A stretch of 64,000 nucleotides of DNA from an uncultured Bacteroidales bacterium (GCA_937949745.1 CALECM010000113.1:1665-65664); one strand, 5' to 3'; positions 1 through 64,000 are shown, counted from the stretch's first letter. The notes: a model not told the origin generated them from the letters alone. Numbers and translations: made by a program.

Positions 1-191
1 GAACCATACAGCCAAGTTCCAACGCGATCACCGTAACACCTAAAACACAAACGGTTGCTCCCGGAAGTTCTATCGTATTGGATATGCAATTCAAAGCCCA
101 GGGAAGAAACGGTAAACAAAACGGTACTATTGACGTGATTTCCAATGATCCTACCAAAGATAACCTGGTGATTAAATATACGGCTGAGATA

Positions 192-1127
192 TTAAAGTAG
201 TTCCCAGTCGGCAATCTTAAGGTCGTCATCTTGCAGGATAGCAAGATAATTCATATAACGCGAAGAGGGTATTTTGCCCTCTTCGACTGCTTTTATAACA
301 GCGCATTCAGGTTCCCGGAGATGTAAACAGTTGTTGAATTTGCAACAATTGTTATAGGCCCTTATCTCCGGAAAATAGTCCCGGATCTCTTCTTTAGAAT
401 ACTGGATAAGTCCGAACTCTTTAATGCCTGGAGTATCGATGATGAATCCTCCGTTGTCAACAGGAAACATCTGGGCAAAAGTAGTGGTGTGTTTTCCTTT
501 TTGATGATATTGGGATATTTCACCGATCTTTAAATTCAAATCCGGATATAGTGTATTGATAATTGCGGATTTACCTACGCCGGAATGACCACTGAATAAA
601 GAAACCTTGTGAGCCATCCTCTTTTTCAGTTCTTCAAGGCCCGTGCCATCTTCCACGGATGTGCAAACCGAATCGTAACCGATCCCGCGGTAAAGTTCCA
701 CCAATTCCGCAACCTTTCCTTTTTCGCGTTCATCGTAAATATCCATTTTATTAAAAACGAGGCATGCGGGAATACGAAAACCTTCCGCTGCGACCAGGAA
801 ACGGTCGATAAAGCCTAATGATGAACGCGGTTCCTTCAGAGTTACTACCAAAAACGCCGTATCAATATTGGAAGCGATCAAATGGCTTATTTTGGATAAT
901 TTAGTGGATTTCCTGTCGATATAATTTTTTCTTTTTTCAATATCCGTAATATATCCGGAACCGTCTTCTTCCACGATATAGTCCACATGATCTCCCACCA
1001 CAACCGGATTGGTGTTTTTGATGCCTTGTATGCGGAATTTTCCCCTGAGCCGGCAATGTATAATAGTGCCGTCCGGTTGCATAACCTCATACCAGCTTCC
1101 GGTAGATTTCGTCACGATTCCTTTCAT
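192..1127 (-). CDS. rsgA: ribosome small-subunit-dependent GTPase A (RsgA/YjeQ)
   Basis: 311 aa ORF. P-loop GHSGVGKS, NKMD G4 motif, and C-terminal zinc knuckle CKFNNCLHLREPECAV typical of RsgA. Confidence 0.9.
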   Translation of the reverse strand: MKGIVTKSTGSWYEVMQPDGTIIHCRLRGKFRIQGIKNTNPVVVGDHVDYIVEEDGSGYITDIEKRKNYIDRKSTKLSKISHLIASNIDTAFLVVTLKEPRSSLGFIDRFLVAAEGFRIPACLVFNKMDIYDEREKGKVAELVELYRGIGYDSVCTSVEDGTGLEELKKRMAHKVSLFSGHSGVGKSAIINTLYPDLNLKIGEISQYHQKGKHTTTFAQMFPVDNGGFIIDTPGIKEFGLIQYSKEEIRDYFPEIRAYNNCCKFNNCLHLREPECAVIKAVEEGKIPSSRYMNYLAILQDDDLKIADWELL

Positions 1128-1147
1128 TCCTGATATATTTAGATTTG

Positions 1148-1155
1148 CAAAATTA
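1148..1155 (-). promoter_or_regulatory. Bacteroidota -7 promoter box (TAATTTTG on minus strand)
   Basis: Plus strand reads CAAAATTA, the reverse complement of TAnnTTTG, 21 nt upstream of the rsgA ATG. Confidence 0.45.
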
Positions 1156-1276
1156 CAAATAAGTAGATTGATAGTTTAATAATCTTTCCATCATTTTTAT
1201 TTAATGCTAATCGGTTTATGTTGAAATTATTGAAATTATTTCATATTTTGAACAATTTTGTCCATTATATTTTTTA

Positions 1277-1284
1277 TACCTTTG
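1277..1284 (+). promoter_or_regulatory. Bacteroidota -7 promoter box TACCTTTG
   Basis: Matches TAnnTTTG, 13 nt upstream of the ATG at 1297. Confidence 0.4.
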
Positions 1285-1296
1285 CCCGCTTAAACC

Positions 1297-3705
1297 ATGG
1301 CTATAATGAAAATGACCCGTTTCAGGAAACTTCTTCCTATTATATTCTTTTGTTTCTTTTTCCAGACGACTATGGCTCAAAAATACACTTTATCCGGGAT
1401 CGTAAAAGATCAGGATAACGGGGAGACGATTATGGGTTGTTATGTGATGTTGCTGGATGTGGAAAATCCGGGAGAACCGAAAGGAGCTATTACCAATAAT
1501 GCCGGTTTCTATTCAATTACGGTAAATGCCGGAATATATCAGTTAAAAGTAAGCGCTCTGGGTTATCTGCCCGTGACCGACACCATCCGGATCGCGGGGA
1601 ATGAAGTTTTGAACCTGGATCTGGCCGTCCATGTGATCACGACCGATGAAGTGGTGGTATCGGCCCAGAAAGAGGATCATAATGTAAGTAGTGTGGATGT
1701 GGGGAGAATGGAGATGTCGGTGGAAGCGATCAAGGCACTGCCCGCTCTTTTCGGTGAAGCCGATGTGGTGAAGGCCATACAGTTATTACCGGGTATCCAG
1801 TCCGGCGGCGAAGGTAATTCCGGTTACTATGTGAGGGGTGGGGGAGCCGACCAGAACCTGATCCTGTTGGATGAAGCCACCATATACAACGCCAGTCATT
1901 TGTTTGGATTTTTTTCCGTGTTCAATCCCAATGCCGTTAAGAACGTGGAGATTATAAAATCAGGAATGCCTGCCCAATACGGCGAAAGATTATCTTCCGT
2001 ACTCGATGTGCATCAGAAAGAAGGAAATATGAAAAGATTCGGTATGGAAGGCGGTATCGGACTTATATTCGCCAACCTGACCCTGCAGGGGCCCTTTAAA
2101 AAAGACAAAGCTTCTTATATCATATCGGGAAGAAGAACCTATATTGATTTCTTGGTACAGCCTTTTTTGTCAAGTACCAGTCCGTTAAAAGGTATGGATT
2201 TTTATTTCTATGATGTCAATGCCAAAGTCAATGTGATATTGAACGATAAACACCGGTTATATCTGGGTGGTTATTTCGGACGCGATGTTTACGGGTTTAA
2301 GTCCGAATCCGGATCGACAAGGGCCAGGTTCAACTGGAGTAACGGCGCGGCTTCTTTACGGTGGAATTACATTATCAATTCCAAATTATTCCTGAATACT
2401 TCCGCAACGTTTACCGATTACTCTTTCCTTACGGATATGGGAATCGATGTGTATGCCTTCAATCTTAAGTCGGGAGTAAGGGATTATTCGCTGAAAAGTG
2501 AACTGACCTATTTGCCGGCTATACCGCACACTTTTAAATTCGGCATCCATTATACATTCCATCGATTTAATCCGAATACTTACGGAATAGACGCGGGCAG
2601 CAATACTTCGTTTTCCATGCCGGTATCTACGGCTTATTATGCGCATGAGGTTTCGGCGTACGTGAACGATGAATTCGATATTACGAAGTGGTTGCGGATG
2701 AATGTAGGGCTCCGTTACAGCCATTTCGAACATGTAGGCGGTTTTGTGAGGTATGTCCTGGATGAATTCGGGAATGTGGCGGATTCCATCACCTATAAAC
2801 CCGGAGAACGGATTTCCCAGTATAATGGTCTGGAACCCAGGGTTTCGGCCCGTTTTCTGATTACCCCGCAATTTTCGATAAAGGCAGCCTATACCCTCAA
2901 TTATCAATATCTTCATCAAATATCCATGGCCTCCATATCGCTGCCCACTGATGTGTGGATGCCCTCTACCGACCTGATCAAACCGCAGAATGCATCGCAG
3001 GTATCTTTGGGATTCTATTATAATTTTCATAAAAACATGTTCGAATCCTATATCGATATCTATTATAAGAAAATGAACAACCTGACGGAATACAGGGACG
3101 GACTGGATCTTTCGTTCGTGAAGGTTAATCCCGACCAATTATATGTTTTCGGGGACGGATATTCTTACGGTGCCGAATTCTTTCTTAAGAAAAACAGAGG
3201 CAGGTTCAACGGTTTTATCGGTTATACGCTTTCTTTTACCAAACGCCGGTTTGCAGAGTTAAACGAAGGGGTGCCTTTTTATGCCAAATATGACCGCCGA
3301 CATGACGTATCGGTGAATCTGGTTTACGAGATCATCCGGAATAAATTATCGGTTTCCGCCGTATGGGTGTTCGCATCAGGAAATACGATGACGATTCCAA
3401 CGGGACTCTATTTCTTCGGAGGGAGTATCATTACGGAGTATAGCGAAAGGAACGGTTACAGGATGCCTCCTTACCATCGGTTGGATTTCTCCGTGGACTG
3501 GACTATCGTGAAGAAAAAAAGATTCGAGACAGGATTGAATTTCTCGGTATATAATGTTTATAACCGCAAGAATCCCTTCTATATTTTTATAGAAACGGAT
3601 ACCGTATTCGATCCTTCCAACCAGAATTTTGAGATATCCACACAGGCATACCAGATGAGCCTTTTCCCTATTTTACCTTCCGTTACCTGGAATTTTAAAT
3701 TTTAA
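1297..3705 (+). CDS. TonB-dependent receptor with N-terminal carboxypeptidase-regulatory-like domain
   Basis: 802 aa with a signal peptide. CarboxypepD_reg-like YTLSGIVKDQDNGETIMGCYV. Plug motif LPGIQSGGEGNSGYYVRGGGADQNLILLDEATIYN. Terminal aromatic F. Confidence 0.85.
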   Translation: MAIMKMTRFRKLLPIIFFCFFFQTTMAQKYTLSGIVKDQDNGETIMGCYVMLLDVENPGEPKGAITNNAGFYSITVNAGIYQLKVSALGYLPVTDTIRIAGNEVLNLDLAVHVITTDEVVVSAQKEDHNVSSVDVGRMEMSVEAIKALPALFGEADVVKAIQLLPGIQSGGEGNSGYYVRGGGADQNLILLDEATIYNASHLFGFFSVFNPNAVKNVEIIKSGMPAQYGERLSSVLDVHQKEGNMKRFGMEGGIGLIFANLTLQGPFKKDKASYIISGRRTYIDFLVQPFLSSTSPLKGMDFYFYDVNAKVNVILNDKHRLYLGGYFGRDVYGFKSESGSTRARFNWSNGAASLRWNYIINSKLFLNTSATFTDYSFLTDMGIDVYAFNLKSGVRDYSLKSELTYLPAIPHTFKFGIHYTFHRFNPNTYGIDAGSNTSFSMPVSTAYYAHEVSAYVNDEFDITKWLRMNVGLRYSHFEHVGGFVRYVLDEFGNVADSITYKPGERISQYNGLEPRVSARFLITPQFSIKAAYTLNYQYLHQISMASISLPTDVWMPSTDLIKPQNASQVSLGFYYNFHKNMFESYIDIYYKKMNNLTEYRDGLDLSFVKVNPDQLYVFGDGYSYGAEFFLKKNRGRFNGFIGYTLSFTKRRFAELNEGVPFYAKYDRRHDVSVNLVYEIIRNKLSVSAVWVFASGNTMTIPTGLYFFGGSIITEYSERNGYRMPPYHRLDFSVDWTIVKKKRFETGLNFSVYNVYNRKNPFYIFIETDTVFDPSNQNFEISTQAYQMSLFPILPSVTWNFKF

Positions 3706-3709
3706 AACG

Positions 3710-4624
3710 ATGAAGAAAATCATTCCGATTCTTATGATGTCATTATTTTTCTCCTGCCAGACCGAGATTGATATCGATATTCCCGAATATCATGACAAAC
3801 TCGTTGTAGAAGGTTACATCGAAACCGGGAAAGCTCCTGTGGTCATGTTATCGAGGAGCGTACCTTATTTTTCAACGATCGATATCAATACTCTAATGAA
3901 TAATGTGTTGATAAGCAATGCTGTTGTGACGGTTACCTCAAGCGACGGTATCAGCGAAACACTTCGCCTGACCATGTCCGAAGAATATCCGTTATTGCTG
4001 GCATATACAGGTACGGGAAGAACCCTGGTGGGCGAACCGAATAAAAGATATGACCTGAAGATCGAATGGGAAGATAAAACTTATACGGCCAGCACGACTA
4101 TTCCGGAATCTTTTCAATTGGATTCGATCTGGTTATATCCCTTCGGAAGGACGGAAGATTCCGTCAGTACCGTGAGGATTTTATTGAGCGACGATCCTTC
4201 CCAAACCAACTATTACCAATTCCTGGTCAAAGTACACGGGAAAAATTTAAGAGACCGGCTTTGGGTCTACACATTGCCTCCGGTTTTTGATGATGCCACT
4301 TTTAACGGACTTACTTTCAATTATGAGATCCTGCGCTCCACACCATCCACTTTATTTGCAGCCATGCTCAGTGATGAAGAAAAAAGGGAATATTACCGGA
4401 TCTATTACCGTCCGGGAGATACTATTTTCGTAAAATCATCTTTAATGGATTACAACAGTTACAGGTTTTGGTCTACCGCCATGTCGGAGATCAGCTTCGG
4501 ACAAAATGTCTTTATGAGTCCGCCGCCTATAGAATCCAATATACGTTCCAATACGGGAGAAAAAGTATTAGGTTCGTGGTGCGGCTATGGCAGTAAGATC
4601 GATACCCTCATTTATTCGAGGTAA
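3710..4624 (+). CDS. DUF4249-like lipoprotein (usual partner of CarboxypepD_reg TonB-dependent receptors)
   Basis: 304 aa. Lipobox LFFSC. KLVVEGYIETGKAPVVMLSRS motif typical of DUF4249. Starts 4 nt after the receptor gene. Confidence 0.7.
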   Translation: MKKIIPILMMSLFFSCQTEIDIDIPEYHDKLVVEGYIETGKAPVVMLSRSVPYFSTIDINTLMNNVLISNAVVTVTSSDGISETLRLTMSEEYPLLLAYTGTGRTLVGEPNKRYDLKIEWEDKTYTASTTIPESFQLDSIWLYPFGRTEDSVSTVRILLSDDPSQTNYYQFLVKVHGKNLRDRLWVYTLPPVFDDATFNGLTFNYEILRSTPSTLFAAMLSDEEKREYYRIYYRPGDTIFVKSSLMDYNSYRFWSTAMSEISFGQNVFMSPPPIESNIRSNTGEKVLGSWCGYGSKIDTLIYSR

Positions 4625-4629
4625 AATTG

Positions 4630-4637
4630 TATTTTTG
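4630..4637 (+). promoter_or_regulatory. Bacteroidota -7 promoter box TATTTTTG
   Basis: Matches TAnnTTTG, 37 nt upstream of the fabG ATG. Confidence 0.4.
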
Positions 4638-4673
4638 CATTCATATCTGTTGTATTAACCTATTTATAAAATT

Positions 4674-5417
4674 ATGAAATTATTAGAAGGTAAAGTCGCC
4701 TATATCACAGGTGGAACCAGGGGAATAGGCAAAGGTATTGCCATGAAATTCGCCGAACAGGGAGCGGATATTATCTACACTTCCGCATTTGAAAGTGATG
4801 ATACCGAAGATGTAGCCTCACAGTTGAGGAAAGTAGGCGTAAAAGCCAGGTTTATATTTTATGATGCTGCTGATTATACGGCCACTGAAGAAGCAGTTAA
4901 AGATGCTGCAGCTGATTTCGGGAAGATCGATATCATGGTGAATAATGCGGGAATTACGCGCGACAACCTGTTGATGAGGATGTCGGAGAAAGATTGGGAT
5001 ATGATCATGAATGTGAATTTAAAATCCGTTTTCAACCATACCAAAGCCGTTCAGCCTTTTATGTTGAAACAAAGATCGGGTTCGATCATTAACATGGCTT
5101 CCGTAGTAGGTATCAACGGAAATGCGGGACAGGGCAACTACTCAGCCTCCAAAGCCGGTATTATAGGTTTTACAAAATCGATAGCCCGTGAAATAGGAAG
5201 CCGTAATATTCGTTGTAATGCTATAGCCCCGGGATTTATCGCGACGGAAATGACGGAAGTGCTGCCGGAAGAGATCAAGAAAGAATGGACCCAGAAAATC
5301 AGTCTAAGGAGAATGGGTACCGTGGAGGATGTGGCCAACTGCGCCCTTTATCTCGCATCCGACCTTTCGTCTTACATCACGGCCCAGGTACTGGTTTGTG
5401 ATGGGGGAATGTTATAA
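4674..5417 (+). CDS. fabG: 3-oxoacyl-ACP reductase (SDR family)
   Basis: 247 aa. TGGTRGIGKG cofactor motif, NNAG, and catalytic YSASKAG (YxxxK). Confidence 0.9.
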   Translation: MKLLEGKVAYITGGTRGIGKGIAMKFAEQGADIIYTSAFESDDTEDVASQLRKVGVKARFIFYDAADYTATEEAVKDAAADFGKIDIMVNNAGITRDNLLMRMSEKDWDMIMNVNLKSVFNHTKAVQPFMLKQRSGSIINMASVVGINGNAGQGNYSASKAGIIGFTKSIAREIGSRNIRCNAIAPGFIATEMTEVLPEEIKKEWTQKISLRRMGTVEDVANCALYLASDLSSYITAQVLVCDGGML

Positions 5418-5423
5418 TAGAGA

Positions 5424-6899
5424 ATGAAAATATTTTATTGGTTATTATTGATTTTATTACCTGTCACGTTGTCCGCTCAACGTGATATGCCCCTTCGTTT
5501 CGAGTTGGAAGCGGCGAAAGATGCCGATGATTATAATGGAATTCCGATAGGAGAGAAGGGGTTTATTGTTTTTTATGAAGGAAATCTTGTCGGACAAGAT
5601 TCCAGTTCATGGGTATTTATCCAATATGATACCAATCTCAAGAAAATGGCTCATCATGCCCTCACGATGCCCATTAATCTTCATTATGTGACGGGGGAAT
5701 ATGCCGATGATCATATATACCTGGTCTTTCAGGAGAATTTTCAAAGAAGAAGTGTTCCTAAAACATATTATGTGGATATGGAACTCCAAAACTTTACTTT
5801 TCAGAAACGGGAAATAGAGAATTTATCGGATCAAAATATAAGCTTCCTGAGAGCGACCGGACAAAGTCTTGTATTAATATCCTACGAGAAAAATCAATAT
5901 GGCTTATATTTGTATGATATGATCCGGAATCAGCTGAAGAACCCGGAACTAACTACCGGTCAGATCGTATCCGTGGAATTTTGCGAAGTGGACACCATTT
6001 TCTCCCGGATACTTTGGGGGGTGGCTATTTCTTCCGGAGGTAAAAATTCATACTTGCAACTGATAGAAACCGATTTTCAGGGAAATAAAACCCGGGAAAC
6101 GAATTATCCGTCATTTACCGATTACTATTATAATTCTACCCGCTTAACCGTATTGGATACCGGATTATATTTGATTATGGGGACGTTTACCGACGGGAAC
6201 GACCGTTATAAAGGAGATATGCATTCGGGCGTATATACGATGAATTATAAAAACGCAATGATCGAGGAGCCGCAGTTTTTCCATTATACCCATGTAAAAA
6301 GCAAAGATACGGTGGGAGATGGAAAGTCCAAAGACAGGAACTCCAATCTGCAATTATCCGTGGGTCCCATATACCGGTTGGGCGACCAATATGCACTCGT
6401 AACCGAGGTCTTTTATCCCGAATATTCATACAATTACGCCGGTAGCGGCTATGATCCTTATTATTACGGTTATAATAGTATGCCCGCCACAAGTACTTTC
6501 GTAGGTTACCGTTATATCAATGCTTATGTCACCGCTTTCGACCGGTCCGGGAATCTCTTGTGGGGCAATTATTTGCCTTTTTCCAATATTCTCACACAAC
6601 GGCTTACCCACCGTGTAAATGTATACCCGTTAGGGAATAGCGCCATGATCTATTATTTATTTAATTCATCCTTAACCTATACCATGGTCAACGGTGAAGA
6701 TGTGATTGAACCTTTAACCACCGTCAGGTTAGAAACCAATCATAACAGGGATGCCGTGGAATATAGCCGGAATCCGAAATTCGAACATTGGTATGGCGAT
6801 TACTTCGTAGCCTACGGTTACCAGTATATCCGTAATAATTCCAAGGGCGTAAAATCCAAGCGCTACGTATTTTTCGCTAATAAATTGATCTGTAAATAA
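5424..6899 (+). CDS. hypothetical secreted protein
   Basis: 491 aa ORF with N-terminal signal peptide (LLLILLPVTLSAQ). Tyr-rich segment YPEYSYNYAGSGYDPYYYGY. No domain recognised. Confidence 0.6.
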   Translation: MKIFYWLLLILLPVTLSAQRDMPLRFELEAAKDADDYNGIPIGEKGFIVFYEGNLVGQDSSSWVFIQYDTNLKKMAHHALTMPINLHYVTGEYADDHIYLVFQENFQRRSVPKTYYVDMELQNFTFQKREIENLSDQNISFLRATGQSLVLISYEKNQYGLYLYDMIRNQLKNPELTTGQIVSVEFCEVDTIFSRILWGVAISSGGKNSYLQLIETDFQGNKTRETNYPSFTDYYYNSTRLTVLDTGLYLIMGTFTDGNDRYKGDMHSGVYTMNYKNAMIEEPQFFHYTHVKSKDTVGDGKSKDRNSNLQLSVGPIYRLGDQYALVTEVFYPEYSYNYAGSGYDPYYYGYNSMPATSTFVGYRYINAYVTAFDRSGNLLWGNYLPFSNILTQRLTHRVNVYPLGNSAMIYYLFNSSLTYTMVNGEDVIEPLTTVRLETNHNRDAVEYSRNPKFEHWYGDYFVAYGYQYIRNNSKGVKSKRYVFFANKLICK

Positions 6900-6912
6900 T
6901 TTTGAAAGGAAG

Positions 6913-6986
6913 TGGCGGGAACGAGAGTTGAACTCGTGACCTCCGGGTTATGAATCCGACGCTCTAACCAACTGAGCTACCCCGCC
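6913..6986 (-). tRNA. tRNA with CAT anticodon (elongator Met; lysidine-modified Ile2 cannot be excluded)
   Basis: Reverse complement GGCGGGGTAGCTCAGTTGGTTAGAGCGTCGGATTCATAACCCGGAGGTCACGAGTTCAACTCTCGTTCCCGCCA folds as a cloverleaf. 7-bp acceptor stem, GCTC/GAGC D stem, TTCATAA anticodon loop, ACGAG/CTCGT T stem. G1-C72 pairing argues against an initiator. CCA is not encoded. Confidence 0.9.
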
Positions 6987-6998
6987 GTTTTGCGGCTG

Positions 6999-7006
6999 CA
7001 AAAATA
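6999..7006 (-). promoter_or_regulatory. Bacteroidota -7 promoter box (TATTTTTG on minus strand) for the tRNA
   Basis: Plus strand reads CAAAAATA, 12 nt upstream of the tRNA 5' end. The spacing is identical to that at tRNA-Pro (47275-47282). Confidence 0.5.
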
Positions 7007-7098
7007 CACATTTTTTTCAATTATACATCATTCCCTAAAAGAAATTCTGATAATGTATCTTCCTCCATTATAATTTAGGAGTAAATATTTATTATTTT

Positions 7099-7225
7099 TG
7101 TCATTCTTAAGTTTTCACTGAATGATCGAAGGAACTGTAAAGATCTAAATTTATATCTTTTAATTTTCACTTATTAAGTAATAAATACTTTTGTTAAAGA
7201 TCCTTCGCTGCACTCAGGAATGACA
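7099..7225. repeat. imperfect inverted-repeat pair flanking an AT-rich spacer (MITE/REP-like)
   Basis: Left arm TGTCATTCTTAAG...CGAAGGAAC (7099-7135). Right arm GATCCTTCGCTGCACTCAGGAATGACA (7199-7225), whose reverse complement is TGTCATTCCTGAGTGCAGCGAAGGATC. Confidence 0.4.
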
Positions 7226-7351
7226 ATATATAATCAGTAATCGTAGTTGGCTGGGCCCGTCAAGACAAAGGACAAGGTAGCCGCTTAAAATCCTTTAACG
7301 TGAACGGAAGCATATCCTTCGAGAAACTCACTGTATCTGCTTAATTTACGA

Positions 7352-8560
7352 TCACTTTTTGATAATTTTCTTTACGATAATTCCCTGATCCGTATCAAAC
7401 CGTATAAAATAAATACCGGAAGGGTAAGGAGAAAAATCCAATTTAATCTCATTTCCCGTTTCCTGTTTGCGGGAAATTACTTTTCCCAGGAAGTCAAGGA
7501 CATCTATATTATCAAAGACAATATCTGATTTTACGGTCAAAGAATTTTGAACCGGATTGGGATATAATGTTACCATGCGGGAAAGATCCGGATCCGTAAT
7601 GCCAATTGTTTGTAAAGTCCTGAAAGTCGTATCTAAAGAATAAATATTGGTATCATTGTCCCATATATTTTTTATATGTACTTCATAAAGCGTATCGGCG
7701 ATTAAATCGGTCAGGATCGTGTCCGGAGTGGAACATATAAGTTTCCGGTAAGGGTCATTCGTACCGGAAATTTTATATTCGATAAGCCAGCCCGTTTCAT
7801 CGACTGCCGGTAACCAGGTCAATTTTGCCGAGTGATTCGTAATCTCCCCGATCATTAAATTTCTCGGCAATAAATACTCTGTTTTGATATCAAAAAGAAC
7901 AGACCATTCACCAACCCAGCCGTTATCAGCCATAATATGATCGGTTACAACCAGTTTCCATTCTCCATTCATCGGGCAATTTAATAATTCATTCCAATTA
8001 TCAACGGCCTGATATTCTATTTCCGGGACAGGATGGTAAACCAATCGGGACAGGGTGCGCAAGGAATCCATAGCTTCGATATAATACGAAGGAATACTCA
8101 GATTAGCCTGATCAAATATTTTTCCATTGGATGAGGTCGGAGACCAATAATAATCATAACAATTTCCCATTGACAAAGATGAATCACTTTGTGTGCAATC
8201 GTCAATATTACCCAAATTTAAACCGCAGGCCCGGGGCTCACCCAGGATTGTGCCCTGAGAAAGAGATCCGTGGTTAAAAAGCATAACCATGCTATCATTC
8301 GGACATTTTAATCCTACCGAAAGATCGCCGCCACAACTATGCTCCATTGAAATCTTCATACGGATAATGTCCGAAACAGAATTTAATAATATTCCTTCCG
8401 GAAAAAAATCTACTTCAATAATACTTACATATGGAGTTCCATTTTGATCCGGAATAAAGAAAGGAGTTTGCTGTTTGATTTCTACCGGACGGGTTTGAGC
8501 TTGTATGGAATAAATGCCAGACAATGCTCCCAAAATAATAATGAATAATGATTTTTTCAT
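7352..8560 (-). CDS. T9SS-secreted protein: proprotein-convertase P-domain-like + FN3 + Por C-terminal sorting domain
   Basis: P-domain signature (IPDQNG..., MEHSCGGDLSVGLKCPNDS, NGEWKLVVTDHIMADNGWVGEWSVLF). FN3-like segment (ITNHSAKLTWLP...YEVHI). CTD LYPNPVQNSLTV...GIYFIRF. Start moved to the MKKSLFIII methionine at 8560 because a -7 box lies inside the longer ORF. Confidence 0.75.
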   Translation of the reverse strand: MKKSLFIIILGALSGIYSIQAQTRPVEIKQQTPFFIPDQNGTPYVSIIEVDFFPEGILLNSVSDIIRMKISMEHSCGGDLSVGLKCPNDSMVMLFNHGSLSQGTILGEPRACGLNLGNIDDCTQSDSSLSMGNCYDYYWSPTSSNGKIFDQANLSIPSYYIEAMDSLRTLSRLVYHPVPEIEYQAVDNWNELLNCPMNGEWKLVVTDHIMADNGWVGEWSVLFDIKTEYLLPRNLMIGEITNHSAKLTWLPAVDETGWLIEYKISGTNDPYRKLICSTPDTILTDLIADTLYEVHIKNIWDNDTNIYSLDTTFRTLQTIGITDPDLSRMVTLYPNPVQNSLTVKSDIVFDNIDVLDFLGKVISRKQETGNEIKLDFSPYPSGIYFIRFDTDQGIIVKKIIKK

Positions 8561-8584
8561 GGGAGATGGGTTTTGAATTTCAGG

Positions 8585-8592
8585 CAAATATA
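8585..8592 (-). promoter_or_regulatory. Bacteroidota -7 promoter box (TATATTTG on minus strand)
   Basis: Plus strand reads CAAATATA, 25 nt upstream of the ATG at 8560. Confidence 0.4.
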
Positions 8593-8669
8593 GTAATTAA
8601 ATGTAATTATACTATTATAGTATAAATAAATGGAATAAAAGAGATACTATTTAGAAAATCCAGACATTT

Positions 8670-10784
8670 TTATTCTTTAATAAACTTTCTGGTTATTATA
8701 CCATGCCCGGTTTCAAGCCGTACCAAATAAATACCGGAAGGATAAGAGGATATATCCCATACAACCTCCTTAAGCCGGCATTTTTTACCTTCTAATATTC
8801 TTCCCTGCATATCCATAATCTCAATATTTTCAAAAAGAATATCTGATTTTACAGTCAAAGAATTTTGAACCGGATTAGGATATAATGTTACCATTCGGGA
8901 AAGATCCGGAATTGCAATACTGTTGGCAACCTGCAATGTCCTGAAAACTGTGTCGAAAGAATGGAGATTGGTAAAATGGTCCCATACGTTACGTATACGT
9001 AATTCGTAAAGCGTATCGGCGACCAGATCCCTTAATACCGTGTCCGGAGTAGTACAGTATAATCTCTGAAACGGATCACCGGTTCCGGAAATCCTGTACT
9101 CAACCCACCATCCGATCTCATTATCCTGGGGTAACCAGGTTAATTTTGCCGATTGCGAAGTGATATCTTCAATTACTAAACCTCCCGGCAACAGCAATTC
9201 GGTACTTGCATTAAAAGTGACGGACCACCCGCAAATCCACCCGTTATCACCCTTCCTCAGATCAAATACTTTAATTTTCCAGTTTCCGTTCATCGGACAA
9301 CCTATTAAATTTGAAAAGCTGTTGAAGGGAAGATAATCCAATCCGGGAGCCGGATGACTGATATTGGAATCTGCTTCCGTCCGCAGAGAATCAGATACTT
9401 CAATATACCAGGAAGGAGATATCAGGTTATCGGCAAAAGCGATCGTTCCATTGGAAGAATTGGCAGACCAGAAATAATCATAACAGTTTCCCATTAACGA
9501 CGAAACTTCGCTATCCGTGCATGTATCCTGGATTTCCGTGTTCAATCCGCAGGCCCATGGCTCACCCAGTATGGATTTATTCAGACTGGAATTACCTGAA
9601 AGCAATGCCACATTTTGTCCGTTCGGGCATTCCAGATAAACATATAGGTCCGCAAGATAACTGTGCTCCATGGCTACTTTAATACGTTCAATGTCGGTGT
9701 CGGAATTGAATTTACTATTTTCCGGGAAAAAATCAATATATAAAGTACTTTCCTGCCATGCGTAAGGTTCATCAGGAATGAAGAGTGAACTGTCCTGTTT
9801 AAACTCCACCGGACGGGTTTGGATAATCGCAGGCGGATCCGGTAAAGTCCTGAAAGTAGTATCCAGGGAAAACTGATTCGTATCATTTTCCCAGAAGGTA
9901 TGGATGCGAAGTTCATAAATCCGGTCATCCAGTAAATTTAATAATAAGGCATTAGGTGAAGAAGTGGTCATACGCCGATACGGTCCCTGATCGCCTGAGA
10001 TTTTGTATTCGACCAGCCATCCGGATTCATCCGCTACCGGAGTCCATTTTAATCTTGCCGAATGAGTCGTGATATCCTCAATTTTCAAATCCTTGGGCAA
10101 TAAGTATTCTTTTTCCACATCCAGTGTTATCGACCAGTCGCAGATCCAGCCGTTATCCATTCCGATATTATCGGTCACGATAAGTGTCCAGTCTCCGTTC
10201 ATCGGACAACCCAATAAATTATCCCAGTCACTTAAGGGCTGATATTCTATACCGGGTGCCGGATGACGGAGATCCGGACCGGTAAACTTTCTCTCTAACT
10301 CAGACGCATCAAGATACCATGAAGGGGTTACCAGATTTGCGGAGTCAAATATGTGTCCGTTGGTGGAACTGGGGGACCAAAAATAATCGTAACAATTGCC
10401 CATTGCAGTGGATAAAACCGTGCAAGCATCAACCCTGCCCATATATAACCCGCAAGCCCATGGCTCACCCAATAAGGTATTTCCCGGAGTAGTGCTCTTG
10501 TCGAAAAAAGTGATGCTCTGATTTCCCGGACATTTTAATTGCAGTGTAAGGTCCTTAGCACAGCTATGTTCCATTGCAACTTTAACGTTGATCAACTTCC
10601 AGATATGATTCAGCCATCCACCTTCCGGAAGAAAATCGATATGAATACTTGTTTGATAAGAAACGCCCACTCCGTCGGGAATATAAAAAGGAGTACCTTT
10701 CTTTAATTCTACCTGCCTGGTTTGGCCCGCAATGGGATCACTTGTAAATAAAATTACGATAATAATAAATAATAATTTTTTCAT
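8670..10784 (-). CDS. T9SS-secreted protein with duplicated [P-domain-like + FN3] module and Por C-terminal sorting domain
   Basis: 704 aa. Two copies of MEHS(C/Y)..DL..(Q/Y)L(K/E)CP...NGxW.L.V.D...DNGWICxWS, each followed by an FN3-like segment. CTD LYPNPVQNSLTV...GIYLVRL. Clear paralog of 7352-8560. Confidence 0.8.
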   Translation of the reverse strand: MKKLLFIIIVILFTSDPIAGQTRQVELKKGTPFYIPDGVGVSYQTSIHIDFLPEGGWLNHIWKLINVKVAMEHSCAKDLTLQLKCPGNQSITFFDKSTTPGNTLLGEPWACGLYMGRVDACTVLSTAMGNCYDYFWSPSSTNGHIFDSANLVTPSWYLDASELERKFTGPDLRHPAPGIEYQPLSDWDNLLGCPMNGDWTLIVTDNIGMDNGWICDWSITLDVEKEYLLPKDLKIEDITTHSARLKWTPVADESGWLVEYKISGDQGPYRRMTTSSPNALLLNLLDDRIYELRIHTFWENDTNQFSLDTTFRTLPDPPAIIQTRPVEFKQDSSLFIPDEPYAWQESTLYIDFFPENSKFNSDTDIERIKVAMEHSYLADLYVYLECPNGQNVALLSGNSSLNKSILGEPWACGLNTEIQDTCTDSEVSSLMGNCYDYFWSANSSNGTIAFADNLISPSWYIEVSDSLRTEADSNISHPAPGLDYLPFNSFSNLIGCPMNGNWKIKVFDLRKGDNGWICGWSVTFNASTELLLPGGLVIEDITSQSAKLTWLPQDNEIGWWVEYRISGTGDPFQRLYCTTPDTVLRDLVADTLYELRIRNVWDHFTNLHSFDTVFRTLQVANSIAIPDLSRMVTLYPNPVQNSLTVKSDILFENIEIMDMQGRILEGKKCRLKEVVWDISSYPSGIYLVRLETGHGIITRKFIKE

Positions 10785-10812
10785 GAATATTATAATGGGT
10801 TAAAATACGATG

Positions 10813-10820
10813 CAAAAATA
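10813..10820 (-). promoter_or_regulatory. Bacteroidota -7 promoter box (TATTTTTG on minus strand)
   Basis: Plus strand reads CAAAAATA, 29 nt upstream of the ATG at 10784. Confidence 0.4.
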
Positions 10821-11082
10821 TAAAGTTATGGTGAATTTAATAAATAAAATAGGAGAGGAGGCTGACTATTTTTTATATATAAATTTAAATCTTTACCAAT
10901 AAAAATTTTTATCAGTTAAAATTTTTAAGTAAATATCCATTCATTTGGAAATGCATAGGAAGTTTATCTAAAAAACAATAAATTCCGGAATATTCCGCAA
11001 AGTTAATATAATTAAAATGTTTTATATCAAGTAGTTATATTTGACAAATTAATGATAAGATTATTCTCATATAAAAAGCAAT

Positions 11083-11300
11083 TAATCCTGTTTTTCATAT
11101 TCCTGATATTGAGGTAAACCGGTACAGCCGAAGAAAATATTTATTCCCATTTTCTTAACTGAATCAGGTATTGTGGCGGAAGTTAAACTTTTACATCCGG
11201 AGAAAGTAGACATCCCGATTTTTTTGACCGAAGTAACCGCTATCGGGAATCACCATCTCTGTAGCGTCAGAGTTTGATAGCCGGTTATCGCTAAGGTGTA
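11083..11300 (-). pseudogene. remnant of a BspA-type leucine-rich-repeat (LRR_5) protein gene, frameshifted and truncated
   Basis: Minus-strand translation gives ...EMVIPDS then, after a 1-nt frame slip near 11238, VTSVKKIGMSTFSGCKSLTSATIPDSVKKMGINIFFGCTGLPQYQEYEKQD*. That is two copies of the IPDSV..IG..aF.GC..L motif. An upstream in-frame stop is present and no intact ORF remains. Confidence 0.5.
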
Positions 11301-11534
11301 AGGATATTTATGGGATGTAATTTTATAGTATAATCCATCGAATGTAAAATCCCGGGCAATAATGTATAAGTTTAGAAATAAATCTTGTGGATATCACCAT
11401 ATTATGACCTTAAAATAGCCATTTTTACTACAAATAAAGGTTTATCTTTATTATAAGCAATTTTCCTATAATTTATATTATGTTAAATAGAATATAAGAG
11501 GACCCTCTTTCTGACATTTTTGTGAAAGAAATTA

Positions 11535-12302
11535 TTAGGAGGATTTTTCCGTATCAGCTTTACTATAATCCAGACGATCCCATTTCCGGAACCAACTTCT
11601 TACCCGTAGTCCGATAACACCAAGGATCGCTTCCTTGAAAATTCCCGAGCTCATTTTAGATGTTCCCAGCGTACGGTCGGAAAAAATGATCGGAACTTCC
11701 ACAATTTTATATTTCAGCTTATGCATGTTGAATTTCATCTCGATCTGAAATCCGTAACCTATATGATGGATTTTGGAAAAGTCTATCGTTTTTAATGCGG
11801 ATACCCGGTAACATTTGAAACCGGCTGTCGTATCCTTGACCGGAATCCCCAACATAAACCTTACATACATAGAACCGCAATATGACATTAATAATCTGGA
11901 CATGGGCCAATTTAAGACATTTACACCTTTACAATACCTTGATCCGATGGCCAAATCGGCATTCTGTTCTATACAGGCATCATAAAGACGTTGCAGATCT
12001 TCCGGATTATGGGAAAAATCGGCGTCCATTTCAAATATAAAGTCATAGTTATTTTTTATACCCCACTGAAAACCATGAATATAGGCAGTTCCTAACCCCT
12101 GTTTTCCCGCACGTTCTTCGATAAATAGTTTTCCGGAATATTCCGGTATCAGTTTTTTTACGATATCGGCAGTTCCGTCCGGTGAATTATCTTCAATGAT
12201 CAGGATATCCGCATCGAAAACAGAGAAAGTTTTCCTGATGATATTCTCGATGTTTTCTTTTTCGTTGTAAGTGGGAATGATAACTAACCTTTTATCAGCC
12301 AT
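11535..12302 (-). CDS. GT2 polyprenol-phosphate mannosyltransferase (Dpm1-like)
   Basis: 255 aa. VIIPTYNEKENI, EDNSPDGT and MDADFSHNP motifs of dolichyl/polyprenyl-phosphate mannose synthases. Confidence 0.85.
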   Translation of the reverse strand: MADKRLVIIPTYNEKENIENIIRKTFSVFDADILIIEDNSPDGTADIVKKLIPEYSGKLFIEERAGKQGLGTAYIHGFQWGIKNNYDFIFEMDADFSHNPEDLQRLYDACIEQNADLAIGSRYCKGVNVLNWPMSRLLMSYCGSMYVRFMLGIPVKDTTAGFKCYRVSALKTIDFSKIHHIGYGFQIEMKFNMHKLKYKIVEVPIIFSDRTLGTSKMSSGIFKEAILGVIGLRVRSWFRKWDRLDYSKADTEKSS

Positions 12303-12449
12303 AAATTTATTTTGAAAAAACGGAATCTAAATTATCCGGAAACAAAAAATTAAAAAGAATTTTCCAACCTGATAATTTTTTGCAAAAATACATTATTTTT
12401 TTGATCTGATACCTTATTTATGAAGAGTTTTTCGCCTTTAATATTTTAC

Positions 12450-12457
12450 TATTTTTG
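12450..12457 (+). promoter_or_regulatory. Bacteroidota -7 promoter box TATTTTTG
   Basis: Matches TAnnTTTG, 31 nt upstream of the ATG at 12488. Confidence 0.4.
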
Positions 12458-12487
12458 CACTGTTTTTTACGATAAAATAAAGGACAG

Positions 12488-14932
12488 ATGAAAAAAAAAT
12501 TACTTCTTGGCTTTTGGGCTATTATCAGCACTTTACATATTTCCGCACAAGATCAAAAACTCCCTGATTCCCTTACTCACCGCCCTACCCCTCTAAATGA
12601 TATTGTTTTTCCGGACGGTATATTCTATGAATCCTCTGATGTTTACACGCGCAATATACTTTTCCCGTTCAATATCGCATCTTACCGTAACAGAGGATAT
12701 GAACCGCAAAACCAGGTGATTCAATATAATAATATTGGAATGAGAAATCTGGCCGATGGCCTTTCTCCGTATATGCATTGGGACGCTTTTAACCATATTA
12801 TGCTGGATCCGGCGGAAATGGTGAATTTAAGCTCTTCCGCTTCCGATTTTTCCTTCGGAGCGGTTGGCGGCGGACTGAATTTCAATTTGCGGGCTTCAGC
12901 ACTACCCGAACAATTCAGGGCTACTTATTCTTTATCGAACAGAACCTATACCAATAGGATGATGATCACCGGAGCCACCGGCGTGAGCGAAAACGGATGG
13001 TCATTTGCCGTTTCTTTTTCCGGGCAGTTTGGCAACCAGTTAAGTTATATTGACGGAACGGTTGATAACTCATGGAGTTACTTTGCAGCTGTGGAAAAGC
13101 GGTTTACCCCCTCCCACTCTCTCAACCTGACTTTTTTCGGTTCTCCTACCTGGCGCAGTTTGCGGGAAGGCGTTACCGGAGAGGTCCGTGATCTTCTCGG
13201 GAAATCTTATTACAACCCTAACTGGGGATGGTATAACGGTAAACAGCGCAATGCCAGGATGAACAATACTTATGAGCCTGTTATTTTGTTAACCCACGAT
13301 TATACTCCCGAGGAAAAGAAAATTACCATCACGAGCAGCCTTGAGGTGAATTTCGGGAAAAATAACACTACTGCGCTGAACTGGTACCAGGCCGACGATC
13401 CCCGACCGGATTCCTATCAACATCTGCCTTCTTTCCAAACCAATCCCGAAATGAGAGATTTAGTAGAGGAAGGATGGCTTTATAAATCCGCCGTAAGGCA
13501 AATTGACTGGGATAAAATTTACAATATAAACCAATTGGCTGCCAATCAAGGGAAAAGGGCACAATACATTACGGAAAATCATCACAAAACCCATTTCCAG
13601 CTTGGCGGTTCTTCCCATATTATGGCGGAACTGACCGAACATATGAATATGACGGCAGGAATCGACCTGAAGGGAATGAAACAACGTAATTTTAAAACCC
13701 TGGATGATCTGTTGGGCGGATCTTACTGGCTGGATATAGAAAACTATCCCGACGGTGTTTTACCTGATCCCGAATTTGCCGCTAATGATCTGGACCAATT
13801 GAATAAAAAGATCCACAAAGACGATATTTTCGGCTATAATTATGATTATCATATTTATGATCAAAATCTTTGGGGCTTACTTGCTTTTACGTATAATAAA
13901 TTGGATTTTTATGCCGGTCTGAATCTGGGCGCCACGGAATTCTGGCGGGAAGGGAAAATGAAAAACGGCCGTTACGGAGAATCCGCTGAGGGTAGATCAG
14001 AGGTTAAATCTTTTTTTAATTATGGACTAAAAGCAGGAATCACCTATAAAATAAATAAAGCGCATGCTTTATCCCTCAATGGTTTTTTCAATACCAGGGC
14101 TCCTTATATCGTCAATGCTTTCCTGTCGCCACGGCTAAGTAATAATTACGCTCAGGATCTTACCGGCGAGAAAATTATATCCGCCGATCTTTCCTATAAA
14201 ATAGATTATTCTTTTATGCAACTGAGACTCAGTGGTTATTATACTAAATTCATAGACCAAACCCGCCTGATCAGTTTCTACCATGACGATTACCGTTCCT
14301 TGATGAATTATTCGCTTACCGGAATCGACCAGCAACATATCGGCATAGAACTGGGCGCCGAATTTAAATTAAGTCGTATGTTTACCTTGTTTTTGGCAGG
14401 TAACTTCGGAGATTATACTTATACCAATAATCCGAACCTGACCATGGAAGTGGAAAACGGATACGATATACAGGCAGGATCGGCCATCATTTATGATCAG
14501 GAAGTTAAATGGAAAAATGCTCATGTAGCCGGTTCTCCGCAAATAGCTGCCACCCTCGGACTGCAATTCCATCACAAGGGCTGGTGGGTAATGCTAAACG
14601 GTAATTATTTTGATAAAATTTACTGTTACCTGAATCCTTCCCGCCGGACTTCATCTGTGGAAGATGCAACCACTGAGGAACAATATGCCCAGCTGTCGAA
14701 CCAGGAAAAAATAAAAGGACAGTTCACCTTGGATCTTTCCGTAAGTAAATCATGGCATATCAATAAAAAATATTGGATCGGATTTGATGCTAGTGTGACC
14801 AATCTCCTTAATAATAAGAAATTAGTAACGACTGCATGGGAACAATATCCTTTCAGTCCCGACAGATCCCAGAGTCGTTACATATATGCTTACGGTATTA
14901 GTTTTTACGCAGGAATTAACTTGAAATTCTAA
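12488..14932 (+). CDS. TonB-dependent receptor-like outer-membrane beta-barrel
   Basis: 814 aa. Signal peptide, plug-like region (NRGYEPQNQVIQYNNIGMRN...FGAVGGGLNF), long beta-rich region, terminal F. Confidence 0.75.
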   Translation: MKKKLLLGFWAIISTLHISAQDQKLPDSLTHRPTPLNDIVFPDGIFYESSDVYTRNILFPFNIASYRNRGYEPQNQVIQYNNIGMRNLADGLSPYMHWDAFNHIMLDPAEMVNLSSSASDFSFGAVGGGLNFNLRASALPEQFRATYSLSNRTYTNRMMITGATGVSENGWSFAVSFSGQFGNQLSYIDGTVDNSWSYFAAVEKRFTPSHSLNLTFFGSPTWRSLREGVTGEVRDLLGKSYYNPNWGWYNGKQRNARMNNTYEPVILLTHDYTPEEKKITITSSLEVNFGKNNTTALNWYQADDPRPDSYQHLPSFQTNPEMRDLVEEGWLYKSAVRQIDWDKIYNINQLAANQGKRAQYITENHHKTHFQLGGSSHIMAELTEHMNMTAGIDLKGMKQRNFKTLDDLLGGSYWLDIENYPDGVLPDPEFAANDLDQLNKKIHKDDIFGYNYDYHIYDQNLWGLLAFTYNKLDFYAGLNLGATEFWREGKMKNGRYGESAEGRSEVKSFFNYGLKAGITYKINKAHALSLNGFFNTRAPYIVNAFLSPRLSNNYAQDLTGEKIISADLSYKIDYSFMQLRLSGYYTKFIDQTRLISFYHDDYRSLMNYSLTGIDQQHIGIELGAEFKLSRMFTLFLAGNFGDYTYTNNPNLTMEVENGYDIQAGSAIIYDQEVKWKNAHVAGSPQIAATLGLQFHHKGWWVMLNGNYFDKIYCYLNPSRRTSSVEDATTEEQYAQLSNQEKIKGQFTLDLSVSKSWHINKKYWIGFDASVTNLLNNKKLVTTAWEQYPFSPDRSQSRYIYAYGISFYAGINLKF

Positions 14933-14980
14933 TCAATTATCAGGCATCAATAATTTTAATGTTTGTAAAGCGTTATCATC

Positions 14981-15778
14981 ATGAATAAAAAAAGATCTTT
15001 AATTTTAGCCTTAATGTTGGGAATATTATTTACCGGAATATCGTGTACGAAACCATGGAATGAACCGGAATTTAAGACTCCTTCTTATCCGGGAAGAGCT
15101 AATAAGAAGATTACTGAACTCAAAAGATTGCATACTCTTGGTAACGCACCGGATTCTATTTTTCCGCGAAGGGATTTTATTTTCGAAGCGTGGGTAATGA
15201 GCAGCGATGAGGAAGGTAATTTCAACAAGTCACTTTTTTTGCAGGATGCGACCGGCGGAATTGAATTATTGCTGGATGAGTCTTATTTATTCAACCGGTA
15301 TCCGTTAGGACAAAAAGTATTTGTCAACGCCAGATATCTCGTGGTCGGAGATCACCATAATGCTTATCAATTAGGATGGAAAAATCAGGACAGGGTCATC
15401 GGCATCCATTCTATTTATATGAACCAATATATATCCAGGGACAGCCTTCCCGGTTCCCATGGAATGCCCTCCCCTACTCCGGTAACTAATGCCGCCGACC
15501 TGTCAGCAAATGAAGGAAAATTGGTTTCTATTTCCGGTTGTTCGTTTACGGAAACTTCTATCGGCCGGCCTCTGGCTTATAGAGATACGGAGTTTACAGA
15601 ACATCCGGTAATTTTTAATAATACCGAAATATATTTAAAAACGTCGGCTAATGCGAAGTTTAGGAATATCCAATGTTTAGATCAGGAATTTGATTTGGTC
15701 GGAATCCTGATCAGGAACGGGGATCGCCACGAGATTATGCTTCGTTCTGGCCGGGATATTTTATACACCGGGTTGTAA
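14981..15778 (+). CDS. lipoprotein partner of the receptor (possibly DUF5689/OB-fold-like)
   Basis: 265 aa. Lipobox FTGISC. Lies directly downstream of the receptor. The family assignment is from memory only. Confidence 0.55.
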
Positions 15779-15800
15779 AACCTTTAAAAACAGATTAAAA

Positions 15801-17012
15801 ATGGAAGAAAAATTCAGTACTATAGAAGAAGCTTTAGAAGATTTCAGGAACGGGAAATTCCTTATTGTCGTAGATGATGAAGACCGGGAAAACGAGGGTG
15901 ATTTTATCACTTCGGCTGAACTGATAACCCCTGAAAAAGTGAATTTTATGATGAGCTACGGACGTGGCGTATTGTGTACTCCCATGACGATAGAACGTTG
16001 TAAGGAGCTTGACCTGGAAATGCAGGTGACGAACAATACTTCTCATTTGGGCACTCCGTTCACGGTAACGGTGGATTTACTCGGTCACGGCTGTACCACG
16101 GGCGTTTCCATGCACGACCGTGCCGCTACGATCAAAGCGTTATCCGATCCGTCTATTAAACCGGAAGATCTCGGACGGCCGGGACATGTGAATCCTTTAC
16201 AGGCCCGGGACGGAGGTGTTCTGGTAAGGGCCGGACATACCGAAGCTACCGTTGACCTGGCCAAATTAGCCGGAATGAAGCCTGTGGGAGCACTGATTGA
16301 AATTATCAATCCCGACGGCACGATGGCCAGATTGCCCCAATTATTTGAAGTGGCGGAGAAACACCAGATGAAAATCATCACCATCAAAGATTTGATCGCA
16401 TACAGAGTGCGTACCGAAAAATTAATCCGCCGGGAAGAGGAAGTTTCTCTACCCACAGAATGGGGAAATTTCAAACTTATTGCTTACACGCAGTTAAATA
16501 ACGGTAATACCCACCTGGCTTTAAAAAAAGGGGAATGGAAAGAAGGTGAAGAAGTATTGGTGAGAGTACACTCTTCGTGTGCGACAGGAGATATTTTCGG
16601 TTCATGTAAATGCGATTGCGGTGCCCAATTGCACAGGTCTATGGAGATGGTTGAAAAAGAGGGGAAAGGAATTGTCCTCTATATGAATCAGGAAGGACGT
16701 GGTATAGGATTGGTTAATAAATTAAAAGCTTACCATTTACAGGAAATGGGCCGGGATACCGTGGAAGCTAATCTGGAACTGGGTTTCCGGGCCGATGAAA
16801 GAGATTATGGTATCGGCGCACAGATACTCCGGGATCTTAACGCAACCAAAATCCGGCTGATTACCAATAATCCGACTAAAAGAGCCGGTTTATCCGGCCA
16901 TGGTATTGAGATCGTGGAAACAGTTCCTATCATTATAGAACCTAATGATAATAACCGTCAATATCTTAAAACTAAACAGGAGAAAATGGGTCATACCCTG
17001 CACTTACTTTAA
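15801..17012 (+). CDS. ribBA: bifunctional 3,4-dihydroxy-2-butanone-4-phosphate synthase / GTP cyclohydrolase II
   Basis: 403 aa. DHBP synthase motifs ([18 protein letters not shown]). GCH-II zinc motif [18 protein letters not shown] and NQEGRGIGL. Confidence 0.93.
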
Positions 17013-17021
17013 TGATAATAT

Positions 17022-17234
17022 ATGAGAATGCGTCTTCCTTTTATTTCCGCGGTTTTTCTGGCTATTTGCCTTCTTTTGTCATGTGCAAAAAAATGTGACT
17101 GTTATCTTTACGATAAAAATAATAAACTGGAAAATGAGACTCCGGAAGAAAGGACAATGCCCCGAAGTTTAAAACTTGAGTGTACCTTTTTTGATACCTA
17201 CGTGGATACCGTAGGCGGATATAAATGCAAATAA
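17022..17234 (+). CDS. small Cys-rich lipoprotein, hypothetical
   Basis: 70 aa. Signal plus lipobox LLLSC. Followed by a strong terminator. Confidence 0.45.
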   Translation: MRMRLPFISAVFLAICLLLSCAKKCDCYLYDKNNKLENETPEERTMPRSLKLECTFFDTYVDTVGGYKCK

Positions 17235-17266
17235 AAAAAGGCTTCTCTTATGAGAAGCCTTTTTTT
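17233..17266. terminator. bidirectional rho-independent terminator
   Basis: AAGGCTTCTC-TTAT-GAGAAGCCTT is a perfect 10-bp stem flanked by an A-run and a T-run. It lies between convergent genes. Confidence 0.75.
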
Positions 17267-17281
17267 ATAGTTTTATAGATA

Positions 17282-17968
17282 TTATTCCATACCAAACATT
17301 TGTTTCAATTCGGCAGGCATATCATTTACGGAAACAGCCTGGCTGGGTATAAGGAAATTAGCATTTTTAATTTTCTTATCAGGTTTAATAGAAAGGACTT
17401 CCTGTACAATAGTATAAGCCACGTCTCCAATTTCATCTTCAACAGGAACCATAAAGGAAAGAGGATATCCCTGTAAACCCATAAACTGAATGGATTTATA
17501 ATTAGGGGTCAGGTCGTCGGTAACATACATGGTGATGTCACGGGTTTCATCGGTTTCCAGATTGGTGATGGTGCAAACCGCTTTATAACTTTTATATCCA
17601 GCGATGGTTTTGGTATCGTTTTTATCGTAGGTGTAATCGTATTGTGTGAATTGAGGTTTTTCTACAGTATCGATATTATAATACATTCCATATCCCATCA
17701 GGGACAGGTCTATTACGGTAGTAGTGGTTTGGTTATCGCCATCTTCAATATAAATGACGCCTATACCTTCACTATCCTGGACTACTTTGCTTTTATTCCC
17801 GAATACTGTCATTTCCTGTTCACCCTGGTATTGTGAGAGAATATTGGCATCAGTGGTACCCTCGGCCCTAACCTGCATTTTAATTGTTCCCGCGAAAGGT
17901 TTTTGTGCACTTAAAGAGATACTCAAAACAGTAAATAATACTATAAGGAGTGAAATAGTTTTTTTCAT
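17282..17968 (-). CDS. hypothetical secreted protein
   Basis: 228 aa with a signal peptide (LFTVLSISLSAQ). No recognised motif. Confidence 0.6.
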   Translation of the reverse strand: MKKTISLLIVLFTVLSISLSAQKPFAGTIKMQVRAEGTTDANILSQYQGEQEMTVFGNKSKVVQDSEGIGVIYIEDGDNQTTTTVIDLSLMGYGMYYNIDTVEKPQFTQYDYTYDKNDTKTIAGYKSYKAVCTITNLETDETRDITMYVTDDLTPNYKSIQFMGLQGYPLSFMVPVEDEIGDVAYTIVQEVLSIKPDKKIKNANFLIPSQAVSVNDMPAELKQMFGME

Positions 17969-18016
17969 TGTTATCGTTTTAAATTAATATTCGTTTTTTA
18001 AATTATTTTTAATATG

Positions 18017-18024
18017 CAAAAATA
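18017..18024 (-). promoter_or_regulatory. Bacteroidota -7 promoter box (TATTTTTG on minus strand)
   Basis: Plus strand reads CAAAAATA, 49 nt upstream of the ATG at 17968. Confidence 0.35.
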
Positions 18025-18050
18025 GTAAAAAACCAATATATCTGCGAAAA

Positions 18051-19682
18051 TTATCGAATAATTCTAAACATTCTGTTCCATCTGATTTTTCCTTCTCCCC
18101 ATGATTTGAATTTATCGAGAGATAACCATACAAGGAAAGCCTTACCTACGATATGGTCCTGGGGGACAAATCCCCAGAAACGGGAGTCGGCTGAATTGTG
18201 GCGGTTGTCGCCCATCATGAAATAATAATCCATTTTAAAGGTGTACCGGGAAGTTTCCACTCCGTTAATATAGATTTTACCGTCCCTTACTTCCAGTTCA
18301 TTTTTCTCATAATTGCGGATGATCCTGTCATATAAAACGATCGTGGAATCATTTAATTCAACAGTCGTTCCTTTCTTAGGTACGACAATAGTACCCATCC
18401 AGTCCCGGTTCCAGTGGTAGCGGGGATCATGGGGATAGATGGTGTAATCGAAACTGTAAGGTTCGTCGATAATTTCTTTAACCGATAATCCCATATTGAT
18501 GATTTTATCTCTTTGCTCATTGGTCAGCCAGTAAATTGTGGTGAAAGGTGTCATCTTAACCATGTCTTCTTCATTGATATTCAATGACTTTCTTTTAGAG
18601 GCCGATAATCCGATCCGGGTTGAATCCGTTACATAATAAGAATATTGTACCCTGGTAGGATCCGGCGCGGCGGTTCCATTAACATACACCTCTGTATTCT
18701 TAATCTCGAGAACATCACCGGGTATGCCGATACAACGTTTTACATAATTTTCCCTTTTATCGACAGGTCTTGCCACTACTTTATACTCTTTTTTAACGGC
18801 GTCCCTGCCCTTTCCCTGGTAATAAGGACCGGCATATTTAATCTGGAAATAGCGTATCGCATCCGGCGGATATTTCCGGTTCAGTTTTTTCTGGGCATAT
18901 TCGGGGGCATTAGGGTTCAACATGGTTTCAAATTCGCGTACGATCTCGTAATAACTTTCATTTTGCCTTTCCAGTGCCACGGTATCCCCATCCGGATAAT
19001 TGAAAACCACCACATCGTTGTTTTTAATATGGGTCAGGGCCGGAAAACGCATATAGGGCAGTGTGATCCATTCTACGTATGATTTGGTAAACTGTGTTAA
19101 CGGTAACGTATGGTGAACAAAAGGCACGGCAAGTATCGTTTGCGGAACTCTTCCGCCATAAGAAACTTTATCCACCGCCAGATAATCCCCTACCATGAGA
19201 GAACTCTCCATGGAAGAAGTCGGGATCGCGTAAAATTCAAACAGGAAAGTCCGCAGGATATATGCTGCCGCCACGGCAAAAATTAAAGCATCCGTCCATT
19301 CCCTGACCGTACTTTTCTTGAATTTGGGGAGATCCCGGAAGGAAGTGAATTTTTCTTTTTTGGAGAATCCTAAATAAGGAAAATAAAAGCATGCGAAGAA
19401 AGTTCCGAAAATGAGAGGAATATAATTCGTTTTTCCAAAAAGCCTGATGGTTTTCCAGATCATCATGTAAGTCATAAAAATACCCACAAAAGGAAAAACA
19501 ATGAGTATCATCCACCATTTCGGCCGGGAGATGATTTTGAGCCATATCCACATATTATAGACAGGTATGATTGCCTGCCATCCCTTATATCCGGCTTTTT
19601 GAAAAATGCCCCATAATCCGACATAAAAGCCTATAAAGGCTATGATCCCCATAATTGTTACTGCTCCGTATGATAATTCCAT
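18051..19682 (-). CDS. lepB: signal peptidase I with extended N-terminal multi-TM region
   Basis: 543 aa. Catalytic Ser box PTSSMESSLMVGDY. Box E GDNRHNSADSRFWGFVP. Confidence 0.88.
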   Translation of the reverse strand: MELSYGAVTIMGIIAFIGFYVGLWGIFQKAGYKGWQAIIPVYNMWIWLKIISRPKWWMILIVFPFVGIFMTYMMIWKTIRLFGKTNYIPLIFGTFFACFYFPYLGFSKKEKFTSFRDLPKFKKSTVREWTDALIFAVAAAYILRTFLFEFYAIPTSSMESSLMVGDYLAVDKVSYGGRVPQTILAVPFVHHTLPLTQFTKSYVEWITLPYMRFPALTHIKNNDVVVFNYPDGDTVALERQNESYYEIVREFETMLNPNAPEYAQKKLNRKYPPDAIRYFQIKYAGPYYQGKGRDAVKKEYKVVARPVDKRENYVKRCIGIPGDVLEIKNTEVYVNGTAAPDPTRVQYSYYVTDSTRIGLSASKRKSLNINEEDMVKMTPFTTIYWLTNEQRDKIINMGLSVKEIIDEPYSFDYTIYPHDPRYHWNRDWMGTIVVPKKGTTVELNDSTIVLYDRIIRNYEKNELEVRDGKIYINGVETSRYTFKMDYYFMMGDNRHNSADSRFWGFVPQDHIVGKAFLVWLSLDKFKSWGEGKIRWNRMFRIIR

Positions 19683-19690
19683 ATAATCAT

Positions 19691-20410
19691 TTATAAATAG
19701 TGAAAAATATCTTTAAAATCGTATCTGCCGGGATGGTCTTTCAGCCACATAGCCGCTTTTACCGCTCCCCGGGCAAAACCTTTTCTGGATTTTGCCGTAT
19801 GTTTAAGTTCAATCGTATCTTCAATAGAGTTATACTCCACTTTATGTATTCCGGTTACATCTCCTGTCCGGATCGCGTTAATCGAAAGGTTGCTTTCACT
19901 TTCCGGGTATAATGTCCAATCTTTTTTTCTCCGGATTTCCTCCAGTATAATCTCCGCTATCGAAATAGCCGTGCCGCTGGGAGCATCTTTTTTTGCCTTA
20001 TGGTGTATTTCTTCGATACTGACATCATATTGCGGCTGGTTATCCATGGTATGGGCCAAAATTTTGTTTATCATAAAGAAGATATTGGCTCCGATGCTAA
20101 AATTAGAGCCGTATATAAGCGAGCTCTCGTGATTTTCAGCCAGTCCGAGCAAATTATCGAACTTCTCTTTCCAGCCTGTAGTCCCGGTAACAACCGGAAT
20201 CTGTTTTTCAATACATTTCTTACAGTTCTCAAATGCCGTTTCCGGTGTGGAAAATTCAATGGCCACATCGCTTTCCCGTAACCGGGTATCGTATCTGTCC
20301 CAGTCTTCCGGGTGGTCGATAATAACTGATACACCTTGATGAAACTCATTTAAGACCGTTTCAATCTCTTTTCCCATTTTGCCATACCCGATAATTGCAA
20401 CGCTTAACAT
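19691..20410 (-). CDS. dapB: 4-hydroxy-tetrahydrodipicolinate reductase
   Basis: 239 aa. N-terminal GYGKMG Rossmann motif. EIHHKAKKDAPSGTA signature. Confidence 0.9.
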   Translation of the reverse strand: MLSVAIIGYGKMGKEIETVLNEFHQGVSVIIDHPEDWDRYDTRLRESDVAIEFSTPETAFENCKKCIEKQIPVVTGTTGWKEKFDNLLGLAENHESSLIYGSNFSIGANIFFMINKILAHTMDNQPQYDVSIEEIHHKAKKDAPSGTAISIAEIILEEIRRKKDWTLYPESESNLSINAIRTGDVTGIHKVEYNSIEDTIELKHTAKSRKGFARGAVKAAMWLKDHPGRYDFKDIFHYL

Positions 20411-20416
20411 AAATAA

Positions 20417-21070
20417 TTAAAAATTTAGCTTTAAAGCCAGTCCTGTAGAAAACGTTCCAAATTTATTCTTATTGTCGAACATAGGAGCAATATTTAAAGA
20501 AAGATCATCTGATATGTCGAAATTGAATAGATGGGCATCCACCAGGGCATCAATCAGGTTTAATGCATATACAATCACAAAGGCGGCCGCCGCTATTTCC
20601 ATATTCCGCAGGTGCTTATTTTTTTCCGCAGCCAGATTTTCCGTAGGATATTGACTTAGATTAGGATTATAATATTCCATTGCGTTGTATTGCCGGAAAA
20701 AGTCTTCATTCCGGAAAGCAATGGCTTTTACTGCATTATCATAAATAAAATAAGCCGAAACACCTAAACCGGCGTATATGATAGGGACCTTCCACCATTT
20801 TTTATTATAAATCTGTCCTGCGCCGGGGATCAGGGATAATAATACGGCTTTGGACGGGCTGTGCTGTTTTTGAAGAATGGAATCCTGTGTTGCCTGACTA
20901 ACGTAAATGGTACTATCGGCTGTAATAGTAAGCTCATCAGTAGGAAATTCTGAAGAATTTTGTCTTCCGAAAGGATAACCGTCGGACTGCGGGAGTGTGT
21001 CGGTTTGAGCTAAGATCTCTCCGGCAAAAAGCATGCATACACACAATATGAACCACAGACGGTAAGACAT
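20417..21070 (-). CDS. DUF5683-like membrane protein (conserved neighbour of parB in Bacteroidota)
   Basis: 217 aa. Signal peptide and internal hydrophobic helices (LSLIPGAGQIYNKKWWK). Synteny parA-parB-this-dapB-lepB. Confidence 0.6.
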   Translation of the reverse strand: MSYRLWFILCVCMLFAGEILAQTDTLPQSDGYPFGRQNSSEFPTDELTITADSTIYVSQATQDSILQKQHSPSKAVLLSLIPGAGQIYNKKWWKVPIIYAGLGVSAYFIYDNAVKAIAFRNEDFFRQYNAMEYYNPNLSQYPTENLAAEKNKHLRNMEIAAAAFVIVYALNLIDALVDAHLFNFDISDDLSLNIAPMFDNKNKFGTFSTGLALKLNF

Positions 21071-21111
21071 TTATTTTGTATAAGTTGGAGCGGGCAACCC
21101 TGCTCCTATCA

Positions 21112-22002
21112 TTAATTACTTAATAAAGACATAATCTTTTTCAACTCTTCTTCGGATTGAAAAGGAATCGAAATTTTTCCTTTGCCGGAGATATCTTTAT
21201 TGACGATAACTTTGGCATTGAGTTTTTTGGATAATGAAGTCTGGAAATTGACCACTTCGTCGGAAGGGGTTATTTTGATTTTGGTTTTCGGTTTTTTGAA
21301 TTCCACCGAATATTGTTTGACCAAAGCTTCCGTTTGTCTTACCGATAGCCCCTGGTTAATAACCTGATTCACTATTTTAGCCTGCAAATCAGGATCTTCC
21401 AGTACCACAATGGCTCTGGCGTGTCCCATGGAAATAAGATTATCCCTTATTGCTATTTGAGCTTCCCTCGATAATTTTAACAAGCGGAGATAATTGGCAA
21501 TCGTACTTCTGTTTTTGCCTACCTTATCGCTCAGTTCATCCTGGGTGAGGCTGCATTCATCCATCAGCCTTTGGTAAGAAACCGCTATTTCGATAGCATT
21601 AAGATCTTCACGCTGAATATTTTCCACCAGTGCCATCTGTATGGATAGCATGTCATCGGCCGTCCTGACGTAAGCCGGTATTTCAGATAAACCGGCCAAT
21701 TTAGCCGCGCGTAAACGGCGCTCGCCTGAGATCAACTGGTATTTCCCGTTTTCGACAGGACGTACGGTAATAGGCTGTATCAGGCCGTATGTTTTGATGG
21801 ACTGTGCCAGTTCTTCCAGTTTTTCCGATTCAAACTCAGTACGGGGCTGGTAGGGATTCGCTTCAATGGAATCTACTTTGACATAACTGTTTGTATCGGT
21901 TTTAATTCTTACTACCGAATTGGGTGAAAGGATCTCAATATCTTCTCCTAACAATGCACCCAAGCCTTTTCCTAAAGAACCGGTTTTTTTATTTTTGTCC
22001 AT
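21112..22002 (-). CDS. parB: chromosome partitioning protein ParB
   Basis: 296 aa. ParB box LISGERRLRAAKLAG and HTH region. Confidence 0.9.
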   Translation of the reverse strand: MDKNKKTGSLGKGLGALLGEDIEILSPNSVVRIKTDTNSYVKVDSIEANPYQPRTEFESEKLEELAQSIKTYGLIQPITVRPVENGKYQLISGERRLRAAKLAGLSEIPAYVRTADDMLSIQMALVENIQREDLNAIEIAVSYQRLMDECSLTQDELSDKVGKNRSTIANYLRLLKLSREAQIAIRDNLISMGHARAIVVLEDPDLQAKIVNQVINQGLSVRQTEALVKQYSVEFKKPKTKIKITPSDEVVNFQTSLSKKLNAKVIVNKDISGKGKISIPFQSEEELKKIMSLLSN

Positions 22003-22007
22003 ATAAT

Positions 22008-22787
22008 TTATTTGCTTATCAGGTAGCCGTTATTCACAAGTATTTCTTTCGCCAGGTTGAGATGATTGGTCGTTCCCCTGGATTGGATATCGTAAAGCAG
22101 GATCGGCTTTCCATGGCTTGGCGCTTCGCTCAGGCGAATATTTCTTGAAATAACAGTATCGAATACTATATTTTTGCAATGGGATTTCACATCTTCCACG
22201 ACAGCGTTGGCTAATTTTAACCGCGAATCATACATGGTGAGTAATATTCCTTCTATGGTAAGCTGGGGATTCATTCCCGACTGGATAAGCCGTACGGTAT
22301 TCAGCAGTTTCCCGAGACCTTCCAGTGCGAAATATTCACATTGTACGGGAATTATGACGGAATCGGAAGCGACCAGCGCATTCAGTGTGATCAGGCCTAA
22401 AGAAGGGGCACAATCGATCAGGATAAAATCATATTCGTTTTTGAGCGTGTGGATCGCGTCTTTCAGCCGGAATTCGCGACGATCCAGAGAGATCATTTCC
22501 AGTTCGGCACCTACTAAATCTATATGAGCCGGAATAATGGATAAGTTCGGAGTTTCCGTAGGCTGGATAATATCCTGGGCAAATTTATTACCGAGAATGC
22601 AATCATAGATACTGAATTCTATTTTGTTTTGTTCCAGTCCCACGCCTGCAGTAGCATTTGCCTGCGGGTCGGCATCGATAAGTAAAGTTTTGAATTCCAA
22701 TACGGCAAGTGATGCCGCCAGATTGACAGCAGTCGTTGTCTTACCTACCCCGCCCTTCTGATTAACGACAGCTATTACTTTGCCCAT
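22008..22787 (-). CDS. parA: chromosome partitioning ATPase ParA/Soj
   Basis: 259 aa. Deviant Walker A NQKGGVGKTTTAVNLA. Confidence 0.92.
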   Translation of the reverse strand: MGKVIAVVNQKGGVGKTTTAVNLAASLAVLEFKTLLIDADPQANATAGVGLEQNKIEFSIYDCILGNKFAQDIIQPTETPNLSIIPAHIDLVGAELEMISLDRREFRLKDAIHTLKNEYDFILIDCAPSLGLITLNALVASDSVIIPVQCEYFALEGLGKLLNTVRLIQSGMNPQLTIEGILLTMYDSRLKLANAVVEDVKSHCKNIVFDTVISRNIRLSEAPSHGKPILLYDIQSRGTTNHLNLAKEILVNNGYLISK

Positions 22788-22788
22788 T

Positions 22789-23118
22789 TTACGCCTCCAG
22801 ATCTTCGAAATTTAAATCGGATGAGTTAGCCTGGATGTTTTCGTTATCGAATAATATTTCATCCGGAATTTTACCGGTTTCGATAAATTCCAAAACTCCT
22901 TTTAATGCATCCTGAAATTTGGAAAAATCTTCTTTATATAGAAAGAGTTTATGTTTTTCATAATAAAAAGTACCGTTGTCAGCGTTGAATTTCCTTTTGC
23001 TTTCGGTAATAGTCAGATACTTTTCATCATTTTTAGTGGCTTTAACGTCAAAAAAATAAGTACGCTTCCCCGCTCTCACGGCTCTTGACAAAATTTCATT
23101 TTTTTCTTGTTTTTCCAT
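22789..23118 (-). CDS. DUF3276 / PUR-alpha-like nucleic-acid-binding protein
   Basis: 109 aa. RAGKRTYFFDVKATKNDEKYLTITESKR motif. Confidence 0.7.
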   Translation of the reverse strand: MEKQEKNEILSRAVRAGKRTYFFDVKATKNDEKYLTITESKRKFNADNGTFYYEKHKLFLYKEDFSKFQDALKGVLEFIETGKIPDEILFDNENIQANSSDLNFEDLEA

Positions 23119-23200
23119 CTCTCTGATTGTTGTTTTCTAAAATTAAACCTTATTAACAGTGCAAAGATAATATAAAGATAATAACGTTAACGGGGGTTGA

Positions 23201-25147
23201 TTATTTTTTATTTCCACCTTTCTGGAGTTGTGCCTGTTGCTTAGCCACTTCTTCCATACGAAGTTGCCATTTGGATTTTTTTACCGGTTTCTTCATATTG
23301 AGTTTGATTTTCTCCCTGAGCTTATCTTCGTTCACCGCTACGCGGAAAATCCACATCTGGAAGAAGGTGATCAGGTTCACTAATAAATAGTAATAGGTAA
23401 GAGCGGCCGGGAAGCTGTTAAACATGCCTAAGAACAGCAACGGCATAATATACATCATGATCTTCATCGATTTTTGAGTCGGATCATTGCCTTGCGCCAT
23501 CAGCTTATTGTTCATCCAGGTATAGATCAGCGTGGCAATCGTCATCAATAAAGTAAACAGACTGACGTGATCACCGTAGAAAGGAATGTTAAAACCTAAA
23601 TCAAGTACTGAATCGTAAGTGGAAAGATCGTCGGCCCAAAGAAAACTCTTTTGGCGAAGCTCATAGGCTGACGGGAAGAATCTGAACATGGCGACCAGGA
23701 TCGGCATTTGTAAAAGCAGCGGTAAACAACCGGCCATAGGACTGACCCCGGCGCTTTTATAGAGATTCATGGTAGCCTGTTGTTTTTTGGCCATATCTTC
23801 CGGTTTCGGATAGCGTGCGGTAATCTCCTCGATCTCAGGCTTCAGGGCACGCATACGGGCGGATGACAGGTAATTTTTATAGGCGATGGGTAATAACACC
23901 AATTTCAGGATAATGGTCAGGATCAGAATAATGAGCCCATAATTCAACCCGTAACCTTCCAGCCAGTTGAAAATCGGGATTACGGCGAAGCGGTTGATCC
24001 ATTGTAAGAGGAAAAATCCCCATCCGATGGGAACCATACGTTCCATGTTCAGGTCATATTCTTTAAGAAGTTTGAATTGGTTCGGCCCGAAATAAAATGA
24101 AAAGTCAAACTCTCCCTGGTTAAGGTCGCTGATCTCGAAATCAAGATAGGCGTTCATTTCCTTAAGCCTGTGGCGTTCATTATTATCAGGCAGGGTCACA
24201 TTTAATTCCCCGCTTGAGAAATTACCGGAATTGGCGATGATCACCGAAGTGAAAAATTGTTGTTTATAAGCCACCCATTTTATAGGAGAAGTCAGGTTTT
24301 TCTTATCATTCGAACGTTCACTCAGGTTTTCCACATCATTCAGGTTATCCATGTAGTAAAGCGTCGTGATATTCTTTTCGTATTCATAATTTTTCTCCAG
24401 GTTGATAAGCTGCGCGTCCCAGTCAAGTGTAAAAGAATGACTGTTGGGATAGAGGTATGGAACCATGTTGACGAACCGGATATTAAAATCAAATTTATAT
24501 TCGCCCGGAGTAAAGGTGTATAAATATTCAATATAACTGTTCCTGTCCAATTGTCCGATAGTAGTACTGTCACCTTCGGATTCTCCTTTAGCCGTGGGAT
24601 AAAGCTTAATGGAGAAAAGGCCTGTTCCGTCTTCCAGAACATTATGAACCTGATTTTCCATATTATCCGCAAGGAAATAATAATCCCGGGTGTTCACGAC
24701 GGTTTGGTCGCGAAGCATAAAATCCACTGTCATGGAGGAATTCCTTCCTTCAAACAGTACCAGTGGAATTTTTATCGAATCGACAGGAGAATATTTGTAA
24801 ACATCTTTAAGTTCAACCTGGGTTATGTAACCTCCTTTTTTCGCAATGCTGTATTTGGCGAGATCGGTTTCTACCACATAATCAGAATTGTCGTTTAATT
24901 CCAAAGTAGAAAAAGGTTTTTCATAAGCAACGTGTCGGTTAGTTCTTTGTGTCGGACTGCCTGAAGCCACCGTGTCCATTATGGCGGTAGCATCCGGCAG
25001 GGGTTCCGCAACCTGTTCAGCCATTTGTTCCATGGCTTCTTTGACCTGTTCTTCTCTTTTTTTCGCGTTCTGAGATGAATTATAGAAACTAAAACCCAGT
25101 ACCAAAGCAAATAAGAGTAAAAAGCCGATAAGTGTATTTTTGTCCAT
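23201..25147 (-). CDS. yidC: membrane protein insertase YidC
   Basis: About 648 aa. N-terminal TM, large periplasmic domain, C-terminal conserved core (GCLPLLLQMPILVAMFRFF). Start set at MDKNTLIG (25147). The upstream MYFC extension is a translated promoter box. Confidence 0.9.
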   Translation of the reverse strand: MDKNTLIGFLLLFALVLGFSFYNSSQNAKKREEQVKEAMEQMAEQVAEPLPDATAIMDTVASGSPTQRTNRHVAYEKPFSTLELNDNSDYVVETDLAKYSIAKKGGYITQVELKDVYKYSPVDSIKIPLVLFEGRNSSMTVDFMLRDQTVVNTRDYYFLADNMENQVHNVLEDGTGLFSIKLYPTAKGESEGDSTTIGQLDRNSYIEYLYTFTPGEYKFDFNIRFVNMVPYLYPNSHSFTLDWDAQLINLEKNYEYEKNITTLYYMDNLNDVENLSERSNDKKNLTSPIKWVAYKQQFFTSVIIANSGNFSSGELNVTLPDNNERHRLKEMNAYLDFEISDLNQGEFDFSFYFGPNQFKLLKEYDLNMERMVPIGWGFFLLQWINRFAVIPIFNWLEGYGLNYGLIILILTIILKLVLLPIAYKNYLSSARMRALKPEIEEITARYPKPEDMAKKQQATMNLYKSAGVSPMAGCLPLLLQMPILVAMFRFFPSAYELRQKSFLWADDLSTYDSVLDLGFNIPFYGDHVSLFTLLMTIATLIYTWMNNKLMAQGNDPTQKSMKIMMYIMPLLFLGMFNSFPAALTYYYLLVNLITFFQMWIFRVAVNEDKLREKIKLNMKKPVKKSKWQLRMEEVAKQQAQLQKGGNKK

Positions 25148-25166
25148 CCTTGATTTTTTAAGCCTG

Positions 25167-25174
25167 CAAAAATA
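25167..25174 (-). promoter_or_regulatory. Bacteroidota -7 promoter box (TATTTTTG on minus strand) for yidC
   Basis: Plus strand reads CAAAAATA, 20 nt upstream of the ATG at 25147. Confidence 0.45.
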
Positions 25175-25293
25175 CAAAAAAACCCATTATACCCGCCTGT
25201 TAATTCCGGATAAATCCACCATGTTAAGAAGAGGATATTTCTATATTATTTTTTTAATTTTTATTATGATAGGCATGTATGTAAAATTAATTG

Positions 25294-25301
25294 TATATTT
25301 G
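25294..25301 (+). promoter_or_regulatory. Bacteroidota -7 promoter box TATATTTG
   Basis: Matches TAnnTTTG, 29 nt upstream of the ATG at 25330. Confidence 0.4.
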
Positions 25302-25329
25302 CCGTGTTAAATTTTTTAAATAAGTTAAA

Positions 25330-25626
25330 ATGAACATTTTTATTGGAAGCTTACCTTTTGCAACTAAGGAAAGCGAATTAAGACAATTCTTCGAAAACTA
25401 CGGAGAAGTTAGTAGAGCATCTATTATTTCCGACAAATTTACGGGAAGAAGCCGTGGATTCGGTTTTGTTGAGATGCCTGACGATGACTCTGCAAGAAGA
25501 GCAATCGAAGGATTAAACGGGTCGGAAGTTAGCGGCCGTAGTATTGTAGTTAAAGAAGCCCTTGAAAGGGATGATTCAAGAAGCAGAAATAGCTACAACC
25601 AACGCAGGGATAATGAATACAGATAA
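25330..25626 (+). CDS. RRM-type RNA-binding protein
   Basis: 98 aa. RNP2 IFIGSL and RNP1 RGFGFVEM. Confidence 0.9.
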   Translation: MNIFIGSLPFATKESELRQFFENYGEVSRASIISDKFTGRSRGFGFVEMPDDDSARRAIEGLNGSEVSGRSIVVKEALERDDSRSRNSYNQRRDNEYR

Positions 25627-25650
25627 ATAACGTTTGCTTTTTGTTATCTT

Positions 25651-25680
25651 AAAAAACAGTCTTTATGACTGTTTTTTTTT
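25651..25680 (+). terminator. rho-independent terminator
   Basis: AAAAAACAGTC-TTTAT-GACTGTTTTTTTTT downstream of the RRM gene. Confidence 0.7.
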
Positions 25681-25729
25681 GACCCGGAATTACAAAATTC
25701 ACTTTAATTATTAAATTTAACAAGTCCCG

Positions 25730-26692
25730 ATGGATCATACAACATCCGCCCTTTTTCCCTGGGGAGATCATAGAAGATATCATTCCTACAAAAATTTTCT
25801 TACCCGGCAATTCGGGAAAAGAGTGCAGAAACTGACGATAGACGCCGGTTTTACCTGTCCGAACAGGGATGGGACCGTCGGTTACGGAGGTTGTAGTTAT
25901 TGTCTCAATGACGCTTTTAACCCGTCATACTGTAGTCCGAAAAAAAGTGTCCGCCAACAACTGGAAGAAGGTATCGAATTCCATCGTAACCGCTATAAAC
26001 GGGCTGATGGTTATCTTGCTTATTTTCAGGCTTATTCCAATACTTATGCTTCTCTGGAAGAATTAAAAAAAATCTATCATGAGGCGGTAATACATCCGGA
26101 AATAAAAGGCATTGTGATCGGAACCCGTCCGGATTGTATGGATGAGGAAAAACTCGAATATTTCGCCCGGTTACAGGAAAAGTTCTTTGTTTCACTGGAA
26201 TATGGTATCGAAAGTATCCACAACCCTACCCTAAGCCGGATCAACAGGGGGCACACCTTTGAACAGGCATCGGATATGCTCGAAAAGACTTCCCGTTACG
26301 GGATCCATACCGGGGCACATTTTATATTCGGACTTCCTGGCGAAAATCCGGAAATATGGAAATCAGATCTTACGATAATCAATCAATTGCCCGTCAAGAG
26401 TATCAAATTCCATCAGTTGCAGATCATTAAAAATACCGCCATGGAAAAGGAATATTTCCTTTCGCCGGAGTCGTTCCATCTTTTTACCATGGATGAATAT
26501 ATCGAATTTATCGTGGATTATACGGAAAGGCTGAATCCCTGCATTGTAATTGAAAGATTTGCCGGCGAGGTACCTCCCAAATTTCTGGCTGTAGGCGACT
26601 GGGGCATGGTAAGATATGACGTGGTATTGCAAAAAATTGAAAAAAAACTGGAAGAAAAAGATACTTTTCAGGGAAAAAAATATTCCGGCTGA
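25730..26692 (+). CDS. TIGR01212-family radical SAM protein
   Basis: 320 aa. GFTCPNRDGTVGYGGCSYC cluster motif characteristic of this family. Confidence 0.85.
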   Translation: MDHTTSALFPWGDHRRYHSYKNFLTRQFGKRVQKLTIDAGFTCPNRDGTVGYGGCSYCLNDAFNPSYCSPKKSVRQQLEEGIEFHRNRYKRADGYLAYFQAYSNTYASLEELKKIYHEAVIHPEIKGIVIGTRPDCMDEEKLEYFARLQEKFFVSLEYGIESIHNPTLSRINRGHTFEQASDMLEKTSRYGIHTGAHFIFGLPGENPEIWKSDLTIINQLPVKSIKFHQLQIIKNTAMEKEYFLSPESFHLFTMDEYIEFIVDYTERLNPCIVIERFAGEVPPKFLAVGDWGMVRYDVVLQKIEKKLEEKDTFQGKKYSG

Positions 26693-26697
26693 TCACA

Positions 26698-27264
26698 CTA
26701 ATTCCCTTTCTTCAACCTGAAGATATTTTTATGTTCGGGCGCGACTATAAAAAGATGGGCTGATTTCAGGTTATCGTCTTTCATTTTATATCTGATTGAA
26801 TAGTAATTCCCTTCTTCCTGAAGATATCCGTTCATTAAACTGAAATAACGACTAATGGAATAAGCGCTGCTTTCCGATAATAAAGGTGAAAATAATGTGT
26901 CTAAAGCAAAAGAAACAAGTTCTTCGTATCGTGTATCCACAGGCGTCGTATTCCAATGGATTATATTCCAGTCCGACCTGTCAAAAGGAGGATTCTGGGG
27001 ATAATCAGTGAAAAAATAACCGGGTGGCGATTTAAAATAAGCAAGGTCGGCCTGACTGATACCCAACACTTCCAGATCCAAACTTTTATTCCCGATATTT
27101 AAAAGAGGTTCATGGGTGAAAATGTAAAGATCACCGTCTATTTTGCGACCGAAAGTTTTCCTGTTTTCGTCATTTTTACTTTTAAATCCGAAAAAAATAA
27201 GTGCGATTAATGCGATTACGAAAAAGACCTTAGTCAGGAGAACCAAAATCCCGTTTTTATCCAC
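26698..27264 (-). CDS. hypothetical membrane-anchored protein
   Basis: 188 aa with an N-terminal TM helix. Translationally coupled to the upstream TPR gene. Confidence 0.55.
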   Translation of the reverse strand: MDKNGILVLLTKVFFVIALIALIFFGFKSKNDENRKTFGRKIDGDLYIFTHEPLLNIGNKSLDLEVLGISQADLAYFKSPPGYFFTDYPQNPPFDRSDWNIIHWNTTPVDTRYEELVSFALDTLFSPLLSESSAYSISRYFSLMNGYLQEEGNYYSIRYKMKDDNLKSAHLFIVAPEHKNIFRLKKGN

Positions 27265-27267
27265 TTT

Positions 27268-28692
27268 TTAATTATTAAGTTCGGCTTTTACAATCTTATC
27301 TTTTATATCCTGGTTAGTCATCCCTTTTTTTTGAGCAAGTTTCCATGATTTAACAGCTTCTTCCCTGTTGTCAAGAGCCAGATAGGCATCTCCCAGAATA
27401 TTATAAATATTGGCCAGGAGAGTATTTTCATAAGCATACATCGAAGCCTGGTTCAAATAATTGATAGCTTTATCGGGCTGTTTTATCTTCAAAAAAGAGA
27501 CTCCTATATTATAAAGCATCATGGAATTTGTGGGGAAAAGTTCGGTGATCTCTTCCGCATTGTTCGCTATGGTCTGATAATCTTTTAACTGTACAAGGGT
27601 ATATAAATAATCCTCCCACACCTCAAACTGAGTATTATCGAGCGAAAGGACTTTTTCCAAAGATATACGGGCTTCCTGATAAGAACCTTTCAGGAGTTGT
27701 AAACCGGCTAAAGTACCCCAGGCTTCAATGGATTCAGGGTGGGCTTCCAGTAATGCCTCTATCAGTTGCCGTGTTTTCTTAATGGATTTTTCCTCCTTGG
27801 TTCGATATGCCGCCGAGAAATATTCAGTCAAAAGCGGTAATTTTTCTTCGATAATAAGGTTGGGACTTCTGAATGCCATTAAGAGGTATTTAAAGCTCTC
27901 ATCCTGTTTCCCTTTTTCCTGGTAATAATTGGATAACGAAAGTTGGGTTAACGGATTGTTTTTATCTATTTGTAGGGCCTTTTCGTAATAAGAATAAGCT
28001 TTATCCGGTACGTTATTGGTTAAATAGATGTTTCCGGCATAATTATAATATTTAACTTCATAAGGATATAATCTGATCAGTTTGTCATACTCTGCCACGG
28101 CGCTTTTCACATCGTTTAAATAGAGATAGATATTTTTTTTGGCATTACTGATCTCGTCATTGACTCCAACAATTCTTTCCAGTCGGTCGTATACTTTGAT
28201 CACATCCGTGAATTTCTCCTGGTTAAGATAAGATTCAGCAAGAGAAAAAAGATAAAATTCATTATCAGGTTTTAACTTACTGGCTTCTTCCCATAATTTA
28301 GCGGACTGTTTGTGTTCCCCCAAATTATCATACGTTTTGGCCATTTCGACAAGATACCATTCGTTCTGTTTATCTATCTTTCGTGCTTCTCCAAGGTAAT
28401 AGGCGGCTCCCGCATAATCACGGTTAGCGCTCCGGATTTTGCCAAGCATAAAGAAAGCAGCATCATTCTGAGGATTTTGAGAAATCACCTGGCGGAAATT
28501 CCGTTCGGCCGCCGTATAATTGTCAGCGTAAAATTCACGCAAACCGTCGGCAAACTGTGCGGATTGCTTGCGGGTATCTTCCGTAATGACGGGCATCTTA
28601 TTATTTTTCCCGTTTTTTTGTGCATACAACGGACTAAATAATGACAAAGCCAGCACTATGGATATTATATATTTTATTTTTCTTATCGGCAT
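27268..28692 (-). CDS. tetratricopeptide-repeat protein
   Basis: 474 aa. Signal peptide and multiple TPR-like A..Y/A..P repeats. Confidence 0.8.
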   Translation of the reverse strand: MPIRKIKYIISIVLALSLFSPLYAQKNGKNNKMPVITEDTRKQSAQFADGLREFYADNYTAAERNFRQVISQNPQNDAAFFMLGKIRSANRDYAGAAYYLGEARKIDKQNEWYLVEMAKTYDNLGEHKQSAKLWEEASKLKPDNEFYLFSLAESYLNQEKFTDVIKVYDRLERIVGVNDEISNAKKNIYLYLNDVKSAVAEYDKLIRLYPYEVKYYNYAGNIYLTNNVPDKAYSYYEKALQIDKNNPLTQLSLSNYYQEKGKQDESFKYLLMAFRSPNLIIEEKLPLLTEYFSAAYRTKEEKSIKKTRQLIEALLEAHPESIEAWGTLAGLQLLKGSYQEARISLEKVLSLDNTQFEVWEDYLYTLVQLKDYQTIANNAEEITELFPTNSMMLYNIGVSFLKIKQPDKAINYLNQASMYAYENTLLANIYNILGDAYLALDNREEAVKSWKLAQKKGMTNQDIKDKIVKAELNN

Positions 28693-28762
28693 ATTATCTT
28701 TTCCGGTTAGGTGAATTAATTCAACGTGAGAACGTTTTATTTATTATGGATCGGACAGTTAG

Positions 28763-29212
28763 CTATTTCAATCCGCTGTGGCCGAATCCTCCCGAACCTC
28801 TCTCCGTTCCCGATAATTCTATAACCGCTTCCCATTCTACTTGTTCATATTTGGCCACGATCATCTGAGCGATCCGTTCGCCATCCTGCACTGAAAACGG
28901 CTCATCGGAAAGGTTGATGAGAATGACCTTGACTTCTCCGCGGTAATCCGAATCTATAGTACCCGGGGTGTTGAGAACCGTGATTCCGAATTTTGCGGCC
29001 AAACCGCTTCTGGGCCTTACCTGGGCTTCAAAGCCCGCAGGAAGTTCTATGAAAATCCCGGTAGGAATCAATGCTCTTCCCAAGGGTTCCAATAATACCG
29101 GTGCATCAAGATTAGCCCTTAAGTCCATTCCAGCCGACTGCGAAGTAGCATATTGGGGTAACGGATGTTTTGAATGATTTACTATTTTACAAATTGCCTT
29201 CATTTTATTCAA
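28763..29212 (-). CDS. dut: dUTP diphosphatase
   Basis: 149 aa (start may be M4 at 29203). Motifs [28 protein letters not shown]. Confidence 0.9.
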
Positions 29213-29228
29213 TATTTAACATTAATAA

Positions 29229-30704
29229 CTATCTTTTAATAATAATGCTTATATATTTATGGTCTGCTAAATATACAATAACCACATAGGAAATCAACAA
29301 GCAGGTATTTATGATCATTTTTAACGTGAAATTCTCAACCGGAATTAGCAGGGAGATAAAATAAATCAATACCGCACATAATATATATAAGGTGATTCTT
29401 AAGACTTTATAATCGACATGATAATATTTTCGGCCCAGTAAATAAGACAATACCATCATGATAAAGTAACAGAAAAAGGTAGCCCACGCTGATCCCATAT
29501 AACCGATCACGGGGATCAGGAGGTAATTTAAAAGTAAGGTGATCCCTGCACCTATTAATGAAATATAAGCTCCGAAACGTGTTTGGTCGGTTAACTTATA
29601 CCAGATCGAAAGATTGTAAAATATCCCCAAGAAGAGATTAGCCAATAATAAAATCGGTACTACTGCGAGACCTTCACGGTACTGGGGACCCACAAAAAAC
29701 TGGACAATATCCATATATAACATTATCCCCAGAAAAATAAGAGAGCAAACCATCACAAAGATGGACATGATATCCGAGTATGTTTGTTTGGCGTCATGAT
29801 CTTTGGATTTATTAAAAAAGTAAGGTTCTGCCGCATATTTAAATGCCTGGATAAAGATCGTCATCATAATGGATATCTTATAACAGGCACTATAGATTCC
29901 TACCTGCGCCTGGGCAATATCCGGGGGAGAAAGTCTTCTTAGTAATACCCGGTCCATAGTTTCATTAATGATTCCTGCCAGACTTAATATCAGCAACGGA
30001 AAACCGTAGATCATCATTTTCTTCCATAGGGAGAAATCGAAAGATATCTTTACTTTAAACAGTTCGGGGAACAACAATATAAGCGTAACGATACTGGCGA
30101 TAAGATTGGCTATAAAAATATATCCCACTCCTATGGCAGGATTATAGACCGCGGAAACAAATCCGGTTGCAATATTTTCTTTGAGCAGATATGGACATAA
30201 AAGAAGGAAAAAGAGGTTCAGCAGTACATTGACTATGATATTGGTAATTTTTATAGCCGCAAATCTTACAGGGCGCAATTGTAAACGAAGTGAAGCGAAA
30301 AAGATGGAAGTGAAAGCGTCGATCCCGATGATGATCCCGAGCCATACCACATATTCCGGATGATCCGGATACTGGAGCCAGTTGGCGATATTTTGGGCAA
30401 ATCCCGTCGTTAATAAAATAAAAATAAGTGAGGTGGTAAAAAGGGAAATGACTACCGTAGGAAATGTTTTCTGCTTGTAGATCTCATTCTGGGAAAAACG
30501 GAAAAAAGCAGTTTCCATCCCATATGTCAGGATCACGATAAAGAGGCTGACCCAGGCATAAAGTTCCCCTACCACTCCATATTGGGCCGGTTCCTGGAAA
30601 ACATAGGTTTGAAGAGGAACTAAAAGGTAGTTCAATAAACGGCTTAATATCGTTGAAACGCCGTAGATTGCTGTTTGCCCCGCGAGATCTTTTATATTAG
30701 CCAA
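29229..30704 (-). CDS. polysaccharide biosynthesis / oligosaccharide flippase (MOP superfamily)
   Basis: 491 aa, about 12-14 hydrophobic helices. Wzx-like architecture. Confidence 0.75.
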   Translation of the reverse strand: MANIKDLAGQTAIYGVSTILSRLLNYLLVPLQTYVFQEPAQYGVVGELYAWVSLFIVILTYGMETAFFRFSQNEIYKQKTFPTVVISLFTTSLIFILLTTGFAQNIANWLQYPDHPEYVVWLGIIIGIDAFTSIFFASLRLQLRPVRFAAIKITNIIVNVLLNLFFLLLCPYLLKENIATGFVSAVYNPAIGVGYIFIANLIASIVTLILLFPELFKVKISFDFSLWKKMMIYGFPLLILSLAGIINETMDRVLLRRLSPPDIAQAQVGIYSACYKISIMMTIFIQAFKYAAEPYFFNKSKDHDAKQTYSDIMSIFVMVCSLIFLGIMLYMDIVQFFVGPQYREGLAVVPILLLANLFLGIFYNLSIWYKLTDQTRFGAYISLIGAGITLLLNYLLIPVIGYMGSAWATFFCYFIMMVLSYLLGRKYYHVDYKVLRITLYILCAVLIYFISLLIPVENFTLKMIINTCLLISYVVIVYLADHKYISIIIKR

Positions 30705-30724
30705 CGTATATATTATTAAACTTG

Positions 30725-30732
30725 CAAAGCTA
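30725..30732 (-). promoter_or_regulatory. Bacteroidota -7 promoter box (TAGCTTTG on minus strand)
   Basis: Plus strand reads CAAAGCTA, 21 nt upstream of the ATG at 30704. Confidence 0.4.
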
Positions 30733-30770
30733 CAAAAATATTCCTTCTGCTAAACTAATACTAATTTCCT

Positions 30771-31910
30771 TTAGGTATTCTTTTTTGTTCCCTGGTAAAG
30801 GTCGAATTTCAAATATTTACATTCGAGTTGTCCATTGTATAAGGTCGTTTTTCCGGATGGGTGCAACCCTATGGATTTCAAAGCATTTTTATCCGAACTG
30901 ATAATATAAGCCGTGCATCCGGAATAATTTTTTTTCAAAGTATCTCCTATCTGACTGTATAGCGCATCAAGGTCTTCTACTTCCAATCTTTCCCCGTAAG
31001 GGGGGTTGGTAATGATAAACGAAGGAATGCGTTTGGGACGGGTATATTGAAAATCCTTTCTTTCCAGATAAATGAAATCCTGTAAGCAAGCTTCTTCCAC
31101 ATTCCGGACTGCCATACCCAAATGACGCGACGAAATATCGTAACCGTAAAGATTGATATCAATATCATCCTTTATATCTGCGCTTTGTGTGGTTTGTTCC
31201 CATAAATTGCGGTCGAAATTGAGCCATGTGAAAAAACCGAAATGTTTCCGGTAAAAAGCTGCGGGAATATTCAGCGCACGCATTGCCGCTTCAATGAGTA
31301 TAGTACCTGAGCCGCACATGAAATCAATGAAATCGGATTTCGCATCCCAGCCGCTTAACTCGATCATGGCAGCCGCCACTACTTCGTTGATCGGGGCCGG
31401 ATGATTGCTTATTTTATAACCTCTCTTATGAAGGGACTCTCCGCTGCTATCGAGGAATACCGTCGCTTCATTACGGTTGATATGGAGATGGAAACTTACG
31501 TCAGGTTCATCTTTGTTTACGGAAGGGCGCTTGCCCGTATTTTCACGGAAACGGTCGCAAATGGCATCTTTCGCCAATACCGAAGCATACAGAGGCGTTT
31601 GGAAAATACTTTCATTAATGGTGGCGCTTATCGCCAGGGTTCCTTCTTCCGTAAGAAATTTTTCTGTTTTTATTTTATAAATTTCATTATAATATTGTTC
31701 TTTATTTTCAAATGTGAAAGCGGATATCTGCCATAATACCCTTAAAGCCGTACGACAAAAATAATTAACTTTATATAATAATAACATATCTCCTTCGAAG
31801 CTTACCGCCCGGTTAAGGAGAATACAATTTTCCGCGCCCAATTTTATTAATTCATTCAATAATATATTCTCAATTCCCGGATATGTTTTTGCAATAAATG
31901 ATTCTTTCAT
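30771..31910 (-). CDS. THUMP-domain class I SAM-dependent RNA methyltransferase (RlmL/K-like)
   Basis: DFMCGSGT SAM motif and ITNPPYGERL motif IV. Start set at MKESFIAK (31910) because a -7 box overlaps the longer ORF start. Confidence 0.85.
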   Translation of the reverse strand: MKESFIAKTYPGIENILLNELIKLGAENCILLNRAVSFEGDMLLLYKVNYFCRTALRVLWQISAFTFENKEQYYNEIYKIKTEKFLTEEGTLAISATINESIFQTPLYASVLAKDAICDRFRENTGKRPSVNKDEPDVSFHLHINRNEATVFLDSSGESLHKRGYKISNHPAPINEVVAAAMIELSGWDAKSDFIDFMCGSGTILIEAAMRALNIPAAFYRKHFGFFTWLNFDRNLWEQTTQSADIKDDIDINLYGYDISSRHLGMAVRNVEEACLQDFIYLERKDFQYTRPKRIPSFIITNPPYGERLEVEDLDALYSQIGDTLKKNYSGCTAYIISSDKNALKSIGLHPSGKTTLYNGQLECKYLKFDLYQGTKKNT

Positions 31911-31964
31911 AGTATATTTAGCTTCAAATTTCAATTCTTCCAATAAATGCAATAAAAGACCGAA

Positions 31965-31972
31965 CAAAAATA
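31965..31972 (-). promoter_or_regulatory. Bacteroidota -7 promoter box (TATTTTTG on minus strand)
   Basis: Plus strand reads CAAAAATA, 55 nt upstream of the ATG at 31910. Confidence 0.35.
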
Positions 31973-32239
31973 ATGAATTAAATTCAATTTTTACGGAATA
32001 AATTTATTTTAAAATTGGATAAAAAATATTTGAGTATATTTTAACTTTATAAAAATCAATAAGTTAAAAGGTAAAGTAAAAATCTTTTATAAAAAACATA
32101 AAAAAAGAAATTTTTTGTTATATTTGCACATCAAAAAAATAATCTAAAAACAATTAAAATTCAAAATTAACGTTTAAGATACTGTTAAAGGGTTATTTTC
32201 GAGAAAAAAAACTAATTTTTTAAAAGGAGATATTAAACT

Positions 32240-33016
32240 ATGAAAAATTCAAAAGGGAAAATTATGCTCGTCGAAGACAGTAGCAATCTTCGATATGTGC
32301 TTAGAGATTATTTCGAAATCCTTGATTATGAGGTGATTGACTTCGGTGATACCGAAAGTGCATTGAAAGCTTTTAATTCAGGTCAATTTGATATATGTCT
32401 CTTGGACGTTATGATGCCGGAAAAAGACGGCTTTACTTTAATGCAGGAAATCAGGAAACTGGATCCTGACGTACCGGTAATTTTCTTAACTGCTAAATCA
32501 AGCAAAGAAGACCGGATCAAAGGATTTAAACTGGGATGTGATGATTACATCACCAAACCGTTCAGTACGGAAGAATTAGCCCTTCGTATCGAAGCGATTC
32601 TCAGACGTACCAAACGTAACCGTAAAGAAACCAAAACTCTTTATGAGGAAAGAATTTATAAATTCGGTGATTTTATTTTCAATTACAGTGCCATGCAATT
32701 GATACATCCAACCATCACCAGGACTTTAACCAGAAAAGAAGCAGAACTACTTAAACTCTTATGTGAGCACCAGAATAAATTATTACCACGCGGTGTCATC
32801 CTGAAAGAAATATGGGGAGATGAAGATTATTCAGTGGGAAGAAGTATGGATGTATTCCTCACGAAACTCCGTTCTTATATCAACATTGAAAAAATTAACA
32901 AAGAACATCTGAATCCCAATGGCGGCCGCCGGGAAAAATACAAACCGGGCTATGAACCCAAAGTGGAAATATGTAATGTTCACGGAACAGGATTCATATT
33001 AAAAGTTAGAAATTAA
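32240..33016 (+). CDS. OmpR/PhoB-type response regulator (orphan; insertion in the winged-helix domain)
   Basis: 258 aa. Receiver domain (LVEDS, DICLLDVMMP phospho-Asp, LTAK). wHTH (LTRKEAELLKLL...MDVFLTKLRSYI...VHGTGFILK). Confidence 0.85.
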   Translation: MKNSKGKIMLVEDSSNLRYVLRDYFEILDYEVIDFGDTESALKAFNSGQFDICLLDVMMPEKDGFTLMQEIRKLDPDVPVIFLTAKSSKEDRIKGFKLGCDDYITKPFSTEELALRIEAILRRTKRNRKETKTLYEERIYKFGDFIFNYSAMQLIHPTITRTLTRKEAELLKLLCEHQNKLLPRGVILKEIWGDEDYSVGRSMDVFLTKLRSYINIEKINKEHLNPNGGRREKYKPGYEPKVEICNVHGTGFILKVRN

Positions 33017-33020
33017 AAAC

Positions 33021-33050
33021 AAGAACTTGCCGACAGGCAAGTTCTTTTTT
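33021..33050 (+). terminator. rho-independent terminator
   Basis: AAGAACTTGCC-GACA-GGCAAGTTCTT is a perfect 11-bp stem followed by a T-run, 5 nt after the regulator stop codon. Confidence 0.75.
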
Positions 33051-33057
33051 ACCTTTG
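33050..33057 (+). promoter_or_regulatory. Bacteroidota -7 promoter box TACCTTTG
   Basis: Matches TAnnTTTG, 18 nt upstream of the ATG at 33075. Confidence 0.4.
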
Positions 33058-33074
33058 CCGAAAAATATTTAAGT

Positions 33075-33944
33075 ATGATCATAGACAAACTTTTTAGCCA
33101 AGTAGCTGATAAAGGGAATGTTTGTTTGGGCCTGGATACTGATTACCAGTATTTGCCTGCGGATTTTGCCGCCCAATATTCCGGTATTGGTGAAGGCCTC
33201 TTCGCTTTTAACAAAAAGATCATTGACGCGACCCAGGATATTGTAGCATGTTATAAAGTTCAGATAGCCTATTACGAGGCTTATGGTCTGGAAGGCATGG
33301 AAGCCTATAAAAAAACACTGGCTTATCTCAGGGATACCCGTAACCTGATCATCGCGGACGTGAAACGGGGTGATATTGCCAAAACTGCTGAAATGTATGC
33401 CAAAGCTCATTTTTCAGGCGATTTTGAAAGTGATTTTATGACGATCAATCCTTATATGGGGCTCGATAGTATTACGCCTTATCTCCCCTATCTAAAAGAT
33501 CAGCATAAAGGTCTTTTCGTATTGGTCAGGACATCCAATGAAGGCGCGAAAGATTTCGAATATCTGGAAGTGGGAAATGATAAACGGCTTTATAACGTCG
33601 TGGGTGAGAAAATTAATGAACTGGGAAAAGAATATATGGGAAAATGCGGCTTTTCCTCTATCGGCGGCGTGATGGGCTGTACCCACGCCGATGAAGCCAG
33701 GGAAGTTCGCCGTACATTGGACAGTACTTTTTTCTTAATACCGGGATATGGCGCCCAGGGAGGTAAAGCCGAAGACATTGCCCTATATCTCCGCGATGGA
33801 AATGGCGGAGTTGTAAACGCTTCCCGCTCTATTCTGCTGGCTTATAAAAAAGAAGAGAACGGTACCGGTGATTTTGCGGCTGCTTCCCGCAAAGAAGCAT
33901 TGCGTATGCGGGATGAGATCAGGAATGCTGTACAACATCAATAA
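33075..33944 (+). CDS. pyrF: orotidine 5'-phosphate decarboxylase (type 2)
   Basis: VCLGLDTD and ADVKRGDIAKT motifs. Start moved to MIIDKL because the longer ORF begins inside the upstream terminator. Confidence 0.88.
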   Translation: MIIDKLFSQVADKGNVCLGLDTDYQYLPADFAAQYSGIGEGLFAFNKKIIDATQDIVACYKVQIAYYEAYGLEGMEAYKKTLAYLRDTRNLIIADVKRGDIAKTAEMYAKAHFSGDFESDFMTINPYMGLDSITPYLPYLKDQHKGLFVLVRTSNEGAKDFEYLEVGNDKRLYNVVGEKINELGKEYMGKCGFSSIGGVMGCTHADEAREVRRTLDSTFFLIPGYGAQGGKAEDIALYLRDGNGGVVNASRSILLAYKKEENGTGDFAAASRKEALRMRDEIRNAVQHQ

Positions 33945-33959
33945 ATTATCTTAATTTTC

Positions 33960-34697
33960 ATGGAGTATTTTTCAAGTAAGGTAATCAGGCAGGAGAAATC
34001 AGCCCCTGGCATTTTTTCAATTGAGATCACTGCCCCGGGACAAACGGTTAATCCGGGACAATTCTATATGTTAAAATCATGGCAGGATAATTTGCCCCTG
34101 ATGCGACCGATCAGTGTTTATAAATATGAAAACGAAGTCCTCACATTTCTTTATAAAGTAGTGGGTAAAGGAACGGAAGCGTTGTCGTTGCTTAAAAAGG
34201 GTAATACGATCGAATTGCTTGGACCTTTGGGTAATGGTTTTCCCTGTGACGATATTCACGGAAAGATCGCTTTGGTTGCGGGAGGAGTCGGAATCCCCCC
34301 GATGTATGAAACGGCCAAAAAACTTTTTACGGCGGGAAATACGGTAGATCTCTACCTGGGTTACAAGGATTCCTTATTTTGTTACGAAGATTTTGAAGAT
34401 GTGTGCCACCGTATATTTATCGCCTGCGAATCAGGTCTGGAAGGATATAAGGGATTTGTCACCGATTTAATAGAATATGAACATTACGACGCCGTTTTGA
34501 CATGCGGACCGGAAGCCATGATGTTTAAAATAAGGGAAAAATGCCTTGAATTAAAAATTCCCGTCTGGCTTTCTATGGAACGCAGAATGGGTTGCGGGAT
34601 CGGAGCCTGCCTGGTTTGTTCCTGCCAAACGGAAAAAGGAATGGAGAGAACGTGCAAAGATGGTCCCGTTTTCAATGGACTTGCCCTGAAAGTGTAA
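33960..34697 (+). CDS. pyrK: dihydroorotate dehydrogenase electron-transfer subunit
   Basis: 245 aa. FAD/NAD-binding fold. C-terminal 2Fe-2S motif [11 protein letters not shown]...C. Confidence 0.88.
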
Positions 34698-34704
34698 TTA
34701 TATA

Positions 34705-35625
34705 ATGGATAATAATATGTCGCAAAATATTTTAGCTACTACGATCAACGGAGTCAATTTTAAAAATCCCGTGATCGCGGCTTCCGGTACTTTTGGATTT
34801 GGCAGGGAGTATCATCAACTCTATGATGTGGGTATTCTCGGGGGTATCAGTTCTAAAGGTTTAACCCTGAATCAACGTGACGGAAATCCGGGTATCCGTA
34901 TTTATGAAACCGCCAGTGGCATCATGAATAGTGTCGGATTACAAAATCCGGGTGTTAAAACTTTTATCAGGGATGAATTACCCTGGATGGAGAGACTGGA
35001 TACCGTTATCCTGGCTAATCTCGGTGGTAACACCCTGGAGGATTATCTGGAAGGAATTACTTTGTTAAATGATACGGCTGTAGATTTTATCGAATTGAAT
35101 ATTTCCTGTCCGAATGTAAAAAGCGGCGGCATGGCATTCGGAATTAAAGCAGATGTGGCTTACCAGACCGTTAAGGAGGCCAAAAATATAGCCCGAAAAC
35201 CCCTTATGGTTAAACTTTCACCCAATGCCGAAAATATAGTGGAAATGGCTGTGGCATGTGAAAATGCCGGTGCGGATTCACTTTCCCTGGTCAATACATT
35301 CAAGGGAATGGCTATAGATATCCGGAGACGAAAACCTGTTTTTGACAATATCTATGCGGGATTATCCGGAGCGGCTATAAAACCTATTGCTTTGAGAATG
35401 GTGCATGAAATATGCCGGGAAGTTAAAATACCCGTTATCGGAATGGGAGGCATTTATACGGTTGAAGATATTATAGAATTCATCATGGCCGGCGCTTCAG
35501 CGGTACAGATCGGAACGGCCCACTTTTCCCATCCTTTGATCGGAAAAGAGATTGTGGAGGGGCTTGAAACTTTTCTGAATAAGGAAGGTATTACCCACAT
35601 AGATGAAATCCGTGGAATTATCTAA
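34705..35625 (+). CDS. pyrD: dihydroorotate dehydrogenase 1B catalytic subunit
   Basis: 306 aa. [15 protein letters not shown] and GMGGI motifs. Confidence 0.92.
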
Positions 35626-36644
35626 TTGGGCTGATATTCGTGATATTTCCTGAATCCTAAATGCTTCGTATATTGTCCGTTGACCAAAGAATCCTGGCTT
35701 CTGGAGTTGATCGTGTATGATCGGTTAACTTTGTTCCGGGAAGAAAAAATTCCGTAATTGGTGCCGTCCTGAGGCATAAAATTAGTATGTTCAATACCAT
35801 TTTCGTTTATTGAAGTGGATCCGGGGTTATTAAGGTCCACGTAAATGCTGTAATTTTTATCCGCACACCATATTTCATATTCTATACACGATAATCCGTC
35901 CGGATAACGGGTAACTGAATTATCGGGCTTTAAAGTATTGGCGATAGTATTATATATCGTATTTATGCGGTATCCCATTTTAAATTCTGATGTAGACGTC
36001 ACATTGGTATTTCCTACGTGACGGCTTATTACGCCTCTTTTAACGATTTCATTGGTGGATTTACTCACTTCTATATAATGAAAATGCTGGTAAATTTCGC
36101 AACTGTAAGCATTGGAAGGAACCCTGAATGATATGGTACTGGCTCCTCCGAACGTCAGATTGAGTTCTATACCGGGCATAGGGGTATAAATTTGTATATC
36201 TCCCACTAAAGGCGTGGTGGCATAAGTCTCTTTGCCTGTATATTTATTCGTAATAATTAATTTATAAACCGCCTGCGGATTTAATGTGGCGGAAGTATAA
36301 TAAAGGATTTGTTTCGGATAAGCGAAATCTCCCGGTTCCCTGGGAACTGAGGTCGTGGTATCCAACGGGATTGTCCGGACAAGACTATTGTTAAGATATT
36401 CCTCCATTTTAACTTCGATACTGTCACAATAAGTTGTGTTCTCCAGTTCGGAAGCCGCCACGAAAGCGTTGTCTTCGGTCAGGAAGCCTTTATATATCTT
36501 GATATAATGATTATCGTCATTAAAGTTTAGTATACCGTAAGAAATGGTAATATCCTGATATTTATCGTTAATATCAAATTCCGGGTTACAACCCGAAAAG
36601 GCTAAAATTAATAAAGCGAATAATAAAATGATAGGTTTATTCAT
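35622..36644 (-). CDS. hypothetical lipoprotein
   Basis: 340 aa. Lipobox AFSGC. Convergent with pyrD, with a 4-nt overlap. Confidence 0.6.
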
Positions 36645-36670
36645 ATGATTGGATAATGTTCAATACTTAA

Positions 36671-37423
36671 TTAGTAGCGGCTGATGTCCCGTACCCATTT
36701 GGGGCCGACCCTCTCTCCTCTGCGGTTGACTTTGTCATTTTCCCGGAATTTTTCATTGAAAGAATAGACCAGACGTAATGTAAGCATATGGTTGTATTGC
36801 TTCCTGACTAAAGTTTCACCGGTATTATAATAAAATGTCCGGGTTCTTATGGGCACAAAAGTATATTGATATCTGAAATTGAGTTTCAGTCCTTTATATA
36901 ACCTGAATTTAACATCTGCCAGCACACTCCAGTCGCTGGTCTTATAAATTTTATGAGATTGCATATTCGTATTCAGCCGGTAACCGTTCTCTATTTCTTT
37001 GATATTGACCAATCTTCCCCAGGCAAAACCTGCGCCGAAGGACCAGCCTGTTTTCGGATCCTCGTAATGAACGACAACGGGAACCTCTACATAATCCAGT
37101 ACTAATTTATATTTGATTTTACGGTTATAGGGAAATCGGTCATCCACATTGGCAGGTTTTTTCATACTGTCGACCAATGAGCGCCTGTAAGAACCTTTCT
37201 GGGTATAAAGTAATTCGATAGTTCCAAACCAGGTCTGTTTTTCATTAAACGCAAATGTAACCGAACCTCCGCCGTTGATACCGAATTTATGGAAACCGTA
37301 AACGTTATCGCCATCCACCTGTGTGGCATTCATCCCTAAAATGGCTGAACCTACAAATCGTTGCGAATAGGCGGCGGATAAAGTAAAGAAAGTGAAAACC
37401 AGTAATAGTTGTAAATATCTCAT
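36671..37423 (-). CDS. outer-membrane beta-barrel protein (PorT/OMP_b-brl-like)
   Basis: 250 aa. Signal peptide and alternating beta-strand pattern. Confidence 0.6.
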   Translation of the reverse strand: MRYLQLLLVFTFFTLSAAYSQRFVGSAILGMNATQVDGDNVYGFHKFGINGGGSVTFAFNEKQTWFGTIELLYTQKGSYRRSLVDSMKKPANVDDRFPYNRKIKYKLVLDYVEVPVVVHYEDPKTGWSFGAGFAWGRLVNIKEIENGYRLNTNMQSHKIYKTSDWSVLADVKFRLYKGLKLNFRYQYTFVPIRTRTFYYNTGETLVRKQYNHMLTLRLVYSFNEKFRENDKVNRRGERVGPKWVRDISRY

Positions 37424-37456
37424 CGTGTTTTAAAAATACAAAAGTACAGTAAAAAA

Positions 37457-37912
37457 TTATCCATTTTCCCTTTTTTTCTCAAAAAATTCCTTTAATATGG
37501 ACATACATTCATTTTCCAGTACGCCTTTCCTGACTTTGGTTTTAGGGTGCAGTATATCGGCTGGTATCGTGGTATATCCTTTCTTTGGATCCGGGGCGCC
37601 ATAGACCAAACGTCCGGTCTGAGCCCACGCGATGGCACCCGCACACATAAGGCACGGTTCCAAGGTGACATAAATGGTACAATCTTTCAGGTATTTGGCT
37701 CCCAGATAATTCTCGGCCGCCGTTATGGCCTGCATCTCCGCATGTGCCGTCACATCATTCAAGGTTTGGGTAAGGTTGTAACCGCGGGCGATAATCGCTT
37801 CTTCCATTACGATCACCGCGCCCACCGGGATTTCATCCTGGGCGAAAGCATTTTCTGCTTCATTCAGGGCCTGCCTCATGTAATACTCATCAGAATTTTT
37901 TTCAAGTTCCAT
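37457..37912 (-). CDS. tadA: tRNA adenosine(34) deaminase
   Basis: 151 aa. HAEMQAI and PCLMCAGA zinc motifs. Confidence 0.9.
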   Translation of the reverse strand: MELEKNSDEYYMRQALNEAENAFAQDEIPVGAVIVMEEAIIARGYNLTQTLNDVTAHAEMQAITAAENYLGAKYLKDCTIYVTLEPCLMCAGAIAWAQTGRLVYGAPDPKKGYTTIPADILHPKTKVRKGVLENECMSILKEFFEKKRENG

Positions 37913-37973
37913 CTATCGGGAATATCATTTATAAAACACGCCAGCCATTCATTTATTGTAACCAACCGGATTA

Positions 37974-39464
37974 TTATCTTTTCAAAAGGTCGAATACGGT
38001 TTTTGCCGGATTAAAAGTTTCCAGCGGCACTTCTACAAATAAGGTGATCCAGTCTGCCATCGCCCCGTTCCATAAACCGGGAAGTTCCATTGCTTTGAGA
38101 AGAGCATTCCCGTATGACTTGGTAGTGATGAATCCGGTGTTCCTGTCGATAAATCTAGTCAAATCGAATTTTCCCCCCCGATAGTTTTTAATACCGCATA
38201 CCATATCCACAGGATTAAAATGGGTGGATTGTTGTAAAATCTTCTTTTGCGCATTATTGTCCATATCAATCTGGGAAGTTTCAACGATTTGTAAATTAAT
38301 CTCTCCCCGGTAATTTTTCACCCAAAACGGTCCGCCTCCCGGTGCTCCTTCATTTTTCACCATCCCGCAAACCCGCATCGGACGATTTAAAAAATCAAAT
38401 AAAGCCGAAATATCACGATCTTCGGGTATTCCTGTTTTCAGTTCGCCGCGGATAAAATTTTCTATTTCGTCTCGTATTTCTTCGCCGTCCCCACATTCGA
38501 TTTTTTTAAGATAATGGAATATCTGATTTTGAATCTTGAGCAGAAAAGCCGTTAACAATTTCTTATACAGGACAGTAGGTTCTATTTTGCTTTCGGGTAC
38601 CACATTATCAATATTCTTGATCAACACGATATCTCCGTCTAATTTGTCCAGGTTGTGAATGAGCGCTCCGTGTCCGGCGGGACGGAAAAGAAGTTCTCCG
38701 TTTTCATTCCGGAACGGTTTGTTATCGGGTGTAGCGGCTAAAGTATCCGTTCCCGGATCCTGCACGGAAAAATTAATATTATATACCACATCAAACCTCT
38801 TTTCATATAGCGGTTTGAGTTCTTTCGTAATATATTTAAAATGATCCATGTGAGCCGGTGAAACCGTAAAATGCAAATGGCATTGTCCGTCACTGTTCCT
38901 GGCGTATAAAGCCGCTTCGACCAGGTGTTCTTCTACCGCGTACCGGCAACGGTCTGCATAACAATGGAATTTGATTAACCCTTTAGGTGTATTTTTATAA
39001 TTCAATCCTTCCTCGTTCAGGATAAAACCAATTACCGTTTTATAATTTCCTTTTTTAATTTCTTCCGTAAGGGAATAGCCGGCTTTGCTCATTACGGTAT
39101 CCAAATCCTCATAAAACGCGTACAAAGGAATATCCCGCAAAAAACCTTTTGCTTTTTCCGCATACTCGTCACCGGTGGATTCCAGGTAAGTAAATAAATC
39201 CTTGAACATCCGTGAAGCCGCACCCGAAGCCGGCACAAACTTTAGGATCATCTTCTCCCCTACTAAAGACGAATATGAATCCAGCAATTGATCCATCTCA
39301 TCGGGAGATTGCTGTTTTATCCCGTCCTGTAGTATAGCCGGACGGATAAGGTCCGCAAACGGGAATCCTTTATCATATAAAAAGAATTGGGATCTCACTT
39401 GCTCGGGGTTACTTCCCCTTTCCCGCATTTGCATAAGATCTTTTTGAGTAAATTGTATATCCAT
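37974..39464 (-). CDS. DUF4301-like protein (nucleotidyltransferase-like)
   Basis: 496 aa. FVPASGAASRMF motif. The family assignment is from memory. Confidence 0.65.
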   Translation of the reverse strand: MDIQFTQKDLMQMRERGSNPEQVRSQFFLYDKGFPFADLIRPAILQDGIKQQSPDEMDQLLDSYSSLVGEKMILKFVPASGAASRMFKDLFTYLESTGDEYAEKAKGFLRDIPLYAFYEDLDTVMSKAGYSLTEEIKKGNYKTVIGFILNEEGLNYKNTPKGLIKFHCYADRCRYAVEEHLVEAALYARNSDGQCHLHFTVSPAHMDHFKYITKELKPLYEKRFDVVYNINFSVQDPGTDTLAATPDNKPFRNENGELLFRPAGHGALIHNLDKLDGDIVLIKNIDNVVPESKIEPTVLYKKLLTAFLLKIQNQIFHYLKKIECGDGEEIRDEIENFIRGELKTGIPEDRDISALFDFLNRPMRVCGMVKNEGAPGGGPFWVKNYRGEINLQIVETSQIDMDNNAQKKILQQSTHFNPVDMVCGIKNYRGGKFDLTRFIDRNTGFITTKSYGNALLKAMELPGLWNGAMADWITLFVEVPLETFNPAKTVFDLLKR

Positions 39465-39538
39465 GGCCGGGTACTTTAATTTTCATTTTATTTACAAATA
39501 ACACAAGCTATATTCTTCCTGATTACAGTTATTTTTCG

Positions 39539-39546
39539 TAATTTTG
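39539..39546 (+). promoter_or_regulatory. Bacteroidota -7 promoter box TAATTTTG
   Basis: Matches TAnnTTTG, 44 nt upstream of the ATG at 39590. Confidence 0.4.
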
Positions 39547-39589
39547 CATATTCATCGATCCTGTTAATGGATGCAAAAATAAGAAATTT

Positions 39590-40891
39590 ATGCTACGTTA
39601 TTTTATATTTTTTTTAGGTTTTAGCTTCATTCTGACACAGAATCTTTCGGGACAGGAAACGGGATATTCTGTTAAGATTACGTTGGATGCCATTAACGAT
39701 CCTCAGCTTTACCTCACGGGGAATTTAGGACCAAAGGAATACATTTTCGACAGTGCGAAAGTCAGGAAAAATAATACGGTACTTTTTGAAAATAAAAACA
39801 GGGTTTTACCTGGCGGGATTTACCGGGTCGTTAATCCAAAAGGGATGGTATACCTGGATTTTATTGTGGACAGGAACAGGTATTTTTCAATATCCGCGAC
39901 AAAGGAAGATCCATGGAAATCAGCCGTCATAAACGGTTCTGATGAAAACATAGCCTATTATCAATTTTTAAAATTATGGCACTCTGCCGGGGAATTGCCC
40001 GAGGCATTTATCAATGAAATAACCGGAACTTCTCCCGGCTCTTTGTTAGCCAAATATCTTATAGCCAAGTACGTACCTTTTCATTACGATCCTGTTTACA
40101 TGCCGGACGGCATCACCCGTGACACGGCAGCTGAATATCGATATATCACCACCCATTTTTTTGATCATATGGACCTGACCGATCCGCGTATGTTACGAAT
40201 ACCGGTAGATTGGCAGGTCGATGTTTTTTTTACCAGGATCGTGAAGCAGGAATCGGATTCCATTCTCCGGGAAATGGACAGATTTATGACCAAAATAAAC
40301 AATCAGGAAATGGAAAATTATTTCCTGCGCTATTTCTACCAAATATTTGATGTGGGAAATCCGGAATACGATGCAGTCCTAGTTCATTTATACGACCGGT
40401 ATTGCCCGGAGAATCAATGCGAATGGCTGGATGATTATTCCGGCAGGAGATTATATCGTGAGGTGCAGCGTAAAAGAAAACTTTTGCCGGGACAATCAGT
40501 GCCGGTTCTGGCTGCTTACGACCGGGAGCACCGGCTTCATAGTACGGAAGAGATTAAAGACAAACATATCCTGTTATGGTTTTGGGATCCGGATTGTGAC
40601 GATTGTGTCGAACTGACTCCGGTGTTATATGATATTTATAAAGACTACCGGGATGAAGTGGAAGTATTTGCGGTGTCCGTAACGGAAGATTACGACCGGT
40701 GGATCCGTTTGGTGGATGAACATCAATGGGACTGGATCAATGTAAGTTATGCGAACGGAGAACCCAATTATGATTTTGTCGATTATTTCGAGCTTTACAC
40801 TACTCCCGGCATTTATTTACTGAATAAACATCATAAAATAATCGCCCGCCAATTCCCGTTAGAACAACTGCCTGGAAAATTAGAATATTAA
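39590..40891 (+). CDS. secreted thioredoxin-like (TlpA/DUF5106-type) protein, paralog 1
   Basis: 433 aa. Signal peptide. C-terminal Trx fold with WFWDPDCDDC (CxxC = CDDC). Confidence 0.75.
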   Translation: MLRYFIFFLGFSFILTQNLSGQETGYSVKITLDAINDPQLYLTGNLGPKEYIFDSAKVRKNNTVLFENKNRVLPGGIYRVVNPKGMVYLDFIVDRNRYFSISATKEDPWKSAVINGSDENIAYYQFLKLWHSAGELPEAFINEITGTSPGSLLAKYLIAKYVPFHYDPVYMPDGITRDTAAEYRYITTHFFDHMDLTDPRMLRIPVDWQVDVFFTRIVKQESDSILREMDRFMTKINNQEMENYFLRYFYQIFDVGNPEYDAVLVHLYDRYCPENQCEWLDDYSGRRLYREVQRKRKLLPGQSVPVLAAYDREHRLHSTEEIKDKHILLWFWDPDCDDCVELTPVLYDIYKDYRDEVEVFAVSVTEDYDRWIRLVDEHQWDWINVSYANGEPNYDFVDYFELYTTPGIYLLNKHHKIIARQFPLEQLPGKLEY

Positions 40892-40906
40892 TAAACAAAG
40901 AAAGAT

Positions 40907-42394
40907 ATGAAAAAAGTAACATTATGCTTTATTTTCCTGATCTTTATTTACATTCCGGTTTCTTTACAAGCCCAGTCGAAATCTAAAAAAAACGCTACGG
41001 CAGTCGCGGAAAGCGGTCACGAAATGGTTTTTAATATCAAGGGGGCACAGGATTCTATGGTTTACCTGGCTATCCATTACAGGGATAAATTGATGTTAAG
41101 GGATTCCGCCCGACTTCAAAAACCGGGAAAATATATTTTCAAAGGTACCAATACGCTGGACGATGGTCTTTATACTTTGGTATCGCAAAAAAAGACTCCT
41201 TACCTCAATTTTATCATTGACCGGAATCAACACTTCGAATATAATCTGGACACGACATACAATACGGCCAATTTTTCTGTGATTAATTCCCCGCAAAACG
41301 CGGAAATGCTGGCTTTCCAGCAGAAAACGGCCAGTGCGCAACTCAGGGTTAAAGAGATCCAGGAGAAAAGGAAAAAATTTGAAAATACCCGTCAAACCGA
41401 CAGTGTGACTTATTATACGGAACAACTTCAACTGGTGAATAAAGAAATGACGGATTTTATCCATAAGCTGATCGAAAGAAATCCGGACTTCCTTTTTTCC
41501 AAATTACAAAAAGCATATCAGCCGATCACCATTCCCGATCCTCCGGTTAGAAGCGACGGATCGATAGATTCGAATTTCCAGTTCGTATATTACCGTACGC
41601 ATTTCTGGGATAATGTAGATTTGCAGGATAATCGTTTTATTTTCCTGCCGGTACTCGAACCTATGTATAACGAATACTTTACCAAGGTTTTATTTTACCA
41701 GGAAGTAGATACTGTTACGCATTATATTGATATCTTCTTAGATAAAGTGAAGGGCGACAGCCTGATGTACCGCTATTTTCTGGAACGCCTCTCCTACCAG
41801 TTCGAAACCAGTAAACTATTGGGACATGATGCCGTTTTTGTCCACATCGTAAAAAATAATCATTTGCAGGGGAAAGTGAACTGGCTGGAACCATCCACTC
41901 TTAAAAAGTATGAAAAAAGGATCAATGAGTTGGAGCCTTTACTTATCGGGAAAAAAGGACCGGAATTGATCATCGCCGACACGAGCGGAAAGAAATGGTA
42001 TTCTTCTCATCAGTTGCCGGACCAATACGTGATATTGTGGTTTTTCGATCCGACATGCCATACCTGCAAAAAAGAATCCCAGAAATTGAAAATCCTCTAT
42101 GATTCGCTGGAGAAAGCCGGAACCCGTAATTTCGAAATTTATGCCATCGGCAACGACAGTGACGAAAACAGATGGAAAAGATACGTCAGGGATAATCAAT
42201 TTCCATGGATCAATGTGGGCGGGCACGTGGCTAATGTAGATTACCGGGATGCTTATAACGTCATGGCCAATCCTACGATGTATATCCTCAATGAAAAGCG
42301 GGAAATTATTTTAAACCGGCGTATCGATGTTGAGAAGATCCCTGAATTTATTTCCCAATACGAAAAGATCGAAACCCTGAAGAAAAATCAGTAA
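40907..42394 (+). CDS. secreted thioredoxin-like (TlpA/DUF5106-type) protein, paralog 2
   Basis: 495 aa. WFFDPTCHTC (CHTC). Long blocks identical to paralog 3 (GHDAVFVHI.KNNHL, SGTRNFE.YA.GND, REIILNRRI). Confidence 0.8.
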   Translation: MKKVTLCFIFLIFIYIPVSLQAQSKSKKNATAVAESGHEMVFNIKGAQDSMVYLAIHYRDKLMLRDSARLQKPGKYIFKGTNTLDDGLYTLVSQKKTPYLNFIIDRNQHFEYNLDTTYNTANFSVINSPQNAEMLAFQQKTASAQLRVKEIQEKRKKFENTRQTDSVTYYTEQLQLVNKEMTDFIHKLIERNPDFLFSKLQKAYQPITIPDPPVRSDGSIDSNFQFVYYRTHFWDNVDLQDNRFIFLPVLEPMYNEYFTKVLFYQEVDTVTHYIDIFLDKVKGDSLMYRYFLERLSYQFETSKLLGHDAVFVHIVKNNHLQGKVNWLEPSTLKKYEKRINELEPLLIGKKGPELIIADTSGKKWYSSHQLPDQYVILWFFDPTCHTCKKESQKLKILYDSLEKAGTRNFEIYAIGNDSDENRWKRYVRDNQFPWINVGGHVANVDYRDAYNVMANPTMYILNEKREIILNRRIDVEKIPEFISQYEKIETLKKNQ

Positions 42395-42404
42395 CGGGAT
42401 TGCC

Positions 42405-43865
42405 ATGAAAATAAAGATCCTCCCGGTAATTCTCTTTTCCTGGCTTTTTTTTCAGAACTTAGCCGGGCAGTCCCATTCTTCGCAAAATAAAATCAATGAA
42501 GAAAAAGGACATAAAATTGTTTTCAATATTAAAGATGCGAATGAGCCTGTCGTTTATTTATCCATAAGATACCAGGATAAACTGATCCTGAGAGATTCCG
42601 CATACCTTAATCCGGCGGGACAATATATCTTCCGGGGTGATTCCCGCTATGAGAGTGGTCTCTATTCACTCGTTTCCGCCCACAAGACACCTTATGTGGA
42701 TTTCATTATCGATAAGTATCAGTACGCGGAATTTGATATCGACCAATCCCGTAATCCGGAGAATTTTTCCGTTAAAAACTCTCCGGAAAATGAAGAGTTA
42801 TTTGCTTATCAAAGGACTGTTTTAAAGACCCGGAAACAGGTACAGGAGATCCAGCGCAAACGCCAGCAATTTGCCAGGGCAAAGATGAGGGACAGTCTTA
42901 ATGTGTATAATCGTCAATTAAATTCTTTACAAACGGAAATCAACCGGTTTACGCTCGATATGATCGACAGGAATCCTGATTTTCTTTTTTCGAAAGTCCA
43001 GAAATCCACTTTGCCTGTTAATATTCCGGAATCCGTCCTGAAATCCGATACTTTAACCCGGAATATCTATTACCGGGATCATTATTGGGATAATGTGGAT
43101 CTGGGCGATTCCCGTCTTATTCCTTTCCAGATATTGGAAAATAAATATCAGGATTATTTTTTTCAGGTGCTCAGATATGCGGGAACGGATACTTTGATCA
43201 AATATGTTGACCGATTCCTCCAAAAAACCGAAAATGACAGCAATATGTACCGTCATTTTCTGGATAAGCTTGCTTATGATTTCCAGGTAAGTAAAGTATT
43301 GGGTCACGATGCCGTATTCGTGCATATTGCTAAAAATAATCACCTCAAAGATAAAGCATACTGGTTGGATGAGTTTATGATTGCCAAATATGAAAAACGG
43401 GTAAAAAACCTCGAGCCGGTACTTATAGGCAGTCAGGCAGCGGAGTTGATCATTCCCGATACCAGCGGGCAACGATGGATATCTTCCCATACCTTGCCTG
43501 AGAAATATATCCTGCTATGGTTCTATGATCCCACTTGCGTAACCTGTAAAGCGGAATCCGAAAATTTAAGGACACTGTACGATTCGCTCACACGATCCGG
43601 AACCCGTAACTTTGAAGTATATGCCGTTGGAAATGATATTGATATTGAGCGATGGAAACGATATGTAAAAGAAAACAACTATCCCTGGATACAGGTGGGA
43701 GGTCCGGTAGCCAATATCGATTATATGGCTGCCTATAATATCTATGAATCTGGAACACCTTCACTATTTATCCTGAACGGAAACCGGGAGATCATTCTCA
43801 ACAGGCGTATCGAGATAAAACAAATTCCCGGATTCTTACATCGATATGAAAAATCCGGGAATTGA
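42405..43865 (+). CDS. secreted thioredoxin-like (TlpA/DUF5106-type) protein, paralog 3
   Basis: 486 aa. WFYDPTCVTC (CVTC). Close paralog of 40907-42394. Confidence 0.8.
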   Translation: MKIKILPVILFSWLFFQNLAGQSHSSQNKINEEKGHKIVFNIKDANEPVVYLSIRYQDKLILRDSAYLNPAGQYIFRGDSRYESGLYSLVSAHKTPYVDFIIDKYQYAEFDIDQSRNPENFSVKNSPENEELFAYQRTVLKTRKQVQEIQRKRQQFARAKMRDSLNVYNRQLNSLQTEINRFTLDMIDRNPDFLFSKVQKSTLPVNIPESVLKSDTLTRNIYYRDHYWDNVDLGDSRLIPFQILENKYQDYFFQVLRYAGTDTLIKYVDRFLQKTENDSNMYRHFLDKLAYDFQVSKVLGHDAVFVHIAKNNHLKDKAYWLDEFMIAKYEKRVKNLEPVLIGSQAAELIIPDTSGQRWISSHTLPEKYILLWFYDPTCVTCKAESENLRTLYDSLTRSGTRNFEVYAVGNDIDIERWKRYVKENNYPWIQVGGPVANIDYMAAYNIYESGTPSLFILNGNREIILNRRIEIKQIPGFLHRYEKSGN

Positions 43866-43909
43866 AACAAGGAGATCTTATTTATTTTAATCTCAAAAGG
43901 AAACTTTGA

Positions 43910-44299
43910 TTAATGTTTATGTCCACCGCAACCGCCATGGTCATGACCGTGGGAACAACCTCCTTTTCCTGGTTCGGCTTTACAACATGCGGGGAGTTTT
44001 TCCCTTGCTTTCGGGTCAGCTTTCACTAAATCCGCGTCGTATCCTATATTACTGATCCCTTTTCTGATTTCATCAGCGTTTGTTTTCTGAGGATTATAAG
44101 TCACCGTCACTTTTGACGTTTTCAGATCCAGGGAATAATCGGTTACTCCTTTAAGGAAAGGAATCTTTTCTTTGAACCTGTCTTCACATTTCTGGCAAAC
44201 GGCATTGGTCTGGATCACTACGGTTTCGGTTTTGCTTTTTTGAGCCATTAAAGTAATGCCGAATAAGGCGATTACTGCAGTTAAAAAATACTTTTTCAT
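43910..44299 (-). CDS. secreted heavy-metal-associated (HMA) domain protein with Cys/His-rich tail
   Basis: 129 aa. Signal peptide. HMA-like CQKC metal site. C-terminal CCKAEPGKGGCSHGHDHGGCGGHKH. Confidence 0.8.
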   Translation of the reverse strand: MKKYFLTAVIALFGITLMAQKSKTETVVIQTNAVCQKCEDRFKEKIPFLKGVTDYSLDLKTSKVTVTYNPQKTNADEIRKGISNIGYDADLVKADPKAREKLPACCKAEPGKGGCSHGHDHGGCGGHKH

Positions 44300-44338
44300 T
44301 TTTTTCTGAATTTACATTAATATTAAACGAATTGAAAG

Positions 44339-46576
44339 TTATTTAATTGTCCATCTTAATCCTACATATCCCATCGCGCCGGTAATCGGTGCGTAAATGA
44401 TGGAAGCATCGAAATATTCTCCAAACGGATCATTCGCCGACAGGATCGGATTTTTTTGTTTGTAATTCAATAGGTTTTCCCCGCCTACATAAACTTCCCA
44501 GTTCCTGAATTTTTTCGTAACCTGGGCATTTAGTACAAAGTAAGAAGGTGATTTTTCCGGGAGGCGGAATTCTTCCGGATTACCGGAGGTTTCGGGAAGC
44601 CTCATGGAGCTGTTGAATTGTAGTGTAGTGCTGAATTTCCACTTATCAAATTTAGTGGAATAGCTAAGGTTCAGCAGGGCTTTATGAGGACTGGCCAGGG
44701 CTTTGGGTTGTAATTTACCTCCAGTGGTCAACCATACATCGTTAAAACGGTAAGCCACAATGATTTCGAATCTTTTGATCGGGTAAAGGGTCAGTTCCGC
44801 CTGTGCCGAATGAGAATAGGATTTCCCATGTAAATTTGAAATCCGTACCTCGCGGGGATCACTATCCAGGTCGATAACGGTCTGGTTGATAAAATGAGTG
44901 TAGTAATAATCCAAAGCGAGGTTGGATTTTCCACCTTTCATATCGAAAGTTTGCACAAAACTCAACCCGAAATTATACGCTTCTTCGGGTTTAAGGTCTT
45001 CCGTAAATACAAATTCTCTGTTACTTACTAAAAGCGAAGTGTTTTCAGCAATTACATTGGAGGTCCTGTATCCTTTTCCGGCAGATAAACGGAAGGAGCT
45101 GTTTTTGTGTGCCATCCATTTTAAATGAAATCTGGGAGTCCAGAATAACTGGTTATATAAAGAATTATAGTCGAACCGGATTCCCGGCATCACCACCAGT
45201 TTTTCATCAATAGAATAGGAATATTCGGCAAAAATACCGGGTACGGCTTCAAGACGGGAAGAGAATGGCGGACGTATTTCATTGCTTACATTATAAAGCT
45301 GGTCTCTCAGTTCATCGATCTGGAAACTGGCGCCTGCCGTTAACTTATGCCTGTCTTCTTTTCCATAACGATTGGAATAGAGGATATTGGCAAAGCCACT
45401 GATCTGTTTGGCATCATATTTTCTCAATCCGAAATAGGAATTATTATCATGGTAAGTAAACGAGAGAATTGTTCCGATACTTTCATGATGTCCTTTCAGG
45501 AGAAACCCGTTCTTCGTGATTACGTTGAGACGGTTGGTTTTAATCCGCATCCCCCATAGAGAATCTGAGAAAAGATCGGTTTTGGGATCAAATTTCACCT
45601 GACCTCCCACCCTGTCTTCCCACAGGTAAGAAACCATTGTTCTACCTTCGAATTTTCCGGGAACGGTATAATCCCAGCGGTTCATCGCGTTCACCTGATA
45701 ATTGATGGGAGCATCTAAAAAACCGTCTTTGTTCATATCCATACGGGCGAACTGTCCTTCGGTATGCAGCAGGAACATGGTGGATACATTTTCCTTTACA
45801 TCAAACCGGGTGTTCAGGTTAAGTTCGCCTTTACCCATAGTGCTGCCGAAAAGATTCAGGAAAAGTTTTTCCCGGTTAGTTTCGGGTTTTTTATATTCCA
45901 CATTAATTTGCCCTGTAATCGCTTCATATCCGTTGGTAACCGATGAAATACCTTTTGATATGGAAATCGCGTCCATCCAGGTTCCCGGCACAAAACCAAG
46001 TCCGAATTGGTTGGATAACAATCGGATATAGGGAGTATTTTCTAATAAGATCTGGCTATAAATACCTGCCAGTCCCAACATGGAAATTTGCTTGGCGCCG
46101 CTTACCGCATCGGAATATTCCACATCCACCGCAACCGTATTATCGAAGCTTTCCGATAAATTACAACAGGCCGCCTTTCTCAGGCCGTCGGTGGTAATCA
46201 CGGTAGTAAGAATAGGTTTTACGGAAATATAGGCTCCGTTACGGGCCGCTACTTCCACGGCAGGCAAGGTATTGGATCCCGATAGTACCACATTCAATTC
46301 GGTCTGAGTGGCGGGAATCGTGATCGTATCACTGGGATAAGCCTGGTATTTGATCACAAGCCTGTCCGTATTCTTTACTCTTTCCAGCGTAAAATTCCCT
46401 TCGTGGTTCGTGACGGTCCCGACCGCGGTATTGTGCCATTGTAAAACGGCACCGATGACCGGTGTTTCTTCTCCGTTTTCATTAAACTCTGTTACTTTAC
46501 CCTTCAGCGGTGATTGTGCCGCTAAAGATAACGTAGCGAATATAATGAACAACTGTATTAAAATTATTTTTTTCAT
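44339..46576 (-). CDS. TonB-dependent receptor with carboxypeptidase-regulatory-like domain
   Basis: 745 aa. Signal peptide, N-terminal LKGKVTEFNENGEETPVIGAVL, plug and barrel. Confidence 0.85.
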   Translation of the reverse strand: MKKIILIQLFIIFATLSLAAQSPLKGKVTEFNENGEETPVIGAVLQWHNTAVGTVTNHEGNFTLERVKNTDRLVIKYQAYPSDTITIPATQTELNVVLSGSNTLPAVEVAARNGAYISVKPILTTVITTDGLRKAACCNLSESFDNTVAVDVEYSDAVSGAKQISMLGLAGIYSQILLENTPYIRLLSNQFGLGFVPGTWMDAISISKGISSVTNGYEAITGQINVEYKKPETNREKLFLNLFGSTMGKGELNLNTRFDVKENVSTMFLLHTEGQFARMDMNKDGFLDAPINYQVNAMNRWDYTVPGKFEGRTMVSYLWEDRVGGQVKFDPKTDLFSDSLWGMRIKTNRLNVITKNGFLLKGHHESIGTILSFTYHDNNSYFGLRKYDAKQISGFANILYSNRYGKEDRHKLTAGASFQIDELRDQLYNVSNEIRPPFSSRLEAVPGIFAEYSYSIDEKLVVMPGIRFDYNSLYNQLFWTPRFHLKWMAHKNSSFRLSAGKGYRTSNVIAENTSLLVSNREFVFTEDLKPEEAYNFGLSFVQTFDMKGGKSNLALDYYYTHFINQTVIDLDSDPREVRISNLHGKSYSHSAQAELTLYPIKRFEIIVAYRFNDVWLTTGGKLQPKALASPHKALLNLSYSTKFDKWKFSTTLQFNSSMRLPETSGNPEEFRLPEKSPSYFVLNAQVTKKFRNWEVYVGGENLLNYKQKNPILSANDPFGEYFDASIIYAPITGAMGYVGLRWTIK

Positions 46577-46666
46577 TACGATGTAACTTAATATTGATTA
46601 TATAAATTAAAATACACGCATTCCTAAAAAAGGAATAGCATGAATAATAGGATCATATAATCAAAA

Positions 46667-47092
46667 TTACGCGTAATGAAGCCTTTGCTGGGTATAATCC
46701 GCAAATAACCTTCCCTGAATTACAGGATGAGGCGGCTGGATTTCCGTGGTTTTAAAAAATACTTGGTATAGAGTTACCAGATAATCATGTGTGTCATATA
46801 ATACGAGTTGAACAGGAAGAGTTTCCGCATCAATGGAAACCGTATGCTCTTCCCTTTCGTAATTATCTAAAATCTTGAAAAAATACTGGGTATCGTGACA
46901 ATGATGATGTTTATCTTTTACATGATGTGGATGGGAATCATGATCATGGTCCTGGCATAAGCAGGTCGTGATTTCCGTTTTTTCATTACAATGATTACAA
47001 CAATGATGTATGGATACGAAAATACCGGTGGAAAAGACAAAATAAATTGTCAGCATGAAGAGCAAGATACTTTTTTGTAAAATCTTTTTCAC
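46667..47092 (-). CDS. small membrane protein with His/Cys-rich metal-binding-like segment
   Basis: SIHHCCNHC...CLCQDHDHDSHPHHVKDKHHHCHD. Probable GTG start at 47092 (VKKILQKSILLF...). The longer ATG ORF (to 47122) starts on a translated -7 box (MYFC). Confidence 0.6.
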   Translation of the reverse strand: MKKILQKSILLFMLTIYFVFSTGIFVSIHHCCNHCNEKTEITTCLCQDHDHDSHPHHVKDKHHHCHDTQYFFKILDNYEREEHTVSIDAETLPVQLVLYDTHDYLVTLYQVFFKTTEIQPPHPVIQGRLFADYTQQRLHYA

Positions 47093-47274
47093 GGGTTTAA
47101 ATTTACGATTACAAAAATACAATTTTTTTATAAATCAGAAATCTTCAACAGCAAATTTCTGCTTTTATTATGTTGCAACAGGTACAAATGTCGAAAGTTC
47201 AATAAATAAACGAATGAATGATAAACAGTTCCAAAAATATTTCCTGAAGTTGTGTAATGAATTTAAAAAAAATG

Positions 47275-47282
47275 TACTTTTG
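47275..47282 (+). promoter_or_regulatory. Bacteroidota -7 promoter box TACTTTTG for tRNA-Pro
   Basis: Matches TAnnTTTG, 12 nt upstream of the tRNA 5' end. Confidence 0.5.
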
Positions 47283-47293
47283 CAACCTCAAAA

Positions 47294-47366
47294 CGGGGTG
47301 TGGCGCAGTTGGTAGCGCGCTACGTTCGGGACGTAGAGGCCGCAAGTTCGAGTCTTGTCACCCCGA
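47294..47366 (+). tRNA. tRNA-Pro (CGG anticodon)
   Basis: CGGGGTG/CACCCCG acceptor stem, GCGC D stem, CTACG-TTCGGGA-CGTAG anticodon arm, GCAAG-TTCGAGT-CTTGT T arm, discriminator A. 73 nt. Confidence 0.92.
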
Positions 47367-47471
47367 CACTATAAGTGTTTGATTTACAGAGCGTTACAAG
47401 CGCTCGGTGAACTTTTTTAGAAAGATTAGAAAGTTTTTAATCCTTAACATGCGAATAACCAAAAAGTTAAA

Positions 47472-48614
47472 ATGGTTATATCGCTAAAAAAAATTTTTTC
47501 CACACCGAAACTACATAAAGGAAAAGCATGGTATATACTTTATTCATACCGTGATCCGATTTCCCAAACAATGCATGCCTTTAAGATTACTAAAGGCTTG
47601 AATGTTGGGAATGAGGATCAAAGAATGAGAAATGCCCAAAGAATTATTGCCAATCTCACTAAAAAGCTTGAAAATGGTTGGTCTCCATTCGAAGAAAGAT
47701 TTGGAAAAAAGAATTTATCCAGTCCCAATAATTGGATAAATGCTATTTCTGATTTTTTAAGATTTAAGGCAACTGAAAATATCGAGGAACGTTCGTTTAT
47801 TGAATATAGCTATAAATTGAATAAATTTATAAAGTTCATTAAAGAAAAGAAGTGGGATAAACTAAATGTTTCTTTGTTCACTTATGAGCATGCCTTAGAG
47901 TTTATGGAATGGCTAAAGGCGAATGGCTGTCGTTCTGGAAAGACTCTCAAAGAATATAAAAGCATAATGGGTCAAGTTTGTAATCATCTTAGGAAAAAAC
48001 AGCTAATCACCCAAAATTTCTTTGAATTATTGCCGCATTATAAATATATCAGTAATACCCCACGCCTATTTTCCGATAAAGAACTTCAAGAATTAAAAAA
48101 TTATGCTCTCCAATGCGACCGGCAACTATGGATTATATTTCAGTTTATTCTATATTGCTTTTTTCGACCGGGTCGAGAAGTCCGATTAATGAGAGTTGGG
48201 GACATTGATTATGAAAAAGGAATACTGTGGAGCCGAAAAGATACAGCAAAAAATGATAAGGAAAAACCGGTGATTATTCCGGATCATTTTTTAAAATATT
48301 TAATCCAAAACGGATATCATAAAGCCAATAAAGAGGATTTTATGTTCACTGTTGAGGGAAAACCGGGAAGTATTCCTGTTGGGAAAAACTACATATATAA
48401 GCATTATAAAAAAGCAAGATTAGCATTAGGCATAAACACATATATTTACGCCGCTAAACATACCGGTAACCGTAAATTAAAGGACAATGGAGCCGATTTA
48501 CTTGATATGATGAAACAAAATCGACATTCATCACCCAACCAAACTTATGTTTATTTGAAATCATTGGAGGATGAATATAACATGGCTTTAAAAGATAAAT
48601 TCTTTACTGTTTAG
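47472..48614 (+). CDS. tyrosine-type site-specific integrase
   Basis: 380 aa. Arg-I (FRPGREVRLMRVGDID), HxxR (KHTGNRKL), second His (NRHSS) and catalytic Tyr (NQTYVYL). Confidence 0.9.
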   Translation: MVISLKKIFSTPKLHKGKAWYILYSYRDPISQTMHAFKITKGLNVGNEDQRMRNAQRIIANLTKKLENGWSPFEERFGKKNLSSPNNWINAISDFLRFKATENIEERSFIEYSYKLNKFIKFIKEKKWDKLNVSLFTYEHALEFMEWLKANGCRSGKTLKEYKSIMGQVCNHLRKKQLITQNFFELLPHYKYISNTPRLFSDKELQELKNYALQCDRQLWIIFQFILYCFFRPGREVRLMRVGDIDYEKGILWSRKDTAKNDKEKPVIIPDHFLKYLIQNGYHKANKEDFMFTVEGKPGSIPVGKNYIYKHYKKARLALGINTYIYAAKHTGNRKLKDNGADLLDMMKQNRHSSPNQTYVYLKSLEDEYNMALKDKFFTV

Positions 48615-49506
48615 ATGCTGATTTTTTGCCACTGTTCACAACATATACTTTTTTATTAGGCTTTTCATTCATTTTCCGGGAAACAATAGTAATAAATGTA
48701 TCCATGGCAGGCAATACCCTTTCAAAATCTCTTTTACATAAATAAGTACTGGATTCATATTTTGATTTCATCAAAAATGGATTTTTCAGATTCATGAAAT
48801 TTAATTTATAAGCCACATATTGCTCGAAAAAGCGAGCCCAAATTTCATTTCTTGATCGCCAATAATCACCCGATTTAGCTTTAATTAGCCTCTGATAACT
48901 CTCTGATAACATTTTCCCGTCCATAATAATGGAGTCAACAATTCCGTTTGCCAAAGTTCTAAGTTGACTACCTCTATTGTCTTTTAATTTTCGAGCCGTT
49001 GAACTTCCTCCAACCAATGATCGGTAATTTCTATTTTGATCAATATACGTCCCAAAGAAATAATCCACAGCATGCCCATACTCATGCGCCAATGAATTAT
49101 CTCCACTATTTTTTGTAAGATTTATCATAAACGTGGATGGTTCAAAATGGGCTTTTGCCCCTGACATACCCCTGGCACCGAAAGCTAAGCCAATAGTGCC
49201 ATCCATTCCTAAATTAGTGGATCGCATTACTTTCGACAAATCCCGTAGTGAAATGGCTGCAGCATGTAATTTGTCTGATCTATCATTGTTTGATAGCCAG
49301 TTCCCCCACTCAAAGCCTTTTAAATTATAAAGCTTTAAAATCTCATATTGATCGAGAGGTTTCTGTGGAGATATAGTTTTCGGTAGTTTTGAAGTAATAC
49401 CTTTTGAAGATTTTTGCACTACACCTCTAATACTCCAATAGCGATCAGCACGGCCTCCCGTGCTGATATCCGGATTTGAATCTACTATTTTCTTTTGTTT
49501 TTGCAT
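48604..49506 (-). CDS. zincin-like metallopeptidase-fold protein (HExxH), resembling polyvalent-protein LPD1-type domains
   Basis: 300 aa. GFEWGNWLS, GLAFGARGMSGAKAHFEP, LAHEYGHAVDYF. Last gene of the minus-strand array. Confidence 0.6.
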   Translation of the reverse strand: MQKQKKIVDSNPDISTGGRADRYWSIRGVVQKSSKGITSKLPKTISPQKPLDQYEILKLYNLKGFEWGNWLSNNDRSDKLHAAAISLRDLSKVMRSTNLGMDGTIGLAFGARGMSGAKAHFEPSTFMINLTKNSGDNSLAHEYGHAVDYFFGTYIDQNRNYRSLVGGSSTARKLKDNRGSQLRTLANGIVDSIIMDGKMLSESYQRLIKAKSGDYWRSRNEIWARFFEQYVAYKLNFMNLKNPFLMKSKYESSTYLCKRDFERVLPAMDTFITIVSRKMNEKPNKKVYVVNSGKKSASKQ

Positions 49507-49613
49507 GATTTAACTTTTTTAGATGATTTAGTAAGGGTAGTCTTGTTAGGTTTGCGAGAACTCAAATTTTTCTCATGTTTTGATAAATTGGCTATTGGTT
49601 TTTTGATATTCAT
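49485..49613 (-). CDS. small highly basic protein (42 aa), hypothetical
   Basis: Manual translation MNIKKPIANLSKHEKNLSSRKPNKTTLTKSSKKVKSCKNKRK*. Below the ORF-track cutoff. Overlaps the next gene start by 22 nt. Confidence 0.3.
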   Translation of the reverse strand: MNIKKPIANLSKHEKNLSSRKPNKTTLTKSSKKVKSCKNKRK

Positions 49614-49629
49614 GGTTTTTGGGATTTAC

Positions 49630-49770
49630 TTATTTTTTCTTGTAACTCTTTCCGGCCTTTTTCATGGCAGTTTGCCATTTCATACCCGGATTGTTTTTGC
49701 GGATCCTTTTCGCTTCGCTTGTAATTTGTTTGCCCATAGCGGACATTTGTTTTTTAGTCAGTTTTGCCAT
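49630..49770 (-). CDS. small highly basic protein (46 aa), hypothetical
   Basis: Manual translation MAKLTKKQMSAMGKQITSEAKRIRKNNPGMKWQTAMKKAGKSYKKK*. Overlaps the upstream gene end by 17 nt, as other genes in the array do. Confidence 0.4.
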   Translation of the reverse strand: MAKLTKKQMSAMGKQITSEAKRIRKNNPGMKWQTAMKKAGKSYKKK

Positions 49771-50206
49771 TTTTATTTGTTTTATATTTGATAATTAAGA
49801 TAATGCCATAAATAACCCCGCCTATTATGATGAGTATTAAAATGGTTTCCAGGTGATCCCAGAATGTTTTTTTCGATTCTATTATCGGTTTTGGAACTTC
49901 AACCGGTATATATTCTGTTATAGTGTCTGCAGGTAGATGAATAAAAACTTTCAGTGTGTCAAGTTGCCGAATAATAACAACATCTCCCCTATTATCCGTA
50001 ATTGTAAGCGTATCAGTGTCTCCTTTGGAAAATACAAAAACTGTGTCAACGTGATATTCAGGAATTGTATAGGTATAGGGAATATCTTTTGTTGTGAATA
50101 GATCCGGACATTTATATGATAAACGGTACATTTGTTTTTCGCAGCTGCAACCGGAGAAAATTAAGGTAAATAATAAGAAAATGAAACACCTGGTTATTTT
50201 ATCCAT
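49754..50206 (-). CDS. lipoprotein with C-terminal TM helix, hypothetical
   Basis: 150 aa. Lipobox IFSGC. C-terminal ILILIIIGGVIYGIILII. Confidence 0.6.
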   Translation of the reverse strand: MDKITRCFIFLLFTLIFSGCSCEKQMYRLSYKCPDLFTTKDIPYTYTIPEYHVDTVFVFSKGDTDTLTITDNRGDVVIIRQLDTLKVFIHLPADTITEYIPVEVPKPIIESKKTFWDHLETILILIIIGGVIYGIILIIKYKTNKNGKTD

Positions 50207-50522
50207 TTTTCAATTGTTTTTCAAGACGGTCGTAACTATTTTTCAATGAGTCATATTTACTGCTTAAATCATAGATTTTCTGTTGCAATCCTTCATTTTC
50301 CTGTCTTAACTGGTTGGTTTCAATGACATAGTTTACTACCCGCCCATTAAGGTCACGTATTATTTTATCGTAAGCATCAACCTTTTTAACAATGGTTTCT
50401 ATTTCCGCAGCCCCTGCAGTAGCTGCTTCCTTTCTACGGGAATATTTAAAAGTAAAAAGCCAGGTTATAAATGACATTACAACCGCTATGGGTAGTGTTT
50501 TTAAAAACTCTATGATATCCAT
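50199..50522 (-). CDS. N-terminally anchored coiled-coil protein, hypothetical
   Basis: 107 aa. One TM helix, then heptad-rich sequence. Confidence 0.55.
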   Translation of the reverse strand: MDIIEFLKTLPIAVVMSFITWLFTFKYSRRKEAATAGAAEIETIVKKVDAYDKIIRDLNGRVVNYVIETNQLRQENEGLQQKIYDLSSKYDSLKNSYDRLEKQLKNG

Positions 50523-50524
50523 AA

Positions 50525-51205
50525 TTAAAATCCTTCCGGAACTCCCTTTTTAATGTATTGTTGCATTACTTCTTCGTCTGACAGTACTTGGAAACAGGTG
50601 AGTTGTGACAACTTACCTACAAAGCCATTAGCAGAACCCTTATTCCATATTCCAATTCCCACGTACGGTTGGCCATAATTTGAAATGTAATTATCCAAAT
50701 TAGTATTGGCCATTGTATTTTCAGCTTTTAATACTCCATTGATATATATTTTAGTGGTGTATGTCCCATCATCATTTTTAATGGTTGTGACTGTTTCAAA
50801 AGTCTTAATATTAAGGGGTAGAATGGAATTTATTGATAACATTCTTTCACCAACCTGATTCACATAGGTAATTAGTTTATCATGCGCAAGCATTAACGTC
50901 CAATAAGTATCATTCGAATGCGAAGAGTTCATAAATGAAAATTGATTACCAACTGTGTTGATTCTTGTGTGATATGCGGAAATGGTGTAATCTGAAATAG
51001 GCAACGGTTGATTATATCCTACTCCCATATTTGCTGCATTACTTGATAAATAAAGTTCACCCCCGGAAATAATTCCACTACCTTCATAATACAGGGAGTA
51101 ATCACCACCGGCGACATATTTAGGATATTTATCATCCGTTAATGGTGCGTAAAAAATCAATTTTGAATTTTCCTGATGGTGTTTATCGTAATTACGCCTT
51201 AACAT
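50525..51205 (-). CDS. LamG / concanavalin-A-like lectin-fold protein (candidate receptor-binding protein)
   Basis: 226 aa. LIFYAPLTDD start, TKIYINGVL, and terminal FVGKLSQLTCFQVLSDEEVMQQY resembling the Laminin_G_3 C-terminal signature. Confidence 0.6.
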   Translation of the reverse strand: MLRRNYDKHHQENSKLIFYAPLTDDKYPKYVAGGDYSLYYEGSGIISGGELYLSSNAANMGVGYNQPLPISDYTISAYHTRINTVGNQFSFMNSSHSNDTYWTLMLAHDKLITYVNQVGERMLSINSILPLNIKTFETVTTIKNDDGTYTTKIYINGVLKAENTMANTNLDNYISNYGQPYVGIGIWNKGSANGFVGKLSQLTCFQVLSDEEVMQQYIKKGVPEGF

Positions 51206-51666
51206 TATCCGATAGTGTTAAAATTATTACTCATTTCAATTTCCCTGATTTCTTCAATGGTATTTGCCGCCTGGATTAATCCTTTGAGCCTATAAAAATC
51301 ATTTCTCAGCATCTCCCCGATTCTTTTGTATTCGGATAAGACTTCGGTTGCTGTGGGTGTAGTTTGGCTGTCATACACACCGGAAATAACATTAAATACT
51401 TTATAATCGGGAATAATCTCTGACATTCTCGCCTGTGACATCATGGATAGCCTTTCAATTGCCTGCAATTTAATTTCTGAAATATCGGGCGCGGATGTAT
51501 TTCGCAGCTCCATATTTAAAATTTCAGCATAGGAAGCTTCCGGATGGTTGGTATAGAAATCAATCTGATCGGCCGATAACGGCACAAACAAATTGGCCGG
51601 AATATTGCTTATACCCGACTTAATAATTTGCTTCCTGGTTACATCAAAATACAATACTTTATTCAT
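51205..51666 (-). CDS. hypothetical protein
   Basis: 153 aa ORF overlapping its neighbours (1 nt and 8 nt). Confidence 0.55.
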   Translation of the reverse strand: MNKVLYFDVTRKQIIKSGISNIPANLFVPLSADQIDFYTNHPEASYAEILNMELRNTSAPDISEIKLQAIERLSMMSQARMSEIIPDYKVFNVISGVYDSQTTPTATEVLSEYKRIGEMLRNDFYRLKGLIQAANTIEEIREIEMSNNFNTIG

Positions 51667-52264
51667 AATATTTTAGTTCACGTGATGAAAGAAGGAGTAT
51701 CACACCTCCGAAACGATAAAAAGACACTTCAACAAATGTATTTTCCTTAATCAATAAGGTGGGGTATTCAAATTCGCTTTGGTATAACATGGCATCCTCT
51801 GCGGAAAAAATTATTTGCTTATCCTTTGAAGAATTAAAAAATATTACGGTAGATAGTACACCATCTTCTTTTTGAAGAATTTTTATGGTTCTTAAATCAT
51901 CCGCATTAACCAGTTCTATAATGTTGACCGTATCTTTGGAAACAGAAGGAATAAATGATATCGGACTTGCTTCGCTCTCCTGGATCACATTTATATCTCT
52001 CTTGGTTTGTGCCGATATTAATTCCTGCAATCCTTCTACATTGGTCGCTTTAGTCCTGGGTAGCAAAACATCAAAACCATTATCCGTTTTGATGTTGATG
52101 GTGATAAAATTATCTGATCCGCTTTTTTCTAATTTGAACCAGTAATCACCGGTTTTCATATCTACCGGCATATCCGGAGAAGTAATAATAACAGAACCTG
52201 CACCGGGTTTATCTTTTTCTTTTATATAGCGAAATCTATTGTCTAACTTCTTATTTAAAGCCAT
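51659..52264 (-). CDS. hypothetical beta-rich protein
   Basis: 201 aa, no TM helix. Candidate structural protein. Confidence 0.55.
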   Translation of the reverse strand: MALNKKLDNRFRYIKEKDKPGAGSVIITSPDMPVDMKTGDYWFKLEKSGSDNFITINIKTDNGFDVLLPRTKATNVEGLQELISAQTKRDINVIQESEASPISFIPSVSKDTVNIIELVNADDLRTIKILQKEDGVLSTVIFFNSSKDKQIIFSAEDAMLYQSEFEYPTLLIKENTFVEVSFYRFGGVILLLSSRELKYYE

Positions 52265-52344
52265 CTTATATTACTTTAGGTTTTCATAAATAACCCAACT
52301 TGAAAACAGAATACAGACCACTGCAGCGGTAATTTTAGCGTACT

Positions 52345-52821
52345 TCATAATGCTTTTTTTTTATCAAGTTCTTTCAGGTTGTATTTATTAATGATACTGA
52401 TCAATTTGCTTGCATAAGTCGGATCGGTGGCATAACCGGCCGACTGCAATGCGTATGCCTGATCTTCCGGCGTAATGGCTGATCTTACAGGCTGGTAGCG
52501 TTGCAAAGTCATTAGTAAGTGGCTATGATCCCGAATGGAATCAGATAATGTTTTATATACCCGGAATCCGTCAGTTATGGTTACATTTTTCCCGTTCAAA
52601 TATTCGCCGGTGGAAGCCCGGTATGTGGATCCGTCCCAGTATGGTGATATTTGACCGGTGGCCTTAATTCCGAAAAGATTGTTGGCGGGGCCAATTGTAC
52701 TTTTGCCGTAACCGGATTCAAGGGCGGCCTGTGCCGCTTTTACCGACGGCAATAGCGGGGTTCCATTGGTTGCAATAATAAATTCGGTAGAATACTTCTT
52801 GAAAAATTCCTGTGGTGTCAT
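52345..52821 (-). CDS. GH73 mannosyl-glycoprotein endo-beta-N-acetylglucosaminidase
   Basis: 158 aa. AAQAALESGYGKS (catalytic Glu), NNLFGIKA, FRVYKTLSDSIRDH. Confidence 0.85.
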   Translation of the reverse strand: MTPQEFFKKYSTEFIIATNGTPLLPSVKAAQAALESGYGKSTIGPANNLFGIKATGQISPYWDGSTYRASTGEYLNGKNVTITDGFRVYKTLSDSIRDHSHLLMTLQRYQPVRSAITPEDQAYALQSAGYATDPTYASKLISIINKYNLKELDKKKAL

Positions 52822-52988
52822 TAGCGTATTAGTTTTTTAGAGATTACAATTAAGAGGATACCGACCAGCAAGGCACCACCTAACAGGTAGGATATTGAAA
52901 TAAAGTCCAATGATATGGAGAACTGTAGAGCCTTATCCCCTTTCAGGATATCTAAAAAACCCCCGTTGTCATTATTTGTATTTGCCAT
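52821..52988 (-). CDS. small membrane protein (55 aa), holin-like candidate
   Basis: Manual translation MANTNNDNGGFLDILKGDKALQFSISLDFISISYLLGGALLVGILLIVISKKLIR*. Its stop overlaps the ATG of the glucosaminidase (TAATG). Confidence 0.45.
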   Translation of the reverse strand: MANTNNDNGGFLDILKGDKALQFSISLDFISISYLLGGALLVGILLIVISKKLIR

Positions 52989-52991
52989 AGT

Positions 52992-53360
52992 TTAAGCGTT
53001 TTGAATTTGGTTCATTTGAGTTGGCGTTAAGGAAATATAAGTCTTACCCTTTGTTATCTCCATTAATTTATCATACTGGCTTTTTTGCACTTTATTCAAC
53101 CCTAAAAACATCATCACGGCATCATGTGTGATAGGGCCAAATATGCCGTCCACGTTCATCTTGGATTCTGTGATAGGTGTGAGCGTATTTAAGGCCGTTT
53201 GAAGTGATTTAACGGCTGCTCCGGTCGTACCCACTTGTAAAGGGAAGTTGGTATCTGATCCGGGGGAACTGGCTTTATTCTTTTTTCTGTAAAGCACAAT
53301 CCCGATAGTAACCAGGATAACGGCCACGATAACAATAATTATAATCGTCTTTTTTTTCAT
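52992..53360 (-). CDS. membrane-anchored peptidoglycan-binding-domain protein
   Basis: 122 aa. N-terminal TM. PG_binding_1 signature GAAVKSLQTALN...VDGIFGPITHDAV. Confidence 0.75.
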   Translation of the reverse strand: MKKKTIIIIVIVAVILVTIGIVLYRKKNKASSPGSDTNFPLQVGTTGAAVKSLQTALNTLTPITESKMNVDGIFGPITHDAVMMFLGLNKVQKSQYDKLMEITKGKTYISLTPTQMNQIQNA

Positions 53361-53932
53361 GCCCTTACTTTTTGAAGGAGTTCATTATACTGCTTCTCGT
53401 TTATTTGGGAATTACCGGTTTCAGCGCGTAAGGCTGTTTGTGTGCTTTCACCAAAAATGCCATCTACTTTAAGCGGAGTACCCCCATGGATGTATATATT
53501 TGCATTTAGCGCACTTTGGAGTGCTTTCACATTCTCCCCTTCAAATCCTTTACGGATAGGGAAAGAAGCAATTTTCTGTGAAGTACCGGTGAAGTATTTA
53601 GCCTGATATAACGGATTGTTATTTGCATTTGACCTTAAAGAATAAGTATCATTGAGTAAAAACTTTTCATCTACGTTTATTTTTGGCGTATCATCATCGG
53701 TTTTCTTTTGTATTGTGGCAGGTAAAGTAAGGGTTTTACTTACGGTTACATTATTTTTGAGAAAGGTTTTAAGTTTATCCTCTCTGATGGATGTATTACT
53801 ATTTGTATCCCCTTCCTTATTTTCCTGGTCTTCCTGGATTGATTCATTTTCCGTCCCCTTCTTTTTCTTCCACTCTTTGTATAGAACAAAAGCAAGTATC
53901 GCAGCCAGTATGATTACTTTATTTTTTTTCAT
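53357..53932 (-). CDS. membrane-anchored peptidoglycan-binding-domain protein
   Basis: 191 aa. N-terminal TM. GENVKALQSALN...VDGIFGESTQTAL. Confidence 0.75.
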   Translation of the reverse strand: MKKNKVIILAAILAFVLYKEWKKKKGTENESIQEDQENKEGDTNSNTSIREDKLKTFLKNNVTVSKTLTLPATIQKKTDDDTPKINVDEKFLLNDTYSLRSNANNNPLYQAKYFTGTSQKIASFPIRKGFEGENVKALQSALNANIYIHGGTPLKVDGIFGESTQTALRAETGNSQINEKQYNELLQKVRA

Positions 53933-53936
53933 GGAT

Positions 53937-54395
53937 TTAAAATTGGTAATTGATTCCCTTTGAAGTTAAAATTTGATTGAGCTTTTTGATCTCCCGGCTT
54001 GAAAGGTCGCCATGTAGCCACTGTGAAAGTGTCTCATTATCCCGGATGCCATAAACCGCAACAAGCTTGAGAACATCCGCAGTATTACGCATTTCATTGA
54101 ATACGGCGTAAATGGTTGCTTCATCCGTACCTATGCCTTTCATGGCATTATAAAGTCTTTGGGCATAAGTTTTATATGCGCTCTCCGTGTAAGTAGTGGA
54201 TTCCCCAGTCGCTTTGATTTCCTCGTTTAACGCCTGGTTGTTTTCTACCTTGTTCTGCAGGTTGGAAAACAGGCCTTTGATTTTATTTCTGAAAACAAAA
54301 TACACGATGATTATAACCACAATCAGAATGATCAAGGCAATCATTCTTTTCGGGTTCTCGACCAGTTTTGTTGTTGTATCTAATGCGTTTGCCAT
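53937..54395 (-). CDS. N-terminally anchored protein with a single annexin-like repeat
   Basis: 152 aa. TM helix MIALIILIVVIIIVYFVF. YAQRLYNAMKGIGTDEATIYAVFNEMRNTADVLKLVAVYG...LSQWLHGDLS matches the annexin repeat consensus, including the K-G-x-G-T-(D/E) loop. Confidence 0.6.
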   Translation of the reverse strand: MANALDTTTKLVENPKRMIALIILIVVIIIVYFVFRNKIKGLFSNLQNKVENNQALNEEIKATGESTTYTESAYKTYAQRLYNAMKGIGTDEATIYAVFNEMRNTADVLKLVAVYGIRDNETLSQWLHGDLSSREIKKLNQILTSKGINYQF

Positions 54396-54397
54396 TA

Positions 54398-54637
54398 TTA
54401 TTTATGTTTTTTGAAAATGTATATTGCAAAGACGATCAAAATCGCAATGACGATGATTTTGATATTGTCCATTTTAGTGAGTTTTAATGTAGCTGCGTAC
54501 TCCGTATCATCCTGTATTTTATTATATTCAAATACCTTGTCATTGTATGATTTCTCTGCGTTTAACGAGGCGTTTTTGGCTGGATACCAAAATTCAAACC
54601 AGGTCATATAATTCTTATTATTTATCGCTCTGATCAT
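54398..54637 (-). CDS. tail-anchored small membrane protein
   Basis: 79 aa. C-terminal IIVIAILIVFAIYIFKKHK. Confidence 0.55.
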   Translation of the reverse strand: MIRAINNKNYMTWFEFWYPAKNASLNAEKSYNDKVFEYNKIQDDTEYAATLKLTKMDNIKIIVIAILIVFAIYIFKKHK

Positions 54638-54966
54638 CTCTTTTTCTTTTTAAAAACTAAAACCAAAACAATAATTATGACAATGACAACAACCGCAATC
54701 ATAGTGGTATTATTCCCGTTATTCTGGTTACTGTGGGGATTGCCGTTTGCTGATTTTTTACCCAAATCCAAATCAACCTTTAAATTGGAAAAAAATTTTC
54801 CAACACCCTCCCCTGCAGAACTAACTCCCATTGTTAAAACAGAGGAAAGGACATCTCCGACCGTATTAAAGAAAACGGAAATAAAATCCGGTGCATCAGC
54901 CGTTTTTTCAAGGGCGTAGGTACTGGTTTGGTATTTGTTTGTCGTATCCTTATAGATAGTTGCCAT
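54634..54966 (-). CDS. tail-anchored small membrane protein
   Basis: 110 aa. C-terminal MIAVVVIVIIIVLVLVFKKKKR. Confidence 0.6.
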   Translation of the reverse strand: MATIYKDTTNKYQTSTYALEKTADAPDFISVFFNTVGDVLSSVLTMGVSSAGEGVGKFFSNLKVDLDLGKKSANGNPHSNQNNGNNTTMIAVVVIVIIIVLVLVFKKKKR

Positions 54967-54968
54967 TG

Positions 54969-55496
54969 TTATTTTTTAAAGATCACGTAAAGGCCAATAA
55001 TCGCAATAATGGCCACTATGATAATTGTCGTTGTTGAAATACCCGTGGAAAGTTCCCCGGTACCACCCTGGTTATTATTTACAGGGATTATGTCGTTATT
55101 CTTTTCCGAATCCGACCGGTCAAGTCCGGGAGTGCCGGTTAATGTAATCCGTGATCCATTTTCTGTGGTAACACTATTGGTATTGTTTTTATCGTAACTG
55201 ATAATCTTACCATCTGATTCCATTTTCCTTAACTTATTCTCCAGTCTGATCCTGTCATCTTTGCTATTGAAGAATATGCGAACAAACGGTTTGCTTCCAC
55301 CTTCACGGGCTATCTCTATTTTTTTAAACTGTCCGGAGAAGTTATTCCTGATCAACGTCATTAGATCGGAGGGATTTTCTGAAAAAACCCTTAATCTTTT
55401 TGCCGTCAATTGATTAAATCCAGTTATCAAATCCACTAACCGGTTATAATCAATATCCGTAATCCTACGTTGTGAATATTTGCGCTTAAGCTTCAT
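54969..55496 (-). CDS. tail-anchored membrane protein
   Basis: 175 aa. C-terminal TTIIIVAIIAIIGLYVIFKK. Confidence 0.6.
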   Translation of the reverse strand: MKLKRKYSQRRITDIDYNRLVDLITGFNQLTAKRLRVFSENPSDLMTLIRNNFSGQFKKIEIAREGGSKPFVRIFFNSKDDRIRLENKLRKMESDGKIISYDKNNTNSVTTENGSRITLTGTPGLDRSDSEKNNDIIPVNNNQGGTGELSTGISTTTIIIVAIIAIIGLYVIFKK

Positions 55497-55498
55497 CG

Positions 55499-56107
55499 TT
55501 ATCTCATTTTACAAAGGATACGGATGGTTGCAACCAGGATGCAGGCTAACAGGAAATTACTATACGAAAAGTAATATTTACCAAACAATGTAAATCCACT
55601 TCCTTTAAGTGAATTTTCTTCAGTTATATTCATTTCCATATCGGTCACATAGTTTTTTCCTTTCGTTACAAAGGATGATCCTTGGAGTGATTTTTTCATT
55701 TTCATATTTTTTATTCCTAAATGTTTTAATTCTTCAATGGCTTTTGGATTATTATTTTCGGTAGCATCTATTTGCAATGCTTCAATATATAAGTGTTTAA
55801 GCCTGTGAGCGTTTATAATACCTACTTTGTATAATGCTTTAATTGTTTTTTTGAGGGAACCGGGATGTGTTCCATATACTTTCCTGAGTGCGTAAGCATC
55901 AGCGACCTGTTCGCTATCTGTCTGTAACTTGTAATGGCCTCTTTCATGTTCTATGATAAACTGTTTTTCAAAATCTGTAAATTTGTCCCATACACTGGTG
56001 TTTATTTCAATTACACCATCATACATATTGATAGCTGCGGGACATGCGCCCAATTCTTTCGCAGTGACATGGACAAATTCACCCACATTATTACTTTTTA
56101 AATGCAA
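55499..56107 (-). CDS. putative HExxH metallopeptidase-like protein with C-terminal TM helix
   Basis: 202 aa. FIIEHERGHYKL (HExxH). C-terminal FLLACILVATIRILC. Confidence 0.55.
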   Translation of the reverse strand: MHLKSNNVGEFVHVTAKELGACPAAINMYDGVIEINTSVWDKFTDFEKQFIIEHERGHYKLQTDSEQVADAYALRKVYGTHPGSLKKTIKALYKVGIINAHRLKHLYIEALQIDATENNNPKAIEELKHLGIKNMKMKKSLQGSSFVTKGKNYVTDMEMNITEENSLKGSGFTLFGKYYFSYSNFLLACILVATIRILCKMR

Positions 56108-56357
56108 ACACCATAACCACGACCAAAACCACTACAACCCCACCAATGGCCACATATAAGCCTGTTTTGTTGTTGCCGCTATCAGGATTAGAGTAATAGA
56201 TATTGGTATCCGGATTCGTTCCCTTTATAGAACCAATCATATTTGCAATGCCCGACAACACACCACCGGCACCGGTGACAATAGTATTAATTAACCCTGT
56301 ATTGTCCTTAGCAGAATTTACCGCAGCCTCTTCCGCATAATTTTTCTTTTTCTTCAT
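56091..56357 (-). CDS. tail-anchored Gly-rich small membrane protein
   Basis: 88 aa. TGAGGVLSGIANMIGSIKG. C-terminal LYVAIGGVVVVLVVVMVFAFKK. Confidence 0.6.
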   Translation of the reverse strand: MKKKKNYAEEAAVNSAKDNTGLINTIVTGAGGVLSGIANMIGSIKGTNPDTNIYYSNPDSGNNKTGLYVAIGGVVVVLVVVMVFAFKK

Positions 56358-56370
56358 CTTTTTAAGGTTT

Positions 56371-56405
56371 AAAAAAAGCCCGTACCCTCAATAATGGGCA
56401 GGGCT
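56371..56405 (-). terminator. rho-independent terminator/attenuator after the 215-aa gene
   Basis: The minus strand reads AGCCCTGCCCATTATTGAGGGTACGGGCT followed by TTTTTTT. The stem is interrupted (5+3 bp). It starts 34 nt after the stop at 56439. Confidence 0.5.
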
Positions 56406-56438
56406 TTTCTTGGTCAACAATCGGTTTTAGAGAGGTTT

Positions 56439-57086
56439 TTATTCTTCGAAGTAAAGTATGAATTTCATGGTACAAGTGGAGGGTATAGTAACGATCCACA
56501 ATAAAGTGTCGCTTAATTCCAGTCCGGTTTCCTTGAATAGTAAATCTATGCGGTCGCTCTGATACTGATAGCGGTCAAAGAAATTGGACAAATCCAAAGT
56601 TTGCTGCTTATTCTTATCAAATGGATTGAGTTCGGTAATTTCCATATCCGTGTCAAAAGCCGTCTGATCGTTTGAAACGATGGTCATCTTCTTCAAAACA
56701 GAGGGGTTCGTTTTGATGTATTCCCTTAGATTCATTATGCTGTAATCAGGGTTACCCGGTTTCATTGCGATGGTGCTTTTTGTACCTTCTACTATTGCTT
56801 CCTCATCAGCCAGAACACAATCGACATTGAATCCTGCCCTTTTTAATGATTTAGGACTTGAATTGATTTTTGTTATGGTAACATCGCTGTTATCGAGTTT
56901 TGCAATATAATCATCTGTACTAAGGTAACCGGGTATAATTGCCACTTTACGGGCGTTCTGATCGTTGTTTTGAATTTCAAATTGAAATTTGGGACTAAGT
57001 GCCGAAGCTATATTTTCATTCATGTTTCCTGTGAATTTATTGGTTAAAACTTTTCTTGATCGCTTTATAATTTCCTGTTGTGTCAT
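56439..57086 (-). CDS. soluble beta-rich protein, candidate major structural (capsid) protein
   Basis: 215 aa, no TM helix. First sizeable gene after the internal promoter and bracketed by terminators. No sequence motif recognised. Confidence 0.55.
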   Translation of the reverse strand: MTQQEIIKRSRKVLTNKFTGNMNENIASALSPKFQFEIQNNDQNARKVAIIPGYLSTDDYIAKLDNSDVTITKINSSPKSLKRAGFNVDCVLADEEAIVEGTKSTIAMKPGNPDYSIMNLREYIKTNPSVLKKMTIVSNDQTAFDTDMEITELNPFDKNKQQTLDLSNFFDRYQYQSDRIDLLFKETGLELSDTLLWIVTIPSTCTMKFILYFEE

Positions 57087-57089
57087 TTT

Positions 57090-57209
57090 TTATGCCGCTG
57101 TTTCTTCGGTTTCTTTTTTGGTTTTTTGTGTCCTGTAAAAAGCAATACCGGCAATAACAAGGGCTGCTATTACAAAAATGTGGATGTTGTTCGTGATAAA
57201 CTTTTTCAT
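57090..57209 (-). CDS. small membrane protein (39 aa)
   Basis: Manual translation MKKFITNNIHIFVIAALVIAGIAFYRTQKTKKETEETAA*. Ends 3 nt before the ATG at 57086. Confidence 0.45.
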   Translation of the reverse strand: MKKFITNNIHIFVIAALVIAGIAFYRTQKTKKETEETAA

Positions 57210-57253
57210 TCTTTGCTGATTTTATTTTTTATGGTTTAAGTGAAATCGTGACA

Positions 57254-57261
57254 CAAAAGTA
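57254..57261 (-). promoter_or_regulatory. internal -7 promoter box (TACTTTTG on minus strand) for the structural/membrane module
   Basis: Plus strand reads CAAAAGTA, 45 nt upstream of the ATG at 57209 and downstream of the terminator at 57377-57406. Confidence 0.4.
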
Positions 57262-57376
57262 TAATGGTAAAAATCAGTGATGTAGGGAATTGCAACCAAT
57301 TGCAGGTTTTTGCAGTTTTTTGTTTTACTTTGTGGATTATTGCGTATTTATATGCATGGATATCCACCGGTAGGAT

Positions 57377-57406
57377 AAAAAAAATCCGGCACAATAGGCG
57401 CCGGAT
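57377..57406 (-). terminator. rho-independent terminator ending the ATPase operon
   Basis: The minus strand reads ATCCGGC-GCCTATTGT-GCCGGAT followed by TTTTTTTT, 29 nt after the stop at 57435. Confidence 0.65.
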
Positions 57407-57434
57407 CCTAATCAAAAAATATATTAATAAACAT

Positions 57435-57632
57435 TTATCCCGGTTCCCCGAGATGCTCAATTATGCGATGTATCTGTGGTATATGGATGTAATTACCCGT
57501 TCGGTTTTCCAATATATCTTTTAAGGTCTCACATTTAAGCCAATTGGTGAAAGTGCGTACATCGACCCTGTAAGCACTGGCCAACTCCGACAAAGTGCGG
57601 GGAGAATTACTTAATTTTTCGTTGCTGTTCAT
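57435..57632 (-). CDS. small HTH DNA-binding protein (DUF4248-like)
   Basis: 65 aa. TLSELASAYRVDVRTFTNWL helix-turn-helix. C-terminal HLGEPG, as recalled for DUF4248. Confidence 0.55.
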   Translation of the reverse strand: MNSNEKLSNSPRTLSELASAYRVDVRTFTNWLKCETLKDILENRTGNYIHIPQIHRIIEHLGEPG

Positions 57633-58209
57633 AGGTAGCCTTTATTTGAACGTCAAGTAAAATAATCTCATAATAGTAGGGATCGCCATTGAGAACCTTG
57701 TTTCTTATCCTCTCCTGGGCGGTGGTGATCTTTGTATATAATTCCGGGATCAGTTCTTTTTTCCGCTGGGTAAAATTTTCCACTGAATTAAACAGGATAA
57801 GCCATGAGGCGAAAGTAAAGCACTTTGGCGGTAATTGCCGGAGTCCGTGCGCTATAATATATACGTCGATTCCGAATTGCCGCCGCCGTATCCATATATA
57901 TTGTAATATGTCGGGCGTTTGCTCATCGAGATAGGCCATTGCATCATCGAGCAATAACGCCCCTCCGGAGTAATTTTCCTTGATCATTTTGAGGGTGTCT
58001 TTACCGGTATACACAACCCGCCCTACTCCATTTAAAGTTCGAATATCCGAAGCGGAAAGTTCCGGAAAATTACGCCATTCTGCGGAATCAGGAGTAACAA
58101 TGATTGCCTTCTTAAATTTTGGTAAGACATGGTCACGGAGGAAAGTGGTTTTTCCGGTGCCATTAATACCTACAACCAAATTAAGTTCTGCCTTACGCTG
58201 CATCGCCAT
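57607..58209 (-). CDS. P-loop NTPase (candidate A32/FtsK-HerA-like packaging ATPase or Zot-like morphogenesis ATPase)
   Basis: 200 aa. Walker A GINGTGKTT at residues 14-22. Walker B ALLLDDA. Downstream RRRQFGIDVYIIAHGLRQLP block. Confidence 0.75.
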   Translation of the reverse strand: MAMQRKAELNLVVGINGTGKTTFLRDHVLPKFKKAIIVTPDSAEWRNFPELSASDIRTLNGVGRVVYTGKDTLKMIKENYSGGALLLDDAMAYLDEQTPDILQYIWIRRRQFGIDVYIIAHGLRQLPPKCFTFASWLILFNSVENFTQRKKELIPELYTKITTAQERIRNKVLNGDPYYYEIILLDVQIKATYEQQRKIK

Positions 58210-58702
58210 TCTGTTTTAACCGTTCGTTTTCCTTGCGTAATTCTTCCAGCTCGGAATTTTGATTCCGGTTCATCATCGCCATAGTAACTTTAGCTCCGTA
58301 TATAGTCAACATACTTGTAATAAGGATACCACCGGGTGACATTTGAAATGAAGTCGTTTGTAAATATTTAGCCCATGCGGCAATTAATGTTTCCCGTTCA
58401 TTTTGATCCAGTTTGATATCTTCCTTATCGGTTCCTTTGATAAATATAACCAATACTAAAGGCAAAACCACATCCATTAGGGATACAATGATTTCGGCTG
58501 TAGGCTCGTTTAGCTGGATCATGTTTAATTCATGTCTTACCTGTTTACTGGTCACATATTCTACCGGTTCGGATTCTGTTTCCGTATCTATGAAATCCGG
58601 GATTTCCGGAACCGGTTCGGGGGTTTCATAATCCTGGATCGAGGCATTGCGGCTCTCGAACCACAAAGAAGCATCATCTATTAATTTATTTTGCATGGCC
58701 AA
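58193..58702 (-). CDS. acidic N-terminus / two-TM membrane protein, hypothetical
   Basis: 169 aa. Hydrophobic segments IIVSLMDVVLPLVLVIFI and GGILITSMLTIYGAKV. Overlaps the ATPase gene by 17 nt. Confidence 0.55.
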   Translation of the reverse strand: MAMQNKLIDDASLWFESRNASIQDYETPEPVPEIPDFIDTETESEPVEYVTSKQVRHELNMIQLNEPTAEIIVSLMDVVLPLVLVIFIKGTDKEDIKLDQNERETLIAAWAKYLQTTSFQMSPGGILITSMLTIYGAKVTMAMMNRNQNSELEELRKENERLKQNGDAA

Positions 58703-58970
58703 GTAATGTTTTTATCGCTTCAATTAGCGGTTGACGGTTTTTAACTTTCGTGACATAATAATTCTTTATATCATGGTTATACCCCATGCCAATAACCGAT
58801 AAATAAACTTTACCGTTTTTTTCGACAGTACAGATAGCGGCGTTCTTATGCTCATCATCTTCCAGGGGATAACTTGACAGGAATTTTTCAAATACCGGGG
58901 TTATTTTATCATCCGTAAGTTGCTTTTCTGCAATCGGTATGATCATTTTAAGTAAACTATCGCTTAACAT
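58686..58970 (-). CDS. hypothetical protein
   Basis: 94 aa ORF overlapping both neighbours. Confidence 0.5.
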   Translation of the reverse strand: MLSDSLLKMIIPIAEKQLTDDKITPVFEKFLSSYPLEDDEHKNAAICTVEKNGKVYLSVIGMGYNHDIKNYYVTKVKNRQPLIEAIKTLLGHAK

Positions 58971-59557
58971 TGGATGATACTTTTAAATTCTCTTACTGCG
59001 GAATCAGGCACAGCATCCATATTACCGTTTACACTACCCATTTCAAACCGGTTATGGATAAAGTAATTGATTACATCATGAATACTCCACTCCTGTTCCC
59101 GTTTTCTTCCTTCCCGATCAGCAACATATTGAAGCAATAATAAATTTAGTGGATCAAATTGTATTACTTTACAGTTTTCCGGTAGTTTACCTTTTTCTAT
59201 GAGCTGGGAGTTTTCTGCTTTCAGGCGAGTGTTTTCATCCTGTAAACGCATGATTTCCCCTGTGTCACTTTCCGTTTTTCCTTCTAAAGCTGTAAGTTTG
59301 TCAACTAAATCCGCTGTTTTTAATTCATTTTCAACTATTTTTTGATTTAGTTTCTCGATTAAATCAGCATTTTCTTTAAGTTTTTTTGCATAGTCCTGAT
59401 TATTTTTAACAGGCCTGTGCTGTTGCTCTAAAATAGTTTCGACAAATTCGGTTGCAGTTGGGGCTCCAATACTTTGCTGAAATTCTTCAAATTCAGCATA
59501 AACATCAGGAGTAAGCCGTAAAGACTTTATTTTTACCGCTTTGCTTTTTTCTTCCAT
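58964..59557 (-). CDS. ribbon-helix-helix-like N-terminus + coiled-coil protein (candidate regulator/iteron binder)
   Basis: 197 aa. IKSLRLTPDVYAEFEEFQQSIGAPTATEFVETIL resembles an RHH fold, followed by a long heptad region. First gene downstream of the iteron region. Confidence 0.5.
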   Translation of the reverse strand: MEEKSKAVKIKSLRLTPDVYAEFEEFQQSIGAPTATEFVETILEQQHRPVKNNQDYAKKLKENADLIEKLNQKIVENELKTADLVDKLTALEGKTESDTGEIMRLQDENTRLKAENSQLIEKGKLPENCKVIQFDPLNLLLLQYVADREGRKREQEWSIHDVINYFIHNRFEMGSVNGNMDAVPDSAVREFKSIIQC

Positions 59558-59843
59558 GTTTTTTTTCTTTTTATTTGTTTAACATTCTTTTTTTGAATAT
59601 GGTGATTGGAATAGCTTCCATAAGCATAATAAATAGGATTGGTTAATACTGGATTTAGAAAATCGGAGTAAAAAAATCTATCATAATTTTGTATTAATTC
59701 CATTAGTCATTTATTATATTGAACTTCAAATAAATAAACATAAATTTTCAATTGTTTTCATGATGATTACTAATTACAAATCCATGAATACAAATACAAA
59801 AATATAATAAAAATCTGTTTGAAAATCAAGTACATGCATTTCG

Positions 59844-59879
59844 TTACGGCAGGATTGTAATATTACAACTCCGCCGTAA
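59844..59879. repeat. 36-nt near-perfect inverted repeat (cruciform/hairpin)
   Basis: TTACGGCAGGATTGTAATATTACAACTCCGCCGTAA. Outer 9-bp arms with a 1-nt bulge. The inner TTGTAATATTACAA is a perfect palindrome. Confidence 0.7.
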
Positions 59880-59930
59880 TTTTATACATTAAAATAACAA
59901 CCAACCCCTGGGTGATAATGCCAAAATTTT

Positions 59931-60260
59931 AGTGCTTTTAGTGCTTGAGTGCTACTGTTTTTGGATGTATTGATTCTAAATAAGTTACAAAATTTTAGTG
60001 CGATTAGTGCTAAAGAGTGCTAAAAGAGTGCTTATAAAAAATGGCGGATTTTACTTAGAGAAATAAGTACTTTTTCAATTTAGTGCTTTTAGTGCGCACT
60101 AAAGCACTCTTTTTTATATTATTTTAGGAAGGTCTATTAAAAATAATAAAAAGAAAATATATAAGGTATTATATATAAGCCCGTTGTGGATTTCTGATTT
60201 TTGACTTAAGCACCATTTTTTTAATTCCCGGTAAAAGGGGGTGCGGGGGAAAAGAGTGCT
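59931..60260. repeat. iteron cluster: at least 10 direct and 2 inverted copies of AGTGC(T/G)
   Basis: Direct copies start at 59931, 59940, 59948, 59997, 60006, 60016, 60027, 60082, 60091 and 60255. Inverted copies lie at 60096-60100 and 60103-60108. Extended forms are TTTAGTGCT and AAAGAGTGCT. The 10-nt palindrome AGTGCGCACT is at 60091-60100. Confidence 0.75.
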
Positions 60261-60284
60261 AAGGGGGATATTCCATTAAAAGGT

Positions 60285-60318
60285 AAAAATTACTTTTCAT
60301 AAATTCAAAGTAATTTTT
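60285..60318. repeat. perfect 12-bp AT-rich hairpin
   Basis: AAAAATTACTTT-TCATAAATTC-AAAGTAATTTTT. Confidence 0.6.
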
Positions 60319-60365
60319 GGATGTTTTATATATTTTAATGGCTAAGAATCGAATATTTGAAATCA

Positions 60366-60610
60366 GACAAGCCCATACATACGTATAGGCCTGTCACAAC
60401 GAAATAGTTTTAATCTCCTAACTGTTGCAAATAAAAAGGGTGCAACACTCCCTTAGCTTACTCATCTGCAGGCTCTGGTAAGCCCGGAATTAAAATAAGG
60501 AAAGGTAAGTCCGCACCCTATAGGGTTGCAAACTAATCTTTAGACCTATTATTCTTAATTCCTAAATTTACCAGATTTGCAGATAGAATAATAGTCTATG
60601 ACTAATTACA
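60366..60610 (-). ncRNA. candidate structured non-coding RNA (speculative)
   Basis: About 245 nt with no ORF and at least 5 stem-loops (60366-60395, 60424-60446, 60470-60485, 60513-60529, 60541-60598). A minus-oriented -7 box (plus strand CAAATATA, 60614-60621) sits just upstream. Confidence 0.25.
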
Positions 60611-60652
60611 GTGCAAATATATAATTAATACTTTATAATTCATATTGTTTTG

Positions 60653-60660
60653 TATTTTTG
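60653..60660 (+). promoter_or_regulatory. -7 promoter box TATTTTTG abutting the ATG at 60665 (possible leaderless transcript)
   Basis: Matches TAnnTTTG and ends 4 nt before the ATG of the only plus-strand gene inside the element apart from the integrase. Confidence 0.35.
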
Positions 60661-60664
60661 CGCC

Positions 60665-60859
60665 ATGAAAAAACCTTTTGGAAGTGAGTTGGCTGAATCC
60701 CAAAAATTGGCATTTGATATGCTTAATGAGGAAGATCAAATAAGAGATCGCCATGAAGCCGCAAAGCACCGTAACAGAATATTTATAATTAGTTTCCTGG
60801 CTCTTATTATTTCAATTATAAGCCTTATCATAAGTATAATTATATGGCTGACATCTTGA
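60665..60859 (+). CDS. small tail-anchored membrane protein, hypothetical
   Basis: 64 aa from MKKPFGSEL. C-terminal IFIISFLALIISIISLIISIIIWL. Opposite orientation to the surrounding genes. Confidence 0.5.
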   Translation: MKKPFGSELAESQKLAFDMLNEEDQIRDRHEAAKHRNRIFIISFLALIISIISLIISIIIWLTS

Positions 60860-60860
60860 T

Positions 60861-61598
60861 CTAATAGTTGTCACAAAATATTCCACATTCCCAATTTTTA
60901 ATTTTGCCCCCGACCGCGTCCGGCGGCAATTCATCCAAAAATATCCTTTTTCCCTTATACTTTACCAGTTTGCAACCTATTTCTCTGCTTTGTACCGCCC
61001 TCATAATGAATACTTCTGGAAAATCTACTCTTACCATATTCCAGTAAGTTGGGCTCTCAGATTTAATGCAACCTATACAATTGGCATTAGGATACAATAA
61101 TTCATATATTTTTGGGAGTTTTATACCCGCTCTTCTAAGGATTGAAAAACAATCTTCCTTAGTTATTAACTCACTGCATAGTAATGGAATTACATCAGCC
61201 CTTTCCCTTTGCATGAAATTTTTTTGGCGTTTCCATTCATCCACAGTAAACCCTAAAATATGATAATCAATTCTATGTATAATTTCAAAGTGATACCTGG
61301 CTTCTCGTTTTAATAATCTTGTACAAACAGCCCCCTGCACTCCGCTCATATATCTTTCCCTTTCAAATACATCTACAATGGAGCAAGACGGATATTTTGG
61401 GTTTTTCGCCTCTATTATCGAGTGTTGGATATATTCTTCCACATCTTTTAAAAAACGACGATTGTCAGGATGCTCTTCTGTGACTGGGTTATTTACGACC
61501 AATATGTTATAATCTTTTTTGAATTTATCTATTGTTAGTTTGGCGGCTATCGCTGATGCTGCACCACATGAAAACCAAACAGCTATTGTTTTTTTCAT
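60861..61598 (-). CDS. PAPS-reductase-family (PP-loop ATP pyrophosphatase-like) protein
   Basis: 245 aa. Degenerate PP-loop AVWFSCGAAS, VCTRLLKRE, LGFTVDEWKRQ, NCIGC, and C-terminal ECGIFC (compare the CysH ECGLH motif). Confidence 0.7.
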   Translation of the reverse strand: MKKTIAVWFSCGAASAIAAKLTIDKFKKDYNILVVNNPVTEEHPDNRRFLKDVEEYIQHSIIEAKNPKYPSCSIVDVFERERYMSGVQGAVCTRLLKREARYHFEIIHRIDYHILGFTVDEWKRQKNFMQRERADVIPLLCSELITKEDCFSILRRAGIKLPKIYELLYPNANCIGCIKSESPTYWNMVRVDFPEVFIMRAVQSREIGCKLVKYKGKRIFLDELPPDAVGGKIKNWECGIFCDNY

Positions 61599-61633
61599 CT
61601 CGGGTATTTATTTCTTTAGTTTTAAAAATAAGG

Positions 61634-64000
61634 TTATTGTTCCGCATCAAAATGTTGGTTGGCGATTGTAATGTATTCTGTTCCGCTTGTTTTGTCATGA
61701 CCTGGCTTTGAACTGTCCAATGTCTGTATAGGATTTAATCGAAAACCGTAATAACGGCAATAACAGATCAATTTTTTCCAAAATCTTTGTGGGGAACAGT
61801 ATTTCTTTTCCCTTGGATTTTTTTCGTAAAAATTATCTTGCAATTCCCCACGAATCAGGCGGGTGTTAAGTCTTTCTAAATTATGCTCGTGATTTTCTTC
61901 GGTAACGCCCAAATAATCGCTTAACCAACCGAAAAACACTTCTCCCATCTCCTGGCGTGCCTGCCGGCGTTCTAAACTATCGCATGGAGCTGCGATAAGT
62001 CCGGAATGATTAATACCCCAACCGTTTTTTGCAGCGAGAAAATACAGTTCCAAACATTCTGCCATAAAGTTATAGAACAGATTCCACTGTGATTCATCCC
62101 ATTCGGTAAAGAAGCTTTTTCCGAAGTATTCGAAGGGCTTAAAGTCATCGTCAAAAAAGTCAGAAAAAGCCAGTTTAAATTGCCTGTCGGTATAGGAGGT
62201 TGTGGATCCGTTCAACATGTGGTTAGTGGTCAGGTAGATTTTAGGCACATCATTGCCTTTCAGAGTGTATTTGATAGCCCCCTTTCCCTCTATTGTCATC
62301 ATGCCGACGATAATGGTATAAAGCAAATTGAAATCAAAATTAACCCTTACATCATCGATGAACATGTTTTCCGTCTTCCGGTTGACTTCCTGCCAAATGA
62401 AGCGATCGTGTTCCATGTCCGGCCGTTTTCCATCGATATATACCTGGTTCTTTACATAAGATAAGGCAAATCCTAAAAGTGATTTCCCTGTACGCCCGAA
62501 AGCCTCCCCTACTTCACTGATTTTGGCATCCATTCCAATCATTGCTTTCTCACAGTTTTTATCACGGTATTTATGGAGTAAATAACCGATTGCTGTCATT
62601 TTACTAATGAAATGTAAGGACACATCATTTAAATCCTCCGCTTTTATTTTTACGTTATTTCGCCGGCGATTATCGTCGTGGTATTCCGCCCAGCTGTGAA
62701 AAGAAGTAACCCATAGAAAATTGGCAAAATCGCATTGCCGTCCGGTGGCTGTAAATTGGACGTCATAAACCGGAAGATCGCCGATAGTTTCCCCTGTTTT
62801 GTTTACCTTAATAAGGCGGTCAAGGCGTTTAGCATCATAATGTTTAAGCTGTTCCGCCCAAACATTACCGTTTAACTCATTGAGTGATTTTTCTTCAATT
62901 CCTTCTGCCGATATCCGCCAGTATTTTTCTTTGAAGAATAAATATTCTACTGTCTTCTCCGGAGGGAAAAAACTTGGCTCGAAAAAAGCAATCTGATTAA
63001 TCTTTTCGGGGCCGAAATACTGGGATGAACCCTGAATCAACATGTTTTGTACTTCCTTATCAAATATTTCCTCCGCTAATTCCATTGCGTAATCACGGGC
63101 TTCCGTATGATCCTTTAATACCCGGATTATATTATTTTCAACCCGTATCAATTCATTTGGCCGGTCATCGTTGCGCAACCGATAAAACCCCCTATTACGG
63201 AAGAATTTTTTCATGTTCACGTAATCGAATTTCAGTTCTCTTTCTATGTCCCCGTTTTTTTTGTTACGGAATACCTCGAAAAAGAATTTTTCATCATCCA
63301 TTAATGGTTGAGCAAGTTCAATTTCATCATCCTTAAATCTCCATTTATTCCGGCCATAGGTAAATTCACACATGTTTTTAAGAGTGTCAAAATGATAATC
63401 ACAAAACTGTTTTTTATCATTCAATAGCCAAATATCTTTGAGTTTTAAGTCACTTATGGTTGAAATTTTAAAGAGTTCAAAATATTCGCAGCTTTGCGGA
63501 TCATCTTCGACTATGGAATTGATTTCCCGATCGAGTGCATTACGGTAATTTTCTTCTTTACCTGCAAGCGAACCGGCCAATAGGTCATCAATTCCTTTTT
63601 CATTTCCTTTACCACCTATCAGGTATAATTCAAGGTATATACCCCTATTCACTAAAGTTTGAAACCAGTCCCGGAAATTTTTAACGGCATAAAAAAACAA
63701 ACGGGAACGCTCGGTAATATCTTTTTCAGCACTGATATTTTTTGATAACTCCCTGAAATCACTATCCAGGACAAAAAATACTTCCTTAACCCCGCAACTC
63801 TCTATTACCCGTACAACGCTTTCCGGAAATGATTTTTCTTTACCTACGAGTGCATTTATGCCAGGCATACCAAAGGCCGGCATACCATGCTTACACATCT
63901 TTTCCGCTTTCTTTTCGCCTTCGGTAAAAAATAAGCGTTTTGTTTGGTGGTTTTCCCGGTAAATTTTTCTTATAGTTTCAGGAATAAATAGTGTGATCGA
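61634..64000 (-). CDS. Toprim primase / SF3 (P4/D5-like) helicase fusion, 5' end beyond the window
   Basis: The frame is open from 63898 to the window edge (…RLFFTEGEKKAEKMCKHG, Toprim Glu). GNEKGIDDLL (DxD). Walker A GEAFGRTGKSLL. Walker B-like MFIDDV. Confidence 0.8.
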   Translation of the reverse strand, partial: SITLFIPETIRKIYRENHQTKRLFFTEGEKKAEKMCKHGMPAFGMPGINALVGKEKSFPESVVRVIESCGVKEVFFVLDSDFRELSKNISAEKDITERSRLFFYAVKNFRDWFQTLVNRGIYLELYLIGGKGNEKGIDDLLAGSLAGKEENYRNALDREINSIVEDDPQSCEYFELFKISTISDLKLKDIWLLNDKKQFCDYHFDTLKNMCEFTYGRNKWRFKDDEIELAQPLMDDEKFFFEVFRNKKNGDIERELKFDYVNMKKFFRNRGFYRLRNDDRPNELIRVENNIIRVLKDHTEARDYAMELAEEIFDKEVQNMLIQGSSQYFGPEKINQIAFFEPSFFPPEKTVEYLFFKEKYWRISAEGIEEKSLNELNGNVWAEQLKHYDAKRLDRLIKVNKTGETIGDLPVYDVQFTATGRQCDFANFLWVTSFHSWAEYHDDNRRRNNVKIKAEDLNDVSLHFISKMTAIGYLLHKYRDKNCEKAMIGMDAKISEVGEAFGRTGKSLLGFALSYVKNQVYIDGKRPDMEHDRFIWQEVNRKTENMFIDDVRVNFDFNLLYTIIVGMMTIEGKGAIKYTLKGNDVPKIYLTTNHMLNGSTTSYTDRQFKLAFSDFFDDDFKPFEYFGKSFFTEWDESQWNLFYNFMAECLELYFLAAKNGWGINHSGLIAAPCDSLERRQARQEMGEVFFGWLSDYLGVTEENHEHNLERLNTRLIRGELQDNFYEKNPREKKYCSPQRFWKKLICYCRYYGFRLNPIQTLDSSKPGHDKTSGTEYITIANQHFDAEQ

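Follow-up and report, generated by a model that had tools for sequence, protein, structure and literature searches.

A tRNA-integrated element of Bacteroidales with a predicted B204-like packaging ATPase is probably a tail-less temperate virus

Sphaerolipovirus-like viruses, among them Thermus P23-77 and IN93 and haloarchaeal SH1 and HHIV-2, build their capsids from two vertical single jelly-roll proteins, contain an internal membrane, encode an A32-like ATPase close upstream of a small beta-sandwich capsid gene, and are in some cases temperate. In PM2-like and other Vinavirales viruses the capsid protein is a double jelly-roll of at least about 270 aa. The best-known lipid-containing tail-less lineage tied to Bacteroidota, the host phylum of the element described here, is FLiP (Flavobacterium phage, Finnlakeviridae). 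The FLiP group of Bacteroidetes elements combines a double jelly-roll capsid protein with a rolling-circle Rep and lacks a packaging ATPase (PMC5894146); in contrast, our element's family encodes a packaging ATPase and mostly a primase-helicase, and no double jelly-roll gene is detectable in it. Like PM2-like corticoviral elements and other Vinavirales prophages, which are small, integrated and tail-less (PMC5894146; PMC9502842), the element encodes a packaging ATPase together with lysis genes and a run of small membrane proteins, and its family swaps replication modules between relatives, as described for Vinavirales prophages (PMC9502842). The hosts differ, being Proteobacteria and Verrucomicrobia for the reported Vinavirales prophages (PMC9502842) and Bacteroidales for our family, whose genomes (16.5–20.6 kb) are also larger, and the double jelly-roll capsid gene is not detectable in the element.

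Perfect attachment sites delimit the element. We analyzed a 64,000-nt stretch of DNA from an uncultured Bacteroidales bacterium (the window), recovered its contig from the public assembly and extended it, so that positions above 64000 are extended coordinates. The window ends inside the element. Extension revealed the attR site and full gene set for which a first-pass annotation had proposed a search: a second perfect 27-bp copy of the tRNA-Pro 3′ end lies at 67967–67993, and the element ends at 67993. On two conspecific contigs (L039 and L040) the site is empty, with a single core copy at which the left side of attL is joined exactly to the right side of attR, giving a precise insertion length of 20,623 bp in this Bacteroidota host. 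Perfect att sites and an empty site in conspecific strains point to a recent insertion. The integrase starts 104 nt downstream of the tRNA, as close as the annotation had described. The scores of its Pfam Phage_integrase and SAM-like domains fall slightly under cut-offs. The element thus has the integrase–tRNA adjacency, the duplicated tRNA 3′ end and the unoccupied attB (left flank, one core, right flank) of a tRNA-integrating temperate element with a tyrosine recombinase. Its minus-strand operon is densely packed with gene overlaps of 1–26 nt, as first noted, but gene calling yields 28 co-oriented genes for the window and 32 for the whole element rather than about 35, and the AT-richness described as clear is real but modest (36.2% GC versus 40.2% in the host flank). 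Every ORF of the 20,623-bp copy is intact and closely spaced. The opposite end of the element encodes a CI-like repressor, which faces an early operon comprising an 87-aa protein, a C5 DNA methylase, the primase-helicase and a PAPS-reductase-like protein (Table 1). We consider it likely that the 20,623 bp are the complete genome of a recently mobile, tail-less temperate virus (prophage) in tRNA-Pro(CGG).

Table 1. Features of the element within the window, with functional names as annotated or predicted
Feature	Position	Strand	Evidence
tRNA-Pro(CGG), integration target	47294–47367	+	ARAGORN; Rfam tRNA, 67 bits
attL core, 27-bp direct repeat AAGTTCGAGTCTTGTCACCCCGACACT	47344–47370	.	Exact repeat, extended contig
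Tyrosine integrase, 380 aa	47472–48614	+	phrog_1 E 1.7e-28
300-aa protein, LPD1 domain and HExxH motif (AHEYGH)	48604–49506	-	Pfam LPD1 E 7e-11; phrog_616 E 9e-23
Two strongly basic small proteins, 42 and 46 aa, pI 11	49485–49770	-	Translations, pI values
150-aa protein, signal/lipoprotein-like N-terminus, C-terminal membrane segment	within 49754–50522	-	Hydropathy scan
107-aa coiled-coil protein, hydrophobic N-terminus	within 49754–50522	-	Hydropathy scan
Variable block: LamG-fold 226 aa, 153 aa, 201 aa	50525–52264	-	Laminin_G_3 E 2.7e-7
GH73 N-acetylglucosaminidase (lysin), 158 aa	52345–52821	-	Pfam Glucosaminidase E 5.9e-31; PHROG endolysin E 2.6e-50
55-aa single-pass membrane protein, directly upstream of lysin	52821–52988	-	Membrane segment residues 30–48
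Two membrane-anchored peptidoglycan-binding proteins, 122 and 191 aa	52992–53932	-	PG_binding_1 E 5e-5, 7e-6; hydrophobic N-termini
Four single-pass membrane proteins, 152, 79, 110 and 175 aa	53937–55496	-	Kyte-Doolittle 2.4–3.4
195-aa protein, HExxH motif (HERGH), C-terminal hydrophobic tail	55499–56086	-	Translation; conserved core gene
88-aa protein, C-terminal membrane anchor	56091–56357	-	Hydropathy scan; kept in relatives
Candidate major capsid protein P0001, 194 aa, all-beta	56439–57023	-	AlphaFold2 model
39-aa membrane protein, just upstream of P0001	57090–57209	-	Membrane segment residues 4–22
65-aa protein, overlaps ATPase gene end	57435–57632	-	Kept in all nine loci compared
Predicted genome-packaging ATPase, 198 aa, B204/A32-like FtsK-HerA class	57607–58203	-	Fold match to B204
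167-aa membrane protein, overlaps ATPase gene start	58193–58696	-	Segment residues 68–86 and second hydrophobic stretch
First late-block genes: 56 aa, 197 aa (coiled-coil), 94 aa	58686–59703	-	
AT-rich 1.16-kb gap without credible gene, iteron-like AGCACT/AGTGCT cluster	59704–60860	.	
PAPS-reductase-like protein, 245 aa	60861–61598	-	phrog_424 E 1.1e-36
Primase-helicase, 1004 aa	61634–64000, full gene to extended 64648	-	Zn_ribbon_DnaG E 1.5e-18, DUF3854, phrog_28855

Pfam and PHROG searches of the complete att-bounded element found no terminase with nuclease domain, portal, HK97-type capsid or tail gene, as the first-pass annotation had expected, and assignment to Caudoviricetes was rejected on these absences. 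Only phrog_2666 gives a “terminase” match, and it does so with the P-loop of the 198-aa ATPase. In the late operon the LPD1 protein (300 aa) has the longest ORF and the others do not exceed 226 aa, which is also, as previously stated, the maximum between 49.7 and 59.6 kb. Relaxase and conjugation genes were likewise not found in the complete element, no profile or fold match suggests conjugation or other non-viral machinery, and the only matches to the defence library are an orphan-type methylase and, weakly, SspD and AriA. The earlier proposal of a non-tailed virus is supported by the lack of conjugation matches and by the B204 fold predicted for the ATPase. Findings that had been named in advance as contrary to a tail-less virus were examined by computation, and none refuted that reading.

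The predicted structure of the ATPase is that of a genome-packaging enzyme. Its AlphaFold2 model (pLDDT 89.2) finds the B204 genome-packaging NTPase of STIV or STIV2 (Turriviridae) as 15/15 of its best Foldseek matches in the PDB, superposing over the full length (E 6e-9, TM 0.71 normalised either way, ~200 aligned columns) on a protein that is, like itself, about 200 aa long. This likeness is visible by fold only, with no sequence-level match in PDB or Pfam and identity to B204 of only 16–19%; moreover, the host of STIV is a crenarchaeon rather than a Bacteroidales bacterium and, unlike in STIV/STIV2, no double jelly-roll capsid gene accompanies the element's ATPase. Walker A (GINGTGKT) and Walker B (LLLDDA) motifs are followed by a conserved arginine-rich segment, and 42/61 members of the ATPase family match phrog_2666, which belongs to the head-and-packaging category. 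By predicted fold, the element therefore possesses the FtsK-HerA (A32/B204-like) packaging ATPase of Varidnaviria/Bamfordvirae. The next folds in Foldseek are HerA (TM 0.48), FtsK (0.47) and Zot (0.43–0.44). Comparison with A32, PRD1 P9 and Zot had been suggested for this protein, and on its modelled structure it is B204/A32-like rather than Zot-like.

This result bears directly on whether the element could be a filamentous inovirus-like phage, with a Zot/pI-type ATPase and a small membrane protein as major coat. The Zot N-terminal domain is indeed the second-best fold class (2r2a, E 5e-6), the element encodes many small single-pass membrane proteins, and L013, a distant relative, encodes an SSB and a Rep_trans-like protein. 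However, the fit to Zot is well short of the TM of 0.71 to B204, the ATPase has neither a membrane segment by hydropathy nor a C-terminal domain, lysins are conserved, and genomes of 16.5–20.6 kb carry a primase-helicase in most cases. Inovirus membership, which entails a membrane-anchored Zot/pI ATPase and non-lytic release, was rejected, and we regard it as highly improbable. Of the genes that overlap the ATPase gene, that of the 167-aa membrane protein is kept in all loci compared and may encode a membrane partner at the packaging vertex; the 65-aa protein has no Pfam match.

Close downstream of the ATPase gene lies that of the capsid candidate P0001, modelled by AlphaFold2 as a single beta-sandwich of 13 strands (pLDDT 95.4). 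Among soluble beta proteins, P0001 alone recurs in all related loci that span its position, and its relatives (155 representatives) are diverged, with insertions restricted to the N-terminus and two loops. Its Foldseek matches are all weak and are mostly single jelly-roll capsid proteins (none better than E 3e-3, TM 0.36), and the 50 best include no solved sphaerolipovirus, PM2, PRD1 or FLiP capsid protein. The length of P0001, 194 aa, is insufficient for a double jelly-roll, and no profile match in the element indicates a double jelly-roll capsid gene; structures were modelled for the ATPase and P0001 only, so the capsid gene could be another one. The order of ATPase and small beta-sandwich candidate echoes the sphaerolipovirus-like viruses, but the element has one candidate, with no second capsid-like paralogue by profile comparison, and genes for membrane proteins follow. 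A Helvetiavirae-type comparison likewise yields one weakly jelly-roll-like candidate with membrane proteins encoded by its neighbours, including the 39-aa protein, which is kept in at least seven loci. By analogy, an internal-membrane architecture as in sphaerolipovirus-like viruses is plausible. We infer both the identity of P0001 as a capsid protein and the architecture of the virion, and lean slightly toward a virion that has an icosahedral capsid, contains an internal membrane and uses P0001 as its major capsid protein, all taken together.

Four intervals had originally been put forward as capsid candidates. One of them (56439–57086), which contains P0001, is conserved and has weak jelly-roll matches, while the other three (51659–52264, 51205–51666 and 50525–51205) are not conserved in relatives and so are more likely to encode host-recognition proteins than capsid. 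These form the variable block, whose proteins (226, 153 and 201 aa) have no homologue in any related locus; relatives carry at this position 298–332-aa and 914-aa proteins with short tail-fibre-like matches. The variable-block proteins are candidate vertex or receptor-binding proteins.

The rest of the late operon is rich in small membrane proteins. By a strict hydropathy criterion, 11 proteins contain a membrane segment; weaker hydrophobic segments occur in roughly three others, so the initial count of at least 12 single-pass proteins was about right. These 11–14 proteins are compatible with an internal lipid membrane but are not proof of one. Other initial assignments were also recovered, namely the P-loop ATPase, the GH73 enzyme, two PG_binding_1 proteins and the LamG-fold protein (226 aa) at 50525–51205. 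The 55-aa membrane protein, which adjoins the lysin in L006 and L007 as well, is putatively holin-like. Weak similarity to phrog_4529 (“minor head protein and DNA pilot”) suggests a possible role for the LPD1 protein inside the virion or as an ejected protein, and the 42- and 46-aa basic proteins are possibly DNA-associated. Conservation extends to the 152-aa membrane protein (eight to ten related loci), the HERGH protein (L003, L005, L006, L007, L011, L014, L025, L030, L035 and L036), the 197-aa and 94-aa late-block proteins (most loci) and the 150-aa and 107-aa proteins (L006, L013, L025 and L030).

Many small membrane proteins, together with the lack of a confident capsid-protein match, could also be expected of a capsid-less pleomorphic virus (plasmavirus- or pleolipovirus-like) that buds in a host-derived membrane bearing viral spikes and whose ATPase does not serve packaging; genome size, integrase and small ORFs are compatible with this as well. 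Yet the ATPase fold is specifically that of a capsid-packaging NTPase, a conserved, well-folded beta-sandwich adjoins the ATPase in every relative, and the conserved cassette of a holin-like protein with GH73 or lysozyme suggests lysis rather than budding. No PHROG match was found to Plasmaviridae or Pleolipoviridae spike and membrane protein families. We consider such a virus quite improbable. Where the first-pass annotation had left internal-membrane icosahedral and capsid-less pleomorphic viruses side by side, the evidence favors the capsid-bearing option with a packaging ATPase.

The block from ATPase to lysin is syntenic in more than 12 loci from named Bacteroidales genomes (one Prevotellaceae) and from rumen, termite-gut and digester-type metagenomes, in line with the earlier expectation of a conserved unit. 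Across loci, the whole late block is kept at ATPase identities of only 40–70% and stays constant while the replication modules vary, comprising a 1004-aa primase, a DUF5906 protein or Rep_trans with SSB. Two contigs consist of element genes only and look circular, one of 17.1 kb with a 23-bp terminal overlap (L006) and one of 16.5 kb with an identical tandem repeat at both ends (L025). In virus catalogues we found one distant relative in IMG/VR and none among GenBank phages. The element thus represents a widespread Bacteroidales family not found in the literature or sequence collections searched.

Near-absence from virus-detection catalogues could also be read as a sign that these are non-viral or dependent integrative elements (satellites, cryptic or defective prophage remnants, or islands) that form no particles of their own. 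Two truncated copies beside tRNA-Arg and GrpE/DnaJ (L009 and L010) resemble decayed remnants, and L007 has a late block with no replication module beside it. This is nevertheless unlikely given the perfect att sites and empty site in conspecific strains, the intact and tightly packed ORFs of the window's copy, the conservation of the whole late block across such diverged ATPases, the circular-looking contigs, the lack of relaxase and conjugation genes, and the few, mostly weak defence matches. The plan of the element is virus-like, combining an integrase and a CI-like repressor with membrane proteins, a GH73 lysin and its holin-like neighbour. Together, our results suggest that the element is probably a tail-less virus of the kind that uses a packaging ATPase.

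For such a virus, induction would excise the element as a circle, which its own primase-helicase would replicate from the iteron-rich gap. A capsid would assemble round a membrane vesicle bearing the small membrane proteins, with the 194-aa beta-sandwich P0001 as shell protein, and the ATPase would pump in DNA at one vertex while bound to its partner, the 167-aa membrane protein. The variable LamG, 201-aa and 153-aa proteins would form receptor-binding vertices, and the GH73 lysin and peptidoglycan binders would act in both entry and lysis.

The gap upstream of the late block is a candidate origin or late-control region. Of the 21 copies of AGCACT/AGTGCT in 71.6 kb, nine lie within 59931–60255, and a 24-nt repeat occurs in three copies. 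In L003, L005 and L014, AGCACT/AGTGCT is likewise clustered, on the downstream side of the primase gene. The primase-helicase noted at first is truncated at the end of the window; in full it comprises 1004 aa, in which a DnaG zinc ribbon, DUF3854 and the Walker A motif GRTGKS are recognizable, and it shares 37% identity across 98% of its length with a protein from MT835542.1 (“Bacteriophage sp.”).

Exact direct repeats and unoccupied sites in other samples delimit the element at tRNA-Pro(CGG). Both the tRNA and the adjacent tyrosine integrase noticed in the first-pass annotation were recovered, the integrase starting 104 nt downstream of the tRNA; the Rfam scan found no RNA family other than tRNA. 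A look-up of the candidate major capsid protein (P0001), followed by one of the 245-aa PAPS-reductase-like protein, extended the window into a 349,610-bp ENA contig (k141_114323) with one mismatch in 13,140 overlapping bases. This mismatch, at window position 63370, lies within the primase gene, which is still intact at 1004 aa. In the extended sequence, the search for attR that had been proposed succeeded: the 27-bp AAGTTCGAGTCTTGTCACCCCGACACT at the tRNA 3′ end (47344-47370) is exactly repeated at 67967-67993. Furthermore, a look-up of the host TonB-dependent receptor adjoining the tRNA led to two contigs, L039 and L040, that stem from other samples and in which the tRNA core is directly joined to sequence beyond attR. 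The repeat and the empty sites therefore identify the element as a precise 20,623-bp insertion (47371-67993), carried by some conspecific strains and missing from others.

The element has the layout of a temperate virus, in which a repressor faces an early replication operon, followed by a long late operon and the integrase. Nearly all credible ORFs from 48604 to the window end lie on the minus strand. Several features described from the sequence alone hold: dense packing with common 1–26 nt overlaps, the lack of any ORF longer than 226 aa between 49.7 and 59.6 kb, and the GH73, PG-binding and LamG domains. Others hold with adjusted figures. The co-oriented gene run is present, numbering 28 called genes in the window as against about 35; the element is AT-richer than the host flank, modestly so (36.2% vs. 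40.2% GC); and for the claimed minimum of 12 membrane proteins, a hydropathy scan gave 11 with strong membrane segments, plus roughly three weaker cases. The two genes on the repressor strand just inside attR may be lysogeny-expressed accessory genes.

Features of the tRNA-Pro-integrated element (window coordinates unless marked as extended)
Feature	Position	Strand	Basis or match
tRNA-Pro(cgg)	47294-47367	plus	ARAGORN, Rfam
Tyrosine integrase, 380 aa	47472-48614		phrog_1, E 1.7e-28; Pfam integrase and SAM-like domains slightly under cut-offs
LPD1 protein	48604-49506	minus	Profile search
Laminin_G_3 protein	50525-51205	minus	Profile search
GH73 glucosaminidase	52345-52821	minus	Profile search
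PG_binding_1 proteins (n = 2)	52992-53360 and 53357-53932	minus	Profile search
P0001, 194 aa, candidate capsid protein	56439-57023	minus	Gene call within 215-aa ORF 56439-57086
ATPase, 198 aa	57607-58203	minus	
AT-rich gap, 1.16 kb	59704-60860		
PAPS-reductase-like protein	60861-61598	minus	Profile search
Primase-helicase, 1004 aa	61634 to extended 64648		DnaG zinc ribbon, DUF3854, phrog_28855
Two small ORFs	Past window end, within element		
C5 DNA methylase	Past window end, within element		
87-aa ORF	Past window end, within element		
HTH_3 protein, 149 aa	Past window end	opposite	Phage repressor families
51-aa ORF and 183-aa EGF-like ORF	Extended 67157-67886 (L002 3713-4442), just inside attR	repressor strand	EGF-like, E 3.7e-7

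Across the whole element, no gene matches a portal, HK97-type capsid, tail protein or full terminase, and we reject a tailed prophage. A conjugative or mobilisable element and a PICI-like satellite were also rejected. In a PADLOC scan of the element, the sole matches were to a methylase of orphan type and, weakly, to SspD and AriA, and PDB sequence searches with the 201-aa, LamG and LPD1 proteins gave chance-level matches only. Over 98% of its length, the primase-helicase shows 37% identity to a protein of MT835542.1, a 40.8-kb "Bacteriophage sp." that comes from human faeces and lacks annotation. More distant relatives of the primase-helicase occur in phages of Bacteroides, Porphyromonas and Polaribacter; the replication module therefore appears to be one that Bacteroidota phages also carry. 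No credible gene lies in the AT-rich gap that separates the replication module from the late module. The gap contains 9/21 of the AGCACT/AGTGCT hexamers in 71.6 kb (core 59931-60255) and three copies of a 24-nt repeat. In three relatives (L003 ~6987, L005 ~6674 and L014 ~7876), similar hexamer clusters occur a short way downstream of the primase gene, and judged by its sequence the gap is a candidate origin or late-operator region.

The strongest single evidence on the nature of the element is the ATPase, which in its modelled fold and its size corresponds to the packaging motors of membrane-containing, jelly-roll-capsid viruses. It has more than 120 homologues (39–70% identity), and those bearing organism names come from Bacteroidales genomes. 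By sequence, the ATPase and its profile gave generic P-loop matches only in the PDB and Pfam, and tblastn found no match in GenBank phages or in plasmids (PLSDB). With an AlphaFold2 model built from 61 homologues (pLDDT 89.2), the top 15 Foldseek hits in the PDB were all B204, the genome-packaging NTPase of STIV and STIV2 (best hit E 6e-9, TM 0.71 in either normalisation, ~200 aligned columns). The next folds scored clearly lower (Zot N-terminal domain TM 0.43–0.44, HerA 0.48, FtsK 0.47). Furthermore, 42/61 family members match phrog_2666, of the head-and-packaging category. An inovirus is disfavoured by a Zot match much weaker than that to B204 and by an ATPase that carries no membrane anchor, as well as by the presence of lysins, the genome size and the replication genes.

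P0001, an acidic protein (pI 4.6) encoded downstream of the ATPase with 65-aa and 39-aa genes between, is a candidate capsid protein. HMMER, run in full against 1.84 billion representatives, found 155 relatives at E ≤ 1e-3 (175–357 aa, 21–48% identity), the named ones being hypothetical proteins of Bacteroidales or Prevotellaceae; in a word-indexed protein search, P0001 as query returned only itself and its profile only six proteins. None of 80 aligned relatives matched any annotated PHROG family, the profile gave only P-loop or chance matches to PDB sequences, and tblastn found no match in GenBank phages. The AlphaFold2 model (pLDDT 95.4) is all-beta with 13 strands. In neither the PDB nor BFVD did Foldseek return a hit below E 1e-3. 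Single jelly-roll capsid proteins (cucumber mosaic virus, tomato aspermy virus, picorna-like VPs and STMV) make up most of the best weak hits, which score E 3e-3 to 5e-2 and TM 0.2–0.36, often over ~100 aligned columns; the rest include other jelly-rolls (C1q and TNF domains, PRD1 P5 and the mavirus penton). The fold class of the model is therefore probably jelly-roll. We infer a capsid role from position, universal conservation and the pattern of insertions in the family, which are confined to the N-terminus and two loops. At 194 aa, P0001 cannot be a double jelly-roll, and comparing every element protein with its profile by hhalign revealed no second capsid-like paralogue. Since structure models cover two element proteins, the ATPase and P0001, the capsid could be the product of another gene. 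The conserved beta-sandwich, together with the B204-like ATPase and the lysis cassette, also disfavours a capsid-less pleomorphic virus, which the first-pass annotation had entertained.

Comparison of related loci reveals a fixed morphogenesis block joined to exchangeable modules. We compared ATPase-homologue contexts, one MAG locus (the sole return of a genome-contig scan dominated by a generic P-loop pattern), one IMG/VR contig and 23 metagenome loci, using iterated HMM searches. The metagenome loci include an activated-sludge assembly; others, going by accession series, are presumably from rumen, termite-gut and digester samples. The proposed search for syntenic elements shows the unit from ATPase to lysin kept in relatives. 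The conserved order begins with a 197-aa coiled-coil protein, a 94-aa protein, a 167-aa membrane protein, the ATPase, a 65-aa protein, a ~40-aa membrane protein and the P0001-like protein, and continues with small membrane proteins, an HExxH membrane protein, a 152-aa membrane protein, a peptidoglycan binder and a lysin (GH73, Phage_lysozyme or SLT). The genes after the lysin (here 201 aa, 153 aa and LamG) are not conserved; in relatives this slot holds 298–332-aa and 914-aa proteins, one with short tail-fibre-like matches, and such variability fits host-recognition proteins. Replication modules also vary among a 1004-aa primase-helicase, a DUF5906 protein, and Rep_trans with SSB. In other tail-less prophages, too, a constant morphogenesis block combined with exchange of replication modules has been reported (PMC9502842).

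Another variable position, which separates the 65-aa gene from the 39-aa and P0001 genes (57210-57434), is empty in this element. The equivalent slot holds HTH and HicA-toxin-like genes in L003/L004 (10993-11744) and L007 (10955-11356), and a similar pair lies upstream of the late block in L014 (5193-6335); the slot has the appearance of an insertion hot spot for accessory genes.

A dependent or decayed element would be in keeping with the existence of decayed relatives. For example, L009 (2367-6538) and L010 retain only the 197-aa gene through the P0001-like gene; beyond this come a 186-aa ORF in reverse orientation, tRNA-Arg and the host's GrpE and DnaJ genes. Both resemble copies that have decayed or been truncated, located at another tRNA. 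Against such a state here, the perfect att sites, empty-site strains, intact compact ORFs and long-range conservation argue for a functional genome. Two relatives consist of element genes only. L006 (17,133 bp) includes an integrase and has identical first and last 23 bases, and L025 (16,500 bp) has the same 21-bp tandem repeat at both ends. Judged from the contig ends alone, both are consistent with circular genomes of 16.5–17 kb. L025, in which no integrase was recognised, carries a tRNA T-arm-like fragment (GCGGGTTCGAGTCCCGC, ~1230-1265) and no whole tRNA; the fragment may be the attP core of a free circular genome.

In our assessment, the element functions in the manner of temperate tail-less viruses from the PRD1/PM2/STIV and sphaerolipovirus assemblages. 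It shares with both, by predicted fold, the packaging ATPase. It differs from the first in having no detectable double jelly-roll capsid protein, and of the sphaerolipovirus-type pair of single jelly-roll proteins it has one weakly matched candidate with no detected paralogue. One tentative reading, which we consider rather unlikely, is a new high-rank, Bacteroidales-specific lineage of tail-less membrane-containing viruses whose shell is built from one ~180–250-aa single beta-sandwich, with an A32/B204-like ATPase. If so, its shell would add a third way of building a capsid to those of the double jelly-roll and two-single-jelly-roll viruses, and the lineage could be near the long-postulated ancestral state of that assemblage.

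Gut, rumen and digester communities are dominated by Bacteroidales, whose known viruses are, to our knowledge, almost all tailed phages or small microviruses. A full-text literature search found no description of such elements in Bacteroidales, and megablast of the element found no match in GenBank phages. IMG/VR scans returned nothing with single proteins and one distant contig with alignments. Virome catalogues therefore miss this class, and with it lysogeny, lysis and gene flow in Bacteroidales by a temperate tail-less family with a packaging ATPase. In our rating, the elements form a new group at family level or above; the host order is likewise new, and the capsid candidate lacks a close structural relative. 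If P0001 forms the shell, the family is informative about the evolutionary joining of jelly-roll capsids with A32-like packaging motors. The exact att sites, empty-site strains and apparently circular relatives make it readily testable.

The host encodes T9SS-sorted proteins and SusC-like receptors, which places it in Bacteroidota. Elsewhere in the window, a lower-GC stretch (7352-10784, 35–37% GC), in which no integrase was seen, adjoins tRNA-Met (6912-6986) and carries genes for two proteins bearing T9SS C-terminal sorting domains.
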